Below are positions 1-62,483 of a stretch of 62,483 nucleotides of DNA, one piece after another. Origin of the DNA: an uncultured Bacteroidales bacterium (GTDB lineage: Bacteria; Bacteroidota; Bacteroidia; Bacteroidales; FEN-979); contig CAIJYT010000149.1 in NCBI GenBank assembly GCA_903824935.1, positions 1 to 62,483 of the forward strand. Reading direction: 5' to 3'. The notes beneath the pieces were generated by a model. It saw only the letters and a list, made by a program, of their open reading frames with translations. It had not been told where the DNA came from and did no database searches. The stretch's first letter is position 1. Every line of letters begins with the position of its first letter. The position numbers were made by a program, and so were the translations under genes.

Positions 1-1
1 A

Positions 2-1630
<1,629 letters not shown>

Positions 1631-1691
1631 GCCGGGCTTGACTTTTTCTTCCCGCTTTCGTATATTTACAGATTGATAATATTCATATATT

Positions 1692-3158
1692 ATGAAACCT
1701 GTATATATTTTCCTCTGCTGTTTTTACGTTTTGTTCTTACCAGCCGGGCAGGCAGCAGCCCGGGTCAGTCCAGGGGTGTCGTCTGATTCTCTCTGCCCTC
1801 CCCGATTTTTGCAATCCAGTGCACCTGAATTTATGGCTTCTTATCTTTGGTGGTCTAAGCCTATGAGGGCGGACTCAACCACACCGCCGGGACTGCTGGG
1901 CTACTATCTCCACGGCAATGGCCACAGACTGGAATATATTGATGGTCCAAATACCCTGATGCACTATCATATGTGGCCGAAACTCGGGAGGTGGACTTAC
2001 GCTGTCACCGCCTACTACGACCTGAGTTATTATGGGCAACCGGGGCAATTCGGCGAATCCCCTGCCTCAAATGAATCCATTCTCGACATGGATGTTGATT
2101 TTATGTATCCTTTGAATGAAAACTTTGATCATGGTTTTTATGGTAATTATAACTGGCATTTTTCCCCTGACCAGGGGAATTGGGATGCCGATTATGAGCA
2201 TGGGAACCCAAAACCTTGCATGGTTTTCAAAGGCAATCCGGGGGAAACCAATTACCACACGGCTTTGATCAGCTTCTGGAATCCCATGAACCTCTGGGTG
2301 TGTGCCAATGTATCGCTTTCAGTTGACCTTAAACTTGAAAATGTAAATCCCACGGGCAAAGAAAAGCTGATCATTGAGGCCGGGAGCGACAGTGTATGGG
2401 ATGTTTTACAGACTTTCACAAATGTGATGGATACCGGCTGGATCCATTACCGGTATGATTGCAATAAATACATTGGTGATGTGATCATGTTCAGGTTCAC
2501 GGCTGCCGGGGTAAATTCGACAGATATAGCGGGCTGGTATCTTGATAATGTTAAACTGGATCCGGTATGCCTGCCGCCGGCCGGGGGAAAAGCAGTGAGA
2601 CAGAAAAACAACATCAACCGTATCTCGTGGGTCCCGCCCTGTGCCGGCAGTTCAAAGACGTTATATCCCGGCGGCATCATTGCAGGCTACTTTATTTACA
2701 GGTCGGATTCAGCAGGCAATCCTCCCTTTACGGTATTGAATTACATGCCTTTTAAGGATACTGTTTACTATGATACCCTGCCAACCGGGTTGTATTCTAA
2801 TTATTTTTCTTATTACCTGCAAACCCGGTTTAATGCTCCGGGAACAAATTATTATGCCTGCGAATCCCCCCCGGGAGACACCCTGAAAGTAACCTCCCTG
2901 TCTGTTGCCTCACTTGAAGAATCTGAAGTGCTGGTTTATCCCAATCCCTCATCCGCAGACATTATTATTACGGGATCCATTACCATCAGCGGTTGCGAGA
3001 TATGGAACACTTCAGGGCAAATGGTGGAACTCATCCGCAGTAACAATACAAAAGAACTTAAACTGGATGTAAGCAAACTTGTCCCGGGCTTATATTTCCT
3101 GAGAATTCAGACTGAGAAGGGTGTAATAAACCGTAAACTTTTCAGATCAGCCCGCTAA
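1692..3158 (+). CDS. T9SS type A sorting domain-containing protein (FN3-like and MAM/adhesin-like modules)
   Basis: N-terminal signal peptide; C-terminal YPNP...LDVSKLVPGLYFLRI...RKLF sorting motif; internal GWYLDNV jelly-roll-like and GYFIYRS FN3-like motifs. Confidence 0.75.
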   Translation: MKPVYIFLCCFYVLFLPAGQAAARVSPGVSSDSLCPPRFLQSSAPEFMASYLWWSKPMRADSTTPPGLLGYYLHGNGHRLEYIDGPNTLMHYHMWPKLGRWTYAVTAYYDLSYYGQPGQFGESPASNESILDMDVDFMYPLNENFDHGFYGNYNWHFSPDQGNWDADYEHGNPKPCMVFKGNPGETNYHTALISFWNPMNLWVCANVSLSVDLKLENVNPTGKEKLIIEAGSDSVWDVLQTFTNVMDTGWIHYRYDCNKYIGDVIMFRFTAAGVNSTDIAGWYLDNVKLDPVCLPPAGGKAVRQKNNINRISWVPPCAGSSKTLYPGGIIAGYFIYRSDSAGNPPFTVLNYMPFKDTVYYDTLPTGLYSNYFSYYLQTRFNAPGTNYYACESPPGDTLKVTSLSVASLEESEVLVYPNPSSADIIITGSITISGCEIWNTSGQMVELIRSNNTKELKLDVSKLVPGLYFLRIQTEKGVINRKLFRSAR

Positions 3159-3204
3159 TCGGCAAGGGTAGTAATCCCGGTAGTGATTACTGATAATTTG
3201 CGGA

Positions 3205-3576
3205 TCAGCTTATTAATTTTTTCTCCAGTGTTGTTTCAATGAATTTATTTAAAGAAACTCTTTCCTGTTTGGCTTTTATAAATGCAAGACGGTGAATTTC
3301 CGCGGAAAGACGGATGTTAAAACTACCCTTGAAAGGTTTCTCAGGTTGAATGTTTTTTTCCTTGCAAAATGCCAGGTATTCGTCTACTGTACGCTCAAAG
3401 GCATCTTTTAATTCATGGGCATTATCTGATTCGAACGTGATCAGATCATTGATATGCTCTATCTTTCCCCAGAATACTTCGTCATCAGAAGAAAAATTTA
3501 CAGAACCTATATATCCTTTATAAAGGAGGATGTTAGTTGTTCCATGCTGTCTTTGTTTCTTTTCTTTTCTCTTCAT
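3205..3576 (-). CDS. hicB: HicB family antitoxin (type II TA)
   Basis: YKGYIGSVNFS..DEVFWGKI..INDLITFE, AFERTVDEYL, PEKPFKGSFNIRL and C-terminal RHH SLNKFI. Confidence 0.9.
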   Translation of the reverse strand: MKRKEKKQRQHGTTNILLYKGYIGSVNFSSDDEVFWGKIEHINDLITFESDNAHELKDAFERTVDEYLAFCKEKNIQPEKPFKGSFNIRLSAEIHRLAFIKAKQERVSLNKFIETTLEKKLIS

Positions 3577-3585
3577 AAAATCCTG

Positions 3586-3841
3586 TTATATCATTTCATT
3601 TTCCCTTAACTTTTCGATAATTAAGGTGAGAACATAGCTTTCAGCTCTTTCCCCGGATGTGGTTTATGAAACATGATTTTGTCATTCAATCTTTTGTTAT
3701 AGAACATCACTGCTGAGCCAGATGTTTTACCCCTGTTTTCCTCTGCATATCCAAATCCGCGTAATAACCGGACCATTTCGTCATAAGTAAATTTTTTGGC
3801 CCGGAGAGAAGTTTTTGAACCAGCTTTTCCTGAATACTCAT
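3586..3841 (-). pseudogene. hicA: HicA family toxin, two single-base deletions
   Basis: Manual translation gives MSIQEKLVQKLLSGPKN / TYDEMVRLLRGFGYAEENRGKTSGSAVMFYNKRLNDKIMFHKPHPGKELK / YVLTLIIEKLRENEMI*. Frame breaks lie in homopolymers near 3789-3797 and 3639-3641; the gene sits directly upstream of hicB. Confidence 0.85.
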
Positions 3842-3855
3842 CGACACTTCTATTG

Positions 3856-3863
3856 CAAAAGTA
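3856..3863 (-). promoter_or_regulatory. Bacteroidota -7 promoter element for hicAB
   Basis: TACTTTTG (TAnnTTTG) on the minus strand, 14 nt before the hicA ATG. Confidence 0.6.
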
Positions 3864-3881
3864 AAATAAAAAGATAGTTTG

Positions 3882-3902
3882 TGCAACTATTTTTTAGTTG
3901 CA
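3882..3902. promoter_or_regulatory. Putative HicB operator palindrome
   Basis: Perfect inverted repeat TGCAACTA-N5-TAGTTGCA over the expected -33 region of the hicAB promoter. Confidence 0.6.
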
Positions 3903-4101
3903 TTTTAAAATAAACCGGCAAGCCTCCCAAGTTCCACCCCAGATGGGAATTAACCCGGAGAGATTAAACACTTAATTCGCCTTAAGGGAAAAAGTGATAG
4001 AAAAGAAAGGTTTAAATAAAAATCAAATAGTATGAATCTCAGGCGAGCCCTGGATCCGGGTCCCCCCCCCCCCCGGAGGGGCAGGAAATTAACCGGGAAG
4101 G

Positions 4102-5481
4102 TTAAATCAACCCGCTAAGAAGGAAGGGTAAAAATCCCAGCAGAATCGTAAGGATCGTAAGGAACAGTATTGAGATCCTGAAAGGCCGTCCAACCTGCAA
4201 GACGATCCCGTTGTCCTCCCTGAAATACATGGCTATGATGGGCTTGAAATAATAGCCCACACTTACGGCCGATCCTGCAATTGCAACGATCACCAGCCAA
4301 AGCCAGCCCTGTTCAATGGCTGCTGCAAAGAGAAAATACTTTCCTATAAAGCCTGCCAGCGGAGGAATCCCAGTGAGGGATAACATGGCTACAGCCAGGG
4401 TAAAGGCTTCGATACGGTTTTTCTTTGCGATGCCGTTGAAAGACCCGAAGTAATCGTTTCCCATGGCTTCCCTTACAAGGATAAGGATTGCAAAGGCAGC
4501 GATGGTTGCTATGGAATATGAAATTGAATAGAACAGAAGGGCGTTTGCCGTGCGTCCCGAAAATGCTACCATGGCCAGCATCATATAACCGGAATGGGAG
4601 ATGCTTGAATAAGCCAGCATTCTCTTGAGATTAGGCTGGTATAAGCCGGTTAAATTTCCTATCACAATGGTGATGGCCGCAAGGACTGCGATGGTCATTT
4701 CCCAAACTCCGTGTATGCCGAAGAAAGTGATGCTGAAGAAGCGGTACATGGCGAAAACGCTGGCAGTTTTAACTACGGTTGCCATAAATGCAGTAAGCAG
4801 GGTTGGTGTTCCTTCGTACACATCAGGAGCCCAGAAATGGAAGGGGGCGATGGCTATTTTGAACAGCAGTCCTATGATCAGCAGGAAGAGCCCGGCTTTG
4901 AACATGGGTGGCAGTCCTGCACCGGCATGCTCCGCCACATAGGAATGTATTGCATAGAGGTCGAATGAGCCGCTGGAGCCGTATATTAGGGCTATGCCGA
5001 ATAATAAAAAGCCTGAAAGGAAAGAACCGAGCAGGAAATATTTTAAGGTAGCTTCGTTGGATGTGATGGCTTCCTTGTGGCTGCCTGCAAGCACATACAG
5101 GGCAATTGAAAGTGTCTCGATGCCTATGAACAGCATAATGAGATTTCCGAAGTAGCTCATCAGCACAGCCCCAACAAGAGCGAAGATCATGATGGCGTAA
5201 ATGTCGTCGAGGGGACGAACCACCTTGCGGTAGTACTGGGCTGCAAACATGAAAATGAGGAAGGTCGAAAAGATCAATACCGAGCTGAAGGCCACTCCTG
5301 AATTGTCGATGATGAGCATATTGTGGAACAGGCTGCGGTTCATGTTCCAGTGCAGCACGCTCATTACGAGCGATGCCAGCAATCCGACGAGAATCAATGG
5401 CAGCAGCCAGGTCTTCTTTTTCAGAATGCCGAGAAAAAGCACCAGCACCCCTAAAACCGATAATGATATTATGCTATTCAT
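4102..5481 (-). CDS. nuoN: NADH-quinone oxidoreductase subunit N
   Basis: EATLKYFLLGS, FKIAIAPFHFWAPDVYEG, KRMLAYSSISH motifs; last gene of the nuo operon. Confidence 0.95.
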   Translation of the reverse strand: MNSIISLSVLGVLVLFLGILKKKTWLLPLILVGLLASLVMSVLHWNMNRSLFHNMLIIDNSGVAFSSVLIFSTFLIFMFAAQYYRKVVRPLDDIYAIMIFALVGAVLMSYFGNLIMLFIGIETLSIALYVLAGSHKEAITSNEATLKYFLLGSFLSGFLLFGIALIYGSSGSFDLYAIHSYVAEHAGAGLPPMFKAGLFLLIIGLLFKIAIAPFHFWAPDVYEGTPTLLTAFMATVVKTASVFAMYRFFSITFFGIHGVWEMTIAVLAAITIVIGNLTGLYQPNLKRMLAYSSISHSGYMMLAMVAFSGRTANALLFYSISYSIATIAAFAILILVREAMGNDYFGSFNGIAKKNRIEAFTLAVAMLSLTGIPPLAGFIGKYFLFAAAIEQGWLWLVIVAIAGSAVSVGYYFKPIIAMYFREDNGIVLQVGRPFRISILFLTILTILLGFLPFLLSGLI

Positions 5482-5490
5482 TTACATTAA

Positions 5491-5513
5491 TTCAATGTTC
5501 AATATTCAATATT
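5491..5513. repeat. Heptamer tandem array (TTCAATR)x3, nuoM-nuoN spacer
   Basis: ttcaatg ttcaata ttcaata tt. Confidence 0.7.
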
Positions 5514-5570
5514 ATTCGCACCAATTGTTTATTCCATTTGTGTGCTCATTAAGGCTTCGCCGAACGACAT

Positions 5571-7022
5571 TCATCTTATAATTCCAATGACCTGCCCCAC
5601 CCCATTCTCCGCCATTTTCATAAACATGCCCGGGAAAATTCCTATCCAGAGAACCATGATCACGATTGCTATAAGCGGTATCATTTCCTTCCAGCTCAGA
5701 TCGCTTACCTGTTCAGTCACCGCATTGGTGTTTCCAAGCATAACCCTCTGGTACATCCACAGCATGTAAAGTGCGCTGAAAATGATTGTAAGTCCTGCCA
5801 CTGCTGCAAAAACCATATTGTATTTAAACATGCCCAGGAGGATGAGGAACTCACCCACAAAGCCGTTGGTAAGCGGAAGTGCAATGCTTCCAAGCAAAAT
5901 AATCATGAAGAATGCCGCCAGGCGCGGGGCTTTGATCGCAATCCCTCCGAGTTCCGAAATGCTGGTGGTCTTTGTCCTTGCCTCTATATACTGTATGATG
6001 ATAAAAAGCCCCACGATATTAATCCCGTGCGAAATCATCTGTATCATGGCCCCCTGCATCGCCTGTGCATTCAGGACCATGATCCCTGCAGCAACAAGGC
6101 CCAGGTGGGCAATTGAAGAATAAGCGATCAGCCGTTTCAGGTCATCCTGTCTTATTGCAATCAGAGAAGCATAAACAATGCCCGTCACGGGTAAAATAAT
6201 GAAAAGGCCGTTGGTCGTGTTAAGCACCGAAAAAGTTATCGGAATCATCCAGCGTATCATCCCGAACAATCCCATTTTGGACATCAGTCCGCCAAGCAGC
6301 ATGCTTCCCGGATAAGGCGCCGTTACGTAGGTATCCGGCTGCCAGGTATGGAATGGAAAGATTGGAACCTTTATTGCAAAGGCGATAAAGAATGCCAGGA
6401 ATACCCAGATCTGTTCGTCCGGTTTAAGGTTGCTTGCATAAAGCCAGATATGATCGAAGGAATGAGGAAGCGGTGTACGGAAATACAGGAAGATAATAGC
6501 AACCAGCATCAGCAGGCTGCCGCTGAAAGTATAGGCAAAGAATTTAAAGGTGATCCTGATCCTGTCTTTCCCTCCCCAGAAAGCGGCAATGAAATACGCC
6601 GGGATCAGCGCGAGTTCCCAGAAAATATAAAACACCATCCCGTCAAATGCCGTGAAAACGCCCATTAGTCCTGCCTGCATAAGAAAGATGAGACTGTAAA
6701 ATGAAGCAGGCCTGTTGATCTTCTGCCCGAAAGTCGTGTAAATGATGATGGGTACAAGGAAGGTAGTCAGAAGCACCATCAGCATGCTCAGCCCGTCAAT
6801 CCCGAATTTCAGGCTTATTCCATAACTTGCAAGCCAGTCGAGGCGGAACAGCAGATGGCAATGGCAGTATAGGAAATACTGGACCAGGGCTGCGATGCTG
6901 ATGCCGAATTCAACCAATGCCATTGCGAACGCCAGGTTACGGGCCCATTTTTCTTCCTTCACGAAGAACAGGCCGGTTGCCGCAAGCAGGGGCAGGAATA
7001 TCAGTGTAAACGTCAGCATCAC
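5571..7022 (-). CDS. nuoM: NADH-quinone oxidoreductase subunit M
   Basis: GIDGLS, FYIFWELALIP, AIKVPIFPFHTW, GFVGEF motifs. Confidence 0.95.
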   Translation of the reverse strand: MMLTFTLIFLPLLAATGLFFVKEEKWARNLAFAMALVEFGISIAALVQYFLYCHCHLLFRLDWLASYGISLKFGIDGLSMLMVLLTTFLVPIIIYTTFGQKINRPASFYSLIFLMQAGLMGVFTAFDGMVFYIFWELALIPAYFIAAFWGGKDRIRITFKFFAYTFSGSLLMLVAIIFLYFRTPLPHSFDHIWLYASNLKPDEQIWVFLAFFIAFAIKVPIFPFHTWQPDTYVTAPYPGSMLLGGLMSKMGLFGMIRWMIPITFSVLNTTNGLFIILPVTGIVYASLIAIRQDDLKRLIAYSSIAHLGLVAAGIMVLNAQAMQGAMIQMISHGINIVGLFIIIQYIEARTKTTSISELGGIAIKAPRLAAFFMIILLGSIALPLTNGFVGEFLILLGMFKYNMVFAAVAGLTIIFSALYMLWMYQRVMLGNTNAVTEQVSDLSWKEMIPLIAIVIMVLWIGIFPGMFMKMAENGVGQVIGIIR

Positions 7023-8908
7023 AAAAAGATATTAATAAACAGTATCAGCAAAATCCCAATGATCATAAAGAACAGGTACATACCCACATGCCCGCTCTGG
7101 AGGTAGCGGATTCCATTACTGAATCTCACAACCAGTGTACCTGTCCCGTTTACGATACGGTCGATGAACCTCTCCTCGATGAATTTTTGAAGTGCATCCG
7201 AAATGCGCAAAGCCGGTCTTACGAAAAGGTAATCGTAAACCTCATCCACATAAAATTTATTTTCAATCAAACGAATCAATACGTTCCGGCTAGCGGTTCC
7301 AGGATCACGATTCACGGTTTTCCGGTATGCGACATAAGCCATCAGCAGTACCAGTAAAAGCACCACTACCATATTCGACCACTCCAGCCTTGCAGCCACA
7401 TGATGAGGCTGAAGCTGGTTAAGCCTTACTGCATCGGCAAAAACAGGCGCAAGGAATTCTTTAAGCATGCCGCTCCCACCCATGATTTCAGGGATGTTCA
7501 GGAAACCCCCGAAGAACGCCAGCACGGCGAGTATGATAAGAGGTATTGTCATCACTGAAGGTGATTCATGTATTTTTAATGACTGCGGATCACTACCTCT
7601 GTTTTTTCCTGCGAAAGTGAGGAAGAGTAGGCGGAACATATAGAATGCCGTCATCATCGATACTCCCACGGCAACAACCCAGAGCGGCAGGCTTGATCCG
7701 AATACGTTGCCCAGGATCTCATCCTTGGAGAAGAATCCCGAAAGCGGCGGCAATCCGGCAATAGCCAGGGTGCCGACCAGGAATGTCCAATAAGTTTTCG
7801 GCAAAGCATTTTTCAGTCCTCCCATTTTCCTGATATCCTGTTCCCCTTCAAGGGCATGGATCACGCTTCCCGCCCCGAGGAACAGCAGGGCTTTGAAGAA
7901 GGCATGGGTCATAAGGTGGAACATGGCCCCTGTAAATGCTCCCACGCTTAATGCAAGAAACATGTAGCCGAGCTGGCTGATGGTTGAATATGCCAGGACT
8001 TTCTTGATATCGTTCTGAAAGATGGCTATTGCCGCGGTCATCAGCATGGTGGCCAGGGCAGTGATGCCCATGACTTCCATGGTAACAGGTGCAAGAACAT
8101 ATAACACACCCGAACGTGCAACCATATATACGCCTGCCGTGACCATGGTTGCTGCATGTATCAATGCTGAAACAGGGGTCGGACCGGCCATTGCATCGGG
8201 AAGCCAGGTGTAAAGGGGAATCTGGGCGCTCTTGCCAACCGCTCCAATAAACAGCAGCATTGTAATGGCAACCATTGTCCCGCTGCCGGCTGACATTGTT
8301 TTTGCCTGTTCAAAGACCACCTGGTAACCGAAACTCTTGAAAGTCGTAAAAATAAGGAACATCCCCAGCAGGAACCCCAGGTCGCCTATGCGGTTCATGA
8401 TAAAGGCCTTTTTTGCGGCATTGTTGAATTGCTGGTTTTTAAACCAGAAACCGATCAGCAGGTAAGAACATAAGCCAACGCCTTCCCATCCGATGAACAT
8501 CACTGCATAATTCGCACTCATCACCAGGATCAGCATGAAAAAGATGAAGAGGTTCATGTATGCAAAAAAACGGTTGAACCCCTTATCGTGCGACATGTAG
8601 CCGATGGAATACACATGGATCACAAACCCCACACCGGTAATGATCAGCATCATCAGGATAGACAGGGAGTCGATCAGGAACTCGAAGGGTATGGAAACGG
8701 GGCCGAGGGAAATCCAGTCAAAAAAGCGAAAAGCGAAAGGCGAAAGGCGAAAATTAAATAATACAATCAGTGAAAGAATAAAAGAAATGAGAATAGTCCC
8801 GGGACCGAGAATGGCAGCAACACGTTTCGGAATGCCGCGATAGCCCAGGCCCAGGATGATGAATCCTAAAAGAGGCAGTAAAGGAACCAATGCAATGAGT
8901 ATAGTCAT
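7019..8908 (-). CDS. nuoL: NADH-quinone oxidoreductase subunit L
   Basis: IHVYSIGYM, GWEGVGLCSYLLIGFW, GKSAQIPLYTWLPDAMAGPTPVSALIHAATMV motifs. Confidence 0.95.
   Translation of the reverse strand: MTILIALVPLLPLLGFIILGLGYRGIPKRVAAILGPGTILISFILSLIVLFNFRLSPFAFRFFDWISLGPVSIPFEFLIDSLSILMMLIITGVGFVIHVYSIGYMSHDKGFNRFFAYMNLFIFFMLILVMSANYAVMFIGWEGVGLCSYLLIGFWFKNQQFNNAAKKAFIMNRIGDLGFLLGMFLIFTTFKSFGYQVVFEQAKTMSAGSGTMVAITMLLFIGAVGKSAQIPLYTWLPDAMAGPTPVSALIHAATMVTAGVYMVARSGVLYVLAPVTMEVMGITALATMLMTAAIAIFQNDIKKVLAYSTISQLGYMFLALSVGAFTGAMFHLMTHAFFKALLFLGAGSVIHALEGEQDIRKMGGLKNALPKTYWTFLVGTLAIAGLPPLSGFFSKDEILGNVFGSSLPLWVVAVGVSMMTAFYMFRLLFLTFAGKNRGSDPQSLKIHESPSVMTIPLIILAVLAFFGGFLNIPEIMGGSGMLKEFLAPVFADAVRLNQLQPHHVAARLEWSNMVVVLLLVLLMAYVAYRKTVNRDPGTASRNVLIRLIENKFYVDEVYDYLFVRPALRISDALQKFIEERFIDRIVNGTGTLVVRFSNGIRYLQSGHVGMYLFFMIIGILLILFINIFL
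8724..8751. repeat. Heptamer array (ARGCGAA)x4 inside nuoL
   Basis: aagcgaa aagcgaa aggcgaa aggcgaa, read as FRLSPFAFRF in NuoL. Confidence 0.75.
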
Positions 8909-8925
8909 GTTTTGTCTTTGTCTTT

Positions 8926-9039
8926 AGCGAGCATTTTGCATAAGCGGCATCAGGTTCAAGGAGCTTTACGTTTGCAGGAGGAGCATATCACTATATCGCT
9001 TCGCAGCAACCGTAGCCGCGATGCAATGATGCGAGCGCT
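8926..9039. repeat. ~114-nt imperfect palindromic element (REP/MITE-like) between nuoK and nuoL
   Basis: Left arm agcgagcattttgcataagcggc pairs with right arm gccgcgatgcaatgatgcgagcgct; inner ggtt/aacc and atat/atat pairs; abuts the nuoK stop. Confidence 0.55.
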
Positions 9040-9357
9040 TCACCACTTCAACTTATTTAAAACATCTATGTCAATAGAATGCGTCGTCTTATATATCAGC
9101 ACGAATATCGCCAGCCCTATGGCCACCTCGGCAGCAGCAACCACCATGATGAAAAACACGAAGATCTGACCTGCCGGATCGTTCGAATATGCCGAAAACG
9201 CCGCCAGCAGAAGGTTCACCGAATTGATCATCAGCTCGACCGACATCAGTATCACCAATGCATTCCTCTTGATCAAAACCCCTATCACCCCTATCGAAAA
9301 CAGCATGGAGCAGAAGATCAGGTAGTGGTTTATCGGTATGGTAGTGAGTGTGTTCAT
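9040..9357 (-). CDS. nuoK: NADH-quinone oxidoreductase subunit K
   Basis: LMSVELMINSVNL, GQIFVFFIMVVAAAEVAIGLAI. Confidence 0.95.
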   Translation of the reverse strand: MNTLTTIPINHYLIFCSMLFSIGVIGVLIKRNALVILMSVELMINSVNLLLAAFSAYSNDPAGQIFVFFIMVVAAAEVAIGLAIFVLIYKTTHSIDIDVLNKLKW

Positions 9358-9367
9358 TTATTATTAC

Positions 9368-9409
9368 TTCAACATTCAATGTTCAATATTCAATATTCGA
9401 TATTCAAAT
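9368..9409. repeat. Heptamer array (consensus TTCAATA)x6, nuoJ-nuoK spacer, overlapping the nuoJ stop
   Basis: ttcaaca ttcaatg ttcaata ttcaata ttcgata ttcaaat. Confidence 0.8.
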
Positions 9410-9904
9410 TTGTTCTTTTTTCCCCAGCAATACCGCTCCCACCATCGCCGTTAAAAACAGTATTGATGAAACTTCGAACGGCAGCATATAATCCCTGTAA
9501 AGTACTATTCCCAGTTCTTTTACAAGTCCTATCTGCGATCCTTCGGGCTGCTGCATAACATGCAGGTCATAGCCCCTCAAAACCCCGATAAGTACCATGC
9601 CCAGCATAACTCCGGCAATTATTGCCGAAGCTTTTACCCAGATTGGCTTCGGTGATTGTTCGTCCTTATTAAGATTTAAAAGCATCACTGTAAACAGGAA
9701 AAGCACCATGATGGCGCCGGCATATACGATAATGTGGACAATAGCCAGGAACTGGGCGTTCAGGAGGATATAATGCCCTCCAATGGCGAAAAAAGTCAGT
9801 GTAAGATAAAGCACGCTGTGTATGGGCTTCTTTGAGAGCAGCATCATCACTGCGCTGTAAAGTGCGAGTATGGAAAGGAAATAAAATATGTAACTAGTGA
9901 ACAT
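9404..9904 (-). CDS. nuoJ: NADH-quinone oxidoreductase subunit J
   Basis: IIVYAGAIMVLFLF and PFEVSSILFLTAMVGAV. Confidence 0.95.
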   Translation of the reverse strand: MFTSYIFYFLSILALYSAVMMLLSKKPIHSVLYLTLTFFAIGGHYILLNAQFLAIVHIIVYAGAIMVLFLFTVMLLNLNKDEQSPKPIWVKASAIIAGVMLGMVLIGVLRGYDLHVMQQPEGSQIGLVKELGIVLYRDYMLPFEVSSILFLTAMVGAVLLGKKEQI

Positions 9905-10472
9905 TATGCCTCTGATTTTTATCCTTTTTGAACTCCAGTACTTCGGTTGTCTGCCGTTTGCTTACATCTATTCTTTTTGAAGGATCAACAGGTTCTACCA
10001 GTAAATCCTTGCCATAGATGAATTTATCCCTGTCATAACCGGCCTTCACAATTGTTTTCGTGAGGAAGATTGCTTCCTTGGGACAGGCTTCTTCGCACAG
10101 CCCGCAGAAAATGCACCTGAGCATATTGATCTCGTAGGTGGATGCATATTTTTCCTCCCTGTACAGATTTTCCTCCCCTGGCTTGCGTTCAGCAGCCACC
10201 ATGGTGATTGCTTCGGCCGGGCAGGCGACAGCGCAAAGCCCGCAGGCCGTGCAGCGTTCCCTTCCCTCATCATCTCTTTTCAGCACATGTCTGCCCCTGT
10301 AAATCTCGGAAAATTCCCGTTTTACTTCCGGATATCGCACCGTTGTCTTTTTCGTAAAGAGATGGCCTAATGTGATCCACATACCTTTAAGGATTGCAGG
10401 CAAATAGATCTTCTCCCAAAAAGACATCTTTTTGTTGGAAACGACCCTGCTCCGTTTAGTCAATCCTGTCAC
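9894..10472 (-). CDS. nuoI: NADH-quinone oxidoreductase subunit I
   Basis: Two CxxCxxCxxxCP ferredoxin motifs (CTACGLCAVACP, CIFCGLCEEACP). Confidence 0.95.
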   Translation of the reverse strand: MTGLTKRSRVVSNKKMSFWEKIYLPAILKGMWITLGHLFTKKTTVRYPEVKREFSEIYRGRHVLKRDDEGRERCTACGLCAVACPAEAITMVAAERKPGEENLYREEKYASTYEINMLRCIFCGLCEEACPKEAIFLTKTIVKAGYDRDKFIYGKDLLVEPVDPSKRIDVSKRQTTEVLEFKKDKNQRHNVH

Positions 10473-10477
10473 AGCCC

Positions 10478-11500
10478 TTATTTATTTAATAAAATTACCA
10501 CTCCCGTTATCAGAATATTCAGAATTGCCAGCGGTATCAGGCCTTTCCAGCCAAGCCTCATCAGCTGGTCATACCTGAAACGGGGCAAAGTCCAGCGAAC
10601 CCACATGAAGATGAACCCGAAGAACGTGATCTTTGCAAACAGCACCAGGAAGCTTACAAAGGCAAACGCATTGGGTGACAGACCAAGCCTGTCAATGAAA
10701 GGAAAATGATATCCGCCCATAAACAAAGTAGCCATTACCGCTCCCGAAATGAACATATTGATATATTCCGAAAACAGGTAGAATCCCAGTTTCATGCTGC
10801 TGTATTCGGTATGGTAGCCTCCCACCAGTTCCGTCTCGCATTCGGGAAGGTCAAAGGGTGAACGGTTTGTCTCTGCAAATGCACAGATAAGGAAGATCAT
10901 GAATGCCACGGGCTGGTAAAAAATGTTCCAGTGAAGGCCTTGTTGCTGGTTCACGATTTCGCGCATACTCAGTGAACCTGTCATCATCACTATGGCGATG
11001 ATCGACAGGCTCATGGCCAGTTCATAGCTAATCATCTGTGATGATGCGCGGATGGCACCCAGTAACGCATATTTGTTGTTGGAAGCCCATCCCCCGATCA
11101 TAATGCCGTAAACACCGATGGAAACGATGGCAAAGATGTAGAGAATTCCAATGTTCACATCAGCCATCTGAAGGCTGTAGGTTTGTCCGTTGACGACAAT
11201 ATCGGGGCCCCAGGGGATCACTGCGCTGGTGAGACAGGCAATGAACATGGTCAGCGAAGGGCCAAGGATATAGAGGAATTTATCTGCCGTATTGGGCATG
11301 AATTCTTCCTTGAAGAAGAGCTTTATGCCGTCGGCAAGGGGCTGGAACAATCCCCATGGGCCCGCCCTGTCGGGGCCGAACCTGTCCTGGAAGAACCCGG
11401 CCATCTTTCGTTCGATCAATGTCGAATACATGGCCACAACAAGGCTCATCACCAAAACGGCTGAGGCAAGCAGGATTTTAAATATCAGCATTGTGCCCAT
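10478..11500 (-). CDS. nuoH: NADH-quinone oxidoreductase subunit H
   Basis: QPLADGIKLFFKE, AETNRSPFDLPECETELVGGYHTEYS, PRFRYDQLM. Confidence 0.95.
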   Translation of the reverse strand: MGTMLIFKILLASAVLVMSLVVAMYSTLIERKMAGFFQDRFGPDRAGPWGLFQPLADGIKLFFKEEFMPNTADKFLYILGPSLTMFIACLTSAVIPWGPDIVVNGQTYSLQMADVNIGILYIFAIVSIGVYGIMIGGWASNNKYALLGAIRASSQMISYELAMSLSIIAIVMMTGSLSMREIVNQQQGLHWNIFYQPVAFMIFLICAFAETNRSPFDLPECETELVGGYHTEYSSMKLGFYLFSEYINMFISGAVMATLFMGGYHFPFIDRLGLSPNAFAFVSFLVLFAKITFFGFIFMWVRWTLPRFRYDQLMRLGWKGLIPLAILNILITGVVILLNK

Positions 11501-12468
11501 TATTCCTGTGGTTCCGTTGTACCTTCGATAGGATGAATGATAGATCCCTTTTTCATTTCTTCATAATAATTACTGCTGATGACCGATTTCCGTTTGATCT
11601 TTCGCGGCCCTTCGATCACCCAGTCATTAATGTCTTTCTTCTCAAACCTGCATTCATTGCAGATGAATTCCTCTACTTCCCCGAACTGGTCCTTACGGCC
11701 CGTGATGCGGTAGATCTCGTTCCCGAACATCCATGCTGCGACTTTACCGCTGCATTTGCTGCACTCCCTGTGCGCATCCATGGGTTTAAGGAACCATACC
11801 CTGCTCTTGAAACGGAAAGTCCTGTCGGTAAGCGCTCCCACAGGGCATACGTCTATCATGTTCCCCGAAAAATCATTGTCAATTGCAGCCTGGATGAAGG
11901 TGCTGATTTCCATGGTATCTCCACGGTAAAGCATTCCGTGTGCCCGCTTTTTTGTGATTTGTTCTGCGGCCAGAACACAGCGGTAACAATGTATGCAGCG
12001 GTTCATATGCAGCTTGATCAGTGGGCCTATGTCCACAATGGGATATTCCCGCCTGGCTTCAAGCGTAATGGTTTCTTCAATCCCAAACCCGAAACTCAGG
12101 TCCTGCAGGTCGCATTCCCCTGCCTGGTCACAAACGGGGCAATCCAGAGGGTGGTTTAAGAGAAGAAATTCAACAACTCCTCTGCGGGCGATTTTTACTT
12201 CCTCCGAAAGGGTATTTTCAACTACCATCCCGTCCTGTACCGGTGTACTGCATGATGCTACCAGCTTGGGCATGGGGCGGGGATCCTTGAACGAACTCCT
12301 GGCGACTTTCACCAGGCAGCTCCTGCACTTTCCCCCGCTGCCTTTCAGCTTTGTGTAATAGCACATCGCAGGAGGAACAACCTTCCCTCCTATCATGCGC
12401 GCAGCCTGGAGGATCGTTGTGCCTTCTTCAACTTCGATCAGGATGTTATCTATTGTTACCTTGAACAT
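11500..12468 (-). CDS. nuoG: NADH-quinone oxidoreductase subunit G, short form (Fe-S N-terminal part only)
   Basis: Fe-S motifs CY...GKCRSC...ASC, HPLDCPVCDQAGEC, CIHCYRC...CPVGAL; 322 aa, lacks the large C-terminal molybdopterin-like domain. Confidence 0.9.
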   Translation of the reverse strand: MFKVTIDNILIEVEEGTTILQAARMIGGKVVPPAMCYYTKLKGSGGKCRSCLVKVARSSFKDPRPMPKLVASCSTPVQDGMVVENTLSEEVKIARRGVVEFLLLNHPLDCPVCDQAGECDLQDLSFGFGIEETITLEARREYPIVDIGPLIKLHMNRCIHCYRCVLAAEQITKKRAHGMLYRGDTMEISTFIQAAIDNDFSGNMIDVCPVGALTDRTFRFKSRVWFLKPMDAHRECSKCSGKVAAWMFGNEIYRITGRKDQFGEVEEFICNECRFEKKDINDWVIEGPRKIKRKSVISSNYYEEMKKGSIIHPIEGTTEPQE

Positions 12469-12486
12469 TCTTTATAACCCTAAAAA

Positions 12487-12597
12487 TTGAATTTCGAATA
12501 TTGAACAACGAATATCGAATTTTGAATTTAATATCAGATTGACAAAAGTGGTGCTATATAATTTTTCCATTCTACATTCAATGTTCAATGTTCATTT
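12487..12597. repeat. Inverted pair of heptamer arrays in the nuoF-nuoG spacer
   Basis: 12487-12528 ttgaatt tcgaata ttgaaca acgaata tcgaatt ttgaatt; 12570-12597 ttctaca ttcaatg ttcaatg ttcattt (opposite orientation, includes the nuoF stop). Confidence 0.75.
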
Positions 12598-13875
12598 TAA
12601 ATGTGCTTCAAATTCCCCGCGAAAATGCCTGATAGCACTTGCAACAGGCCAGGCTGCTGCATCGCCGAGGGGGCAGATCGTGTTCCCTTCAATATTTTTT
12701 GCAACCCTCACAAGAAGGTCTATATCACTCATCCTGCCCTGGCCGTTTTCGAGGCGGTACAGAATTTTTTCCATCCATCCCGTCCCTTCGCGGCAGGGTG
12801 AGCACTGTCCGCAAGACTCATGCCGGTAAAACCTCGTGAGGTTCCAGGTATTCCTGACAATGCACTGATCCTCGTCAAATACGATAAAGCCTCCCGATCC
12901 AAGCATGCTTCCGCTCTCAAATTCGCCTTCGGCAAGAGATTCATAACTGATAAGCCGTTGTTCTCCCTTAGCGGTATTCAGTATTAGATCTGCAGGAAGA
13001 ATGGGCACTGATGATCCTCCCGGGATCACTGCTTTGAGCATCCTGCCGTTGCGTATCCCACCGCAGTATTCATCAGAATAAATAAAATCCTCAACAGCAA
13101 GCCCCAGTTCAATCTCGTAAACCCCGGGCCTGTTGATATTTCCGCAGGCCGAAATCAGCTTGGTGCCTGTGCTTTTCCCGATCCCGATTTTAGAATAAGC
13201 TTCGCCTCCCATCTCAATGATGGTTGCAACAGTTGCGAGCGTCTCAACATTATTGACAACCGTAGGGCAATCATATAATCCCTTGTAAGCCGGGAAAGGC
13301 GGCTTTATCCTGGGATTGCCACGCTTGCCTTCGAGCGATTCAAGCAAGGCAGTTTCTTCCCCGCAGATGTATGCACCTGCACCGGGATGTACGTATATTT
13401 CCAGTGAAAAATCTGTGCCGAGTATTTTCTCGCCAAGGTATTTATTTTGTTTCGCTTCGCGGATAGCGGATTCCATTATTCCCACAAGGTACTTGAACTC
13501 CCCCCTGATGTAAATATAACAGGTCTTCACGCCAAGCGCATAACTTGAAATAATAAGTCCTTCTATCAACAGGTGCGGCAATCTTTCCATCAGGAAGCGG
13601 TCCTTGAAAGTCCCGGGCTCGCTTTCATCGGCATTGCAGACAAGGTAACGGGGCCTGTCGGACTTCCTGTCGAGGAAGCTCCACTTCAGACCTGTCGGGA
13701 ACCCCGCTCCACCACGGCCGCGAAGACCCGACTTGATGACTTCCTGCTGAACCTGCGCAGGGCTCATCTCAAGAAGGCCTTTGTCGACCGACTTGTAGCC
13801 GCCATTCGCCCGGTAGACCCCGAAGTTCCGGATGCCCGGTACGTTCACCTTATCTAGGAGAATTGTTCTGCCCAT
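12592..13875 (-). CDS. nuoF: NADH-quinone oxidoreductase subunit F (FMN/NADH-binding)
   Basis: GLRGRGGAGFPTGLKW, NADESEPGTFKDR, GAGAYICGEETAL, ESCGQCSPCREG. Confidence 0.95.
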   Translation of the reverse strand: MGRTILLDKVNVPGIRNFGVYRANGGYKSVDKGLLEMSPAQVQQEVIKSGLRGRGGAGFPTGLKWSFLDRKSDRPRYLVCNADESEPGTFKDRFLMERLPHLLIEGLIISSYALGVKTCYIYIRGEFKYLVGIMESAIREAKQNKYLGEKILGTDFSLEIYVHPGAGAYICGEETALLESLEGKRGNPRIKPPFPAYKGLYDCPTVVNNVETLATVATIIEMGGEAYSKIGIGKSTGTKLISACGNINRPGVYEIELGLAVEDFIYSDEYCGGIRNGRMLKAVIPGGSSVPILPADLILNTAKGEQRLISYESLAEGEFESGSMLGSGGFIVFDEDQCIVRNTWNLTRFYRHESCGQCSPCREGTGWMEKILYRLENGQGRMSDIDLLVRVAKNIEGNTICPLGDAAAWPVASAIRHFRGEFEAHLK

Positions 13876-14433
13876 CCTGTTGATTGTCCGTCTTCAGATT
13901 TATTCCTGAGGTCTTCGATAATTTTTTCAACCCCCTTACTTGTCATATGCTCATAAAATTCAGTGTTAACCTGCATGGAAGGGCCGCTTCCGCATGCTCC
14001 CAGGCATTCCACCTCTTTCAGGGTAAACATGCCGTCGGGAGTGGTTTCCCCGGTTTCAATATGAAGGTAATCCTTGATATGCTGTAACACCTCTTCTCCG
14101 CCGCAGATCGCACACGGACCTGTATGGCAGACTTCCAGTATGTATTTCCCCATTTTTTCAAGATAAAACATTGAATAAAATGTTGCCACTTCGTAAACCT
14201 CCATAGGGTTAAGCCCCAACAGTGAAGCCACATAATCCATTATATCCACACTGAGGTAACCACCGAGTTTTTCCTGGGCAATATGCAGCACAGGCAGCAA
14301 TGCCGATTTCTGCCTCCCTTCAGGATACCTGCGGATGAGGGAGCGGATTTTCTCCAGCGTTTCGTCTGAAAACGAAACAGCTTTGTTCTCCCCTTACAAA
14401 CAGATGATGGTTAACCTTATTCCCTGCGTTCAT
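13854..14433 (-). CDS. nuoE: NADH-quinone oxidoreductase subunit E (5' end appears frameshifted)
   Basis: 2Fe-2S motif VCHTGPC...ECLGAC. The NuoE frame extends to ~14390 (ENKAVSFSDETLEKIRSLIRRYPEGRQKSALL) and is closed by TAA; the ATG at 14433 is in frame only if one G is removed from the G4 run (14390-14393). Confidence 0.85.
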
Positions 14434-14444
14434 GAATTTTTTTT

Positions 14445-14480
14445 ATTTCGCTATTTCGCTATTTCACCATTTCGCTATTT
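14445..14480. repeat. Octamer array (ATTTCGCT)x4, nuoD-nuoE spacer
   Basis: atttcgct atttcgct atttcacc atttcgct attt. Confidence 0.8.
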
Positions 14481-14482
14481 AT

Positions 14483-15658
14483 TTACGCATCTAATTCACC
14501 GGCTATGACATTCATACTGCTCATCGTCAATATTGCATCCGACAAAACCCCTCCCCTGATCATCTCCGGGTAAGCCTGGTAATAAACAAAACATGGCCTG
14601 CGGAAATGCAGGCGGTAAGCTGCCCGTCCGCCGTCGCTAACCAGGTAAAACCCAAGCTCCCCGTTTCCGCCTTCCACCGAGTGAAAAACCTCGCCAACGG
14701 GTGCATCGATCTCACCCATCACTATTTTAAAATGATAGATTAGCGCTTCCATTTTACTGTATACTTCTTCCTTAGGAGGAAGGTAAACATGAGGGGCATC
14801 CACATGGAAATCCCCTTCGGGCAGGTTGTCCAGGGCATTCCTTACCAGTTTAAGGCTCTGCCATATCTCTTCCTGCCTCACACAGAAACGGTCGTAAGTA
14901 TCGCCCTGGGTCCCCAGGGGGATGGTAAAATCAAAATCATCATAAGAACAATAAGGCGTCATGACCCGCACATCGTAGTCCACACCGGCAGCCCTCAGGT
15001 TCGGGCCGGTAAACCCGTAATTCAGGGCCCTCTCGGCACTGATAGGTCCTACTTTGATGGTCCGGTCCATGAAAATGCGGTTGCGCATCAGGAGCTTCTC
15101 AAACTCATGAAGCACCTTGGGCAGGCGGTCGAGAAACTCCCTGATCTTTTTATAGACCGTGGTATTGAAATCACGTTCAAATCCTCCTATTCTTCCCAGG
15201 TTGGTCGTAAGCCTCGCCCCGCTGATCTCTTCATAGATCTCATAAACCTTTTCCCTTTCCTGGAAAACATAAATAAAGCCGGTAAGGGCGCCGCTGTCAA
15301 CTCCGACCACCGAATTGCAGACGAGGTGATCTGTAATCCGCGCGAGCTCCATGATAATGAGCCTCATATAATCGATGCGCTTGGTGGTTTTGATGCCCAG
15401 GAGCTTTTCAACAGTAAGCTGCCAGCCGATATTGTTGATGGGCGAAGAGCAGTAGTTAAGCCGGTCGGTGAGAGGTGTGACCTGGTAAAAAGGCCTGCGT
15501 TCCGCAATTTTTTCAAATGCACGGTGAATGTACCCTATGGTCTGCTCGGCATCAAGAATGATTTCCCCGTCCATTTTCAGGACGTTCTGGAAGATCCCAT
15601 GCGTGGCCGGGTGCGTCGGGCCGAGATTCAGGGTCGTATATTGCTTTTCGGTGTTCAT
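14483..15658 (-). CDS. nuoD: NADH-quinone oxidoreductase subunit D
   Basis: [27 protein letters not shown] end. Start moved to ATG 15658 (MNTEKQ) because the upstream ORF extension overlaps nuoC and translates a repeat. Confidence 0.95.
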
Positions 15659-15670
15659 AAACCATCTGTG

Positions 15671-15716
15671 AATAGCGAAAAATAATTTCGCTATTTCGCT
15701 ATTTCGCCATTTCGCT
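15671..15716. repeat. Octamer array (ATTTCGCT)x4 plus one inverted unit, nuoC-nuoD spacer
   Basis: aatagcgaaa ... atttcgct atttcgct atttcgcc atttcgct. Confidence 0.8.
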
Positions 15717-15725
15717 TTTTCTTTA

Positions 15726-16220
15726 TCATCTTCCAAAGAATCGATTATCCTTGTCTTCCCTCGTCGGGTCCTCAAGCGGATATTCCTTCCGCATCGGAAA
15801 ATAATCAAGGTATTCCACATTCAATATCCTCTTCAGGTTGGGATGCCCTTCAAATATGATCCCAAAAAAATCATACGTCTCCCTTTCCATCCAGTTTGCA
15901 GCTGAAAACAGGTCACTGACCGTCCTCACACCGGGATAGTCACCGCTTACGAAAGTCTTTATCCTCAGCCTCTTGTTTTCATAGAAATTATGAAGGTGGT
16001 ATATAACCCCGAACGCAAGTCCGCGGTCGGGATAGTGTATCCCGGTAAGGTCCGTCAGGAACCGGAATCCCAGGCTTGGATTGTCTTTCAGAAATGCAAT
16101 AACATCATACGAAACCGGCGAGGCAACGGTTATGGTAAGAATATCCAGACTGTCGTCAACATCCAGTATATCTTCACCAAACTTTTTCCTCAGCTTATCG
16201 TTGATGAACGAATTTTCCAT
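15726..16220 (-). CDS. nuoC: NADH-quinone oxidoreductase subunit C
   Basis: ANWMERETYDFFGIIFEGHPNLKRIL, FPMRKEYP. Confidence 0.95.
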   Translation of the reverse strand: MENSFINDKLRKKFGEDILDVDDSLDILTITVASPVSYDVIAFLKDNPSLGFRFLTDLTGIHYPDRGLAFGVIYHLHNFYENKRLRIKTFVSGDYPGVRTVSDLFSAANWMERETYDFFGIIFEGHPNLKRILNVEYLDYFPMRKEYPLEDPTREDKDNRFFGR

Positions 16221-16261
16221 TGTTAATCACAGCGGATAACATTCTCCGCCCCTCTGAATGA

Positions 16262-16825
16262 TTATTGTTTTTTTAAAATCCCGTACTTTATCAAAACTTC
16301 CCTGTACTCATCCGAATAACGCCTTCTCAGGGGTTCGTGTGCGACCAGGTCCTGTATCCTCATAAAACCATCTATGATCTGTTCGGGTCTCGGCGGGCAT
16401 CCCGGGACGTACACATCCACAGGAACAATCCTGTCGATACCCTGCAATACACTGTATGTGTCAAATATCCCTCCGCTTGAAGCACATGCCCCGACGGCAA
16501 TAACCCAACGCGGCTCGGCCATCTGCTCATAAACCTGCTGCACAACAGGTCCCATTTTTTTTGCAATGGTTCCCATTACCATCAACAGGTCGGCCTGCCG
16601 GGGACTGAAACTCAGCCTTTCGGCACCGAAACGCCCGAGGTCATAATGAGCTCCCATGGTTGCCATGAACTCAATGCCGCAGCATGATGTTGCAAAAGGC
16701 AGCGGCCAGATGGAATTGCTCCTTGCCAGGCCTATCACCTTGTCGAAACTCGTAGCGAACAAACCCGGAGAGGAATATCCTTCCGGCGGATCAACTTTAC
16801 TGTATATCGGCTTACTTGTTTCCAA
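16262..16825 (-). CDS. nuoB: NADH-quinone oxidoreductase subunit B
   Basis: FATSCCGIEFM, SPRQAD, GACASSGG, VYVPGCPPRPE. Confidence 0.95.
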   Translation of the reverse strand: METSKPIYSKVDPPEGYSSPGLFATSFDKVIGLARSNSIWPLPFATSCCGIEFMATMGAHYDLGRFGAERLSFSPRQADLLMVMGTIAKKMGPVVQQVYEQMAEPRWVIAVGACASSGGIFDTYSVLQGIDRIVPVDVYVPGCPPRPEQIIDGFMRIQDLVAHEPLRRRYSDEYREVLIKYGILKKQ

Positions 16826-16840
16826 AATTTCGCTATTTAA

Positions 16841-17224
16841 TCATTCTTCCCAGTTAAATGCTCCCTTTTTATAGATGTAATAAAACCCGAACAGCAGAAA
16901 GCCCAGGAACAACAGCATCTCCAAAAATCCATCCCATCCTGATTCCTTGAAATTAATAGCCCAGGGATAAAAGAAAATGATCTCAACATCAAACAGTACA
17001 AACAGTATGGCTATCAGAAAATATTTCACCGAAAACGGGAAACGGGCATTTCCCTTAACTTCTATCCCACACTCGAAATTTTCATCCTTCCTCAGGGTGC
17101 GGATCTTCTTCCTCTTCCCGCCAATAACATGGGTCAGCACCATGGTGATCACAACAAAGCCAAGCGCCACAACCGATTGTACGAGAATCGGGATATAATC
17201 CGAAGGAATGAATGTTCTTTCCAT
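16841..17224 (-). CDS. nuoA: NADH-quinone oxidoreductase subunit A
   Basis: FECGI, AILFVLFDVEIIFFYPWA, KKGAFNW. Confidence 0.95.
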   Translation of the reverse strand: MERTFIPSDYIPILVQSVVALGFVVITMVLTHVIGGKRKKIRTLRKDENFECGIEVKGNARFPFSVKYFLIAILFVLFDVEIIFFYPWAINFKESGWDGFLEMLLFLGFLLFGFYYIYKKGAFNWEE

Positions 17225-17247
17225 CGTTTATTTAGATTAATTCTTTA

Positions 17248-17255
17248 CAAAGATA
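17248..17255 (-). promoter_or_regulatory. -7 promoter element of the nuo operon
   Basis: TATCTTTG (TAnnTTTG) 23 nt upstream of nuoA. Confidence 0.6.
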
Positions 17256-17271
17256 CTGTTTTCTGAAATTA

Positions 17272-17289
17272 TTGTTACAAATTAAACAA
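17272..17289. promoter_or_regulatory. Rex-like 18-bp palindrome at the nuo promoter
   Basis: TTGTTAcaaatTaAACAA resembles the Rex box TTGTGAA-N4-TTCACAA and the site upstream of hdrC. Confidence 0.45.
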
Positions 17290-17395
17290 TTTTCCTCTGA
17301 AGCAAACAGGTAAAAAAATCAATGCTTTAATAAACTGCACAAATACAGGCAAAAAGAATGGTCTGACCTGGTTGGGAAGTCAGGCATGAGGGCTT

Positions 17396-17818
17396 TCAGT
17401 GTATGAAGTGAAAATAAATACCCAGCTTAACAAGCCAGATGAGCAGGACTATAAAAAGCAGGCCGAAAAGTACAACTTTCCTTTTCAGAAATGCATTGAT
17501 CCTCAGATAAAACCTGTAAAAACTTTCCCGGCCCAGAATAAGGTCGGCAAGTATCCAGTAAGGAATGACAGCAACTATGAGAATCCCGGCAAATCCCAGG
17601 GGATTTTCAGCAAAAGCTTTCTTCAGATCTCCGTGCAGTATAGATACAATGGAGTGGATGCTGCCGCATGAAGGGCAGGGTATTCCTGTAACCTGTTTAA
17701 AGATGCAGGTATTGAAAGCTTCTTCCCGTCTCTCAAGCTTCTTATAACTGTATGCGATCCAGATCTGCCCGGCAAGACCCAGGAAAAGGGCCAGGAAATA
17801 CAACCGCCTGCGGGTCAT
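17396..17818 (-). CDS. DUF2752 family membrane protein
   Basis: CIFKQVTGIPCPSCGSIHS...NP motif with flanking TM helices. Confidence 0.85.
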   Translation of the reverse strand: MTRRRLYFLALFLGLAGQIWIAYSYKKLERREEAFNTCIFKQVTGIPCPSCGSIHSIVSILHGDLKKAFAENPLGFAGILIVAVIPYWILADLILGRESFYRFYLRINAFLKRKVVLFGLLFIVLLIWLVKLGIYFHFIH

Positions 17819-18157
17819 TTAACCAAGGATCAATCTCAGCTTTTCAAAGTTCACTTCCTTTGTACGTCCCATGATCAGGAACCAGTCCACAATTGTCCAG
17901 ATACCAAGGCCACCACAGGTCAGAAGTTTGGCAACGCCCAGTCCGGTATCCCCCAGGATAAACCTGTCAATCCCGAAATGACCACCGAGGATAGAGATAA
18001 TAAGCATCAGTATCGGTTCCCTGTAGGTTGTAGACTGTATCATCATGAACCTGGAGTCATCGGTTTGCAGTAATTTTTCCCTGATCGCCGGAAGCAGGTG
18101 AGGTTCGAAAAACTTTGCATAAGACATAATGAACATGTCGGCTTTCTGTGCATCCAT
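17819..18157 (-). CDS. TM2 domain-containing protein
   Basis: GHFGIDRFILGDTGLGVAKLLTCGGLGIWTIVDWFLI. Confidence 0.9.
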   Translation of the reverse strand: MDAQKADMFIMSYAKFFEPHLLPAIREKLLQTDDSRFMMIQSTTYREPILMLIISILGGHFGIDRFILGDTGLGVAKLLTCGGLGIWTIVDWFLIMGRTKEVNFEKLRLILG

Positions 18158-18274
18158 AAACTTTTGGTTTTGGTTGATTTGATTTATTAGATGCCTTGAA
18201 ACTTTAATAAGTTACAGCATCAGGTAGTAAATATACAAATTTTATACTTTTACAAATCAAAATCGAACATACTG

Positions 18275-20098
18275 ATGAATGCAATGCCCCTTGTTATCGG
18301 CGCTCTTGCCATTTTCGCCCTGGCTTACCGGTTTTATTTCAGTTTCATCACTGCAAAAGTCCTGACCCTGGATGACAACCGGGCCACTCCTGCAACTGAA
18401 TTCTACGACAAGCAGAATTATGTTCCCATGAACAAATGGGTACTCTTTGGTCACCACTTTGCTGCCATTGCAGGTGCCGGTCCCCTGGTAGGCCCGGTGC
18501 TTGCATGCCAGTTCGGGTATTTCCCGGGTTTTGTCTGGATGGTCGTGGGCGCCGTAATGGCCGGTGCAGTTCATGACGTGGTCATTCTCTCAGCTTCCGT
18601 CAGGCACGAAGGCAAATCGCTTGCCCTGATCGCACGCGAAGAAATAGGTAAAGCGACCAGCGGGGTCACCGCTTCATTTGCCACCTTCATAATCATAATC
18701 ATCTCCCTTGCAGGCCTTGGCCTGGTGGTCGTGAATGCTCTGACGCATTCACCCTGGGGAACTTTCACCATCGCTTCAACCATCCCTATCGCCCTGCTGA
18801 TGGGTGTCTGGATGTTCGTCTGGAGAAAACATAAAACCGCCGAAGCAACGGTTTTTGGAGTGATACTTCTCACCCTGGCGGTCATCTTCGGGAAATATGT
18901 TCCGGGATCACCAATATCCTCCTGGTTTGATTTTGATGTCAAAACCATGACACTTCTCCTTGCAGGTTACGGGTTCTTTGCTTCAGTTCTGCCTGTGTGG
19001 CTTCTTCTCTCCCCCCGAGACTACCTGAGCTCCATCATGAAACTGGGCGTGGTTGCCATGCTCGCAGTCGGCATCATCATCGTAGCCCCTGTGCTTAGAA
19101 TGCCGGCATTCACACCCTTTGTATACGGAGGCGGGCCTATAATTCCGGGGACCCTCTTTCCTTATCTTTTTATTACCATTGCCTGCGGGGCGATCTCAGG
19201 CTTTCATTCGCTGATAAGCTCAGGAACCACCCCCAAAATGATCATGACCGAAGCGCATATCAAACCCATAGCCGTCGGTGCCATGCTTTCCGAAGGCCTC
19301 GTCAGCATTATGGCGCTCATTGCAGCCGCAAGCCTCCTTCCTATGGATTATTTCATGATCAACGTTCCTGCCGAAAAACTGGCCCACTATCTTCCCATGC
19401 TTAAATCACTCGGCTTTACAGCTTCCGATCTGCCCCGTCTGCAGGCAGAGGTTGGGGAAAATGTGACAGGCCGCACAGGCGGCGCTGTTTCACTGGCCGT
19501 TGGGATGGCACAGATCTTTTCATCCATCCCCGGGTTCAAATCATTGATGAGCTACTGGTACCATTTCGCCATCATGTTCGAAGCCCTGTTCATCCTTACG
19601 ACAATAGACGCCGGTACCCGTGTTGCAAGGTTCATACTGCAGGAAATGTTCGGAAAAGTTTATAAGCCACTTGGGCGCACCGAGTGGCTGCCTGCAAATC
19701 TTTTTGCCAGTGCTATCGTGGTATTTTTCTGGGGATATTTTATTTACACAGGCAGCATTTCAACGATATGGCCGATGTTCGGGACGGCAAACCAGCTTCT
19801 GGCCACTATTGCACTGACTGTTGGTACCACCTACATCATCAATAACGGGAAAATAAAGTATGCCTGGGTAACTATCATTCCGCTTGTCTTTGTAGGCATC
19901 ACCACCCTTACTGCAGGAACAATGAATATAATCGGCATCTATATTCCCCAGATGAGTACCGATAAACACTTTTTACAGGGGATGATAAATCTTGTAATGA
20001 CTGCTCTGATTATGATTTCGGTACTGATCATCCTCAGGGATGCCATTCCGATATGGATAAAAGCAAAGCGGGAAAGCCGGTTGGGAATAGCCGTTTAG
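18275..20098 (+). CDS. cstA: Carbon starvation protein A family (peptide/pyruvate) transporter
   Basis: [54 protein letters not shown]. Confidence 0.9.
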
Positions 20099-20105
20099 GA
20101 TGGAT

Positions 20106-20792
20106 TTACTTCAGGTTGGTTTCAACCAGCTTAACATCCAGTTCGCCGGGTGTTCCATGATGGCTGTAACGGTACCTCACAATGCCTATTCCAGGCACAA
20201 CGTCTATTGTCATATCGTCGGCCAGGGTTTTATAATTGACTGTAAACCTGTCGAAAGGACCTAGCAATTTCAATCCCCTGATCGATGAGGCTTCAAAGGC
20301 GTGCCTGTCCGTAACCCGCCAGAAGTAATTCAGATCCTCCCTAGTCATTTGTGAAGCTTCACCAAAAGTCTGCCCGGTATCAACCAGCTCTTCCAAAAAA
20401 AGTTCAGAATCACTGAACAGGCCCGCAAGGATATTATTCCTGTCAAGAATTGACTTCCTTACCGAGTCAGTCTTCGGGGAGATGAATTTATAATAATGCT
20501 GATCTGCTGTTACCAGAAGCCCCCATTCCGAAGGTTCCCAATCCTCGCCGCCCAGGATATCGGTGGGAAATCCCTTCAGTGTTGCAAATGTCAGGCTTCC
20601 CCTTTTTTTTACTTCGCTTACCCTGATGTTAAGGGTGACCGGCTTGTTATTATAATTCCCTTTGTAAACCCAGCAATTTGATTGCTTTAACGGAATGATC
20701 TCTTTTTGATGGTTCCTGCCATCCCTGCATGCAATCATTGACATTATCAATATAACGGTCAATATGTTCAGAAAGATTACCGGCCTTTTCAT
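20106..20792 (-). CDS. Hypothetical lipoprotein
   Basis: Hydrophobic signal ending MIAC (lipobox-like); beta-rich body with VPGIGIVRY. Confidence 0.6.
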   Translation of the reverse strand: MKRPVIFLNILTVILIMSMIACRDGRNHQKEIIPLKQSNCWVYKGNYNNKPVTLNIRVSEVKKRGSLTFATLKGFPTDILGGEDWEPSEWGLLVTADQHYYKFISPKTDSVRKSILDRNNILAGLFSDSELFLEELVDTGQTFGEASQMTREDLNYFWRVTDRHAFEASSIRGLKLLGPFDRFTVNYKTLADDMTIDVVPGIGIVRYRYSHHGTPGELDVKLVETNLK

Positions 20793-20821
20793 CCTTAAAT
20801 TTTTTGCAAATTAATAAATTG

Positions 20822-22519
20822 TTATTTAATGAATGCAATGACCAGCATCACTTCTTTCCCCGAAAGGCTGCTCACTCTATAGCTCCCGGCAGCGGCAGGT
20901 ATTGCAAAGGTCTCGGCATAACTGAATTTCATGCTCATCCCGTTCAGGGTTTCTACAGTTATATCATCCCCCTCCACGAGATTTAGCACATGGCATTTAT
21001 TGTTTGTTTCAATGTATGCGGATGTGAGGATATGGTACCTCCATACATCATAGTAATGCAAGGGATGCGTCGGCAGATGGAATTTTTTCCAGCCCGGCCC
21101 TTCGGCCAGCAATACCGGTTTCGAAATGAAATCACGTGCAATGATTTCCCCTTTACGGCTGAAATCAAGGTTTTCCATAGCCCTTCCAATGTTCAGGTCC
21201 CTGGGGTTCCCGTCAAGGTCCATTCTCAGCCAGTCATACATTTTGAAAGTAAAGATATACGGAGTGGTGCTTATCTCGAGCACCAGGTTATTGCATCCTG
21301 AACCATGAACGGTTCCTTCGGGGATCAGGAAAAAATCATGCTTTGCAGCAATATGCTGCTGCACGAATTTCGGGATATCCACCAGGGTTTTTTCTTTCGC
21401 GCTTTTTTCCAGATTTTTTTTGAAATGTTCACTATCTATGTTTTCAATAAATCCCAGGTTTACCAAGGCATTATCCTTAGTGTCAAGAATATAATAAGCC
21501 TCCTGCTGGGTGATGTTTTCGCCGAATTTATTTTGAATATATTCTTCCTGCGGATGACATTGCACCGATAAATTTCCACCGTCGAAAGTATCAAGGAAGT
21601 CGAAGCGTATCGGAAACTCATTCCCGAATCGTTCATGACAGTCGCCCAGCACCCTGGCTGCCTCAGTGAACATCAGCCAGTCAAACGAGATTTCAAGCCT
21701 GCTCCCGCTGCTTTCCAGGATAAGTCCGTTTTCGGGAACTATCATTTCGAAAGACCAGGCATAATTGGGAACGTCCGTACTCAGCCCGGGTATATGCTCC
21801 TTGATCCAGGTCCCGCCCCAGGCACCGGGTTCAAACCACGGCCTCACACGGAACACATTCCGGCTCATTGTATTGAGCGCCGACCTGAAAACATTGCCTT
21901 CTATCCAGAAGATGCTTCCCGGCTTTTGCCCGTCCACTATGATATCCACAGAAAAAGAAATCTCATCCTTATGCCTGTTCAGAAGTATCCAGTCGACAAA
22001 ATAAAACCTCTTGTACATCGCCTTCGGATGTGCAGGCTCCAGCGCTCCGAGGTTGTTGATGCTGCCTGACCTGGCACGGTATTGCATCTCGTTTTTAGGC
22101 AGGTCAATGTATATGAGGCGTCCTTCCCATCCCGACAGTGAAGAACCGGGTCCGTAAATAATATTCAGGTCGGCCCCCGGATCAGGCTTCAGGTTGTGGA
22201 TCTTTTCAACATCAAAATAATCAGAAAGGCTCAGGGTGCAGCGTTTGCCAAAAAGAGGATCCTCACCCCCGAGAAAGGGTTCAATAAGTTTGCTTATCTC
22301 TTCGGATGGCAGCATTGCACTGCCCGCATCCATCCAGGAAACATTTAAGCCTGAAGCCCTGAAACATTTATCGAGGCTTTTTCTGAAATCTTCAAAATAA
22401 ACCCCATGGTAACCATCAATTATCACTGTTTTCTCAAGGCTGAGATGCTTCGCCAGACCGGCGAAACCATCATGGATCAATCCACCCTCCAGGGGAAAAA
22501 CAGGAAAACACTCGTACAT
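20822..22519 (-). CDS. Class I mannose-6-phosphate isomerase-like cupin protein with extra N-terminal domain
   Basis: C-terminal FPIRFDFLDTFDGGNLSVQCHP...QQEAYYI...GTVHGSG...VLEIS cupin metal site; WGG motif. Confidence 0.75.
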   Translation of the reverse strand: MYECFPVFPLEGGLIHDGFAGLAKHLSLEKTVIIDGYHGVYFEDFRKSLDKCFRASGLNVSWMDAGSAMLPSEEISKLIEPFLGGEDPLFGKRCTLSLSDYFDVEKIHNLKPDPGADLNIIYGPGSSLSGWEGRLIYIDLPKNEMQYRARSGSINNLGALEPAHPKAMYKRFYFVDWILLNRHKDEISFSVDIIVDGQKPGSIFWIEGNVFRSALNTMSRNVFRVRPWFEPGAWGGTWIKEHIPGLSTDVPNYAWSFEMIVPENGLILESSGSRLEISFDWLMFTEAARVLGDCHERFGNEFPIRFDFLDTFDGGNLSVQCHPQEEYIQNKFGENITQQEAYYILDTKDNALVNLGFIENIDSEHFKKNLEKSAKEKTLVDIPKFVQQHIAAKHDFFLIPEGTVHGSGCNNLVLEISTTPYIFTFKMYDWLRMDLDGNPRDLNIGRAMENLDFSRKGEIIARDFISKPVLLAEGPGWKKFHLPTHPLHYYDVWRYHILTSAYIETNNKCHVLNLVEGDDITVETLNGMSMKFSYAETFAIPAAAGSYRVSSLSGKEVMLVIAFIK

Positions 22520-22521
22520 AC

Positions 22522-23493
22522 TTATTTATCAGAAATAAAAGGCAGCCTGGAATAAAATGAATCATCGCAAAGCCTTGCTACACCTGTGATTCCTGCAAGT
22601 TCACCCAGTTCAGAAACAAAGACAGGGATATTACAGCCATGATCTTTCAATGCCTCAAGGAAAGGCTTTTCAAACAGGGAATATGAATTTGCGATGTTCC
22701 CTCCAATGGTAAGGCATTCTGCATGGAACTTCAGAAGCCACGGGGCAAGGAACACTCCCATATGGAAGCCGAATTCATTGAAGATGAGGGATGCGGGATT
22801 CGGGATGCTGACGTTTGGCGATGATCCTGCATCCTGCATCCTGTATCCTGCATCAAGTTCCATAAGCTCCTTTACACCCGTAATTTCTTCACCCGTAACT
22901 GCTTTGTACCTGCCAATAAACCATCTTGTGGAGAAATGGTCGTCGGCAATGCTGTTACCGAAAGGCAGGTGATAAACGCAGCCGTACTCAGGGACTTCAG
23001 GGCCTGACTCCACGGGAATGCCATCTGAAATGAAGGCTGACCCGAACCCGGTTCCAAGGGTGACAGCCATATTTTTCCTGTAAGCCGAAGCTTTGCCTGT
23101 CCAGGCCTCGCCTATGGCAAAACTTGTCGCATCATTTAAAAATCTTAAGGGTACCGAAACATCCAGGCCAAGACGGCTAAGGAGTTCCTGACGCACATTG
23201 ATGCCATATAAGCTGTCGTATTTTTGAACTCCCTTAAACCAGGCGATGCCCCCTGGGTAATCGAATGGGCCGGGCATTGCAAACCCTATCCCTCCAAGGT
23301 CTTCTTTTCCTATGAGGTTAATCAGCCTGGCCAGAGCTTCACTCCAGCTGTTCAGGATGATTTCAGCGGAAGCCTGGCTGTTAACATCTTCCCTTACTTT
23401 AAATACATCCGAAATAACATGTCCTCCTGGGCTTATACCCATGCAGGTAATATGGCTCCCTCCGATATCAGCGCCAATAAGAATTTTTGTCAT
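22522..23493 (-). CDS. ROK family sugar kinase
   Basis: IGADIGGSHI, GFAMPGPFDY, FLNDA, TLGTGFGS. Confidence 0.9.
   Translation of the reverse strand: MTKILIGADIGGSHITCMGISPGGHVISDVFKVREDVNSQASAEIILNSWSEALARLINLIGKEDLGGIGFAMPGPFDYPGGIAWFKGVQKYDSLYGINVRQELLSRLGLDVSVPLRFLNDATSFAIGEAWTGKASAYRKNMAVTLGTGFGSAFISDGIPVESGPEVPEYGCVYHLPFGNSIADDHFSTRWFIGRYKAVTGEEITGVKELMELDAGYRMQDAGSSPNVSIPNPASLIFNEFGFHMGVFLAPWLLKFHAECLTIGGNIANSYSLFEKPFLEALKDHGCNIPVFVSELGELAGITGVARLCDDSFYSRLPFISDK
22783..22854. repeat. Inverted pair of heptamer arrays inside the ROK CDS
   Basis: gatgagg gatgcgg gattcgg gatgctg - 13 nt - atcctgc atcctgc atcctgt atcctgc atc. Confidence 0.75.
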
Positions 23494-23584
23494 GATTTAG
23501 ACTTAGGTTTAGTAAAGGTATGGTTTTTGACGCTTAAAAGTAGAAAGGAAATGTTTACCTTTAGTAATCAAAAACTTAAGCTTT

Positions 23585-24550
23585 ATGAAGACTTTACGTT
23601 CATTGGGAAACAGCGGGATGATGGTTACACCTATCGGTCTCGGATGCTGGCAGTTCAGCAAGCAAAACAACCTGGCAGGAAAATTCTGGCCTACCCTTGA
23701 AGATGACCTTATAACCAAAGTGGTTGCCCTTTCACTTGAAGGCGGTATCAACTGGTTCGACACGGCCGAAATATATGGCAAGGGTGCTTCGGAAAAAGCC
23801 CTGTCAAAAGCGCTTCAGGCTGCTGGGAAAAAACCGGGAGAAGTTCTGATCGCTACAAAATGGTGGCCCATGTTCCGTTTTGCCTCAAATATACCAGTTG
23901 GTATTGATCAGCGGATTGAAGCCCTTAACCCTTATCCTATCGATCTTTACCAGGTACACCAGCCCTGGGGATTTTCAAGCGAGAAAAGCGAAGTTTCAGC
24001 TATGGCTGAATTATTCGCTCAGAAAAAGATAAAATACATAGGTGTCAGTAATTTTTCGGCAAACAAAATGAAAAGTGCCTGGGAAACCCTCGACAAGAAA
24101 GGGATCCCGCTGGCTTCCAACCAGATGCCATACAGCCTGCTGAACAGGAAAATTGAATCAAGCGGCGTGATGGAAATGGCAAAAAAACTTGGCATTTCTA
24201 TTATTGCCTATTCGCCTCTTGCCCAGGGACTGGTCACGGGGAAATTTCACGACAATCCTGAGCTTTTAAAAAACATAGGGTTGAGAAAGCATACTTCCCT
24301 GTTCAAGCCGGCCGGGCTTGAGAAAAGCCGCCCTGTCATCAACCTTGTTAAAGAGCTTGCACTGAAGTATAATGTAACCCCTTCACAGGTAGCCCTGAAC
24401 TGGGTGATCAATTACCATGGCGACTCGGTGGTTGCAATACCGGGAGCTACAAAAGAGGTCCACGTGAAAGAAAACACAGGGGCAATGAGTTTCAGGCTTT
24501 CCGACGAGGATATGCTCAGGCTGGATAAGGTGAGTGCGATTTTCAAATAA
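23585..24550 (+). CDS. Aldo/keto reductase
   Basis: IGLGCWQ, FDTAEIYG, IDLYQVH, IGVSNF, IAYSPLAQG. Confidence 0.92.
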   Translation: MKTLRSLGNSGMMVTPIGLGCWQFSKQNNLAGKFWPTLEDDLITKVVALSLEGGINWFDTAEIYGKGASEKALSKALQAAGKKPGEVLIATKWWPMFRFASNIPVGIDQRIEALNPYPIDLYQVHQPWGFSSEKSEVSAMAELFAQKKIKYIGVSNFSANKMKSAWETLDKKGIPLASNQMPYSLLNRKIESSGVMEMAKKLGISIIAYSPLAQGLVTGKFHDNPELLKNIGLRKHTSLFKPAGLEKSRPVINLVKELALKYNVTPSQVALNWVINYHGDSVVAIPGATKEVHVKENTGAMSFRLSDEDMLRLDKVSAIFK

Positions 24551-24577
24551 ACCGCGATACAGGGAGCATTGACCGGC

Positions 24578-25594
24578 CTATAAGGATTTCAGCACATCTT
24601 CCACAGTCATCATCATGCTGTCGGTGAAATCGAGATGAGTCACAAAACGTATGACCTGGGGGGCCAGGGACATTGAATGGATATTTTTATCCTTCAGTTT
24701 TGCCAGGAATTCTTTCTCCGAATACTTTTTCCCCAGTGTAAATATGAGGATGTTCGTTTCACAGGGCATGACATTCTCAACATAAGGCAAGGTCTCGAGG
24801 AGTTTCCCGATATACCTGGCACGGTCATGGTCTTCCTTCAGCCTGCTAATATTATGATCCAGTGCATAGATCCCTGCAGCTGCAATATACCCCACCTGGC
24901 GCATGGCACCTCCGAAGGCTTTCCTTACACGCCTTGCCCGCTTGATAAAAGCGTTGTCTCCGAGTATAAGCGAACCTATGGGAGCTCCCAAACCCTTTGA
25001 CAGGCAGATTGAAACCGAATCAAAAAGGGCGGCATATTTTTGAGGACCTTCACCGGTTTCGGCGAGAGCGTTGAACAAACGTGCCCCGTCGAGATGGTAT
25101 TTCAGGTTGTGCTTTCTGCAAACTTCTGCGATAGCTGCCAGGGTCCCGAATTTATAAACAGATCCTCCTCCTTTGTTCATAGTGTTCTCAACTTCCACCA
25201 GGGTAGTCACCGGGCGGTGAATATCGGTATCAGGATTGATGTGAGACTCAACATCAGCTGCGCTGATCTGGCCTTGGTCCCCTTCAAGAAGGCAGACCGA
25301 GACTCCTGAATTCCGCATCATTGAACCGCCTTCATAATAATACACATGAGAATGCTTATGGCAGATTACCTCGTCGCCGGGACGGGTATGTATATTTACC
25401 GCAATCTGGTTTGTCATCGTGCCTGAAGGACAATACAGGGCTGCCTGTTTCCCCAGCAGGGCTGCAGCTTTTTCTTCAAGCATGATTACGGTAGGATCAT
25501 CATGGAATACATCGTCGCCCACTTTGGCCGAGAACATGGCCTCAAGCATTTCCTTTGAAGGGCGCGTTACGGTATCGCTTCTTAAATCAATCAT
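24578..25594 (-). CDS. ltaE: Low-specificity L-threonine aldolase
   Basis: MIDLRSDTVT, PSGTMTNQ, HLDGARLFNA, CLSKGLGAPIGS; start set at ATG 25594. Confidence 0.9.
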   Translation of the reverse strand: MIDLRSDTVTRPSKEMLEAMFSAKVGDDVFHDDPTVIMLEEKAAALLGKQAALYCPSGTMTNQIAVNIHTRPGDEVICHKHSHVYYYEGGSMMRNSGVSVCLLEGDQGQISAADVESHINPDTDIHRPVTTLVEVENTMNKGGGSVYKFGTLAAIAEVCRKHNLKYHLDGARLFNALAETGEGPQKYAALFDSVSICLSKGLGAPIGSLILGDNAFIKRARRVRKAFGGAMRQVGYIAAAGIYALDHNISRLKEDHDRARYIGKLLETLPYVENVMPCETNILIFTLGKKYSEKEFLAKLKDKNIHSMSLAPQVIRFVTHLDFTDSMMMTVEDVLKSL

Positions 25595-25690
25595 GCCCAA
25601 AATTACTAAATTATTCGGTGGCAGTGGCTGCAACACCCGTCAAATTACCATACTATGTACCGGGAATAATTGAATTACCAGGAGTTTGCT

Positions 25691-25698
25691 TATCTTTG
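25691..25698 (+). promoter_or_regulatory. -7 promoter element for osmC
   Basis: TATCTTTG 60 nt upstream of the osmC ATG. Confidence 0.45.
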
Positions 25699-25758
25699 GG
25701 GGAGGAGGATAGATCCTTATCACAGAAAGATAGTTTAATCACCAAAAAGCAAGAAAGC

Positions 25759-26193
25759 ATGAAACGTAAAGCAACAGCCGTATGGCAGGGAAACGGGATG
25801 GAAGGCAAAGGAAGCCTGACTTCCACAAGTGGTGTACTGAATAATACCCCATATTCATTTTTAACCAGGTTCAAGAACGAGGACGGAATTGCGGGGACAA
25901 ACCCTGAAGAACTTATTGCCGCGGCCCATGCAGGTTGTTATGCAATGGCTCTGAGTTTTATGTTAAGCGGGGCTGGTTTTATAGCCGACGAACTCAAAGT
26001 TGATGCGGCAGTGAGCATTGACCAGGTAGGAGATCATTTCGAGATTACTTCAATAAACCTTAATCTTACAGGCAAAGTGCCCGGGATTACTCCTGAAAAA
26101 TTTATAGAATTAGCCAATTCGGCAAAAGTCAATTGTCCTGTATCACAGGCTCTGAAATCTGTGAATATTACTCTTTCTGCAATACTGGTATAG
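25759..26193 (+). CDS. osmC: OsmC family peroxiredoxin
   Basis: ATAVWQG..GKG, GTNPEELIAAAHAGCY, AKVNCPVSQAL; start set at ATG 25759. Confidence 0.92.
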   Translation: MKRKATAVWQGNGMEGKGSLTSTSGVLNNTPYSFLTRFKNEDGIAGTNPEELIAAAHAGCYAMALSFMLSGAGFIADELKVDAAVSIDQVGDHFEITSINLNLTGKVPGITPEKFIELANSAKVNCPVSQALKSVNITLSAILV

Positions 26194-26253
26194 CGGGCAG
26201 ACACATCACATCCTGGAATCTTTAAGCTTTGTTCCGGGGAACTTCAGGAGTAT

Positions 26254-26286
26254 AAAAAAAGGGGCGGTTCTTTCAGAACCGCCCCT
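26254..26286 (-). terminator. Intrinsic terminator of the 26322-26789 gene
   Basis: 12-bp stem aggggcggttct/agaaccgcccct followed by a U-run on the minus strand. Confidence 0.8.
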
Positions 26287-26321
26287 GGCGTTATAGAGAG
26301 CAACATTACCGCAAAATAGTA

Positions 26322-26789
26322 TCAGTCATTAAAGGCAGCTTCAGTTGGTGTTGAGGGAGAAAATTTGGTAATGTCAGTATCGGCAACTTCAGCATCGCTG
26401 AAATCAGCTTCGGCAGGAGCAAGAGGAGAGAGGGAAGTAAGGTCTGAGTTTGAGGTTTCAGCATCGCTGAAATCAGCTTCGGCCGGGGTAACAGGAGCGA
26501 GGGAAGTGGTTGAGGCTTCAGCATCATCGAAATCGGCTTCGGCCGGCGTTGCGGGTTTCAGCATGGATGAGATAAAATTCTCAACCCTGTCGGTAAAAGG
26601 TTCATCGAAATCGGCCTCTTTTGGAGTAGAAGGTGCAAGTATTGCAACCAGGTCGCTAAGCGAGAACGAAATGCGGGGGCTGAAGTTGAAACCTGTTGCA
26701 TATGAATTATTTATAGTGAAAATTGTAATTGCTGCGAAAATGATCAGGCTTTTCAGAAGTTTGCCGGTAATGTTGTAATGTGCTTTCAT
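26322..26789 (-). CDS. Secreted acidic protein with five LxPxTPxEAxFxD-like repeats
   Basis: Sec-like signal (..NNSYA); repeats LAPSTPKEADFDE, LKPATPAEADFDD, LAPVTPAEADFSD, LSPLAPAEADFSD, FSPSTPTEAAFND; own promoter and terminator. Confidence 0.75.
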   Translation of the reverse strand: MKAHYNITGKLLKSLIIFAAITIFTINNSYATGFNFSPRISFSLSDLVAILAPSTPKEADFDEPFTDRVENFISSMLKPATPAEADFDDAEASTTSLAPVTPAEADFSDAETSNSDLTSLSPLAPAEADFSDAEVADTDITKFSPSTPTEAAFND

Positions 26790-26818
26790 GGTTTTTTGTT
26801 TTTGCGTTGTTGATGAAG

Positions 26819-26928
26819 CAAAAGTAATACACCATGAAGGCCGGGAACAGGGGTTTTCGTCCTTCGCAGGAGCTTACCCGATGAATGCGGGTTAAACCCC
26901 GATAAAAAAACAATTAAAATTCGTCGGG
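26819..26928 (-). promoter_or_regulatory. -7 element plus LytTR-like direct repeats
   Basis: TACTTTTG at 26819-26826; CCCGATGAA (26877-85) and CCCGATAAA (26898-906) with 12-bp spacer; inverted copy TTCGTCGGG at 26920-28. Confidence 0.5.
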
Positions 26929-26953
26929 AAGACATCCCCCGGTAAACAGGAGA

Positions 26954-27649
26954 TTACTCTTTGTCGAACCCGAACCTCCACACCAGGGCTGCAATGACAG
27001 CGCCAACAATGGGAGCAACAATGAAGAGCCAGAGCTGTGAAAGGGCTTTGCCTCCTGCGAACAATGCGGGCCCCAGGCTTCGGGCGGGATTTACTGAAGT
27101 TCCTGTAACAGGTATAGCGACAAGATGGATCAGCATAAGGGTGACCCCTATGGCCAGTCCTGCCATCGCCCCATTCCCGTATTTCGAAGTGGTGCCAAGA
27201 ATTACAAATATGAAAAGGAAAGTCATGACCGCCTCTATAATGAAGGCACTTGAGACCATATAACCTCCCAGATACCCTTCGCCCCACCCATTAGCTCCAA
27301 GGCCCCATTCTTTAAGCTGAAAGTCCGGCTTTCCGCTTATTATAACATAAAGAACAAAAGTTCCAAGGATGGCTCCAACGCATTGGGCGATAATATACCC
27401 TATCGCGTCCTTGCCGCTGATCTTCCCCGCAACCAGAACACCAATTGTAACAGCAGGGTTTATATGACAACCCGAAATGCCGCCAATGGCATATGCCATG
27501 GCAACTACAGCAAACCCGAAGGCAATGGCAATACCAAGGATCCCGATTCCGTTCGGACCGGTCTGGGACATGCCGGAAATCACTGCGGCTCCGCAACCGA
27601 AGAGGACCAGGCAAAAAGTCCCGATTAATTCTGCAAAATACTTTTTCAT
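26954..27649 (-). CDS. aqpZ: Aquaporin Z
   Basis: Two NPA motifs (SGCHINPAVT, TSVNPARS). Confidence 0.93.
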   Translation of the reverse strand: MKKYFAELIGTFCLVLFGCGAAVISGMSQTGPNGIGILGIAIAFGFAVVAMAYAIGGISGCHINPAVTIGVLVAGKISGKDAIGYIIAQCVGAILGTFVLYVIISGKPDFQLKEWGLGANGWGEGYLGGYMVSSAFIIEAVMTFLFIFVILGTTSKYGNGAMAGLAIGVTLMLIHLVAIPVTGTSVNPARSLGPALFAGGKALSQLWLFIVAPIVGAVIAALVWRFGFDKE

Positions 27650-27707
27650 GATTTTGGTTTTTGGTTGATTAACACTGCTAATTTATGTATTTCGAAAGGA
27701 AAAGCAA

Positions 27708-28493
27708 CTATTTGGACTTCATTGCCGGAGCCACCTCAACAAGCCTTACGGTCCAGAAGTCGTCACTCAGGTTTTCGTTAAGCAAATAATCATAAGGCAT
27801 AGTGAAGTATCCCTGCAAACCCCATTGCGCACTCCAGCTGTTACGGACAATGAACCTGTGCGTCCTATCATCATACCCTACCGCAAGCACTGCATGCCCG
27901 CCGATTACCTGCTCTCCCGGGCCCGGCATATTAAGTGCACCTGTCTTTGCAACTGTTGAGCTTTCAAAGCTCTCATATACTGTAAACCCGAACACCATGG
28001 GGTAACCATCAGCCAGGCAGCCTTTGATCTGGTCAAGCACCCTTGGAACCCTGTGATATGAAAGAACCTGGTGGTCCAGTGCTGTTTTATAACAGGCGGC
28101 AGTGGGTTTTACTGCAAATTTTTTAATATCGTAAGGCCAGTTCTTTTCGGGACAGGTTCCATCCTTGCTTACAGTTTTCATACCATCGCGTATCATGGCC
28201 CCGCTATCGCTGCCGGTTGAATTTTCGATGACCCTCTCATTATAATAAATGAATAATCGCGAAGGCATGAAATCACTGGCCTTCTGTTTGATCAGGCCGA
28301 ATTCAAAAGCCGCTCCTATGGCATTGGCGGTACAACTCCCAAGTTGTCCCTGGTCATACACCTCGGGGCAGCCGGGCCTTAGATCGGTCATTGGCGGAAG
28401 TTCTTTCAGGACCGCCGCTGGTGCAGCATACCTGTAGTCCCTCTGGTCGGGGATATCGGGCTGCCATCCGTAATGTGATACTTTAAAGCTCAT
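27708..28493 (-). CDS. Papain-family (C1A) cysteine peptidase
   Basis: QGQLGSCT (Cys), GGHAV (His), RNSW (Asn); YGWxPDxPDxRD N-terminus; no signal peptide. Confidence 0.9.
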   Translation of the reverse strand: MSFKVSHYGWQPDIPDQRDYRYAAPAAVLKELPPMTDLRPGCPEVYDQGQLGSCTANAIGAAFEFGLIKQKASDFMPSRLFIYYNERVIENSTGSDSGAMIRDGMKTVSKDGTCPEKNWPYDIKKFAVKPTAACYKTALDHQVLSYHRVPRVLDQIKGCLADGYPMVFGFTVYESFESSTVAKTGALNMPGPGEQVIGGHAVLAVGYDDRTHRFIVRNSWSAQWGLQGYFTMPYDYLLNENLSDDFWTVRLVEVAPAMKSK

Positions 28494-28568
28494 GTTCCCT
28501 GTGATTTAATATTTATTATGGACTGCGGATGGGATTTGCGAAAACCTCATCCACAGTCAAAATTACAA

Positions 28569-29969
28569 TTAAACTGCCGCTGCTTTATCCTGGGACCGGC
28601 TGGAAAAACGAGTGAATACAAAGGCAAGGACGAGAAATAGAACCCCGATGATGAAAGCGTTCCTTACTCCTCCAATATTTTCAAGAGTTGTAGGATGCGC
28701 GCTGTCACCACCTGTTGTCAGAGAGAAGGCCATCTGGAAAACAGAAACACCAATCACTGCCGCCACCGATGTGAAAGTGTTTGAAGTGGCGGAAACGATA
28801 CCGTGTTTTCCTTCGGCGGCCATGCTCATGATCATGGTGTTGTTGGGCGAGAGGAACAGGCCGAGGAAGGTGCCCGAGAATAAAAGGAATACAATGGGGA
28901 CCCATACCTGCATCATTCCAAGTGCAACTGAAAAGAAGGAATAGTCTATAACTCCAACGATGAGTGCGATGGTACAGATCTTTACTGGATTTATTTTATC
29001 CGACATTTTACCGGCCATCGGGGCCAGTACCATGACTACCAGTGAGGAGATCAGCAGAAGCATTCCCACGATATTCGAAGTAAGTCCCAGGTCTCTTTCC
29101 AGGTAAAACGGCATGATGTATGCGTAGCCGAAGTTGGCGCTGCTTGCCATCAGGCTTGCGATGAGGGCGAATGTCAGGGGTTTGATGCTGAACAGGCTCA
29201 GGTCAAGGATGGGATGGCTGGCCCTCTTTTCTCTTTTGACAAAAAAGTAAAACAGGAAAGCAGCGATGGTGAGTGCCCCGTAGGGCATTATTACCTCTAC
29301 GCCCCTGTTGTCAAAGGAATTGAACGCAAGGATAAGGAAAGTGAAGGCAACCAGGGCCAGCAGGGCTCCCTGGATATCAAACCCGCTGAATGAAAATTTC
29401 TCCTTCTTCTCTCCCGGGATATATTTTGCCGACAGCCAGATTGCTGCAATCCCGATCGGGACATTGATAAGGAAAATCCAGTGCCAGCTTGCATAGAAGG
29501 TGATGAAACCTCCAAGGGGGGCGCCGAGGCTCACACCTATTGATGAAATGGTGGTAAGCATGCCGTAAGAAGAACCTACTTTGTCATGGGGCATGAACCT
29601 GCCTATGATGGCCAGGCAGTTGGCGACAAGCATCGATCCTCCAAGTCCCTGTATGAAGCGGGCGATAATAAGTGTGACTATACCGGGTGAAATCCCGCAA
29701 AGCAGTGATCCTATTGTGAACAGGATGAAGCCGCTGATGTAGATCTTCTTCAGCCCGATGCGGTCACCCAGCATCCCGAAGAGCAGTAATGTGGCTGTGC
29801 TGGCCACCAGGTAGGCCAGGAGGACAAGTGATACAATGTCGCGGGAGCAGCCGAAATTCTGGGCTATCGTGGGCAGGGAGATATTTACGATGAAAGCATC
29901 GAGCTTTACCATCAGCATGGCCAGGGATGCACTGATCAGGATGAGAGTGTATGATCTTTTTTCAGTCAT
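28569..29969 (-). CDS. MFS transporter, DHA2 (14-TM) drug:H+ antiporter type
   Basis: LDAFIVNISLPTIA, GMLGDRIGLKK, WHWIFLINVPIG. Confidence 0.88.
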   Translation of the reverse strand: MTEKRSYTLILISASLAMLMVKLDAFIVNISLPTIAQNFGCSRDIVSLVLLAYLVASTATLLLFGMLGDRIGLKKIYISGFILFTIGSLLCGISPGIVTLIIARFIQGLGGSMLVANCLAIIGRFMPHDKVGSSYGMLTTISSIGVSLGAPLGGFITFYASWHWIFLINVPIGIAAIWLSAKYIPGEKKEKFSFSGFDIQGALLALVAFTFLILAFNSFDNRGVEVIMPYGALTIAAFLFYFFVKREKRASHPILDLSLFSIKPLTFALIASLMASSANFGYAYIMPFYLERDLGLTSNIVGMLLLISSLVVMVLAPMAGKMSDKINPVKICTIALIVGVIDYSFFSVALGMMQVWVPIVFLLFSGTFLGLFLSPNNTMIMSMAAEGKHGIVSATSNTFTSVAAVIGVSVFQMAFSLTTGGDSAHPTTLENIGGVRNAFIIGVLFLVLAFVFTRFSSRSQDKAAAV

Positions 29970-29975
29970 ACGGGC

Positions 29976-30320
29976 TTACTTTTTCTTCTTGCTTGATTTT
30001 GCTTTCGGGTTGAACTCAAGGGCAAGCTTTATCCAGTATTCAAGATCGGCATCCATATCCGTGCCTGTAGGGTCGATAAATAAAAAACCTTTCATCGACC
30101 TGCCTGTGAAATCCATCAGCCTGCAACCTCTCTTTTTAAGTGCATCTTCTGTGCCTTCAGGATCTATGCGGGCCATCAGGTCTTCTTTGACAACTCCGAC
30201 GCACATTTTATCATCCACCAGGTAACAAACCCCTCCCATCATGAACTTTTCTTCGTATGTAATACCAAAGATCTCAAAGGTGCGGTTGACGCGATCGGCA
30301 AGATGTTTGTCATAAGCCAT
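29976..30320 (-). CDS. TfoX/Sxy N-terminal domain protein
   Basis: MAYD..LADR, EKFMMGG..YLVDDKMC.GV, MDFTGRSMKGF. Confidence 0.85.
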   Translation of the reverse strand: MAYDKHLADRVNRTFEIFGITYEEKFMMGGVCYLVDDKMCVGVVKEDLMARIDPEGTEDALKKRGCRLMDFTGRSMKGFLFIDPTGTDMDADLEYWIKLALEFNPKAKSSKKKK

Positions 30321-30346
30321 GATCCTGATTTTTTGATTAATCCCGG

Positions 30347-31726
30347 TTACAGGTTGAGGTTTTTTGCCTTGTCTGGATCAAATTCCCCCTCCCACTTAGC
30401 AATCACTGCCGATGCCAGGCTGTTCCCTATCACATTCGTGGCGGTCCTGCCCATATCCATGAGCGCATCAACTCCGAGAATAAGAAAGACAGGCAGGGTG
30501 GATAATCCGAAGGATGACACAGTCCCCAGGAGGATTACCAGCGATGCCCTGGATACACCAGCCACACCTTTGCTTGTAAGCATCAGCGTCAAAAGCATGA
30601 GGATCTGGGTGCCCAGGGGCATGTCGATCCCCGAGGCCTGGGCCACGAAAACCGATGCCAGGCTGAGGTATAAGGTTGTGCCGTCCAGGTTAAATGTATA
30701 GCCCAGGGGCAGCACAAATGAAACGATTTTCCGGGGCACGCCGAATTCTTCCATTTTTTGCATTGCCAGTGGGAGAGCTGCCTCGGAACTCGTGGTGGCA
30801 AATGCTATTGCCGCAGGCTCGGTAATCGCTCTTATGAAACCCCGCAAAGGGATCCCGAAGAGCAGGCAAACCGGCAGAAGGACAAGAACCATGAAGGCCA
30901 GGAGGGCGATATAAAGGGTGCCCAGCAATTGTAATAGTGAGATGATGACCCCAATGCCCATATGGCCCACAGTATATGCTATCGATGCAAATACAGCCAC
31001 CGGTGCGAAATACATGATGATCCCTGTGAATTTGAACATGACTTCCGACAAGGCCCTGGCAAACGTCAGCATCGGCATGCGGTACTTTTCGGCCACCATG
31101 ACCATGGCGATGCCGAAAAGTATTGAAAACACGACAATCTGCAGGATCTCGGCCCCGGCAATGGACTTTGCAATATTTTCAGGGAAAATATGAAGGACGA
31201 TATCCTTCCAGCCCTGGTGGGCTGGGGCAGCAAGTTCATTCATATTGGCCGATTTCGGCAGTTTCAGGCCAACCCCTGCACGACTGATGTTTATGGCTGC
31301 CAGGCCTATGAACAAGGCAATGGTTGTAATAATCTCAAAATACAATATGGATTTCCATCCCAGCCGGCCAGTCTGCTTCAGATCGGCATGCCCGGCAATT
31401 CCGACAACCAGGGTCCCGAATAATAAGGGAGCTATGATTGTTTTGATCATGCGGAGAAATATCAGGCTGAGTACATCAAGGTCTGTCGCAATGGAAGGGA
31501 GATCGTGCCCGAACTCCATTCCGGCCAGCATTGCAAGGAACACCCAGGTGGTAAGGCTCTTTTGCTTTAAGACATAAAAAAAAAGGACCAGTACAGGCAG
31601 CCAGCGAAGAGGGATCAGCAAGCCTTCGGGGAGGTTTAGCGAGGCATAATGATCAGCCAGCAGTAAAATGACAACAAGTGATAAACTAATAAAGAATCCA
31701 AACAGCAGGCTCTTTTTCGAAAACAT
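30347..31726 (-). CDS. Dicarboxylate/amino acid:cation symporter (GltP/DctA family)
   Basis: FLRMIKTIIAPL, AFATTSSEAALP, GYTFNLDGT, SKGVAGV, DMGRTATNVIGN. Confidence 0.9.
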   Translation of the reverse strand: MFSKKSLLFGFFISLSLVVILLLADHYASLNLPEGLLIPLRWLPVLVLFFYVLKQKSLTTWVFLAMLAGMEFGHDLPSIATDLDVLSLIFLRMIKTIIAPLLFGTLVVGIAGHADLKQTGRLGWKSILYFEIITTIALFIGLAAINISRAGVGLKLPKSANMNELAAPAHQGWKDIVLHIFPENIAKSIAGAEILQIVVFSILFGIAMVMVAEKYRMPMLTFARALSEVMFKFTGIIMYFAPVAVFASIAYTVGHMGIGVIISLLQLLGTLYIALLAFMVLVLLPVCLLFGIPLRGFIRAITEPAAIAFATTSSEAALPLAMQKMEEFGVPRKIVSFVLPLGYTFNLDGTTLYLSLASVFVAQASGIDMPLGTQILMLLTLMLTSKGVAGVSRASLVILLGTVSSFGLSTLPVFLILGVDALMDMGRTATNVIGNSLASAVIAKWEGEFDPDKAKNLNL

Positions 31727-31789
31727 AGATTAAAACTTGGAGTAGTAAATATAGGAAATAAATTAAATTTGCCTTAAAAAGATCCAAAC

Positions 31790-32077
31790 ATGTTCGCATT
31801 CCACTCAGTTTACCTCAAACCCCTTGAAGAAGTTGATAAATATGTTGATGCCCACAGGGCTTATCTGCGGACATTGGTTGAGCAGAAGATTCTTGTTTGT
31901 TCCGGCCCAAGGATTCCGCGTACCGGGGGTTTTATCCTGCTTAATGCCGGCAGTAAAGACGAAGCCTTAAACATCATGTCACTGGATCCTTATGTTCTGA
32001 GCGGCATGGCAACCTACGACCTTATCGAATTTGAGCTTAAAAGTTGTGCTGAAGGATTCAAAGAGATCCTGAAATAA
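31790..32077 (+). CDS. YciI family protein
   Basis: AHRAYL, SGPRIPRTGG, DPY motifs; TAAATTTG promoter at 31764-31771. Confidence 0.85.
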   Translation: MFAFHSVYLKPLEEVDKYVDAHRAYLRTLVEQKILVCSGPRIPRTGGFILLNAGSKDEALNIMSLDPYVLSGMATYDLIEFELKSCAEGFKEILK

Positions 32078-32104
32078 TATTCTGCCTTTCATATAAATAT
32101 CTCC

Positions 32105-32971
32105 ATGGACCTCCTTCTTACAGGTGTATTTTTATTTTTTGTTTTCCTGATAGGACTACTGCCCTTTCGCCTGCTTTACCTGTTTTCGGATTTCGGGCAG
32201 TATTTCCTGCGCAGTGTTATGGGGTACCGTAGGAAGGTGATACTGTCGAACCTCAGGTCCTGTTTCCCCAACCTGTCGGAAAAAGAACTGGATGACATCC
32301 TTAGGAAAGTTTATAAAAACCTTGCCGATGTGCTGGCCGAAGGCATCAAAGGGTTCAGCATGCTTCCGCGAACAGTAAAAAAGCGCCACTTTATTACAAA
32401 CCCTGAGATTATTGAACCCTGGCTTGCCCAGGGAAAGAGCGTGATCGCTCTGCCCGCCCATTTCAACAACTTTGAATGGGGCAGCATGTCGCCGGGATTG
32501 TTCACAAAACATCCCATCATTGCCTTTTATAAGCCCCTCAGCAATAAATATATCAACCACTTCCTGAAATGGAGCAGGGCGAAATTCGGAACCACACTGG
32601 CTTCAATTTATGAAACTTACCAGGTATTTGAAACCAATGCGAATACACCTTCGGTATACATCATGGCTGCAGACCAGAGCCCGGCCAGGCCTGAGAAATC
32701 TTACTGGATCACATTCCTGGGAAGGGAGACTGCTTTCCTTCACGGGCCCGAAAAATATGCCCGTATGTATAATTATCCTGTTGTGTATGTGGATGTACAA
32801 AGGGTTAAACGCGGATATTACACCGTTAAAGCGATAATGCTGGCCGATGACCCTGCGTCCCTGCCCGAAGGGGAGGTCACGCGAAGGTATGCAAAGAAAC
32901 TCGAGGAAACCATCCTGATCGACCCGGGAAACTGGCTATGGTCTCATAAACGCTGGAAACTCTCCTTATAA
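32105..32971 (+). CDS. Lipid A late acyltransferase (LpxL/HtrB family)
   Basis: AHFNNFE (HxxxxE), ADQSP, FLGRET, WLWSHKRWK. Confidence 0.85.
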   Translation: MDLLLTGVFLFFVFLIGLLPFRLLYLFSDFGQYFLRSVMGYRRKVILSNLRSCFPNLSEKELDDILRKVYKNLADVLAEGIKGFSMLPRTVKKRHFITNPEIIEPWLAQGKSVIALPAHFNNFEWGSMSPGLFTKHPIIAFYKPLSNKYINHFLKWSRAKFGTTLASIYETYQVFETNANTPSVYIMAADQSPARPEKSYWITFLGRETAFLHGPEKYARMYNYPVVYVDVQRVKRGYYTVKAIMLADDPASLPEGEVTRRYAKKLEETILIDPGNWLWSHKRWKLSL

Positions 32972-34753
32972 GTACATGGCATCAATCCGGTCGGTGTAAC
33001 TGGCCGAGATCACTTTGCGCTTGATTTTAAGGGTGCTGGTCAATGCATCATTTTCGATGCTGAATGGTTCATGAAGCAATGTAAACTTTACAACTCTCTC
33101 GTAGGGGATTAGTTCTTCCTGAATTTCTTCCAGCCGTTTCCTGTAAAATTCCAGTATCGTGGCATCGGCGATCAGTGATTTTTCATCAGGACAGGCTTTT
33201 CCAACCAAAGGAAACAGAACTCTCAGGGAATTAAAGGACGGCACTATAAGAGCCGATATGAATTTGCGGTTGTCGCCAAGTACAACGATCTGCTCAATAA
33301 ACGGATCATCGCCCAGTAACAGTTCAATTTTCTGGGGTGAAACATACTTCCCTCCGGAAGTTTTGAAGATATCATTGATCCTGTCAAGCATGATGAGGTT
33401 GCCCTCTTCGCTGAACTTCCCCTTGTCACCACTGCAATACCACCCGTCCTTAAGCACTTTTGCAGTTTCACCTGGCTTATTGTAATATCCTTTGAAAACA
33501 GTTGCCCCGGAAATGAGGATCTCCCCCTGATCACTTATTTTAACCTCTGTCCCCGGCATCACTGTTCCGCAGGATTCAAATTCATATACATCATCCTTGA
33601 AGCATGAAACAGTAGCCGTTGCCTCAGTAGACCCGTATCCGTAATTCACAAACAGTCCGGCCGCATGGAAAAACCTGAGCAATTCGGGCCTGATAGCAGC
33701 GCCGGCACAAGGCATAAAGCGGATATTCCCGCCGAATATCGACCTGAGTTTTTTTAGAACCAGTACGTTTGCGATGCCGCGCCTGAACCTGACACCAAAG
33801 GGCGGGCGGCAATTATTTTTCAGGTATGCTGAATATTCATGGCCTGCGAAGATGGCCCAGTCAAAGATCTTTCTCTTACCGGGAGCCCACCTGGCTTCTT
33901 CCTTCCTTATCTCCTCATATGTTTTCTCGAAAAACCTGGGGACTGTGCACATTAAACTGGGCTTTGCTTTTGAGAGCTCTTCGATCACCATCTTCGGATT
34001 ATCGAGGAATACATTTACAGCGCCCTTGTATATCATGTAATATGTCCATCCGCGTTCAAAGATATGGCTGAGTGGAAGAAAGCAAAGCGACACATCCTGT
34101 TCAGTGACAACCAGTCTTTCGTCATGGTTCTGAAAACAACTGAAAAAATTGTCCATCCCGAGCATAACACCTTTGGGTTCACCCGTGGTGCCTGAAGTAT
34201 ATATGATTGTCGCCAGGTCATCAGGTTCTGCTGACTGCAGGATCTGCTCAAGCCTTTCCCGATTCGCTTCGCTCTCACCCAGTTTGAGAAAGTCTTTCCA
34301 GCTTATGCAACGGGCGTCCTCATCCGCAGAAAGGTCATCCTTGAAATATACAACTTTTCTCAGGCTTGCCGAATTACTAAAAAGCCATTTGGCTTTCTCA
34401 AGCTGTTCCCTGTTCCCGGCAAAGAGAAGTTCCATGCGGGTTTCATCAACAATGTATTTAAGCTGCTGCTTTGAAGTCGTTGCGAAAAAAGGAACCACTG
34501 CAGCCCTGATTGAGAGAATGCCAAGATCGGAAATAGTCCACTGCGGTTTGTTATCGCTGAAAATCCCCAGATTCGATCCTGGACCGAAACCAAGAGACAA
34601 CAAAGCTTTTGCAACCCTGTCGGTGGTGGAAACCAGTTCCAGCCAGTTATAGCTGCTGTATTCCTCCGTGCCTGGAGCCCGGTAACGGAATACCTCACGT
34701 GTGCCATAACCGCCAGCTCGGTTGCGCATCATATGAACCAGGTGTTTTTCCAT
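32966..34753 (-). CDS. Long-chain fatty acid-CoA ligase (AMP-binding)
   Basis: IIYTSGTTGEPKGVM, YGYGSTE, SGDKG, SGGKYVSPQ; start uncertain (ATG 34753, 34774 or 34789). Confidence 0.9.
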   Translation of the reverse strand: MEKHLVHMMRNRAGGYGTREVFRYRAPGTEEYSSYNWLELVSTTDRVAKALLSLGFGPGSNLGIFSDNKPQWTISDLGILSIRAAVVPFFATTSKQQLKYIVDETRMELLFAGNREQLEKAKWLFSNSASLRKVVYFKDDLSADEDARCISWKDFLKLGESEANRERLEQILQSAEPDDLATIIYTSGTTGEPKGVMLGMDNFFSCFQNHDERLVVTEQDVSLCFLPLSHIFERGWTYYMIYKGAVNVFLDNPKMVIEELSKAKPSLMCTVPRFFEKTYEEIRKEEARWAPGKRKIFDWAIFAGHEYSAYLKNNCRPPFGVRFRRGIANVLVLKKLRSIFGGNIRFMPCAGAAIRPELLRFFHAAGLFVNYGYGSTEATATVSCFKDDVYEFESCGTVMPGTEVKISDQGEILISGATVFKGYYNKPGETAKVLKDGWYCSGDKGKFSEEGNLIMLDRINDIFKTSGGKYVSPQKIELLLGDDPFIEQIVVLGDNRKFISALIVPSFNSLRVLFPLVGKACPDEKSLIADATILEFYRKRLEEIQEELIPYERVVKFTLLHEPFSIENDALTSTLKIKRKVISASYTDRIDAMYL

Positions 34754-34869
34754 CGGTATGTTAGGTATTGACATGCAAAGTACCGACATTTTTTCGATGA
34801 TATGAAATTACATATGTTACATATATATGATTGTATTGCAAGGGAAGCCCGGAATTTTGTTTCCCCTGA

Positions 34870-34901
34870 TTTGCTAACAGAAGTTTTTTGATGTAAATTT
34901 G
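34870..34901 (+). promoter_or_regulatory. Consensus Bacteroidota sigma-A promoter
   Basis: TTTG (34870-73), 20-nt spacer, TAAATTTG (34894-901). Confidence 0.7.
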
Positions 34902-34946
34902 TATCACTTTTATCCTTTCCCCGGATTAATGGTAAAGGAGGTAAAA

Positions 34947-35243
34947 ATGACAGTTACTACATTGGATCTCTTTCAGATCCTTCAAGCGAAGTTGGGACAA
35001 AATGAAGCAAAAGCCCTGGTTGAATTTGTGGAAAGTGAAGTGCAATTAAATCTTAAACAAGAAATGAACTCTTTTGCGACTGGTGATGACATCCGTAATT
35101 TACGGGGTGACATGCATGCTGAAATCCACAACCTGGACATAAAAATAGAAAAAATGCGAGCCGACCTGATAAAATGGATGTTCGTCTTCTGGATGGGTCA
35201 GATCAGTGTGACTGTAGCTGTGGTAATGCTTGTTTTGAAATAA
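34947..35243 (+). CDS. DUF1640/CCDC90-like coiled-coil protein with C-terminal TM
   Basis: ATxxDI motif, coiled coil, LIKWMFVFW TM end; the listed TTG start at 34899 lies inside the promoter. Confidence 0.7.
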   Translation: MTVTTLDLFQILQAKLGQNEAKALVEFVESEVQLNLKQEMNSFATGDDIRNLRGDMHAEIHNLDIKIEKMRADLIKWMFVFWMGQISVTVAVVMLVLK

Positions 35244-35249
35244 GCTTTC

Positions 35250-36143
35250 GTGTCTTCCAATATCATTGAAATCAGCAATCTTTCGAAGTACTACGGCCGT
35301 TCCCGTGGCATAGAGGACGTTTCCCTGAATGTCGGGCAGGGTGAATTTTTTGGCTTTATCGGCCCCAACGGGGCAGGCAAATCAACAACCATCCGCATCC
35401 TGCTGAACCTCATTTTCCCATCTTCAGGCAGTGCAAGGATATTCGGCCTCGATGTGCTCAGGGATTCCAAAAAGATCCGGGGCCGCCTGGGGTATGTGCC
35501 TTCCGATGCCAACCTGTACGATAAAATGAAAGTTCGCGAATTCCTCAGCTTCGGAGCGGCATTCTACGGGAGGAATAAGAGTGAAGACAGGATACAGGAG
35601 CTGGCAGGCATCCTCGATCTCAACCTGGAGCGCAGGATCACTGATCTGTCCACAGGCAATAAAAAGAAAGTGAATATCATCCAGGCGCTTGTGCACAGGC
35701 CCGAACTGCTGATCCTCGATGAGCCAACCTCCGGTTTGGATCCATTGATACAATCAAAGCTTTTCGGACTGCTGACCGAAGAAAACAAAAGAGGCACAAC
35801 GGTTTTTTTCTCTTCCCACATCCTGAGCGAGGTGCAGGCACTTTGCCGGAGGGTGGCCATTGTCAAGGAAGGCAGGATCGTTAAATCGGATGAGATTGCA
35901 GTCCTGAGGGAGAAGCAGCTGAAGAAGGTCAGGGTGCTCTTTACAGACACAGGCACGGGCCTGCAGCATGACTTTAAAATTCCAGGCATGGAATCATTTC
36001 ACAGGGAAAGTCAGAGAAGCATTGTATTCATGTTTTCGGGTGACATCAATGAATTGGTGCATTGTTTATCGGGCCGCTCCATTGAAAACCTGAGCATTGA
36101 AGAACCTCCGCTCGAAGAGATCTTCCTGCATTATTACCAGTAA
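35250..36143 (+). CDS. ABC-2 type transporter ATP-binding protein
   Basis: GPNGAGKST, LSTGNKKK, LILDEPTSGLD, SSH. Confidence 0.92.
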   Translation: MSSNIIEISNLSKYYGRSRGIEDVSLNVGQGEFFGFIGPNGAGKSTTIRILLNLIFPSSGSARIFGLDVLRDSKKIRGRLGYVPSDANLYDKMKVREFLSFGAAFYGRNKSEDRIQELAGILDLNLERRITDLSTGNKKKVNIIQALVHRPELLILDEPTSGLDPLIQSKLFGLLTEENKRGTTVFFSSHILSEVQALCRRVAIVKEGRIVKSDEIAVLREKQLKKVRVLFTDTGTGLQHDFKIPGMESFHRESQRSIVFMFSGDINELVHCLSGRSIENLSIEEPPLEEIFLHYYQ

Positions 36144-36155
36144 AAACAGGGTTGT

Positions 36156-36968
36156 ATGATAAACATTATTCTGTTTCGTATGGAATTCCGCAGGAACGTC
36201 AGGAGCCTGGTGCTCTGGTCGGTGATCATCTGCGCCCTGATCTTCTTTACCATGTCGCTGTTCCGTAGTGTGCTGCAGTACCAGCAACAGATCATGGGAA
36301 TGATGAAGATAGTTCCGATGGCCGCCATGAAAGCCAGGGGCTTCGGAAACATCACGGATATTTTCTCCGGCCTTGGTTTTTATGCAGCAAACAATATAGT
36401 GTATATGATGCTCCTGGGAAGCATCTATTCCATGGTGCTTTCATCGAACATCCTTTTAAAAGAGGAATACCTGAAGACAGCCGAATACCTGATGTCGAGG
36501 CCGATCAGCAGGGATGAGATCTTTGCAAGCAAATTGGCTGTTGCCCTGCTGAATATTGTAATCCTTAACCTGGTTGCAGGAATAACCGGGTTTATTTCCT
36601 TGATTGTATTCCGTTCGGGCGATGTTGTAATACGCCCCTTCCTGATCATTACCATGTATACATTCCTGCTGAACCTGTTCTTCGGTGCCCTGGGAGTCAT
36701 TGTGGCTGTAATGATAAGACGTCCAAGGCCTGTCACTTTCTTCTGCGTGGGGCTTGTCCTGGTGTTTTATTTTATTTTTACCATCTCAAGGATAAGCGGG
36801 GTCAGCGGTGAATTCGGTTATGTCAGCCCGTTCAAATGGGTTAACATGGATGTTCTGAAAAGCGATTTTTCTTTCGAGTTCTGGCGGATTGCATTGTTCC
36901 TGGGCCTGGCGCTCCTCCTGTCGGGCCTGTCTCTTATGATTTACAGGAAAAAAGATATTCTTACCTGA
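36156..36968 (+). CDS. ABC-2 type transporter permease
   Basis: Six TM segments, KEE..TAEYLMSRPISR..I..SK motif, YVSPF, KKDI end. Confidence 0.85.
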   Translation: MINIILFRMEFRRNVRSLVLWSVIICALIFFTMSLFRSVLQYQQQIMGMMKIVPMAAMKARGFGNITDIFSGLGFYAANNIVYMMLLGSIYSMVLSSNILLKEEYLKTAEYLMSRPISRDEIFASKLAVALLNIVILNLVAGITGFISLIVFRSGDVVIRPFLIITMYTFLLNLFFGALGVIVAVMIRRPRPVTFFCVGLVLVFYFIFTISRISGVSGEFGYVSPFKWVNMDVLKSDFSFEFWRIALFLGLALLLSGLSLMIYRKKDILT

Positions 36969-36995
36969 AAAAAAAGGCAAGGATATTTCCCTGCC
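36968..36995 (-). terminator. Intrinsic terminator oriented on the minus strand
   Basis: Minus-strand GGCAGGGA-AATA-TCCTTGCC-T8 (8 bp with one G-U); the plus strand has an A-C mismatch and no adjacent U-run. Confidence 0.6.
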
Positions 36996-37186
36996 GGCCA
37001 TTTGTGTAATATAAGCAAATTACCTATTGAGTAACATCTGGCTTTCAAATACATTCGGGTTTGGAACGTGGGTTTCAACCCGAAAGAGGACAATAAATGC
37101 GAAAAAATTTGCATGGTAAATTTTCAAATTTACTTCCCTTGTGCGCAAAAGTTTCGCATTTTTGCTGTAATGACGAGCCCTGACGA

Positions 37187-40100
37187 ATGAATTTTAAAAA
37201 TCTTTTCGTTTTCTTGTTTCTTTTATTCTCAGCAACCCTGCCGCTGCATGCACAAAGACAGCCGGTACCGGGTCAGATTCCTTATCCGCCCTTGTATTTT
37301 GATCATCTTGGCCGTGAAAACGGGCTTCCCTCTGAAGTCGTTTTCTGTGCTATACAGGACTTTGAAGGGTATATCTGGGTAGGAACAACCAACGGGCTTG
37401 CAAGGTATGACGGGCATGACATGAAGATTTTCAGGTCAATCCCAGGAGACAGTGCTTCACTTGTCGACAACAGCATTTACGACCTTCACCAGTCAAAAGA
37501 TTCCCTGATCTGGATCGGGACAGGGAACGGGCTGAGCGTATATGATCCGAATACAGGGTTGATTAAAAACTTTCCTTTCGACACAAAAAAACCGGGCGGT
37601 TTTCCGGCAAGGCGTATCTATTCTTTTCATGAGGAGACTGACGGATCGTTATGGGTGGGAGCCGATGACGGGATTGTGGTTGTTTCCGGAAGCGGCAGGA
37701 TGTTCCGTCACATCAGCATCAGTCAATGCCCGGATCCCCTGAAAAGGGAATATAATATGAATATCGTAAGCTGCATAACAGCCTTCCCCGGTGATCAGGG
37801 CAAACTGCTTTTAGGAACTATGGGCGGACTACTTCGTTTTGATAAAAAAACGAATTCGGTCGACAGGGATTTCGGAGGGCCAATCTTACCACGGACTATG
37901 ATACGCGGGATCCTCCCCGATTCAAATATGCAGGTCTGGGTCTTCGGTTGGGGCATGGGGCTGGCTTGCTTCGACCTGAAAAAAGAGAGCTGGAAATCGT
38001 TTTGTCCCGATTCAAAGAAAATCACAATCCTTTCGGTCATACCTAAAAACCGGGATGAATTATGGCTGGGAACCGACGGAATGGGCCTGGCAATATTCAA
38101 TAAGCGAAACTCCTCCTTCTTTTTCTATAAGAATAAGGCGAAAAACCAGGGATCCGTTCTCCCGGATGTGATCCACGGGGGAGCTTATTTCAACAGCAAA
38201 CAGGATTTCTGGATCTGGGGGAATGGAATTGACATCGGGAACAGGGAACTTTTTTCGTTTAAGCAGATCAGGGCCCCTTTCAGGTTCTGGTGGATGAGTT
38301 CGTTTTTCAGGGATGGAAAAAACGATCAGCTGTTTGCCGGGGCATATCGATGCAGTGGGATGCCTGTGTTCGATCTGAAAAAAGAAGTCTGGAAGCTAAT
38401 CGGGACCGATTTCCCCCTGCCGAAGGAAGGACTTTCGGTCAACCAGTTTTTACGTGATTCCCAAAACAGGCTTTGGATCAGCACAAGGAGCGGCCTGGCG
38501 TATTACGACCGGGAGGCTGATCTTCTCAGGCTTTTCAGGACGCCCGAAGGGGAAACCCCGAAATTGAGTGACCCTGTGGTTTACGGACTGTTTGAAGATG
38601 CAGATGGGAATCTCTGGGCGGGAACCCGCTACGACGGGGTCATGCGGATCAGCCGGGACCGTAAAAGAATTGAAAATTTCAGGCACATCCCTGGCAATCC
38701 TCAATCACTCATTGAAGGAACTCATTTTCTTTCTTTCCAGGTTGACACGTTCAAAAGGGTCTGGATGGGCTGCAGGAACGGAGTTAGCATGTATGATCCT
38801 GTAAATAAAAAATTCAGCAACATCCTGATGGATACCCTGCAGAAATACGGAATCAAAAAGAGATGGGTGAACGGGATGGAAAAAGATTCGCTTGGAAGGA
38901 TATGGGTGGCCATCGATGAGGCCGGACTGGTGAGAGCAGAACCCCGGGCCGACGGATCTTTCGGGATAAGGACCTTCCATTCGGGTAACGGAATGAACGA
39001 TCCCGGTACAGGCATGATCGCAAAAGATCCCGATGGAGGGTTCTGGGTGTTGAACAATGGCCTGCTATACGTGAACCCATATATTGAACAGTTCCAGGTT
39101 ATTGATCTGAAAAACGGGCTTCATGAAAATCCCAGCGGATCTTCAAGGGTTTATGTTGATGAAGAAGGAATGATTTACCTCGGGGATTCAATTGGATTCG
39201 AAACAAGGAACATGAAAGACATTCCTTTCAAAGACAAACAGCCTCTCTTCCTTAAGGTCGAATCAGCGGAGATCAACGGCAAGGTAAGCCCTGAACTGCT
39301 TGCCTCCCGGCACTATGCCATCCGGCAACTTAGTGCAGATGAGAATAACCTTACATTTCATTATGCGGCTATCTGTTTTCACAGAAGCGGCCAGGTCCGT
39401 TATAGGTATAAACTCAGCGGGTATGATATGGCATGGATTAATGCCGAAACATCAAAAGAAGCCCGTTATACTAACCTTCCCCCCGGCAGGTATTCGTTTA
39501 TTGTAAGCGTGTCCCAGGGTTCGGGATGGTATGAAGTGAAACAACCTGTTCAATTTATTATTCGTCCGCATATCTGGCAAAGATGGTGGTTCATTCTTAC
39601 CTGCATGACAACACTCATTGCGATAGTAACGATCATCTACCGTTACCGTGTAAACCAGCTTCTGAAAGTTGAACGGCTGAGAACAAGGATCGCTACCGAT
39701 CTGCATGATGACGTTAGTTCCACTTTAAGCAGTATTTCGATCCTCAGCGATATCGTCATACAGCAGACCGAAGACCGGAAATCAGCCGGGATGATAACAG
39801 AAATCGGGAGCAGTGCGAAGGAGATGCTTGAACGCATCGACGATATCATTTGGGCAGTCAACCCCTCAAACGATACCTTCCAGGACCTAGGACTCAGGAT
39901 CAGGGAATACGCGATCCCCCTGTTTGAGTCGAAGAACATTGCATTTTTAATCGACATGCCCGAAAGGCTCGATGATGTTAAATTGCAGATGGATGTGAGG
40001 AGAAACCTTTACCTGATTGCAAAGGAAGCGGTCAACAACCTGGTTAAATATTCGGCATGCAGCAATGCATGTATCATTTTCACTGAAGCATCATCCCAGC

Positions 40101-40270
40101 TGGTACTGGAAGTAAAGGATGACGGAATCGGGTTTGACCAACTGAAAAAAATCAACCGCAACGGTTTGAAAAATATGAAAAAAAGGGCTGAACAGATAAA
40201 GGGTTCCCTGGAGGTGAATTCACAACCCGGAACCGGAACCCATATTTTGCTGAAAGTAAGAACCATATGA
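37187..40270 (+). CDS. Sensor histidine kinase with periplasmic beta-propeller and Y_Y_Y domain (HisKA_3)
   Basis: Repeated QD..G.IWVGT..GL propeller motifs, YRYKLSG..YTNLPPGRYSF, TM helix, RIATDLHDD, EAVNNLVKY, DDGIGFD, GLKNM. Confidence 0.92.
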   Translation: MNFKNLFVFLFLLFSATLPLHAQRQPVPGQIPYPPLYFDHLGRENGLPSEVVFCAIQDFEGYIWVGTTNGLARYDGHDMKIFRSIPGDSASLVDNSIYDLHQSKDSLIWIGTGNGLSVYDPNTGLIKNFPFDTKKPGGFPARRIYSFHEETDGSLWVGADDGIVVVSGSGRMFRHISISQCPDPLKREYNMNIVSCITAFPGDQGKLLLGTMGGLLRFDKKTNSVDRDFGGPILPRTMIRGILPDSNMQVWVFGWGMGLACFDLKKESWKSFCPDSKKITILSVIPKNRDELWLGTDGMGLAIFNKRNSSFFFYKNKAKNQGSVLPDVIHGGAYFNSKQDFWIWGNGIDIGNRELFSFKQIRAPFRFWWMSSFFRDGKNDQLFAGAYRCSGMPVFDLKKEVWKLIGTDFPLPKEGLSVNQFLRDSQNRLWISTRSGLAYYDREADLLRLFRTPEGETPKLSDPVVYGLFEDADGNLWAGTRYDGVMRISRDRKRIENFRHIPGNPQSLIEGTHFLSFQVDTFKRVWMGCRNGVSMYDPVNKKFSNILMDTLQKYGIKKRWVNGMEKDSLGRIWVAIDEAGLVRAEPRADGSFGIRTFHSGNGMNDPGTGMIAKDPDGGFWVLNNGLLYVNPYIEQFQVIDLKNGLHENPSGSSRVYVDEEGMIYLGDSIGFETRNMKDIPFKDKQPLFLKVESAEINGKVSPELLASRHYAIRQLSADENNLTFHYAAICFHRSGQVRYRYKLSGYDMAWINAETSKEARYTNLPPGRYSFIVSVSQGSGWYEVKQPVQFIIRPHIWQRWWFILTCMTTLIAIVTIIYRYRVNQLLKVERLRTRIATDLHDDVSSTLSSISILSDIVIQQTEDRKSAGMITEIGSSAKEMLERIDDIIWAVNPSNDTFQDLGLRIREYAIPLFESKNIAFLIDMPERLDDVKLQMDVRRNLYLIAKEAVNNLVKYSACSNACIIFTEASSQLVLEVKDDGIGFDQLKKINRNGLKNMKKRAEQIKGSLEVNSQPGTGTHILLKVRTI

Positions 40271-40309
40271 TCATATGATTGTTTCACCCCGGCTTCTGTC
40301 GTAATATTG
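40264..40309 (+). promoter_or_regulatory. Putative response-regulator box plus -7 element, upstream of the regulator
   Basis: CATATGATCATATGATTG - 20 nt - TAATATTG. Confidence 0.55.
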
Positions 40310-40328
40310 TAATCAAATCTGTACTGCC

Positions 40329-40964
40329 TTGGCTGTAAAAGTTTCCATCTACGAAGACAATGATTCTCTGCGGAAAACACTTTCCCACCTGATCCAGGGA
40401 ACTTCATCCCTGGAACTGACAGGCAGCTGGCCCGACTGTTCCACGGTGATTGAAAACTGCAGGGAAAACACCCCCGATGTAATCCTCATGGATATTGATA
40501 TGCCAGGGATCTCGGGGATACAGGCGACAGCAATGGTAAAACAGAATTTCTCCAATATAAACATTCTTATTTTTACAGTGTTTGAAGACCGGGAGAAAGT
40601 CTTCGAAGCGCTCTGCGCAGGGGCGACCGGATACCTGCTCAAGAGATCCGGTGCAGTACAGATCATCGAATCGATTCTGGAACTTCACGATGGTGGATCG
40701 CCGATGACCGGCGAGATCGCAAGGATGGTTCTGAAGTTCTTTTCAAAAGCCCCGATTAAAAACGAAAACGACTATGCAATCTCGGCCCGCGAAATGGATA
40801 TCCTCAAATGCATTGTCAAAGGCGACAGCTATAAGATGATTGCTACTTCCTGCTTCATATCCATAGGAACTGTACGCACCCATATCAACAACATCTATAA
40901 AAAGCTTCACGTGAATTCCAAGTCCGAAGCTGTGATCAAGGCCATAAACGAACGCCTGATCTGA
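40329..40964 (+). CDS. NarL/FixJ family response regulator (REC + LuxR HTH)
   Basis: IYEDN, LMDIDMP, GYLLK; SAREMDIL...TVRTHINNIYKKLHV; TTG start. Confidence 0.93.
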   Translation: MAVKVSIYEDNDSLRKTLSHLIQGTSSLELTGSWPDCSTVIENCRENTPDVILMDIDMPGISGIQATAMVKQNFSNINILIFTVFEDREKVFEALCAGATGYLLKRSGAVQIIESILELHDGGSPMTGEIARMVLKFFSKAPIKNENDYAISAREMDILKCIVKGDSYKMIATSCFISIGTVRTHINNIYKKLHVNSKSEAVIKAINERLI

Positions 40965-40975
40965 GTTCCCAATAT

Positions 40976-41021
40976 CATATGTTTATCTGATTGCCACGCA
41001 ATTACTTGCTCTTTACTTTTA
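40976..41021 (+). promoter_or_regulatory. Second copy of the putative regulator box plus -7 element, upstream of the cargo operon
   Basis: CATATGTTTATCTGATTG - 20 nt - TACTTTTA; 15/18 identical to 40264-40281, same spacing. Confidence 0.55.
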
Positions 41022-41040
41022 CATTAAAAAGTAAAGAAGA

Positions 41041-42648
41041 ATGAAAAAGCTGCATTTAATCATCCTCGGGCAGATCCTTCTGCTGACATTATCATCACCT
41101 CTCAGTGCACAGGTTTTACCATTAAAACCGATGTATGCCACCGATGTTCTTGTTACAGACCTGAACATACGGAATGTAACAAAAACAAAAGTTGCGGTTG
41201 CTGAAAACGGGTTTATCTATGCTCTTGCGTTTACCGACATTGACTTTTACCGGGAGCGAAGCTGGGAAGTATATAAGTCAGCCGATGATGGAAGAACCTT
41301 CCAGAGGATCTGCAGCCGTACCTATGGTTATGATTATATAGCCCTTGCAGATGTTGATTTCGTGGTAACCGGGTTCACCCCGAATGACATTAATGTCTTC
41401 GTCGCTGAGGTTGGTAACCCCGGAACAACCGGTTCACACAGTGCATACTGCATGATAACAAAATACAAGGCCAACGGGGATTCTGTAGGGGTGGTCTACA
41501 ACTACGACTGGGGTGCAAACACTACAATGAACGTTTCCGTTGCCACTGATTTCAGGTCGCCCGACCAGTCCTTCTCTAAACCATTTACAGTGGCCCTTGC
41601 ATGGACGGGTTCGGCTTTGTTGGGAAACTCCGACCACCTGACTTATGCAGTTTCGGTAGATGGAGGAAGCACGTTCACCGACCATTTTTTGTATAACCAG
41701 CCCTGGCCAAAACGCCTGGGCCGGGTCAGCCTTGCCCTGGGCAGTGCACCTGATGCCTGGAATATTTTCACGGGAATGTTCGGAGTGGCTTTCGAGATGA
41801 ATAAAACCGGTGAGACCGGCGACATCGGTCTTATCATGAACTATACCGATTTCAGCGGGGCCTGGACCAATCCGGTAATATTCTCCGCCGTGGGAGCCTA
41901 CAGCTTCCCTTCTCTTGCAGTCCGTCAGAAAGTCCCCCTGGTTTTGCCGTCAACTGACCGGTTTTCAATGATGCTTTCATTTAACCATCCTGATATGATA
42001 TACCTGTACACCATGGATTCTACATTAGTTACCGCTGGCTGGCCTCAGAGAACCTGGCAGGATTTCAATTTCGGGGGTATAGGGTATCATTCTTCTGATA
42101 CATTAAAAGATTGCCGGGTCGTTTACAATAAAAATGCTGAAAGTTATCTTCTGACGTATCAGACCAGGGTAAGCAATGAGTTACGGTATGTTTCGATTAA
42201 AGCAAATACTCCTTCAAACGTCACCGAGAAAGGCAATTACAGGGACCTTAATACAAAAATGACATGGAAGGCATTTCCTTCGGTTGATATAAACCTAAAG
42301 AAAAACAAAGCTTGTTTTTCCTGGACTGATGAGCCCTGGGGGAACTTTCAGAGTACCCTGTTCGATTCGGAATGGTCAACGGTAGGGATAAGCGAAACAC
42401 CTGAAACCGGGGGATTGTTCAGCTTTTATCCGAATCCTGCAAAGGATATGATCTTCCTGAACAATAATGCTAAGGAACGGGCGGAGGCCTCTGTAATTAC
42501 AAGTGAGGGCAAAGTGCTTAAACGATTCAGTCTTGACTTCGGATTGCAGAACATAGATCTTTCAGGCATCAGCCCTGGAATATACCTGCTGAAAGTTGCG
42601 CCTGAAGCCAGTCAGCCTGAATTCAGGAAACTGATCATCCGCCGGTAA
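41041..42648 (+). CDS. T9SS type A cargo protein with Asp-box/BNR beta-propeller
   Basis: Signal peptide; Asp-boxes SADDGRTF and SVDGGSTF; CTD YPNPAKD...IDLSGISPGIYLLKV...RKLIIRR. Confidence 0.8.
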   Translation: MKKLHLIILGQILLLTLSSPLSAQVLPLKPMYATDVLVTDLNIRNVTKTKVAVAENGFIYALAFTDIDFYRERSWEVYKSADDGRTFQRICSRTYGYDYIALADVDFVVTGFTPNDINVFVAEVGNPGTTGSHSAYCMITKYKANGDSVGVVYNYDWGANTTMNVSVATDFRSPDQSFSKPFTVALAWTGSALLGNSDHLTYAVSVDGGSTFTDHFLYNQPWPKRLGRVSLALGSAPDAWNIFTGMFGVAFEMNKTGETGDIGLIMNYTDFSGAWTNPVIFSAVGAYSFPSLAVRQKVPLVLPSTDRFSMMLSFNHPDMIYLYTMDSTLVTAGWPQRTWQDFNFGGIGYHSSDTLKDCRVVYNKNAESYLLTYQTRVSNELRYVSIKANTPSNVTEKGNYRDLNTKMTWKAFPSVDINLKKNKACFSWTDEPWGNFQSTLFDSEWSTVGISETPETGGLFSFYPNPAKDMIFLNNNAKERAEASVITSEGKVLKRFSLDFGLQNIDLSGISPGIYLLKVAPEASQPEFRKLIIRR

Positions 42649-42667
42649 AAAAATCCACCACAGCCAA

Positions 42668-44374
42668 ATGAACAATACCCTCCGAATGAAACAAGCTGCT
42701 GATAAGATCTGCATTATGCTTGGTTTCATGATGATCGTATTGTTCCCTGGTAAAATGGCGGGACAGGACATCCAGAACTTGAAAAACAAGAAACCGGTTA
42801 CGTTTCACGGCTCGATCGCAAATACCTTCCTGTTCCTGAACTCAGGGAAACCGGGCGAAAATCCCCAGCTGATATGGGCGGTGAGTGCGAACGCAACCCT
42901 TTCGGTTTACGGGATCGATCTTCCTTTTTCCTTCACTTTTTCTGATAAAAAAGCCAATTATTCCCAGCCTTTCAACCAGTTCGGCCTAAGCCCGAGGTAC
43001 AAATGGATCACTGTTCACCTCGGGTACAGGAATGTGAACTTTTCTAATTTCGTGATGGCGGGCTATACGTTCCTGGGCGCAGGTGTCGAACTGAATCCCG
43101 GAATTTTTCGTTTTGGCTTTATCTGGGGCCGGTTCGTGAAGTCATCCACATCCAATACCGACCAGAGCCTGTTCGCCCTGCCTGAGCTTTCCAGAAAAGG
43201 TTTTGCAGTTAAAATCGGACTGGGCAACCAGAAAAATTTCGTCGACCTGGTGTTTTTGAAAGCCAAAGACGACAGCAGCTCCCTGAAAAAAACAACAAAT
43301 GATTCCCTGGTCACCCCTGCCGCTAACATCTCGCTTGGCACTAAAATGCATTTTACGATTATCAAACCCCTGATCCTTGATGTTGAAGGGGCAGTGAGTT
43401 TATACACGAACGATATACGTTCCCCGGGTTTTGCCGATTCAAACAGCAGCGCCTGGGTAAAACGGCTTAACAACATCATCCCCATCAACCTTTCAACAGA
43501 ATACTACACCGCTTTCAAAGCCTCCCTGGTTTTCACTAAACCCTCCTATTCCCTTGGCCTGGTCTATACCCGCATCGATCCCTCGTACCGCACCATGGGA
43601 ATATATTACATCAACAACGATCTTGAAAATATTTCATTCAATCCCTCTTTTTACCTGTTCAAAAGGAAGTTCAGATTCTCAGGCAGTGCCGGTTACCAGC
43701 ACGACAATCTCCGCCACACCAAGAGAGCGACATCGGTCAGGACGATCTGGAACCTGAATATCGCCTACGATCCTGTTCAATGGTTCGGGATCGATGCATC
43801 CTACGCTAATTTCAGCACAAACCAGAAACCAGGGAACATCCCCCTGGTTGATTCTCTGAAAACCTATAATGTGAACCGAAACCTTAGCATCAATCCCCGC
43901 CTGCTTTTTGTCAACCCAAAGCTTATCCACTCTGTGATCCTGAGCTTCAACCAGAGCGACTATATCGACCGCAATTCATATACTGATGCTGCAACCACCA
44001 GGGCCACGACCATTTTCCTGAATTACAGCGTAACCTTTATCAATTCCCAGCTGGGACTGAACGCAGGGCTCAGCTATATCAACTGTGTGAATTCCTATGC
44101 CGAAACCAGAATGACAGGAGGATCGGTTGGCGTGAGCAAGCCGTTCTTTAAAAACAAGCTGTTCTGCAGCCTGGGTGAATCGGTGCAGAATTCGTATATC
44201 GCTTCCCAGTCAGGATGGGTGTTCAATACCAATGCCTCGGTAAGGTATCGTCCTCATCCCAAGCATTCGCTTGTTCTGCAGATATACCTGGTAAACAATA
44301 CCATTTCTGACCAAACCGCCGCAAACGTTTTTAACCAATCAAAAGGAGACCTGAGTTATGTATTTACATTCTGA
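42668..44374 (+). CDS. Putative outer-membrane beta-barrel protein
   Basis: Signal peptide, many amphipathic beta-strands, C-terminal aromatic beta-signal GDLSYVFTF; true start may be a few codons downstream. Confidence 0.7.
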   Translation: MNNTLRMKQAADKICIMLGFMMIVLFPGKMAGQDIQNLKNKKPVTFHGSIANTFLFLNSGKPGENPQLIWAVSANATLSVYGIDLPFSFTFSDKKANYSQPFNQFGLSPRYKWITVHLGYRNVNFSNFVMAGYTFLGAGVELNPGIFRFGFIWGRFVKSSTSNTDQSLFALPELSRKGFAVKIGLGNQKNFVDLVFLKAKDDSSSLKKTTNDSLVTPAANISLGTKMHFTIIKPLILDVEGAVSLYTNDIRSPGFADSNSSAWVKRLNNIIPINLSTEYYTAFKASLVFTKPSYSLGLVYTRIDPSYRTMGIYYINNDLENISFNPSFYLFKRKFRFSGSAGYQHDNLRHTKRATSVRTIWNLNIAYDPVQWFGIDASYANFSTNQKPGNIPLVDSLKTYNVNRNLSINPRLLFVNPKLIHSVILSFNQSDYIDRNSYTDAATTRATTIFLNYSVTFINSQLGLNAGLSYINCVNSYAETRMTGGSVGVSKPFFKNKLFCSLGESVQNSYIASQSGWVFNTNASVRYRPHPKHSLVLQIYLVNNTISDQTAANVFNQSKGDLSYVFTF

Positions 44375-47300
44375 AACCTTTCAGCTGATCAGGAAGACAT
44401 CCGTCATCCTGGCTTTTATCTTGATCATTCTTTCGATTTCAGGATCAGGGATTGCGCAGCCCAGGCCTTTGAAAGTGAATGTTGTGGTGATCCCGCCGTA
44501 TTCAACCCGGATATCTGATTATATCAACACTCCGAATAAAATCATCGTCACCATTACGAATACCTCTGCCGGGCCGGCCGGCAAAGCCTATAACTTCTAT
44601 CTCCTGGGTTCGATGAGCTGCGACGCAGGTATGTCGATCGCCACTGACCCGAATTATCTTCCCACCCGGTCAATATCGATCCAGCCCGGACAGGTATACA
44701 AACTAACCCAATCAGACGTTCAGGAGATGTATGACGCGAACCATCTTATTTATAACGGGATCAGCCAGCAGCAGATCCTTCAGGACGGAGGATTTCCGGA
44801 GGGGTATTATACGATCTGTGTTTCGGCTTATGATTACCAGACCAGGCTTAAGCTTTCTGATGACGCTCCTTCGGGATGTAAAAGCTTCCCCGTCACAAAC
44901 CTTGAAACACCCATCATCCAGAAGCCGATATGCGGAGATACTGTTTGGGATCCCCAGCAGCTTGTTAATTTTACCTGGAGTCCATGCGCCGGTGCCCCCC
45001 CAACAACCATGTACAGGCTCAGGATTGTAGAACTTCTGTCGGGGAACCAGGTTCCCCCTGATGCCTTCAAAACAACACCCCCTAATCCGTTTTTCGAGGC
45101 AACAACCCAGGCACCGGTGTTTTTGTACACCAGCGCCTTCCCCCCCATGACCGAGAACCGTACCTATGCATTCGCCATCCAGGCTTTCGATACGAAAGGA
45201 CAGGCTGCATTTAAAAACGGAGGATGGAGCGAGATCTGCTATTTCGTTTATAAAAAAACCAAAAAGCAGATCGGTGGAGGTTTAACCATTGTCAAAAAGC
45301 CCCCCCCAAAACCCAAACTTTTCAATGTCGCAACACTCTCGGGACATATTGATTATAAATTCCCGGTTTCAGGCGAGCAGCATCCGATGAAAAACATTAA
45401 TCTTTCACTGCATGTGGTGTATGTGATCAAAAATGCTACAGCTGTCTCAGGAAGCGGACAAACAACCCAGGGAGGCGAAATAGTCTTCGACCCGGTTTCC
45501 CAGGGATTTTCGAACCAGAAAACAATAGCGCATGATAATATGCAGTTAAGGGCAACCGCGACTACCGATAATTCGGGGAATTTTAACTTCAGCACAACCA
45601 TTGACCCTGAAGAGCAATTCGGGCTCATCCAGGAGGGATTTGCAGCTTCCATGAGCATAACGTACCCGCCGACTCCTGTTGAGATCGGCCCGGTAATCGG
45701 AGGGATAGACCCCAGGGTGATCCCGGGCTGGGATGGACTTATAGACAATATCCTGCTTGAAAATAACGGGTTCAAATATGAGAATTTAATTGGAAATTCG
45801 GGAGGCTATGGCTATTCTAACTTTGAGTTGGGCTCAATGACCTGGAGCGGCTTCAACCTGGCCGGTACATTCGCAGGTAAGGAATTCGTCAATATTGTAA
45901 AAGATGAAATCGGGTTGAAATTCAATAATCAGGGCTATAATAATGCGGGAGGACAAATCGGACAGGGAGGACAAACACAGGTGATGTCACTGAGCGGTCA
46001 TAACCAGAATCTTGGTTCGGTAAAAGGCGACCTATATAAATATCTAAGGGTGGTCGTAGATAATGATTATTACAACAGTCCGGATGACGACTTTTTACTT
46101 CAGTCCGGCACCGACCTGATCGCACCCACGACTCTGATCGGACTGGTAAACACCTATAACCTCACAGTTGAAGTCAGATCGGGAGATACTCACGACCAGG
46201 CGGCTGGAACAAACTCGGCCATGGCGAATGTAAAAGTGGAGGTGGGACGCATTGCCCCTATACCCGAAGATGTTCCCTTTGAAGAAGGACAGAACCTCAA
46301 GCGCAAAGACTTCATGCAGATTGCTCCTTCCTGTCCGCTTATTTCAACAGATTTTACAGGGGCAAGCCCCAAAGGGGTGGTGAAGTTTATGGATCTGGTC
46401 AGTAACAAAGGTCCGATCGACATGTATGAGCTGACAACAAATACAGGTAAAAAGGAAGGGGTTTATAACTACCTGCCCGATTACCAGACGTTCACAAGGG
46501 GTATCAAGCCCTCTTTCAACTCCCAGTTTACCCCGGATGAATTTTCCATAAAGGTTGAGTTGGATCCCGATTATCCAAGGATTGCCGGGAGGGTTATGTA
46601 TAAAAATTATGCAGTTCAGGGAGCAAGTTGTTCGACCAACATCTCAAACCAGGAGGTATATACTGATAAGGACGGGTATTTTGAAATTACCGGGCTTGAC
46701 GTGATCAGCACCGATGCAAATCTGCTTATCAAAAAATACGGTTACGAAGACAAGCTGATCACGGGGATAGGAAAGCTCCAGACCGGCGGACAATACTATA
46801 ATCCAGGAATTGAGCTTATCCCCTGGGGTTATATTACCGGGAGCATTGAAGACAAGGAGGGGAACCCGATCGAGGCGGAAGTTCAGATCGACTCTTTGCC
46901 ATTTCATCAGACATCCGCAGGAAATTCAATAATCGTACCGGCCAGCCAGAAATTCAAATTCAGGGCGCCCTCGGGCAGCAGAACACTTCATATAGTCCCG
47001 GTATCACCTGCTTATATGGATGGAAAATTCGTTGTAACCGTAAATAAAACTCCCGATGACCAGCCGCCCCAGGACCTGGGAACGTTCAAGATGACAAAGA
47101 ATATGCACAGGATAAGGATCTTCGCATACCATGAAGAATTTTCAGGCGTTCAAACCCTTCCAAAAAAAGTGGGGGTGGGGGATTGCTGGATTGACCTCGA
47201 AGGTTTCAAGAAGAAAACCGGAAATACAGGTTATGCTGAATTTGAAGTATCCTCACCCGCCACTGAATTCCACGTAAAAGTGACCCCCCCCGATGCAGAT

Positions 47301-50177
47301 CCCTATTATGTATGGGTGGAAGGGACCGTCACGAACACTCCCTCAAAAATGTTCAAAGATTATAGTTTCGCACTGAAAACAGGGAAGACTATAACAGGGA
47401 TTGTAAAATCCAGTCCCGGCCTTGAAGGGGTTATTGGCGCAAGGGTGTTCGTTGAAGAATCCAATTCCAATCCTTACCTGAGCACCAAAACCTTAAGTAA
47501 CGGCTTCTACAGTCTTCACGGAATACCTGAATACCTCACGAAAGTCACCATAAGCGCTGTTAAGAGCGATTCCATGATCTCTTATGTGGGGGAATCAAAA
47601 GAAGCCGATATCAGCGGGCCAAATCCGAGCGTCAACCTTACCTTAAAGATCATAAATGACGTGGATCTTTCGCGGATATTGGGCTTCCCGCTTGAAGCCA
47701 CCGATTACCAGAAACAACCTGATGGGACAGCTCTGCTGAGCGGGCATATCCAGCCTCTGAACAATACTCACTTTATTCTTTTGAACTACGGGACCAGGCT
47801 TGACTTTTTTAAGGTTAAAATCAAAAAGTCGGCCCAGCTTAATGCAAAAGGAATTCCGTATGCCGAGCCTTCCGAAGGATTTCTGAAGACCGATAACAGT
47901 CTTCTTGAACTACGCTATCACAGTGCCTTCAGGATAAACCAGCTTCCCTCAGGTTCAGGGCCCATTAAAAAAGGGGAAAAGTTAAGTATAACAAAGGGCT
48001 CCGATGGGAACGGGATCATTAAAGGACGTGCACATCTCCTTAAGAATTCCTTCCAGTTCCCGTCAGCACTCATAGATTATGATGAGTCTCAGGCATTCTA
48101 CCTGTATGATGGCGCATCGGGGAGTCAGAATATCATCACCATGGCCGGACAGGGTTCGGGCATCCCTGTGTCGAGGTTTGGTTTAAGCAGCTTCACAGGG
48201 AATGATATGCCAGTGAAATTCTCCGGATTTACTTCAACCGCAAGATCTTCGGGCTCTTACCTGAAAAACGACAGCCTTGTCCTTGATCTGAACGTTAAGG
48301 CCACCCTCAAGGGAAGCATACAAACTATTATGGATGTTGGTAAAGTGCGGATGTCCGCTTCGTTTATTAATCCGGTTGAAGTGAATCAACCCCTTGACAT
48401 CAGCCTGGGTGAGAAATGGAAAATCCACATTGATAAACTGACCTGGAACAGCTCCCAAAACGGGTTCAGTGGGAAGAATCCTTCCCTGATAACAGGATTC
48501 GCAACTATTCCGGTGAAGAATTTTAAACTTAAACCCGAAGATCTCATACTTGAAGGTTTCACAATCACCAACCTTAAGATCGGCAACGCCTCTCCTATTG
48601 ACATCAGTAATGAAGCAGAATGCCTCTTCTATTTCGATCCGGTCGCAGGCGAAGCTGGCAAGCCGCATTATGTGATCAAGATCATCGGGCAGGATGCGAA
48701 AAAGACCATAGCGACACTGAGCGGGCTACCAGGGACTCAGCCATCCGCGAAGCTTGATATTGGTTCTATACAGGTGCTCGACAATGACGAACAGCTGTAT
48801 GCAGGACTCGAGAATTCAGGCGAACTCCTGTTTTACGATGTCTTTCACCTTAAAGTCAACCAGATCACGGGCCGGCAGAATTCGTTCACGCTTACCGGGA
48901 TTTACAACCTTAACCTGCCCAGGATACCGAATTACAGCAGAGCCAGCCTGAACTTTTTCAGGGATAAAACTTCCCGGGTTGCCATGAACATGGATCCGCT
49001 GCCGCTTGAATTTTCAGGTCCTGCGGATGTCAGGTTCGAAGCAAACCAGGTTAAATTTGCTGATACACTTTTCCCGGGGAATTTTCAGTGCAAGGGTAAA
49101 CTTACATTCACCGACCAGGGGATAACAAAAACCCTGGATGCTATGCTTGTACGTGAAACCAGTCAGGGATATGTGAAGATCTTCCCCGACAACCAGTCGT
49201 TCGTCCTGGGTTCAGGAGGTTCAAATGCCGTGCGCATGACCGGGCTGAACGGCCAGATGCCGGCAAACAAAGCCGACTGGGATTTCTTCTGGTTCCAGGG
49301 AAAGCTTGCCAATGCCAAAAATGCAACCCAGCCAGGGCAGACCAACAAGTTCTTTGTCAAAGGGTCAATCACTTCAGAGGGAAATTCGATTTCGGCTGAG
49401 AACCTGAGCACTCCACTAGGAGATGTTAAACTGACCTATGATTTTAAGAATAACATCCTTCATGGGTCCCTGGTGATGAAAGACTATTCCCTTTGCGGAT
49501 TTGCGGCAAACGGTGCGGCCGACATTGAATTCGGCTCGAATGGCTGGTATCTCGCAGGTTCGGTGAAGATCTTTGTTGATCCTTTGATCATTCAGACGAT
49601 TTCTGCCGGACTGATCTTCGGGAGTATCAGTCCAGTTCCTCAAAGTGCGAAGAACACGGTGCTGATGAATGCCAAAAACAAGGAATGGCCCGATTCCCTT
49701 GATTCCCATCTGAAAGGATTTTTCTTCACAGGGTATAAAAGCCTGTTCCCACCTGTTTCTGTTGCTGCAGGATTCAGCCTGGGAGGATACTTTGTTGGCT
49801 ATAAAGTTTCGGCAGAGGCAGGAGTTGACGCCCGTTTCTGGATGAATTTTCTACCCAACTCATACGAAATGGGATTCGGTGTGATGATGCTGGGAAATGC
49901 TTCTGTGTACCTCGGACAATACACCGGCGTAATCTGTCCGTACATCAGCGGAGGCACAACGATCGGGTTCGGGATCAACAGCGGAACATACAACTTTTCA
50001 ACGAAGAAGTTCAAAGTCCATGGACAGGGTTTTGTTGGAATGTCGCTGGATGCGGGGATCTGTTTTGGTCCATTTTGTAACGGATGTCTTTCAACTTCAC
50101 TGAGCAAGACCCTGAATTGTGATGTATGGATTGAAAACCAGCCGACTTCCGTTGACTTTTCAATCGACCTGAAATAA
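44358..50177 (+). CDS. Giant exported protein: TANFOR-like N-terminal domain, FN3/Ig, carboxypeptidase-regulatory-like repeats, beta-rich C-terminus
   Basis: Signal peptide; VNVVVIPPYSTRISDY...GFPEGYYTICV..YD; FN3-like NFTWSP..YRLRIVE..YAFAIQA; TDKDGYFEI / ITGIV..GARV repeats; no T9SS CTD. Confidence 0.7.
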   Translation: MYLHSETFQLIRKTSVILAFILIILSISGSGIAQPRPLKVNVVVIPPYSTRISDYINTPNKIIVTITNTSAGPAGKAYNFYLLGSMSCDAGMSIATDPNYLPTRSISIQPGQVYKLTQSDVQEMYDANHLIYNGISQQQILQDGGFPEGYYTICVSAYDYQTRLKLSDDAPSGCKSFPVTNLETPIIQKPICGDTVWDPQQLVNFTWSPCAGAPPTTMYRLRIVELLSGNQVPPDAFKTTPPNPFFEATTQAPVFLYTSAFPPMTENRTYAFAIQAFDTKGQAAFKNGGWSEICYFVYKKTKKQIGGGLTIVKKPPPKPKLFNVATLSGHIDYKFPVSGEQHPMKNINLSLHVVYVIKNATAVSGSGQTTQGGEIVFDPVSQGFSNQKTIAHDNMQLRATATTDNSGNFNFSTTIDPEEQFGLIQEGFAASMSITYPPTPVEIGPVIGGIDPRVIPGWDGLIDNILLENNGFKYENLIGNSGGYGYSNFELGSMTWSGFNLAGTFAGKEFVNIVKDEIGLKFNNQGYNNAGGQIGQGGQTQVMSLSGHNQNLGSVKGDLYKYLRVVVDNDYYNSPDDDFLLQSGTDLIAPTTLIGLVNTYNLTVEVRSGDTHDQAAGTNSAMANVKVEVGRIAPIPEDVPFEEGQNLKRKDFMQIAPSCPLISTDFTGASPKGVVKFMDLVSNKGPIDMYELTTNTGKKEGVYNYLPDYQTFTRGIKPSFNSQFTPDEFSIKVELDPDYPRIAGRVMYKNYAVQGASCSTNISNQEVYTDKDGYFEITGLDVISTDANLLIKKYGYEDKLITGIGKLQTGGQYYNPGIELIPWGYITGSIEDKEGNPIEAEVQIDSLPFHQTSAGNSIIVPASQKFKFRAPSGSRTLHIVPVSPAYMDGKFVVTVNKTPDDQPPQDLGTFKMTKNMHRIRIFAYHEEFSGVQTLPKKVGVGDCWIDLEGFKKKTGNTGYAEFEVSSPATEFHVKVTPPDADPYYVWVEGTVTNTPSKMFKDYSFALKTGKTITGIVKSSPGLEGVIGARVFVEESNSNPYLSTKTLSNGFYSLHGIPEYLTKVTISAVKSDSMISYVGESKEADISGPNPSVNLTLKIINDVDLSRILGFPLEATDYQKQPDGTALLSGHIQPLNNTHFILLNYGTRLDFFKVKIKKSAQLNAKGIPYAEPSEGFLKTDNSLLELRYHSAFRINQLPSGSGPIKKGEKLSITKGSDGNGIIKGRAHLLKNSFQFPSALIDYDESQAFYLYDGASGSQNIITMAGQGSGIPVSRFGLSSFTGNDMPVKFSGFTSTARSSGSYLKNDSLVLDLNVKATLKGSIQTIMDVGKVRMSASFINPVEVNQPLDISLGEKWKIHIDKLTWNSSQNGFSGKNPSLITGFATIPVKNFKLKPEDLILEGFTITNLKIGNASPIDISNEAECLFYFDPVAGEAGKPHYVIKIIGQDAKKTIATLSGLPGTQPSAKLDIGSIQVLDNDEQLYAGLENSGELLFYDVFHLKVNQITGRQNSFTLTGIYNLNLPRIPNYSRASLNFFRDKTSRVAMNMDPLPLEFSGPADVRFEANQVKFADTLFPGNFQCKGKLTFTDQGITKTLDAMLVRETSQGYVKIFPDNQSFVLGSGGSNAVRMTGLNGQMPANKADWDFFWFQGKLANAKNATQPGQTNKFFVKGSITSEGNSISAENLSTPLGDVKLTYDFKNNILHGSLVMKDYSLCGFAANGAADIEFGSNGWYLAGSVKIFVDPLIIQTISAGLIFGSISPVPQSAKNTVLMNAKNKEWPDSLDSHLKGFFFTGYKSLFPPVSVAAGFSLGGYFVGYKVSAEAGVDARFWMNFLPNSYEMGFGVMMLGNASVYLGQYTGVICPYISGGTTIGFGINSGTYNFSTKKFKVHGQGFVGMSLDAGICFGPFCNGCLSTSLSKTLNCDVWIENQPTSVDFSIDLK

Positions 50178-50200
50178 ATAAAATCAAAGGAGAAGAAATC

Positions 50201-52165
50201 ATGAAAAAGATATTTCCTGTTCTGTTTTCAGCCCTGCTGATCCAGGTTTTTACAACTGTTAATGCCCAATACCCGGCAGCATTAAGTGCACCAAAGGGAG
50301 TTTTCGTTCTGTTCGATTCGGCCTGGCATAAAAATTCAGTGATTGAAATCAGCCGCAGTGACAATTCCGGCAGCTTTAAAGATCTTGCCAAAATCACGGT
50401 TCCTGTCGTCGAATCCGAATTTAAAAAAGGAATAAAGACTGCTGAAAAGGATTTTACCGCTTTGCCCGAAGCGGATGAGAAATCGGTTTCGGCCTGGTGG
50501 ATGGGGCTTAATGCCAGTCAGGCCATGCCTGTCTTTATGATGAATCCTGCAGGCCTCATTGCTGCAGGGATCGCATTCTATGATAAAACAGCTGTGACAG
50601 GAATTACCAGCAGTTACCGCATCAGGATCACCGGACCCGATGGATCTACGGTAATGCAAAAATTCACAGGGAATACCTTACTCCCGGCAAGGGAATCACT
50701 GCCGGTCCCGCACTTTGTCAAGGCTGTTGAAGACGAAAGGATTATCCGTGTTTGCTGGGGCTATGTTCCAAAGAAAATGCCTGCATTTGTCAAAGTATAC
50801 CGGCTCATGGAGGGTGAAAAAGACTACGGGGAAATGAAGTTCAGCGGGGGATTCAATGTTAAGGGCGACAGTGTTTACATCACTCACAGTGACACCATGG
50901 TTAAAGCTATGTCGGCGTACAAATACGTTATCCGCGCTTTCGACTGGCTGGGCAATGCCTTTCCGGTTTCAGATACCGCAATCGCCCGTGCTTACTCGGT
51001 TTACTCGGCACCGGTCATCCGCATGTTCTATACAAAAGCAATACCCGAAAAACATGCCATCAGGCTTTCATGGCCGCAACCCGAAGGACAGAGCCTCAGG
51101 GGAATTTTGCTGTTCCGTTCGGCCAGTATTGACGGCAGTTATATACATCTGGCCACCCTGCCGGCAACCGACACTTCATATACCGATATTGTGCCCATGG
51201 CCAATGAGAATTACTGGTATTTTGCTGTTGTCGCAAACCGCTTCGGATACGGGATGCCAAGCACAAGGGTGTTCGACCTTGTAAGCACTTCTACCATTCC
51301 TTTACAGCCATCTGCTCCCAAAATTTCGGCTGCGAAAAAAGGGGCCGCAATCAGCTGGTCAGGCAAAGGCGAATTTATCAAAGGATATTATGTTTACAGG
51401 GGAGAAGGGTACCGGGGGCAGTTAAAACAGCTGAGTGATATCGTCAAACCTTCTCCAAGTCCGTTTTACCTCGATTCTACGGCGTTGCCCGGATCAGCTT
51501 ACCGCTATGCCGTTGCCGCCCTGGGCGAGGGAAACGGTATCAGTAAGTTTTCCGATTCAGTATCCGTTATGATCCCTGCAAATGGGCATATAACAGTACC
51601 TTTCAACCTGAGTTACCGTATCGACGGTTCAGTAATTATGCTTTTCTGGGAGAATCTTCTCATCGATGACGGAATGGTCAGGGGATATTTGGTATATCGC
51701 AAAGCCGGCGGGAAGACTGACTTCAGCAGGCTAACCCAGTCTGCCTTGTCATCACTGACGAATTCATTTATAGATTCAACAGTCATGGGAGGTCAAACAG
51801 TTGAGTACTCCGTCGCATCGGTCGATCCAAAGGGCATTGAGAGCCAGAGTAGCATCTCCATTGTAATTGAGATGCCTGAACTTGCAAGGATACAGGTGGG
51901 AAACCTTTCACTGATTAACGATGGGGGCAACGTCATTGTGAAATGGTCTGAAATAAGCGACCCCGCCTTAATCTCATTCAAAGTCTTCAGGTTTACCGAA
52001 ACAAGCGAACCCGTTCTGATAGGGACAGCGAAACCCGGAGAAAATTACATCACCGACCGCTCACCGGCGAGAGGCAATGTTCTGAATAACTATTTTGTAA
52101 AAGCAGTTTACGGTGAAGGTATGGAGACCGAACCTGCAGAAATACCGGCAATTAGGGTTCCCTAG
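50201..52165 (+). CDS. Exported fibronectin type III repeat protein
   Basis: Signal peptide; ~6 repeats of L.W...GY.VYR...Y.D...Y.Y.V.A; no T9SS CTD. Confidence 0.8.
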   Translation: MKKIFPVLFSALLIQVFTTVNAQYPAALSAPKGVFVLFDSAWHKNSVIEISRSDNSGSFKDLAKITVPVVESEFKKGIKTAEKDFTALPEADEKSVSAWWMGLNASQAMPVFMMNPAGLIAAGIAFYDKTAVTGITSSYRIRITGPDGSTVMQKFTGNTLLPARESLPVPHFVKAVEDERIIRVCWGYVPKKMPAFVKVYRLMEGEKDYGEMKFSGGFNVKGDSVYITHSDTMVKAMSAYKYVIRAFDWLGNAFPVSDTAIARAYSVYSAPVIRMFYTKAIPEKHAIRLSWPQPEGQSLRGILLFRSASIDGSYIHLATLPATDTSYTDIVPMANENYWYFAVVANRFGYGMPSTRVFDLVSTSTIPLQPSAPKISAAKKGAAISWSGKGEFIKGYYVYRGEGYRGQLKQLSDIVKPSPSPFYLDSTALPGSAYRYAVAALGEGNGISKFSDSVSVMIPANGHITVPFNLSYRIDGSVIMLFWENLLIDDGMVRGYLVYRKAGGKTDFSRLTQSALSSLTNSFIDSTVMGGQTVEYSVASVDPKGIESQSSISIVIEMPELARIQVGNLSLINDGGNVIVKWSEISDPALISFKVFRFTETSEPVLIGTAKPGENYITDRSPARGNVLNNYFVKAVYGEGMETEPAEIPAIRVP

Positions 52166-52995
52166 AACTCGTCGGGCAAGGCTTTCAGCTGGGCATAAGT
52201 GAATACGGGCCCGTCCTTGCAGATATAAGTACTTCCGATATTGCACCTGCCGCATTTACCCAGTCCGCACTGCATCTTCATTTCAAGAGTAGTGATAACA
52301 TGCTCTGGGGAAAATCCCAGGCGGTCGAGCGACTGCAGTGTGTATTTGATCATGATCGGCGGTCCGCAGGTGATCACCTTGGTGTTGGCGATCTCAGGCT
52401 TCACCACTTCTTCGAGGATCTTGGGAACCACTCCAACATTCTCCTTCCAGTTATCCTCAGCTTTGTCAATGGTCAGAACCACCTTGATGCTGGTGTTTTT
52501 CTTCCATTCTTCTATTTCTTCCTTATAACAAAGGTCTGCGGATGTACGGGCACCATAAAGAATGGTAAAGTCCTTGTAATCGGTACGATGGTCAATACAG
52601 TATTGTATCAATGAACGCAAGGGGGCCAGGCCTATTCCACCACCCACGAACAAAAGATTCCTGCCTTTGATCTCTTCCACTGGAAACCAGTTACCGTAGG
52701 GGCCGCGAATTCCAACCTCATCCCCCTCCTCGATATTCAGGTGAATGTCGGCGGTAACAACACCGGCCTTTTTGATCGAGCAGTCAAAATATCCTTTTCT
52801 CGTGGCAGAAGATGAAATACAGAACGTGCATTCACCGGACCCAAGCAGTGAGAATTCAACGAATTGCCCAGGCTCCCAGGTGAACTTTTCCATCAGGGCT
52901 TCATCCTTGAATTTCAATCTGTAAGTCCTCACGTCAGGCGTTTCCTGTATTATTCTGTCAACTTTTGCCAGGGAGGGAACTAATAATGCTTCCAT
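52162..52995 (-). CDS. flxA: FlxA: FAD/NAD(H)-binding oxidoreductase with 2Fe-2S (PyrK/AsrB-like)
   Basis: GPYGN, VGGGIGLAPLRS, CGPPIM, MQCGLGKCGRC..CKDGPVF; start set at ATG 52995. Confidence 0.85.
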   Translation of the reverse strand: MEALLVPSLAKVDRIIQETPDVRTYRLKFKDEALMEKFTWEPGQFVEFSLLGSGECTFCISSSATRKGYFDCSIKKAGVVTADIHLNIEEGDEVGIRGPYGNWFPVEEIKGRNLLFVGGGIGLAPLRSLIQYCIDHRTDYKDFTILYGARTSADLCYKEEIEEWKKNTSIKVVLTIDKAEDNWKENVGVVPKILEEVVKPEIANTKVITCGPPIMIKYTLQSLDRLGFSPEHVITTLEMKMQCGLGKCGRCNIGSTYICKDGPVFTYAQLKALPDEF

Positions 52996-53011
52996 AATTT
53001 CAAAATTTAAA

Positions 53012-53056
53012 TAGCGAAGTAGCGAGGTAGCGAAATAGCGAAACCACATTTCGCTA
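53012..53056. repeat. Octamer array (TAGCGARR)x4 plus one inverted unit, flxB-flxA spacer
   Basis: tagcgaag tagcgagg tagcgaaa tagcgaaa ... atttcgcta. Confidence 0.8.
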
Positions 53057-53074
53057 CTTATTTTTATACTTTGT

Positions 53075-54133
53075 TTACAATACAACAGGTGTCGATGCAA
53101 CATGGTTAACTACGTCGAAAATACTGATGTTCACGGGGCAGGAAATGGCGCAATGCCCGCAGCCCACGCAGAGATTCACTCCGAAGCGTTCCTTATAAAA
53201 CACGAACTTGTGCATGGACCTCTGCCTCCAGCGTCGGTATTTTGCCGGGCGTGGATTATGGCCCCCTGCTTCAAGTGTAAAGTAAACATTGTTGCAGGAA
53301 TCGTAGCTCTTGTAACGAACACCTGTATCCTTGATCTTCACGTCGGAAATCTTGAAACAATGGCAGGTCGGGCAAATGAATGCGCAGGTGTTGCAGCTTA
53401 CGCAATTGCGTGAAGCTTCTTCAAATGCAGGCGAATTAAAGCGTTTCGACATTTTTTCATTCACGTCCTTGTAATCCATTTTCAGGCGGAACGAAGCAGC
53501 AAATGCCTCATATTGTTTTTTAATATCATCCATTGCCGACTGCTGACTGCCGACTGCCGACTGCTTCTCCAGGTTTTCCTTTAGAAAATTCTCTCCCTTT
53601 TCAGTTCGAGCCTGAATATAAAGCTTACCTCCGATTCCATTGACGAGGGCCACATCCGTAGCATCCAGGTTCTCCACATCATAATCAAGGGAGGTACAGA
53701 AACAATGGGTATCGGCCTTGTCGCAACGGGTTGAGAAGATTACGGTGTTAGCCCTGCGTTTCTGGAAGTCGCTGTCGATGTAATCCCATTTATTCACTGC
53801 TTCCAGAACCTGCAGCCCGCGTGCATCGCAATGCTTCACTCCCAATATGACACGGGGCACAGCCAGGTGGTCATCCTCCGTTTCAGAGACAGAGGTCCCG
53901 GCGCTGTTTGATTCATATTTCATGATCTTGGAGGAACGCGGGAAGAACAGGGGTTTCACGCTCATCGTCATGGCAATGGGTGAGTCCGGGTCGCATTCCT
54001 TCAGCGATGAAACCTTTTTATAATCATACTTCCCGAATTTCTCCACAGGAGCATAGGTCTCGTGCTTGCTGATGATGGCTTCATACAGTTTCTGCAAGCC
54101 AGCTTTATCGGTAACAAAGGTTGAAAAACTCAT
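53075..54133 (-). CDS. flxB: FlxB: 4Fe-4S dicluster protein (AsrA/HydB-like)
   Basis: GVKHCD, CFCTS, CVSCNTCAFICPTCHCF, CVGCGHCAISCP. Confidence 0.8.
   Translation of the reverse strand: MSFSTFVTDKAGLQKLYEAIISKHETYAPVEKFGKYDYKKVSSLKECDPDSPIAMTMSVKPLFFPRSSKIMKYESNSAGTSVSETEDDHLAVPRVILGVKHCDARGLQVLEAVNKWDYIDSDFQKRRANTVIFSTRCDKADTHCFCTSLDYDVENLDATDVALVNGIGGKLYIQARTEKGENFLKENLEKQSAVGSQQSAMDDIKKQYEAFAASFRLKMDYKDVNEKMSKRFNSPAFEEASRNCVSCNTCAFICPTCHCFKISDVKIKDTGVRYKSYDSCNNVYFTLEAGGHNPRPAKYRRWRQRSMHKFVFYKERFGVNLCVGCGHCAISCPVNISIFDVVNHVASTPVVL
53534..53564. repeat. Heptamer array (TGCYGAC)x4 inside flxB
   Basis: tgccgac tgctgac tgccgac tgccgac tgc, read as QSAVGSQQSA. Confidence 0.8.
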
Positions 54134-54148
54134 AATTCTTTCTTCGGA

Positions 54149-55000
54149 TTACATGATAAAATCATCGGGATCCTTGAGGCTGTATTTATAGAAAGCCCCG
54201 CGGTCGCCTTCTTCAACTCCGGCCAGGTGATTCTGGAAATTTTCGTAAATCACCTTCTCGTTCTGTTTATGCAGCAGGTGCAGCGGAAGATGGCTGGGAC
54301 AGGCTTTTTCACAGTTCCGGCAGTCAACGCAGCGGCCTGCCAGGTGCAGCGACCACGTCATCAGGGCATGGAAAGCGCTTGAAGAGGTGTTCGTTCCGTT
54401 GTACAAAGTTGATGTTTCCTGATCAATGCAGCACTTGGCGCAATAACAGAGAGGGCATGAATGTCTGCAGGCGTTACAGCGTATACAGTTTTCGAAGATC
54501 TCTTCGAAATATTCCCTGCGTTCAACCAGGCCTTTGGTGGCAAGCTCGGTAATGTCGGCATTTACAATATAATCCTTCTTCCCCTGTAGCTTTCCGAGCA
54601 TTTCATCATATACAACGGCATCCGGGATGAAACATTCCATGCAGTTTTGCATCTTGTTCCCCTTATCGTCAACCACACCCTCACAGGCGACCCCTATGAT
54701 ATAAAGCTTATCTCGTTTTACCTGGCTTTCGGTTAGCAGGAGGTTAAGGGAACGGCTGTCACAGCCTTTCACAACCAAACCCACCCTCTTGTTCCTGGTA
54801 TGATCGGCTTTGAGGTAATTTGTAAGGTTGAATACGGATTTTTCCGTAAAAACAAGGACCGACGTTTCTTTTGGATCGGTAATCACAACGGGTACCTGGT
54901 TGTCGTCGAAGCCGCTCATCCGGTAACCGACGAACACGTCGATCTTCCCTTCTGCGAAAAGCTTTGCGGCAATGTCCCGGATTTGGTTTGAATAGTCCAT
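54149..55000 (-). CDS. flxC: FlxC: 4Fe-4S dicluster protein
   Basis: KGCDSRS, CIRCNACRHSCPLCYC..C, HLAGRCVDCRNCEKACP. Confidence 0.8.
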   Translation of the reverse strand: MDYSNQIRDIAAKLFAEGKIDVFVGYRMSGFDDNQVPVVITDPKETSVLVFTEKSVFNLTNYLKADHTRNKRVGLVVKGCDSRSLNLLLTESQVKRDKLYIIGVACEGVVDDKGNKMQNCMECFIPDAVVYDEMLGKLQGKKDYIVNADITELATKGLVERREYFEEIFENCIRCNACRHSCPLCYCAKCCIDQETSTLYNGTNTSSSAFHALMTWSLHLAGRCVDCRNCEKACPSHLPLHLLHKQNEKVIYENFQNHLAGVEEGDRGAFYKYSLKDPDDFIM

Positions 55001-55485
55001 TATCGGTTAAAGTTTTCTTTTTTATACAAATGTAGAGGGCCGAGTTTTACAACATCATCGGTCACTTTTTTCACGACCTGGGCGAACTTGGCGCCTTCGG
55101 CAGCGGATACCCAGCTGAACTGTACCCTGTGCCCATGGAATCCCACCATTTTAAGCAGTTCTTTGGTTACCAGGAAACGCCTGCGGGCGTAATAATTCCC
55201 GCTGATGTAATGGCAGTCGCCCGGGTGACAGCCCGAGATCAGCACGCCATCCGCAGTGGTTTGTAAAGCCTTGATGATAAACCAGGGATCGACCCGTGAA
55301 GAACAGGGAACCCTGATGATGCGGATGTTCGGCGGATACTGTGTACGGGATGTACCTGTAAGGTCCGAGCCCGCATAGGAACACCAGTTGCATAGAATAC
55401 CCATAATCACCGGTTTCCAGTCCGGAGGCGCGATGAGCTCGGGTTTCTCAATGCTGACGATTTTGTCTTTTGATTCTGCTTCCAT
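55000..55485 (-). CDS. flxD: FlxD / MvhD-like 2Fe-2S subunit
   Basis: LCNWCSYAG.D, RVPCSSRVDP, GCHPGDCHY, WVSAAEG. Confidence 0.88.
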   Translation of the reverse strand: MEAESKDKIVSIEKPELIAPPDWKPVIMGILCNWCSYAGSDLTGTSRTQYPPNIRIIRVPCSSRVDPWFIIKALQTTADGVLISGCHPGDCHYISGNYYARRRFLVTKELLKMVGFHGHRVQFSWVSAAEGAKFAQVVKKVTDDVVKLGPLHLYKKENFNR

Positions 55486-57458
55486 TAAATAGCAACTATC
55501 TCGTTAATGATTTGAGGATCTGTAAAACCGGCCAGGTTTATAGCCATGGAACGGCAGATGGCTACGCATGAGCCGCACCCCTGGCATACGCCTTCGTTGA
55601 TTTTGGCCACGGTACGCATTTCCTTTGCGCCATGTCCGAGGGGAATATCTTCAGTTACGATAGCCTGGTAAGGACAAACTTTCACACAGTTCTGGCAGCC
55701 GCTGCAAAATTCCTTGCTGACCGTTGAGACCATCGGGTCCTTCTTGATGGTGTCACCTGCGAAAAGTCCGCAAACCTTGGCTGCACAAGCCGAAGCCTGG
55801 GCAACAGTCTCGGGAATATCCTTGGGCGCCTGGGTGCATCCTGCCAGGAAAATTCCGGCTTTGGCCGTTTCAACAGGGCGAAGTTTGGGATGTGCTTCCG
55901 AGAGATATCCGTACTTATCATAGGATATGCCCAGTAGCCTTGCCAGTGCCGGGTTCCCTTTATCGGGAATGACAGCAGTTGCCAATACCACCAGGTCGGC
56001 TTCAACCTCAACTTCCTGTCCAAGCTGACCGTCTTCCCCGCGAACCATCAGTTTGTCGCCTTTCTGGTATATCTTCGACACCCGCCCTCTGAGGTAAACA
56101 GCTCCTGTTTCCACCTGGGCGCGGTTTACGAATTCTTCATATCCCTTGCCTGCGGCACGGATGTCCATATAAAAAATATAGGCCCTCGAATCATGTACTT
56201 TATGATGAAGGAGGATGGCGTGCTTGGCTGTATACATACAGCAGATCTTCGAGCAAAACTCTATTCCCTTGGCTTTATCGCGGGAACCAACGCATTTGAT
56301 AAAAACAACGGTCTTTGGGACTTTCCCGTCGGATGGCCTTACAGGCACACCTCCGGTGGGGCCGTTAGCCGAGACCATTCTTTCGAATTCAAGCGAATTG
56401 ATGATGTCTTTGTAACGTCCTACACCATACTCTTCGTAAGGCGTTGCATCCCAAAGGTCATAGCCGGTTGCAACAACAACAGCGCCTATTTCCCTTTCGA
56501 TCACCTCATCCACCATCTTATAATCAATAGAGCCTTTTTCGCATACCTTGGCACAGATACCGCATTTGCCTTTCAGTAAATAGGTGCAGTGTTCGGCATC
56601 GATAACGGGTTTGTTGGGCACGGCCTGGGGGAATGGCGTATAAATTGCTTTACGCTTGTCTATCCCCATATTATATTCGTTCGGCACCTTTACAGGGCAT
56701 TTCTGTGAGCAGGCACCGCAACCTGTACAGGTCTTGAAATTCACATAGGAGGCTTTCTTCCGGATTTTGGCCTTGTAATTCCCGACGTAACCGTCGAGTT
56801 CTATCACCTCGGAATACGGAATAAGCTCAATGTACGGATGGGAGGCTACATCCACCATTTTTGGAGTAAGGATGCACTGTGAGCAGTCGAGTGTGGGGAA
56901 GGTTTCATCAAGCTGCGACATGCGGCCGCCTATTGATGGGCTTCTTTCGACCAGGGTCACCGGGATGCGGGCATCTGCAATATCCAGGGCTGCCTGTATC
57001 CCTGCAATCCCGCCTCCGATAACCAGGGCACGTTTTGTCACGGGGACCGAAATCTCATGCAGCTGTTCGTTGGCTATGGATTTGGCAACAGCCATCCTTA
57101 CCAGGTCACCTGCTTTATCTGTCGCCCCTTTCTTATCTTTCTGGTGCACCCATGATGAATGTTCCCTGATGTTTGCGCATTCCAGGAGGTAAGGGTTCAT
57201 ACCTGCATCGCTGAGGGCCTTTCGGAAGGTCTTCTCATGCATGCGGGGGGAACAGGCGGCAACGACGATAGACGTCAGCCTGTGCTGTACAATGGCGTCC
57301 CTGATCATCTGCTGACCGGGATCGGAACACATATACTTATAGTCAATCGCAAATTTGACGTCCCTTATCTTTTTGGCTTCCTCGACAACGGTCGGGACAT
57401 CCACAAAATCGGCAATGTTGGCGCCGCAGAAACAAACGAATACTCCTACTCTTGCCAT
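55485..57458 (-). CDS. hdrA: Heterodisulfide reductase subunit A (flavin-bifurcating)
   Basis: VGVFVCFCG, AACSP..HE.TF, NIRE, IGGGIAG, TFPTLDCSQC, CVGSR...CSKICC, C-terminal ferredoxin. Confidence 0.95.
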   Translation of the reverse strand: MARVGVFVCFCGANIADFVDVPTVVEEAKKIRDVKFAIDYKYMCSDPGQQMIRDAIVQHRLTSIVVAACSPRMHEKTFRKALSDAGMNPYLLECANIREHSSWVHQKDKKGATDKAGDLVRMAVAKSIANEQLHEISVPVTKRALVIGGGIAGIQAALDIADARIPVTLVERSPSIGGRMSQLDETFPTLDCSQCILTPKMVDVASHPYIELIPYSEVIELDGYVGNYKAKIRKKASYVNFKTCTGCGACSQKCPVKVPNEYNMGIDKRKAIYTPFPQAVPNKPVIDAEHCTYLLKGKCGICAKVCEKGSIDYKMVDEVIEREIGAVVVATGYDLWDATPYEEYGVGRYKDIINSLEFERMVSANGPTGGVPVRPSDGKVPKTVVFIKCVGSRDKAKGIEFCSKICCMYTAKHAILLHHKVHDSRAYIFYMDIRAAGKGYEEFVNRAQVETGAVYLRGRVSKIYQKGDKLMVRGEDGQLGQEVEVEADLVVLATAVIPDKGNPALARLLGISYDKYGYLSEAHPKLRPVETAKAGIFLAGCTQAPKDIPETVAQASACAAKVCGLFAGDTIKKDPMVSTVSKEFCSGCQNCVKVCPYQAIVTEDIPLGHGAKEMRTVAKINEGVCQGCGSCVAICRSMAINLAGFTDPQIINEIVAI

Positions 57459-58402
57459 TATTCAACCTCACTTTCTGCCTGAACGGCTTTTTTACCCTTT
57501 ACAGGTTTCTTCGGTTCTTCAATAACTTCTCCAATATGGGCCAGTGCAGAGTCGACTGGAATGATATGTTTGGCGAACATCATCTTTGCCTTCGGGAACC
57601 CGAAGGCAATGGCCATCAACTGGGTCAGATAGAAAACCGGGAGATCATATTTAACATGGTATTTCTTTTCAATATCGTGCTGCCTCATATCAAGGTTCGA
57701 CTGGCAGAGAGGACAGGCCACCACGATTGCATGGGCTCCGCTTTCCTTCGCCATTTCCAGGATCTTGCCGCTCAGCTGAAGCACAATATCCGTATCGGAA
57801 ATTGAAAAAGAAGCGCCGCAGCATTCGGTCTTGAAATCGAAGGGGGTAGCCTTCGCACCCAGGGCTTCCACGATGCGGTCCATCGACATAGGATATTCCG
57901 GTGAATCAAACTGGGTGATTGCTTTAGGGCGGGTAAGCAAACAGCCGTAATAACAGGCCAGCTTCATCCCGCTGATAGGATTGGTCACCTTTGCCTTAAT
58001 GGCTTCAAGGCCCATGTCTTCATAGCAATACTGAAGCATGGATTTTATTGCAACCTTTCCTTCATAATTGCCTTCACCCACCACTGCAGTGTTGATCCTT
58101 GCTGCCAGTTCGGGATTTTCATCCATATGCACCTTGGTTGCCTTCATCCTCTGGTAACAGGAAGCGCAGGGAATAGTCATTGTATCGTTGCTGAGTTTTT
58201 CGGCAAGGACCAGGTTTCGCAGCGGAAGGGCATATGAAAGGCTTTCGCTCAGGGTATGTGCTGAGGTAGCACCACAGCAATTCCAGTCGGGGATCTCTTC
58301 CATTTCGACATCCATGGTCTTCATAACCATTTTTACCGTTTCGTCAAATTCCTCACTGGTGCCGTGGGCCGAACAGCCCGGGAAATAACTTACTTCCTTC
58401 AT
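57458..58402 (-). CDS. hdrB: Heterodisulfide reductase subunit B (CCG domains)
   Basis: YFPGC, WNCCGA, PCASC; YYGC, ECCGA, ACPLCQ.NLD. Confidence 0.93.
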   Translation of the reverse strand: MKEVSYFPGCSAHGTSEEFDETVKMVMKTMDVEMEEIPDWNCCGATSAHTLSESLSYALPLRNLVLAEKLSNDTMTIPCASCYQRMKATKVHMDENPELAARINTAVVGEGNYEGKVAIKSMLQYCYEDMGLEAIKAKVTNPISGMKLACYYGCLLTRPKAITQFDSPEYPMSMDRIVEALGAKATPFDFKTECCGASFSISDTDIVLQLSGKILEMAKESGAHAIVVACPLCQSNLDMRQHDIEKKYHVKYDLPVFYLTQLMAIAFGFPKAKMMFAKHIIPVDSALAHIGEVIEEPKKPVKGKKAVQAESEVE

Positions 58403-58413
58403 TTTAAACAGTC

Positions 58414-58986
58414 TTATTTATTCTGTTTTTCAAGCTTTTCTGCCATCTCATACATCTTTTTAATGGCTTTTTTGCTCTTCAATGGCTTCACTCCTAAGGG
58501 GATCTTGCCTTTCAGCAGTGCTGTCGGCGCAAGGTGCATATCCTTAAAGAGGTTCCGGGTACGGATATTGAATTCAGCCATCATCCTTAACTCGTAATTC
58601 CTTCCGTAACGCTTGATCATATCCAGGAAGATCTCATGGAATTTCCTGATGTTCTTTACCTGTTTGGAATCAGGGGTGAAGTTTTCTTCAATGGCCAGGT
58701 GACGTACTGCTTCCATTACTGCAGGTATGTTGATCTCACGCGGACAGCGTCCCGAGCAGGCCGAACATGTAAGGCAGAACCAGGTGGAGTTAGCCATCAG
58801 GGTTTCTTCCTTAAGTTCCAGCTTGATCATCTGCATGATCTCGCGGGGTGGAAAATCCATGAAATTTGAGACCGGACAAGTCGACACGCATTTGCCGCAC
58901 TGGTAACATTCCAGCACATCAGCGCCGCTTTTCTTATTCACGGCTTCCAGGAAAGCGTTCTTACCTTTGTATGAGAGTGTTATCAT
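58414..58986 (-). CDS. hdrC: Heterodisulfide reductase subunit C
   Basis: CYQCGKCVSTCP and WFCLTCSACSGRCPR. Confidence 0.93.
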   Translation of the reverse strand: MITLSYKGKNAFLEAVNKKSGADVLECYQCGKCVSTCPVSNFMDFPPREIMQMIKLELKEETLMANSTWFCLTCSACSGRCPREINIPAVMEAVRHLAIEENFTPDSKQVKNIRKFHEIFLDMIKRYGRNYELRMMAEFNIRTRNLFKDMHLAPTALLKGKIPLGVKPLKSKKAIKKMYEMAEKLEKQNK

Positions 58987-59001
58987 ATAAATTCCTTGGA
59001 A

Positions 59002-59029
59002 CTGTTAATATTTTAACAGCCCAAAGTTA
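59002..59029 (-). promoter_or_regulatory. hdr-flx promoter -7 element with adjacent Rex-like palindrome
   Basis: TAACTTTG at 59022-59029; perfect-arm palindrome CTGTTAA-TATT-TTAACAG at 59002-59019 covering the predicted TSS. Confidence 0.6.
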
Positions 59030-59095
59030 CTAAAGATTTCTTTTGGACAGAATCTAAATTAGGTGGGGTCTTGATTCTCTGTTTTCGTCTTGTTT

Positions 59096-59123
59096 TTCAC
59101 GGATCACGGTTCACGGTTCACAT
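59096..59123. repeat. Heptamer array (WTCACGG)x4 overlapping the acyltransferase stop
   Basis: ttcacgg atcacgg ttcacgg ttcacat. Confidence 0.75.
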
Positions 59124-60251
59124 CCCTCTTCCGCCGGTGAGGACACTGTAAATTTTCGGAGACAGGAAACGAAGAATAAATCCTGAGATAATACAAAACC
59201 CGATGACTATTATTGGAAGCAGGATAAAAGCTGCCAGGTGGAAGGCGGGCATGGGTTCAAGAAGGGACAGAAAAGGGGTTATGACATACGCGATCAGGGG
59301 GGTATGCAATGCGTAAATAATAAATGCGAAAGCGCTCAGCCAGGTGAACCAGGGGCGTTTCATGCACCATCTTACAATGGGATCCAGGCCGTACCAGCAT
59401 GCTATGAGTCCGCTGAGAACAACTATTTTATGCATCAGGGTCAGGACAGGAAATACAGCACCGCCAAGTAAGGGCTGACCTTTCCAGGCCAGGAAGGTTT
59501 TTATAAATGCAAAAGAGACGAACACCATGCCCCATATTGCGGGTTTCAGCGGCGATGAGTGGTTTTCTATATTGAAGCTGTTCTTCTGCATCCATATCCC
59601 AAGGGAAAAGAAAAGCAGGCCTTCACCTTCAATCAGTCCGACATTGATCGTAGCCAGCCATAAAAGGACTGCAAAAGAAAAGAAGATCCAGCGCCCGATC
59701 CGGTTCATGATGCACCAGCGTATTCCGGGGTAAGCAAGGTTATAAATAAACAGCACGCGGATGAACCACAGCTGGTATGGTACGGGAAGAATGATCCATC
59801 GCGCCAGCAGCTCATACCATTTGTAATCATGAAGCAACATCCTGGTATTGTCGATCTGGACCACATGCGAATCAGAGACCAGGGCACGGCTCCAGGGGAA
59901 TAGTTCAAGGCTGTAGGTGAAAATAAGTCCAAGCGCACTCCATATCAGGTAGGGAAGGAACAGGGTGCGAAACCTTTTACCCGCACGTGATTTGTACGGG
60001 CGGTCATCATGCATTGCAAAAAGGTAGCCCGAGATGATGAACAGCATGGGTATCCTGAAACGGAAGATCCCGTTTGCCAGGAAATATTCGATAAAACCTG
60101 AAATTGAAAACGGTTCGCCCGGAAGGGTCCAGGGCTGCAGGAAACGTTCCTGCATATTGTAACCATGCACAAACACAAGCAGCACCATGGAAACAAAGGA
60201 CCAGAACCTGAATTTGCTGCTTACAAAAGGATTAATGGCCGTGGCGCTCAT
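59118..60251 (-). CDS. Acyltransferase family 3 (OafA-like) membrane protein
   Basis: VFVH, FRIPMLFIISGYLF, KRFRTLFLPYLIW, LWFIR, IYALH; start set at ATG 60251. Confidence 0.85.
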   Translation of the reverse strand: MSATAINPFVSSKFRFWSFVSMVLLVFVHGYNMQERFLQPWTLPGEPFSISGFIEYFLANGIFRFRIPMLFIISGYLFAMHDDRPYKSRAGKRFRTLFLPYLIWSALGLIFTYSLELFPWSRALVSDSHVVQIDNTRMLLHDYKWYELLARWIILPVPYQLWFIRVLFIYNLAYPGIRWCIMNRIGRWIFFSFAVLLWLATINVGLIEGEGLLFFSLGIWMQKNSFNIENHSSPLKPAIWGMVFVSFAFIKTFLAWKGQPLLGGAVFPVLTLMHKIVVLSGLIACWYGLDPIVRWCMKRPWFTWLSAFAFIIYALHTPLIAYVITPFLSLLEPMPAFHLAAFILLPIIVIGFCIISGFILRFLSPKIYSVLTGGRGM

Positions 60252-60350
60252 ATGCTTCAAGTAAAGAACCCTTAATTTTTTCCTCAAAACTCCTGAATAA
60301 AGCCAGGTGTAAGGAAAAATTAAGGGTTCCCTGTTTAGCGTATTGCAGGA

Positions 60351-61133
60351 TTACTGCAAGGTAAATTTGATAGGTAAATTAAACTGTACACGTACAGGTT
60401 GTCCGCGTTGTTTACCAGGACCCCATTTGGGCATGGCTTTAACAATACGGATTGCTTCTTCGTCGCAACCGCCGCCGATACCACGTTTCACAACCGCGTT
60501 ACTGGTTGACCCATCAGGTTCAACAACGAAAGAAACGAATACACGTCCCTGGATTCCAAGTTCTTTGGCTTCTTCAGGATATTTCAGGTTTTCACCCAGC
60601 CATTTGTAAAGGGCAGCTTCACCGCCCGGGAAAGTAGGAGGCTCCTCAACGATCAGGAAAACCTCTGCTTCCACTTTCTGTTCAATTACCTGTGTCTTTA
60701 CCTCTTTTTCCTCTACCTGAACTTCTTCACTGGGAGCTTCGTTGTTTTTGTTCTGGTTCAGAAGGTCCTGTTTACCGAAATCCGATTCCACATTAGTGTC
60801 TTCAACAACCTTTGGGGCCGTGAACTTTACTTTTTCCACTAAAGCTTCAGGCGGTGGTGGGGGTGGCGGAGGAGGTGGCAGATCTTCTTTGGGCATGTTC
60901 AGCATCTCGGCCGTTACCGATTTCTCCTTTTCCCTGAGCAGCTTTTCCTTATTCAGGTATGCATTGATCAATGGATAGGCAGCGGCGGAGAAAAGGACGA
61001 GGATGCCAACAATCAAAGAAATCGTAAGATACCGGCGGTATTTCTTTCGAAGTACATACGAGCCGTATTCCTTATTACGGTTCTTGAAGACGATTTCCTC
61101 CAGCGATTCTACACGCTGATTTTCAAGTGCCAT
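60351..61133 (-). CDS. tonB: Energy transducer TonB
   Basis: FKNRNKEYGSY.LRK, TM helix, poly-Pro, TonB_C PTFPGG...GRVFVSFVVE.DG...GQPVRVQFNLPIKF. Confidence 0.93.
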   Translation of the reverse strand: MALENQRVESLEEIVFKNRNKEYGSYVLRKKYRRYLTISLIVGILVLFSAAAYPLINAYLNKEKLLREKEKSVTAEMLNMPKEDLPPPPPPPPPPEALVEKVKFTAPKVVEDTNVESDFGKQDLLNQNKNNEAPSEEVQVEEKEVKTQVIEQKVEAEVFLIVEEPPTFPGGEAALYKWLGENLKYPEEAKELGIQGRVFVSFVVEPDGSTSNAVVKRGIGGGCDEEAIRIVKAMPKWGPGKQRGQPVRVQFNLPIKFTLQ

Positions 61134-61162
61134 ACGGTCTGTGTTTAAATGTCATTAAAAAT

Positions 61163-61804
61163 TTATTTCGGAGCATTTTTCAGCATGTCTTTTTCAACCG
61201 AGTTGATATCTACAATAGCATAACTGGCGATATTGCAGATAGCCATCTCATCGATAATGTTGACAATGTCCTTGTACTTTGCTTTATCATCAGCCTTGAT
61301 CAGGACGATGGGACCTTTTTTATCGTCCTTTTTCATCCTCTTGATCTCGTTGTCGAGTGTTGTATCAGACACCACTATTTTACCTGTAACGCGTTTATCA
61401 CGGTATTCAGCGATCTTTGTGAACAGGTCGCGGTTCTTGTCCAGCAAGATTTTACGGATTCCGTCTTTGCTGAAATTGGTTTTGATCAGCATAGGCAGAG
61501 GGGGTTTTTTTGGATCGGCCATACCGATGTAATAATACACCTTGTCGCCTTCCGAAAGGATGATATTAAGGGTGCGGAAAGCCGCGATCTGTGGCTTGTC
61601 TTTATCCTTATCCTTCGTGTCTTCCTTATCGGGCATGGTGATGACCATTACTTTTGCCTTGCTGAAAGCAGTGGTAAGCATAAAGAAGGTGATCAGCAAA
61701 CACATCAGGTCGACCATTGGGGTCATATCGATACGTGTGCCATGCTTCTTCGCTTTACGCTTTCCACCCTTTTTACCTTTTTCTTCTTGAATTATTTCGG
61801 CCAT
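61163..61804 (-). CDS. exbD: Biopolymer transporter ExbD
   Basis: IDMTPMVDL..LLITFFML, VLIKAD..AKY. Confidence 0.9.
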   Translation of the reverse strand: MAEIIQEEKGKKGGKRKAKKHGTRIDMTPMVDLMCLLITFFMLTTAFSKAKVMVITMPDKEDTKDKDKDKPQIAAFRTLNIILSEGDKVYYYIGMADPKKPPLPMLIKTNFSKDGIRKILLDKNRDLFTKIAEYRDKRVTGKIVVSDTTLDNEIKRMKKDDKKGPIVLIKADDKAKYKDIVNIIDEMAICNIASYAIVDINSVEKDMLKNAPK

Positions 61805-61835
61805 ATAGGATTTTCTTAAACGTTATGGTTTCTCA

Positions 61836-62480
61836 TTACTTCGCTGCAGCAGGAATATCCTTCACGGAAATTTCCTGTTTCTGCAGGTTGGTAACGAGAT
61901 TAAATTTATTCACCTTGTTATCCTGTAACAAGTCCATGACCTTCTTGACTATCTTATAGTCTGTATCTGCATCTCCCTTGATGGCGACTTCGGCCCCGAC
62001 ATTTGTCAGTCGGGCTTCACGTACCCACCATGCAAGCTGGTTATCTGTTGAATCCATTGGGATGCCTGTTTGCAGCTTATCCTTGTCTTTTGTTTCCTTC
62101 GTATTGAGCCATGTTTTCAGGTCCTTTATAGGTAATCCAAATGATGACATCGTCCCGAACTTAGCTATTTCAACCTTGGTGAACTTTATCTTGTATTGTT
62201 CCCCAATTTTTTCAAGCAGCTTACTGCGGAAATGTGTTGAAGTATCCCTCCCGTTGTCGATATTGAAAAACACCTTACCGTCCTTGGAAATGAAGATGGT
62301 CATGAGATCAGCATCCGGAGCCGTTTTCTCTGAAACGGATTGGGGTGTGGTGATCACTGCCGCCTCCTGGGGCCGGAATGATGCCGTAAGCAACAGAAAG
62401 ATCAGAAGCACAGAAAACAAGTCCACCATGGGTGTCATGTCTATATGCGGTGTTCTAACCGGTGGTTTTATCTTTGGCAT
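61836..62480 (-). CDS. exbD: Biopolymer transporter ExbD
   Basis: IDMTPMVDLFSVLLIFLLL, AIKGD...Y..VKKVMD. Confidence 0.9.
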   Translation of the reverse strand: MPKIKPPVRTPHIDMTPMVDLFSVLLIFLLLTASFRPQEAAVITTPQSVSEKTAPDADLMTIFISKDGKVFFNIDNGRDTSTHFRSKLLEKIGEQYKIKFTKVEIAKFGTMSSFGLPIKDLKTWLNTKETKDKDKLQTGIPMDSTDNQLAWWVREARLTNVGAEVAIKGDADTDYKIVKKVMDLLQDNKVNKFNLVTNLQKQEISVKDIPAAAK

Positions 62481-62483
62481 GGA

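Follow-up and report, generated by a model that had tools for sequence, protein, structure and literature searches.

Period-7 and period-8 tandem arrays at Bacteroidales gene junctions are probably arms of a four-helix-bundle gene cassette

INTRODUCTION

To our knowledge, the bacterial excess of 7–8-base repeats has been recognized for decades but still lacks a mechanism, and we know of no function for the four-helix-bundle protein family. S23p-bearing intervening sequences of 23S rRNA are described from Coxiella and Leptospira (Warrier et al. 2016, PMC4990558). According to the passages of that paper on the elements themselves, RNase III cuts the Coxiella intervening sequence at the first heptamer, and the elements share with the locus studied here the protein family, inverted termini, tandem heptamers in variable number upstream of the start codon, and signs of lateral transfer and gene decay. 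Heptameric long simple-sequence repeats are described from Xanthomonas, Nostoc and Beggiatoaceae (Rehm 2015, PMC4692102; MacGregor 2015, PMC4679880). In the sections of these papers on repeat structure and placement they have, like the arrays here, period 7, mostly about four units, strand polarity near stops and starts, convergent inverted pairs and some copies inside ORFs; the papers deal with a single unit family in each genome, with proposed G-quadruplex or translational roles, whereas about ten families occur here. Filled and empty alleles or flank changes do not appear in those sections, and the main text of MacGregor 2015 has no hit for "helix bundle", "intervening" or "S23"; its ORF tables could list such genes. 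Repeat-class replacement is described for P6b of the Nostoc tRNA-Leu intron (Kaasalainen 2015, PMC4476775), where, in the passages on that hairpin, one class repeatedly replaces another at a single site, as here; that case concerns one RNA locus and two repeat classes, lacks an associated protein and showed no sign of recombination. Avd of diversity-generating retroelements is homologous to the four-helix-bundle family, and the relevant part of PMC10053308 describes replacement of a target by a homologous copy of unchanged length, again a likeness to this locus.

Here we analyze a 62,483-nt contig of an uncultured Bacteroidales bacterium (the window), in which a sequence-only reading had pointed to dispersed 7- and 8-nt arrays. 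All sites in the window are protein-gene junctions or protein-gene loops and none is an rRNA helix; this separates them from the 23S rRNA intervening sequences, as do hundreds of gene-less arms in about ten unit families whose contents are replaced between sister genomes. We found no literature on armed four-helix-bundle cassettes in operons, in a search run mostly outside the subscription papers, and the repeats are likely swapped by a so far undescribed kind of mobile DNA. New is the turnover of arrays between sister genomes with ~30-base tail divergence; loops are also overwritten in frame, and a 51-base element is inserted between G and AA. By presenting one site in filled, truncated and empty form, the locus ties the 7–8-base repeat excess to the four-helix-bundle family. 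A replaced array with ~30 altered coding bases next to it is a signature that can be measured, and a defined protein, arms and target open the question to testing.

RESULTS

A whole-genome scan detected 165 arrays with period 7 and 153 with period 8, against at most five for every other period between 4 and 16 and no period-7 or -8 array in two local shuffles, placing the fixed period noticed in the window far above background. A looser threshold gave 434 arrays across the genome, typically of three or four units (337 of 434). A few of the roughly ten unit families among gene-less arms recur at many unlinked sites, and the arrays show an STRR-like combination of properties: few period-7/8 families, genome-wide distribution far above chance, strand polarity and convergent pairs. 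Several contigs have an array at their end.

Arm type follows position. Purine-rich arms begin at stop codons and pyrimidine-rich arms stand before starts, as they do around TIGR02436 genes, and complementary neighbouring arms occur in purine-then-pyrimidine order 41 times and in the opposite order 3 times, separated by 0 to 140 nt, plus two gaps of ~450 nt. About 150 stop codons in the genome are followed by 7–8-base arrays, and for 106 of 126 purine arms the preceding stop is no more than 15 nt away. Arms often supply this codon, which fits the arm triplet: TGA in 27 of 40 cases (33% genome-wide) and TAG in 35 of 74 (16% genome-wide). We rejected, as a general rule, the idea that arms serve to provide a stop in every reading frame: among 155 arms next to a stop, the unit of 35 lacks a stop triplet.

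Ten arrays were observed in the window against 7.5 expected, and an Rfam search of the window returned no match. All features are given here on the minus strand. The nuoM–nuoN junction carries a purine-rich (5'-type) 7-mer arm of the ATATTGA family (5490..5513), with a 51-nt dispersed element inside the arm (5514..5564); the sister genome G006 has different arms there. A lone 5' arm (9368..9407) starts in the nuoJ TGA at nuoJ–nuoK. At nuoF–nuoG, a 3' (pyrimidine-rich) arm (12487..12527) is paired with a 5' arm starting in the nuoF TGA (12570..12594), the predicted stem reaching only z=-1.3. A 5' 8-mer arm of the TAGCGAAA family (14444..14480) lies directly 3' of the nuoD stop, and nuoC–nuoD (15670..15721) has a 5' 8-mer arm (15685–15721) with a short complementary arm (fold z=-2.1). 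A single residual 8-mer unit (16827..16838) remains at nuoA–nuoB, a junction at which congeners have complete arrays belonging to several other families. Before the flxA start, at flxB–flxA (53009..53060), a short 5' arm accompanies a 3' 8-mer arm (53009–53043; fold of the pair z=-3.1), and a 5' arm of the CCGTGAA family (59096..59121) contains the stop of the gene preceding hdrC; G006 has the same family there with one unit more. All arrays of the sequence-only reading were thus recovered, including the single unit at 16827 and three sites inside coding sequences. For two of them the orientation needed correction: 12487 and 53012 are reverse-complement arms, pyrimidine-rich on the mRNA and opposite to the rest of their family.

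The nuoJ–nuoK junction exists in filled, truncated and empty forms. Among 25 relatives, seven (G003, G005, G006, G007, G010, G023 and G026) carry an intact TIGR02436 gene between arms and one (G002) a truncated copy with a deletion from mid-gene into the 3' arm; the window has the 5' arm only, alignable without gaps to the G003 5' arm over 54 nt. Because relatives carry filled and truncated alleles here, the earlier proposal of empty sites or scars holds for this junction, although a scar alone is too narrow for the loop replacement and sister turnover described below. Filled and empty alleles also separate sister pairs (G006/G000 and G007/G008). At flxB–flxA, one of 27 usable relatives (G031) is filled: it has a TIGR02436 gene flanked by arms that belong to a different family. 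The flanking of four-helix-bundle genes by such arrays, named in the sequence-only reading, applies to relatives; the window itself contains none of these genes. At its six other array junctions, with 6–26 relatives scored per junction, filled alleles were not found. All six inserts from nuoJ–nuoK, flxB–flxA and nuoG–nuoH of relatives score above the four-helix-bundle (TIGR02436/PF05635) cut-off. Filled cassettes consist of purine arm, gene and pyrimidine arm between stop and start codon, a polarity that gene-less arrays keep. Their only ORF encodes the four-helix-bundle protein; they encode no endonuclease, unlike homing elements (introns, inteins, free endonucleases).

Consistent with this layout, of 40 four-helix-bundle genes in relatives, 33 are preceded by an arm, 26 are followed by one and 22 are flanked on both sides, compared with 0 of 75 control windows. 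The genome studied here has one armed four-helix-bundle gene, outside the window, with arms of the window's 8-mer family; it yielded no gene remnants beside arrays with a custom-built profile, no GxxExxY genes, and no site orthologous to a filled cassette on G006 contig C68. The eight nuoJ–nuoK cassette proteins form one clade (100/99) whose branching is at odds with the host tree. Sampled genomes without the gene had 2 arrays in 351 kb and those with it 35 in 431 kb; at least four arrays were present in 0 of 6 gene-less and 4 of 10 gene-bearing genomes, a non-significant difference (p=0.23). Four of ten gene-bearing genomes of other families had no array in the sample, and within the family array density did not correlate with gene copy number (rho 0.10). 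Neither a nuclease nor an intact reverse transcriptase was found linked to the cassette: in this 95% complete genome, reverse transcriptase is represented by a single fragment that scores below the cut-off and lies where a short contig ends, and the single Y1_Tnp gene has no 51-nt element or array within the surrounding 1.2 kb. As cassette partners, reverse transcriptase and Y1 transposase thus showed no link.

Arms can also replace protein loops in frame. The arrays noted inside coding sequences are present in nuoL, a ROK-family gene and flxB, the ROK case being an inverted pair. A pyrimidine-rich 7-mer arm (8722..8753) occupies a variable NuoL loop (aa ~52–63), in which 12 of 23 orthologues have arrays of at least six unit types; the segment is mostly 27–29 aa long, against 29 in the outgroup, and its unit belongs to a genome-wide family in only one of three genomes tested. 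A purine-rich 7-mer arm (53534..53564) lies in a variable FlxB loop (aa ~189–198), where 11 of 32 sequences have arrays of several families. The inverted pair of the GATGCAG family (22783..22854; 22783–22808 with 22824–22854; z=-2.0) is inserted in the ROK-family gene, in a segment of 34–38 aa in three relatives without the pair and 48–62 aa in eight with it. The reading frame is kept in all aligned orthologues.

What lies at the junctions turns over much more quickly than the genes on either side, and ~30 nt of coding sequence upstream changes with it. Seven of eight junction arrays in the window differ from those of the ~95%-identical sister G006, and the final ~30 coding bases before the changed arrays have diverged as well, mostly silently (31 silent, 10 replacement codons). 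The last 30 coding nt hold 6.0 differences at changed junctions, compared with 0.9–2.0 further inside and 0.3 at unchanged junctions, several of which are overlapping genes and therefore more constrained. A non-sister is closer for 7 of 8 tails but for only 67 of 535 interior windows (p=5e-6); for the G007/G008 pair the counts are 5 of 7 and 95 of 516 (p=0.004). The distance of tails from other congeners does not exceed that of interior windows (1.10 vs 1.14). Other congeners show both tail codons in 24 of 31 cases, compared with 276 of 558 in the interior (p=0.003), a difference that is not significant for G007/G008 (13 of 19 vs 274 of 444). On other contigs, outside the nuo and hdr operons and over ~92 kb of G006, changed gene ends were found at 10 of 11 array-bearing and 1 of 39 array-free ends (5.1 vs 0.87 differences, p=3.5e-5), whereas comparing these tails with the interior of the same genes gave p=0.06. 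Attempts to match donors through spacer similarity were negative: tail distance did not track it (mean rho -0.03 vs -0.02 inside; 7–11 congeners per junction). Assemblies of the relatives are mostly fragmented. At nuoJ–nuoK, nuoF–nuoG and nuoA–nuoB, contigs from a sequencing run of another study span the junction and agree with the window to within 0–1 differences.

The suggested concentration in the nuo and hdr operons is real locally (7 of 20 junctions vs 9.4% genome-wide, p=0.002, for a region picked after the fact) but is not supported genome-wide. A link to long or energy operons did not hold: 8–10% of junctions carry arrays at every operon length, and electron-transfer genes lie upstream of ~6 of 62 arrays and ~3 of 62 controls (p=0.49; random 800 kb, controls from 521 available, proteins cut to their first 420 residues, Pfam labels sorted by ourselves). 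The 15-kb plus-strand locus is array-free, as reported (0 of 8 junctions), which chance alone would give with probability 0.45. Predicted folds of paired arms exceed shuffles at flxB–flxA (z=-3.1), nuoC–nuoD and the ROK gene (both about -2); lone arms show no stronger folding than shuffled sequences (z between -1.3 and +1.9). An RNase III gene is present in this genome.

DISCUSSION

Our best explanation as a whole, to which we give a probability of roughly 0.55, is that the arrays are gene-less cassette arms swapped as short patches. Their identity as arms of a four-helix-bundle cassette, mostly without its gene here, is very likely, even against the 434 arrays facing one armed gene and filled alleles at only two of eight window array junctions. 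That arms are exchanged by short-patch DNA replacement at fixed, tolerant positions is somewhat favoured, and is likely the reason why most junction arrays differ from the sister's; the ~30-nt flank divergence may be compared with co-conversion in homing elements. We propose that the gene would be lost through deletion between short stem matches, and that a new arm or cassette would arrive as a short, probably single-stranded patch annealing via ~30 nt of flank or via an older arm, so that old arms would serve as landing pads. Selection would retain only events at gene ends and flexible loops. That the four-helix-bundle protein catalyzes the exchange is a tentative suggestion; most speculatively, a pentameric Avd-related protein might bind the 7–8-nt units and promote annealing in trans.

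Cassettes might instead insert and be deleted, leaving arms as scars, with tails produced by error-prone repair near hairpins or repeats and filtered by selection, and no foreign patch. The truncated G002 allele and the spread of paired-arm gaps speak for this, as does the generally known rise in substitutions near indels and repeats. Since no donor was identified and tail donors and spacer type do not match, local mutagenesis stays a rival. We nevertheless consider it rather unlikely: for six or more unit types to replace the NuoL loop in frame and at equal length, repeated knock-out and rescue would be required, tails are no more distant than interiors from other congeners, and the nuoJ–nuoK protein tree departs from the host tree. 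Slippage-prone heptamers and octamers of the class found in cyanobacteria and Xanthomonas could also spread alone, with four-helix-bundle genes as passengers entering at arrays. The surplus of arrays over armed genes, the density uncorrelated with gene number, a second element that does target arms, and a similar positional bias described without such a gene in the parts of PMC4692102 and PMC4679880 cited above would fit, yet slippage cannot convert one unit family into another; the few families at many unlinked sites, the strict purine-first polarity shared with the cassette and six gene-less genomes nearly array-free in samples make this improbable.

Arms acting as protein-binding or RNase III sites that tune operon processing or translation would account for fixed placement at stops and starts and for the folding of paired arms, and RNase III, encoded here, cuts the Coxiella element at its first heptamer in the account of that element in PMC4990558. 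Lone arms fold no better than shuffles, however, many relatives are array-free at these sites, families change between sisters in a rapid turnover that speaks against a conserved role, and there is no tie to operon length or function, making such a role very unlikely. Array-terminated contigs and fragmented relatives could suggest assembly artefacts or chimerism at repeats in metagenome-assembled genomes. We regard this as highly improbable, given the same junctions in another study's run, in-frame arrays in all aligned orthologues, and 30-nt foreign patches with sister-like sequence on both sides, unexpected as a graph error between ~80%-identical genomes.

Returning to the exchange of cassette arms, comparison with diversity-generating retroelements is limited by their linked, intact reverse transcriptase, which has no counterpart linked here, by tail differences without adenine specificity by eye, and by the Avd model, which hit one of six cassette proteins with 30 bits where the cut-off is 80. 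A bolder version, which we hold doubtful, is that an Avd-related pentamer reads the 7–8-base period rather than the sequence. It would drive nuclease- and reverse-transcriptase-free homing of 60–600-base patches between species via ~30-base flanks, rewrite gene ends, stops and loops, host the 51-base parasite and explain the heptamer/octamer excess across bacteria. Patch exchange, if true, would be a new very-short-homology route of gene conversion that edits housekeeping genes, with possible use in genome editing.

REP/REPIN sequences and the small dispersed repeats of Nostoc are short, hairpin-forming repeats with many intergenic copies. The 51-nt element, with its GNA-triloop hairpin and second predicted hairpin, resembles them in being very short, genus-restricted, hairpin-forming and present in many intergenic copies; it differs in lying only between G and AA in purine arms, without target duplication. 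Eleven genomes carry it. REP/REPIN associated with RAYT flank a Y1 transposase gene, whereas the 51-nt element is not so placed, and no transposase gene was found beside it. The element is an unusually clean target-specific mini-element: all 34 copies are 51 nt long, G precedes 32 and AA follows 33, and its removal restores the array period in 20 of 34 copies, compared with 0 of 34 shifted controls.

Genome-wide distribution and polarity of the arrays

All arrays named in the sequence-only reading were present in the window, whose contig is assigned to Bacteroidota by its type IX secretion tails. A genome-wide scan for tandem repeats detected 165 period-7 and 153 period-8 arrays; two shuffles of the genome contained none of either period, and each of the other periods from 4 to 16 gave at most five arrays. 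A looser threshold brought the total to 434 arrays, which fall into about ten unit families; 337 of the 434 have three or four units.

The proposed concentration in long energy operons was not borne out as a rule. Arrays occur at 8–10% of junctions whatever the operon length, and their upstream genes are mostly general housekeeping genes, including ~6/62 electron-transfer genes vs ~3/62 in controls (p = 0.49). Across the nuoA-N (4102–17224) and hdrCBA-flxDCBA (52162–58986) operons, both annotated on the window's minus strand, 7 of 20 junctions carry arrays (p = 0.002 for a cluster picked post hoc). Arrays are clustered by contig (chi-square 254, 86 degrees of freedom), and the nuo/hdr cluster is one contig-level patch rather than an energy-operon rule. 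They are rare after low-GC3 genes (19/508 vs 64–73 for every one of the three highest fifths). The flx names are our own labels, the NCBIfam matches being hydrogenase/sulfite-reductase subunits below cut-off, and gene positions beyond the window come from our own simple gene caller.

Among arrays at co-directional junctions, those purine-rich in the mRNA sense are found no more than 15 nt from the upstream stop in 106 of 126 cases, and the pyrimidine-rich ones no more than 30 nt from the downstream start in 44 of 91; at convergent junctions, 52/64 arrays are purine arms at the stop of their own gene. Complementary neighbors follow a purine-then-pyrimidine order in 41 cases and the opposite order in 3, and 26 further pairs combine arms from different families. 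Gene ends are often overwritten by arms: the stop codon falls within the array in 52/155 cases and tends to equal the unit's triplet (TGA 27/40, TAG 35/74; genome-wide usage, 33% and 16%, respectively). Called genes contain 67 arrays.

Four-helix-bundle genes between arms

The arrays are probably the arms of a selfish cassette comprising a purine arm, a four-helix-bundle gene (TIGR02436) and a pyrimidine arm; its architecture, polarity, filled, truncated and empty alleles, fast turnover and flank divergence were observed. The gene family is present in 55/61 genomes searched. The window's genome (G000) has two members, one without arms and one between purine and pyrimidine arms of the 8-mer family seen at window positions 14445, 15685 and 53012. 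Among relatives, 22/40 genes have arms on both sides vs 0/75 control windows, the 40 being 30 top matches and a further 10 taken from nuo/hdr loci, of which a single clade contributed eight.

At nuoJ|nuoK, an intact gene lies between arms in 7/25 relatives, G002 has a truncated copy with a deletion from mid-gene to the 3′ arm, and the window and G008 retain only the 5′ arm. Over 54 nt, the window's spacer there gives a gap-free alignment to the 5′ arm of the filled allele in G003. Two sister pairs differ at this junction: G006 (~95% identical to G000) is filled and G000 empty, and G007 is filled and G008 empty. The eight nuoJ|nuoK proteins form one clade, whose branching conflicts with the host tree. 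The earlier view of the arrays as empty sites is supported at nuoJ|nuoK and at flxB|flxA, filled in 1/27 usable relatives (30 scored, 3 mis-mapped dropped); at the six other array junctions of the window, no filled allele was found among the relatives scored. The nuoG|nuoH junction, without an array in the window, is filled in 1/26 relatives.

Sampled sequence held 35 arrays in 431 kb from ten gene-bearing genomes, four of which had none, and 2 in 351 kb from six gene-less genomes, a contrast that is not significant at genome level (p = 0.23). Within the family, array density showed no correlation with gene copy number (rho 0.10).

The armed gene of G000 (contig C183, around 1186–1650) lies between a divergent helix-turn-helix-like gene and another gene whose start looks dinB-like by eye. 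Many cassettes share a motif, TTACCTTT...CGATTAAG..GAAAA, between the 5′ arm and the four-helix-bundle start codon (including loci L037, L041, L044, L049 and L052), which may be a promoter or RNA element; a similar motif precedes a Y1 transposase gene in locus L114.

Arrays inside genes and an element inside arms

Apart from C-termini, the 565 nuo/hdr gene copies have interior arrays at three sites only: NuoL ~52 (12/23 sequences, with at least six unit types and pyrimidine arms in every case), NuoL ~533 (three genomes) and FlxB ~190 (11/32 sequences). The NuoL ~52 segment is mostly 27–29 residues long and reaches 45, with 29 in the outgroup; the array replaces this loop rather than just lengthening it. 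A hairpin in a ROK gene is a true in-frame insertion. The NuoL unit of G035 belongs to a genome-wide family (77 overlapping matches, against none in either of the two congeners of G035), and those of G026 and G011 are local or almost so. A 1639-codon ORF in G000 (contig C137, 780–5696) has four in-frame arrays from four different families.

The nuoM|nuoN arm contains a 51-nt element (5514–5564, minus strand) with 31–35 copies in G000. It is exactly 51 nt long in 34/34 copies and sits inside purine arms between G (32/34) and AA (33/34), and its excision restores the array period in 20/34 copies vs 0/34 controls. It is inserted at G|AA without target duplication, has entered at least three unit families and is genus-specific (10/10 congeners, 0/50 other genomes). 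Its first hairpin shows compensatory changes and mostly a GNA loop, a type typical of stable single-stranded DNA hairpins.

Turnover at junctions

The nuo genes of G006 and G000 are 90–98% identical; 7/8 junction arrays differ in content between G006 and the window, and all three in-gene arrays of the window are common to both. Changed junctions have a mean of 6.0 differences in the last 30 coding bases (the tail), compared with 0.9–2.0 deeper inside genes and 0.3 at unchanged junctions, and 31/41 altered tail codons are silent. Among 58 orthologues from other contigs, with 50 ends scored, 10/11 array-bearing ends changed vs 1/39 array-free ends, with 5.1 vs 0.87 tail differences; tails compared with their own interiors gave p = 0.06.

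Other sequences also occupy these junctions. The nuoK|nuoL spacer of the window (8909–9039) is a structured repeat with many GCTCGC/GCTACG motifs; G002, G007 and G008 have related versions at this junction, and 7/8-mer arms take its place in G003, G005, G006 and G010. CACAGAG-type repeats occupy nuoJ|nuoK and nuoM|nuoN in G024 (L024), and a CCCCTCC hairpin occupies nuoA|nuoB in G023 (L090); both repeat types may be associated with GxxExxY and DUF559 genes. At nuoH|nuoI in G031 (L019), a ~300-aa gene is inserted that is unrelated to the cassette and resembles a secreted protein.

Proposed mechanism and alternatives

We propose that, after gene loss by deletion through the stem, arms would persist and become targets for the next incoming cassette, patches being exchanged via annealing over ~30 nt, possibly with participation of the four-helix-bundle protein. 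The nuoJ|nuoK protein matches PDB 2RLD (five chains); PMC4990558 describes the Xanthomonas S23p as forming a pentameric ring, and PMC10053308 describes the family as homologous to Avd. ComEC is encoded in the genome, so DNA uptake is possible. The cassette was found linked to neither a nuclease nor an intact reverse transcriptase, and we give period-guided short-patch homing without either enzyme a probability of about one in four. In G000, a 1.6-kb contig (C45; L113) ends in a reverse-transcriptase fragment that scores below the family cut-off.

The main rival, insertion and decay of cassettes with local mutagenesis, is considered less likely than patch exchange. One sister is nearer to another congener in 7/8 tails vs 67/535 interior windows for G000/G006, and in 5/7 vs 95/516 for G007/G008. 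For G000/G006, both tail codons recur among other congeners more frequently than both interior codons do (24/31 vs 276/558), an excess absent for G007/G008 (13/19 vs 274/444). Tail similarity among congeners fails to predict spacer similarity, so no donor was identified, and this mismatch counts against exchange. An RNA role is possible for paired arms only. Misassembly of the junctions is argued against by freshwater-run contigs from a second study, which agree with the window at three of its junctions.

Comparison with known systems

The heptamer repeat class and its placement near stops and starts are already published (PMC4692102, PMC4679880). The Coxiella rRNA element is described with tandem heptamers ahead of an S23p gene, within inverted termini (PMC4990558), and in the Nostoc trnL intron one repeat class is described as replacing another at a single hairpin (PMC4476775). 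The present system acts like an rRNA intervening sequence relocated to mRNA operons, but is not a member of that rRNA class. Our literature searches found no description of armed four-helix-bundle cassettes in operons.

Additional features of the nuo genes

Near window position 14390, nuoE appears to be frameshifted by an additional G that relatives lack. At this site the contigs of two runs are one base shorter, which makes an assembly error or a strain variant the probable cause, and the nuoE start is then likely the ATG at 14433. G000, like most congeners, has a second, distant nuoH-type gene (contig C43, 10971–11942; 42% identity). The NuoG of the window is short, at 322 aa.

Follow-up and report, generated by a model that had tools for sequence, protein, structure and literature searches.

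In this work, three co-oriented and tightly linked genes were observed in the window, i.e., the whole stretch of 62,483 nucleotides analysed from an uncultured Bacteroidales bacterium, and they encode a barrel protein, a giant protein and a secreted FN3-type protein (Table 1). As given in the preliminary description of this DNA, the open reading frames of the barrel and the giant overlap by 17 nt and that of the FN3 protein follows after a gap of 23 nt. An AGGAG motif stands 9 nt upstream of the giant's ATG. All three translations, inspected by eye, begin with the Sec-type signal described earlier, with a charged stretch, a hydrophobic stretch and an A/G-Q site. Against a 90%-identical relative, the dN/dS values were low (barrel, 0.076; giant, 0.105; FN3 gene, 0.19), and the three genes are considered real and under purifying selection. 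A convergent operon comes after the FN3 gene, and no immunity-like gene was found after the giant. No RNA family was detected by Rfam within the window, and the promoter and terminator scans were at chance level (22 vs. 20.9 and 24 vs. 18.2), the scan being unsuited to Bacteroidota promoters.

Table 1. Features of the locus and their positions in the window.
Feature	Positions	Strand	Basis
Sensor kinase (Reg_prop, Y_Y_Y, HisKA_3)	37187-40270	+	Pfam
LuxR-type response regulator	40329-40964	+	Pfam
TapA/TapC-like protein, 535 aa, with T9SS C-terminal domain; neighbour outside the conserved module	41041-42648	+	
Outer-membrane barrel protein, 568 aa	42668-44374	+	ORF and translation
17-nt overlap of barrel stop region and giant start codon	44358-44374	+	Sequence
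Giant protein, 1939 aa: signal peptide, TANFOR-like head, beta-sandwich stalk, C-terminal module	44358-50177	+	
Head, residues 34-310: TANFOR-like first domain and second domain	44457-45287	+	
Stalk, residues 311-1124; length differs among relatives	45288-47729	+	Pfam, length comparison
Conserved all-beta C-terminal module, residues 1125-1939	47730-50174	+	
Secreted protein, 654 aa, about four FN3-type repeats; third gene of the conserved module	50201-52165	+	

The 568-aa protein was modelled by AlphaFold2 as a large barrel fold with 25 long strands and one short strand (pLDDT 81.5), in line with its earlier assignment as a beta-barrel, and its translation ends in YVFTF as reported. The first strand of the model begins at residue 44, about 10 residues past the predicted signal peptide, so there is no room for a periplasmic domain. 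The best fold match was MtrB 6r2q_B, a barrel of 26 strands that encloses a partner protein (Foldseek E 2.2e-9; VIA Z 19.2, rmsd 5.8, 441 aligned); LptD was also among the Foldseek matches, and porins and a SusC-type transporter were among those of VIA. The barrel was without any match in Pfam or NCBIfam, including the PorP/SprF, Omp85/POTRA, plug/TonB-type and transporter families, and NCBIfam likewise gave no family for a long form of the barrel, for a weakly related protein of 911 aa or for two small ORFs further downstream. The barrel family, which is unannotated, comprises at least 2370 clusters at E <= 1e-10. When solved structures were searched by sequence, no relative of the barrel, the head or the C-terminal module was obtained.

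The giant carries, after its Sec signal, an N-terminal head whose relatives are Bacteroidota records. TIGR02542 matched residues 40-167 (E 2.9e-16, 59.7 bits), which supports the TANFOR-like N-terminus of the preliminary description. This score, as well as the 65.5 bits of the whole-genome search, is below the curated cut-off of 67 bits; the head is thus homologous yet sub-threshold, and "TANFOR-like" is the right wording. The head is kept in all 70 aligned giants and shows the strongest constraint within the operon (dN/dS 0.037), and its second half is recognised as fn3 by Pfam in relatives. The FN3/Ig and carboxypeptidase-regulatory-like domains formerly read in the giant fared differently. 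The latter were recovered, with CarboxypepD_reg at residues 1011-1069 above its cut-off and CarbopepD_reg_2 at residues 742-799 just below, and no fn3 match was obtained with Pfam in this protein. At E <= 0.1, TANFOR and the two CarboxypepD_reg-type families were the only Pfam and NCBIfam matches of the giant, and the TPS domain was absent.

The last 815 residues of the giant were modelled as all-beta with a mean pLDDT of 85.9, which agrees with the beta-rich end of about 800 aa noted before, and the Cys-rich tail is present in the translation. However, this end is not the variable cargo that it had been taken for. It is a conserved module with a fixed offset from the C-terminus in this lineage, as found by iterated HMMs in 44-59 loci, and it keeps a constant distance from the end in giants of 1827 to 3126 aa. 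Within the last 400 aa, no Pfam domain was found in any of 62 barrel-linked giants (that of the window and 61 others). The HMMs of the module missed six toxin-type relatives and one distant barrel-linked giant, and the most divergent giants share only its first half (hhalign, 98% probability, E 2.2e-13). By Foldseek, there was no global match for the module (TM about 0.1), with LptD (about 0.11) and Rhs shells coming first, and VIA returned 82 chains at Z >= 8. From base 49359 onwards, the final ~270 residues are similar to a transmembrane beta-barrel wall; the match to CymA 4d5b_A reached a VIA Z of 13.5 (rmsd 6.7, 213 aligned over residues 562-815 of the model), and those to the BrkA and Hbp beta-domains a Z of 9.1-9.3, with no Pfam match. 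The latter two represent the classical autotransporters (type Va), the C-terminal beta-domain of which spans the membrane with 12 strands and has an aromatic residue at its end. A terminal aromatic residue occurs in only 5 of 42 sequences of the module family. DUF6603, a weak Atlas lead for the last 300 aa (score 0.86), was set aside, and the trans-envelope beta-groove bridge suggested earlier received no specific support.

The designation of the 654-aa product as an FN3 protein stands for its family, since fn3 was detected by Pfam in 27 of 50 homologues, and does not extend to a Pfam match in its own copy. The Atlas clusters nearest to it carry fn3, and its NCBIfam matches at E <= 0.1 were weak (CbhB and PelI only); those of a distant FN3-type protein were weak too and below cut-off. 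As stated in the preliminary description, the giant and the FN3 protein are without a T9SS C-terminal domain (Pfam and NCBIfam, E <= 0.1), unlike the 535-aa protein encoded upstream, which matches Por_Secre_tail with E 3e-10 and NF050177 with E 8.8e-65, the latter below its cut-off. A full-length homologue of this neighbour was found in just one of the related loci (L002). The operon may be regulated by the sensor kinase and the LuxR-type response regulator. This kinase has strongly matching counterparts upstream in the closest relatives alone and weaker ones in five further loci, and two-component genes of other types were counted upstream among the 78 related loci (TPR-HisKA kinase 17, LytTR regulator 15, LuxR regulator 6).

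A dedicated, fixed three-gene module, as had been supposed, was supported by a gene-neighbourhood survey of these 78 loci and of 401 Bacteroidota genomes. Culturable carriers of the cassette include Tannerella forsythia ATCC 43037 and strains of Dyadobacter, Pedobacter and Mucilaginibacter. A giant with the ~300-aa TANFOR-like head adjoins the barrel in 76 of the 78 loci, and the remaining two loci end 119-134 nt past the barrel. Its start lies between -100 and +40 nt from the barrel end in 71 of the 76, with the exact -17 overlap in 34 of the 76 by best hit and also in L014, the tandem genes of which had no Pfam match. A homologue of the FN3 protein follows 55 of the 61 complete giants. Only these three genes are kept throughout the 78 loci, and no glycan-degrading or glycan-binding genes are conserved with them. 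In the genome survey, the barrel (E <= 1e-18) and the head (E <= 1e-10) were each present in 65 genomes, 62 of which were common to both. At 55 of 84 barrel places, a head was encoded on the same strand no more than 2.5 kb downstream, and at 17 more the gene order was giant, FN3, barrel; 10 of the 84 lacked a head in the vicinity, and of the 98 head places 24 were unlinked. The curated TANFOR model detected the head in 9 of the 401 genomes and the custom profile in 75, and the curated model therefore recovers just a small part of the head family in this sample.

Computation shows the linkage of the genes, the fold of the barrel and the conservation of both the head and the C-terminal module, and a direct contact of the barrel with the N-terminal region of the giant was predicted by complex modelling with controls. 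The head was placed inside the barrel lumen with a score of 0.84, and the best of three controls scored 0.00. Of 80 solved complexes in the benchmark, 58 attained this mark, as did 2 of 110 mismatched pairs; these counts hold only roughly for the present pair because custom alignments were used. Agreement between runs was at least 86% of contacts, with a partner pLDDT of at least 78. Because neither chain has a solved relative by sequence, the score is not a recall of a known complex. On the side of the head, the predicted interface includes mostly residues 181-293, plus 137-149, and on the side of the barrel it includes alternate residues on many strands, which look like lumen-facing side chains in the model. 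The predicted pairs include barrel residue 432 or 403 with head residue 206, and barrel 314 with head 292. Conservation at the interface did not exceed that of the remainder of either protein (permutation p 0.28 and 0.34). In the predicted complex, the lowest-error contacts appear to lie at the extracellular strand ends and loops, and both ends of the lumen domain touch barrel residues 313-316, which we take for an extracellular loop; that the chain exits on the outside was read from strand parity in the contact list and not from coordinates.

We propose that these genes form an unnamed, widespread outer-membrane module in which the barrel anchors the giant via the head in its lumen and probably exports it too, and we consider this reading of the models rather probable. 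The topology and the export step are inferred, as is any part that the module may play in antagonism or cell contact. The very wide barrel of ~26 strands would take the TANFOR-like head, the first ~300 residues of the giant, into its lumen, and a head docked there would therefore anchor the giant at the outer membrane. The same barrel would probably also export it. The beta-sandwich stalk and the C-terminal beta module would leave the barrel on the extracellular side, and the FN3 protein would be a fixed accessory of the module. A counterpoint to export by the barrel is that the lumen is already filled by the head, with ~1600 further residues to cross.

The TANFOR domain, previously called uncharacterised, was recognised in 2020 as marking the N-terminus of a class of polymorphic toxins (PMC7073777). 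According to that paper, the export route of these toxins is unknown and the T9SS was proposed by its authors, with T9SS substrates enriched near TANFOR genes and the T9SS present in over 95% of TANFOR genomes. The word "barrel" does not occur and no outer-membrane partner is named in that text (Jana, Salomon and Bosis, 2020), and no title or abstract on the module was among the 20 best-ranked of 199 papers on Bacteroidetes toxins and barrels. Toxin tips, such as a deaminase or a colicin-type DNase (E 3.9e-41), are borne by mostly shorter relatives that share the head of the giant, in agreement with the published class. The window's giant resembles TANFOR toxins in the homology of its head, its Sec signal, its size as a large Bacteroidota protein and the nearby Fn3 gene, but differs from them in its sub-cut-off score, in having neither a recognisable toxin nor an immunity-like gene, and in its conserved ~800-aa end. 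It reads as a structural, contact-making form, and the barrel family is likely to provide the outer-membrane partner of the TANFOR class in its entirety, also of its shorter, toxin-tipped members. A barrel that is co-inherited throughout the phylum with the TANFOR-like head, and is predicted to house it in its lumen, is a concrete candidate for the export question of TANFOR toxins, and the module may explain how they reach the cell surface.

A further-reaching version, which we hold as tentative and somewhat doubtful, is that the barrel, the TANFOR-like head and the FN3 protein constitute an undescribed, T9SS-independent pathway of export and display, two-partner-like yet built from unrelated parts, by which TANFOR toxins would exit and in which one barrel would serve several cargoes. 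As in two-partner secretion (type Vb; TpsB/TpsA, CdiB/CdiA), the barrel gene is followed by the gene of a giant with a conserved N-terminal region, and some members of the TANFOR-head family bear variable toxin tips. Unlike the type Vb barrel, which is an Omp85 protein with 16 strands and POTRA domains, the present one has about 26 strands, no Omp85/POTRA match and no periplasmic domain. The giant gives no match to the TPS (haemagglutination-activity) domain of type Vb cargo, a fixed third gene is added, and the head is predicted to remain folded in the lumen. If the barrel does export its cargo as well, this would be a new route of secretion across the outer membrane, in a phylum with gut, oral and environmental bacteria.

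It is also conceivable, though unlikely, that the T9SS exports the giant by an unrecognised signal and the barrel only anchors the head afterwards, like PorP/SprF barrels with T9SS type-B cargo such as SprB. There, too, a Bacteroidota barrel gene adjoins that of the giant surface protein it would hold; however, our barrel matches no PorP/SprF model, its predicted contact is via an N-terminal head rather than a C-terminal domain, and neither the giant nor the FN3 protein gives a match to a T9SS C-terminal domain at E <= 0.1. Export by the T9SS keeps some weight because SprA was present in every genome with the module in the 401-genome sample and a T9SS cargo gene lies directly upstream in the window, in addition to the proposal in PMC7073777. 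But this neighbour is not conserved with the module, and outside one family, itself without the module, SprA was found in 312 of the 314 sampled genomes, so its co-occurrence is uninformative. The ends of the lumen domain, which touch the putative extracellular loop 313-316 in the model, would suit docking from outside.

Considerably less probable is that the head plugs the barrel from the periplasm, as LptE does LptD and MtrA does MtrB, with the giant being periplasmic or its C-terminus re-inserting in the outer membrane. In the simplest biogenesis, a head exported by Sec would enter the freshly folded barrel from the periplasmic side; MtrB as the best fold match works in this way, and the giant's last ~270 residues are similar to transmembrane barrels. 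The module shares with MtrAB of Shewanella (6r2q) and with LptD/LptE a partner housed, here by prediction, in a very large barrel; in contrast to them, there is no sequence relationship, and the partner is the head of a giant and not a cytochrome or lipoprotein. By the strand-parity reading, however, the lowest-error contacts are on the extracellular side, the same-head relatives end in nucleases and deaminases, which must leave the cell, and the C-terminus of the giant is Cys-rich and seldom aromatic in its family.

CarboxypepD_reg-type domains are common in Bacteroidota surface proteins and transporters. Nutrient capture or a surface coat, in which the barrel would conduct solutes and the giant and the FN3 protein would bind or coat at the surface without a part in antagonism or secretion, would agree with such domains in the giant, with the porin and SusC-type fold matches and with the sensor-regulator pairs that recur upstream, but it is very improbable given a barrel without plug, TonB-type domain or transporter family match, the lack of conserved glycan-related genes in the 78 loci, and a head common to toxin-tipped proteins.

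With regard to the anchoring of the giant by the barrel at the outer membrane, a 3078-aa TANFOR protein of Tannerella forsythia appears in a published table of EV and OMV proteins. By length only, it equals the barrel-adjoining giant of T. forsythia ATCC 43037, which is also 3078 aa long. No RNA run was listed for the window, the DNA of which occurs in freshwater and lake metagenome runs.

The best-supported account of the barrel, giant and FN3 protein genes is a head-in-barrel module, in which the TANFOR-like N-terminal ~300 residues of the giant (its head) would be held by the barrel. The three ORFs lie where the preliminary description had placed them, with 17 nt shared by the barrel and giant ORFs and a gap of 23 nt between the giant and the third gene. 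All three are functional genes; compared with L002, a relative ~90% identical in DNA, dN/dS was 0.076 (barrel), 0.105 (giant) and 0.19 (third gene), and the lowest value (0.037) was observed for the first 310 codons of the giant. The barrel has no family match in Pfam or NCBIfam. Two of the domain types previously named for the giant were recovered: residues 40–167 match TANFOR (TIGR02542; E 2.9e-16), at 59.7 bits and thus below the cut-off of 67, and residues 1011–1069 match CarboxypepD_reg in Pfam, with a further match of residues 742–799 to CarbopepD_reg_2 slightly below cut-off. The FN3 identity of the third protein is supported by its relatives: fn3 was matched by Pfam in 27 of 50 homologues, and also in the closest Atlas clusters, whereas Pfam gives no match in the protein's own sequence. 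Likewise as described before, no T9SS C-terminal domain was matched by Pfam or NCBIfam in the giant or the FN3 protein, while the upstream gene has one.

Genes of the module and its neighbours in the window
Feature	Position	Strand	Remarks
TapA/TapC-like protein gene	41041-42648	+	535 aa; E 8.8e-65 (below cut-off), T9SS C-terminal domain match
Barrel gene	42668-44374	+	ORF, 568 aa
Giant gene	44358-50177	+	ORF, 1939 aa
FN3 protein gene	50201-52165	+	ORF, 654 aa
Heterodisulfide-reductase/hydrogenase-type operon	52162-58402	-	convergent; FlpD, two CCG domains, several 4Fe-4S proteins, FAD/NAD-binding protein

The barrel belongs to a large family. At least 1180 relatives of ~560 aa are present among the 90% clusters, none with a Pfam domain, and the few that are named by their source are called "hypothetical"; among the 50% representatives, the family comprises 3055 clusters at E <= 0.001, of which 2370 remain at E <= 1e-10. 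The species-genome scan gave 539 relatives, and the best 79 of these 539 loci were retrieved, with carriers including Tannerella forsythia ATCC 43037, Dyadobacter, Pedobacter, Mucilaginibacter, Puia and a Flavobacteriaceae strain. Locus counts refer to 78 of these best 79, the near-identical L002 being excluded. The proposed co-occurrence of the barrel with TANFOR and FN3 genes was found in this set: 76 of 78 loci encode a giant that begins with this ~300-residue head, and in the remaining two the DNA stops 119–134 nt past the barrel. The giant starts between -100 and +40 nt from the barrel stop in 71 of the 76, and at exactly -17 in 34. An FN3-protein homologue follows 55 of 61 complete giants (within 70 nt in 48 cases), and behind the other six at most 1129 nt of DNA remain. 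L014, one apparent exception, encodes in its region 9920–21179 a single barrel and then, in tandem, head-bearing proteins of 931, 573 and 550 aa, the first of them likewise at -17. All three are devoid of Pfam domains, and the arrangement resembles a multi-cargo array preceded by one barrel. When ORFs were clustered over the 78 loci, only the barrel, giant and FN3 families were common (78, 76 and 59 loci). The next commonest families were two-component genes, which recur upstream of the module (TPR-HisKA kinase in 17, LytTR regulator in 15 and LuxR regulator in 6 loci).

The 568-aa protein was modelled as a barrel, as expected, with 25 long strands and one short, no periplasmic domain, pLDDT 81.5 and pTM 0.67. 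The C-terminus of outer-membrane barrels faces the periplasm. Counting back from it, we read the long connections as lying outside and the short ones inside, provided that the strands number 26. The top fold match was MtrB (Foldseek E 2.2e-9, TMq 0.50; VIA Z 19.2, rmsd 5.8, 441 residues aligned), followed in Foldseek by ushers and LptD, and in VIA by Occ-type porins, chitoporin and a SusC-type transporter. Sequence searches of solved structures gave no relative of the barrel, the head or the C-terminal module (the last ~800 aa of the giant).

Contact between the barrel and the TANFOR-like head, for which complex modelling had been suggested earlier, was predicted with barrel residues 33–568, giant residues 34–310 and custom alignments. 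The score was 0.84 (runs 0.84, 0.80 and 0.88), whereas the highest of three controls scored 0.00. In the benchmark, 58 of 80 solved complexes attained that mark, as did 2 of 110 mismatched pairs; these counts are only a rough guide here because custom alignments were used. At least 86% of contacts were common to the runs, with partner pLDDT >= 78. The barrel interface takes in alternate positions on many strands (e.g., 397, 399, 401, 403, 405 and 505, 507, 509, 511), which in the model looks like the pattern of lumen-facing side chains, together with several loops that we read as extracellular. On the giant, 51 of 70 interface residues fall within 181–300. The lowest-error pairs join giant 287–293 and 184–186 with barrel loop 313–316, so by strand parity the giant chain would leave the barrel on the outside. 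Interface residues showed no excess of conservation over the rest of each protein (p 0.28 and 0.34). If the conserved head is held by the barrel in this manner, the barrel would anchor the giant and probably export it too. On this account the barrel is also the probable partner, in the outer membrane, of TANFOR proteins as a class. A live rival is that the giant is exported by the T9SS and the barrel serves as its anchor. The T9SS marker SprA is present in all module genomes, but it also occurs in 312 of 314 sampled genomes outside one family.

The preliminary description had assigned a variable C-terminal cargo to the giant, and this was not supported. Iterated HMMs from the last 800 residues found the same segments at a constant distance from the C-terminus in 44–59 loci, while giants span 1827 to 3126 aa in total length; it is thus the stalk, the middle part, that varies, and the C-terminal module is conserved. 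With the most divergent giants, sharing is limited to the module's first half (hhalign probability 98%, E 2.2e-13). Across 62 barrel-linked giants, Pfam gave no domain in the last 400 aa. The module model is all-beta (pLDDT 85.9), and Foldseek found no global match to it. The last ~270 residues resemble transmembrane barrels in VIA (CymA Z 13.5, rmsd 6.7, 213 aligned; FhaC, BamA and autotransporter beta-domains Z 9–12; 82 chains Z >= 8); the tail is Cys-rich, with a terminal aromatic residue in only 5 of 42 family members.

The same head occurs in other, mostly shorter proteins, often unlinked to a barrel, with toxin domains at the end: an XOO_2897-type deaminase in a 1057-aa relative, a colicin/pyocin DNase (E 3.9e-41) in a 1726-aa relative, and weak TNT and chitinase-type matches in others. 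Module HMMs gave no match in these toxin-tipped relatives. The window's giant is best regarded as the conserved, toxin-free form. TANFOR proteins were defined as a class of polymorphic toxins, with 339 found, Sec signals, and nearby enrichment of Fn3, SprB and T9SS-tail domains; their T9SS export was the authors' speculation, and the word "barrel" is absent from the main text (Jana, Salomon and Bosis, 2020; PMC7073777). Among the EV and OMV proteins tabulated in PMC10682907 is a T. forsythia TANFOR protein of 3078 aa; the barrel-adjoining giant of ATCC 43037 is equally long.

In an evenly drawn sample of 401 Bacteroidota genomes, the barrel profile matched 84 places in 65 genomes at E <= 1e-18. 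The curated TIGR02542 matched in 9 genomes, never above cut-off, and a profile from 70 barrel-linked heads in 75 (65 at E <= 1e-10, with 98 places). These thresholds were set after the lists had been inspected, and weaker rows (mostly partial matches, frames of 800–920 aa) and second pieces of split matches were excluded. Barrel and head occur together in 62 genomes, the barrel only in 3 and the head only in 3. A head lies on the same strand within 2.5 kb downstream of 55 of the 84 barrels, at 5.4–5.6 kb for 2, and 3.4–17.5 kb upstream for 17; one locus inspected among these 17 has the order giant, FN3, barrel. Ten barrels have no nearby head, and 24 of 98 heads are unlinked to a barrel. Heads outnumber barrels in several genomes (e.g., three to one in G117 and five to three in G049); the window's own genome has one of each.

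Some related frames are longer. The barrel ORF is ~815–836 aa long in one genome family (L082 8047–10494, minus strand, genome G051), with ~250 additional residues past the barrel that have no family match; a weak TNT match was seen in the giant beyond it, behind which two small ORFs stand in place of the FN3 gene. A 911-aa protein (L081 693–3428, genome G100) has an OMP-type aromatic C-terminal tail and no Pfam or NCBIfam match, and has a short stretch in common with the barrel family (profile columns 275–364, E about 1e-10). Similar frames of 800–920 aa recur in many sampled genomes.

Upstream, the barrel adjoins a gene whose product resembles TapA/TapC, a family of T9SS-dependent outer-membrane proteins. 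A full-length homologue of this gene is common only to the closest relative, and strong matches to it and to the window's own kinase are limited to the closest relatives. The operon downstream of the module suggests an anaerobic lifestyle.
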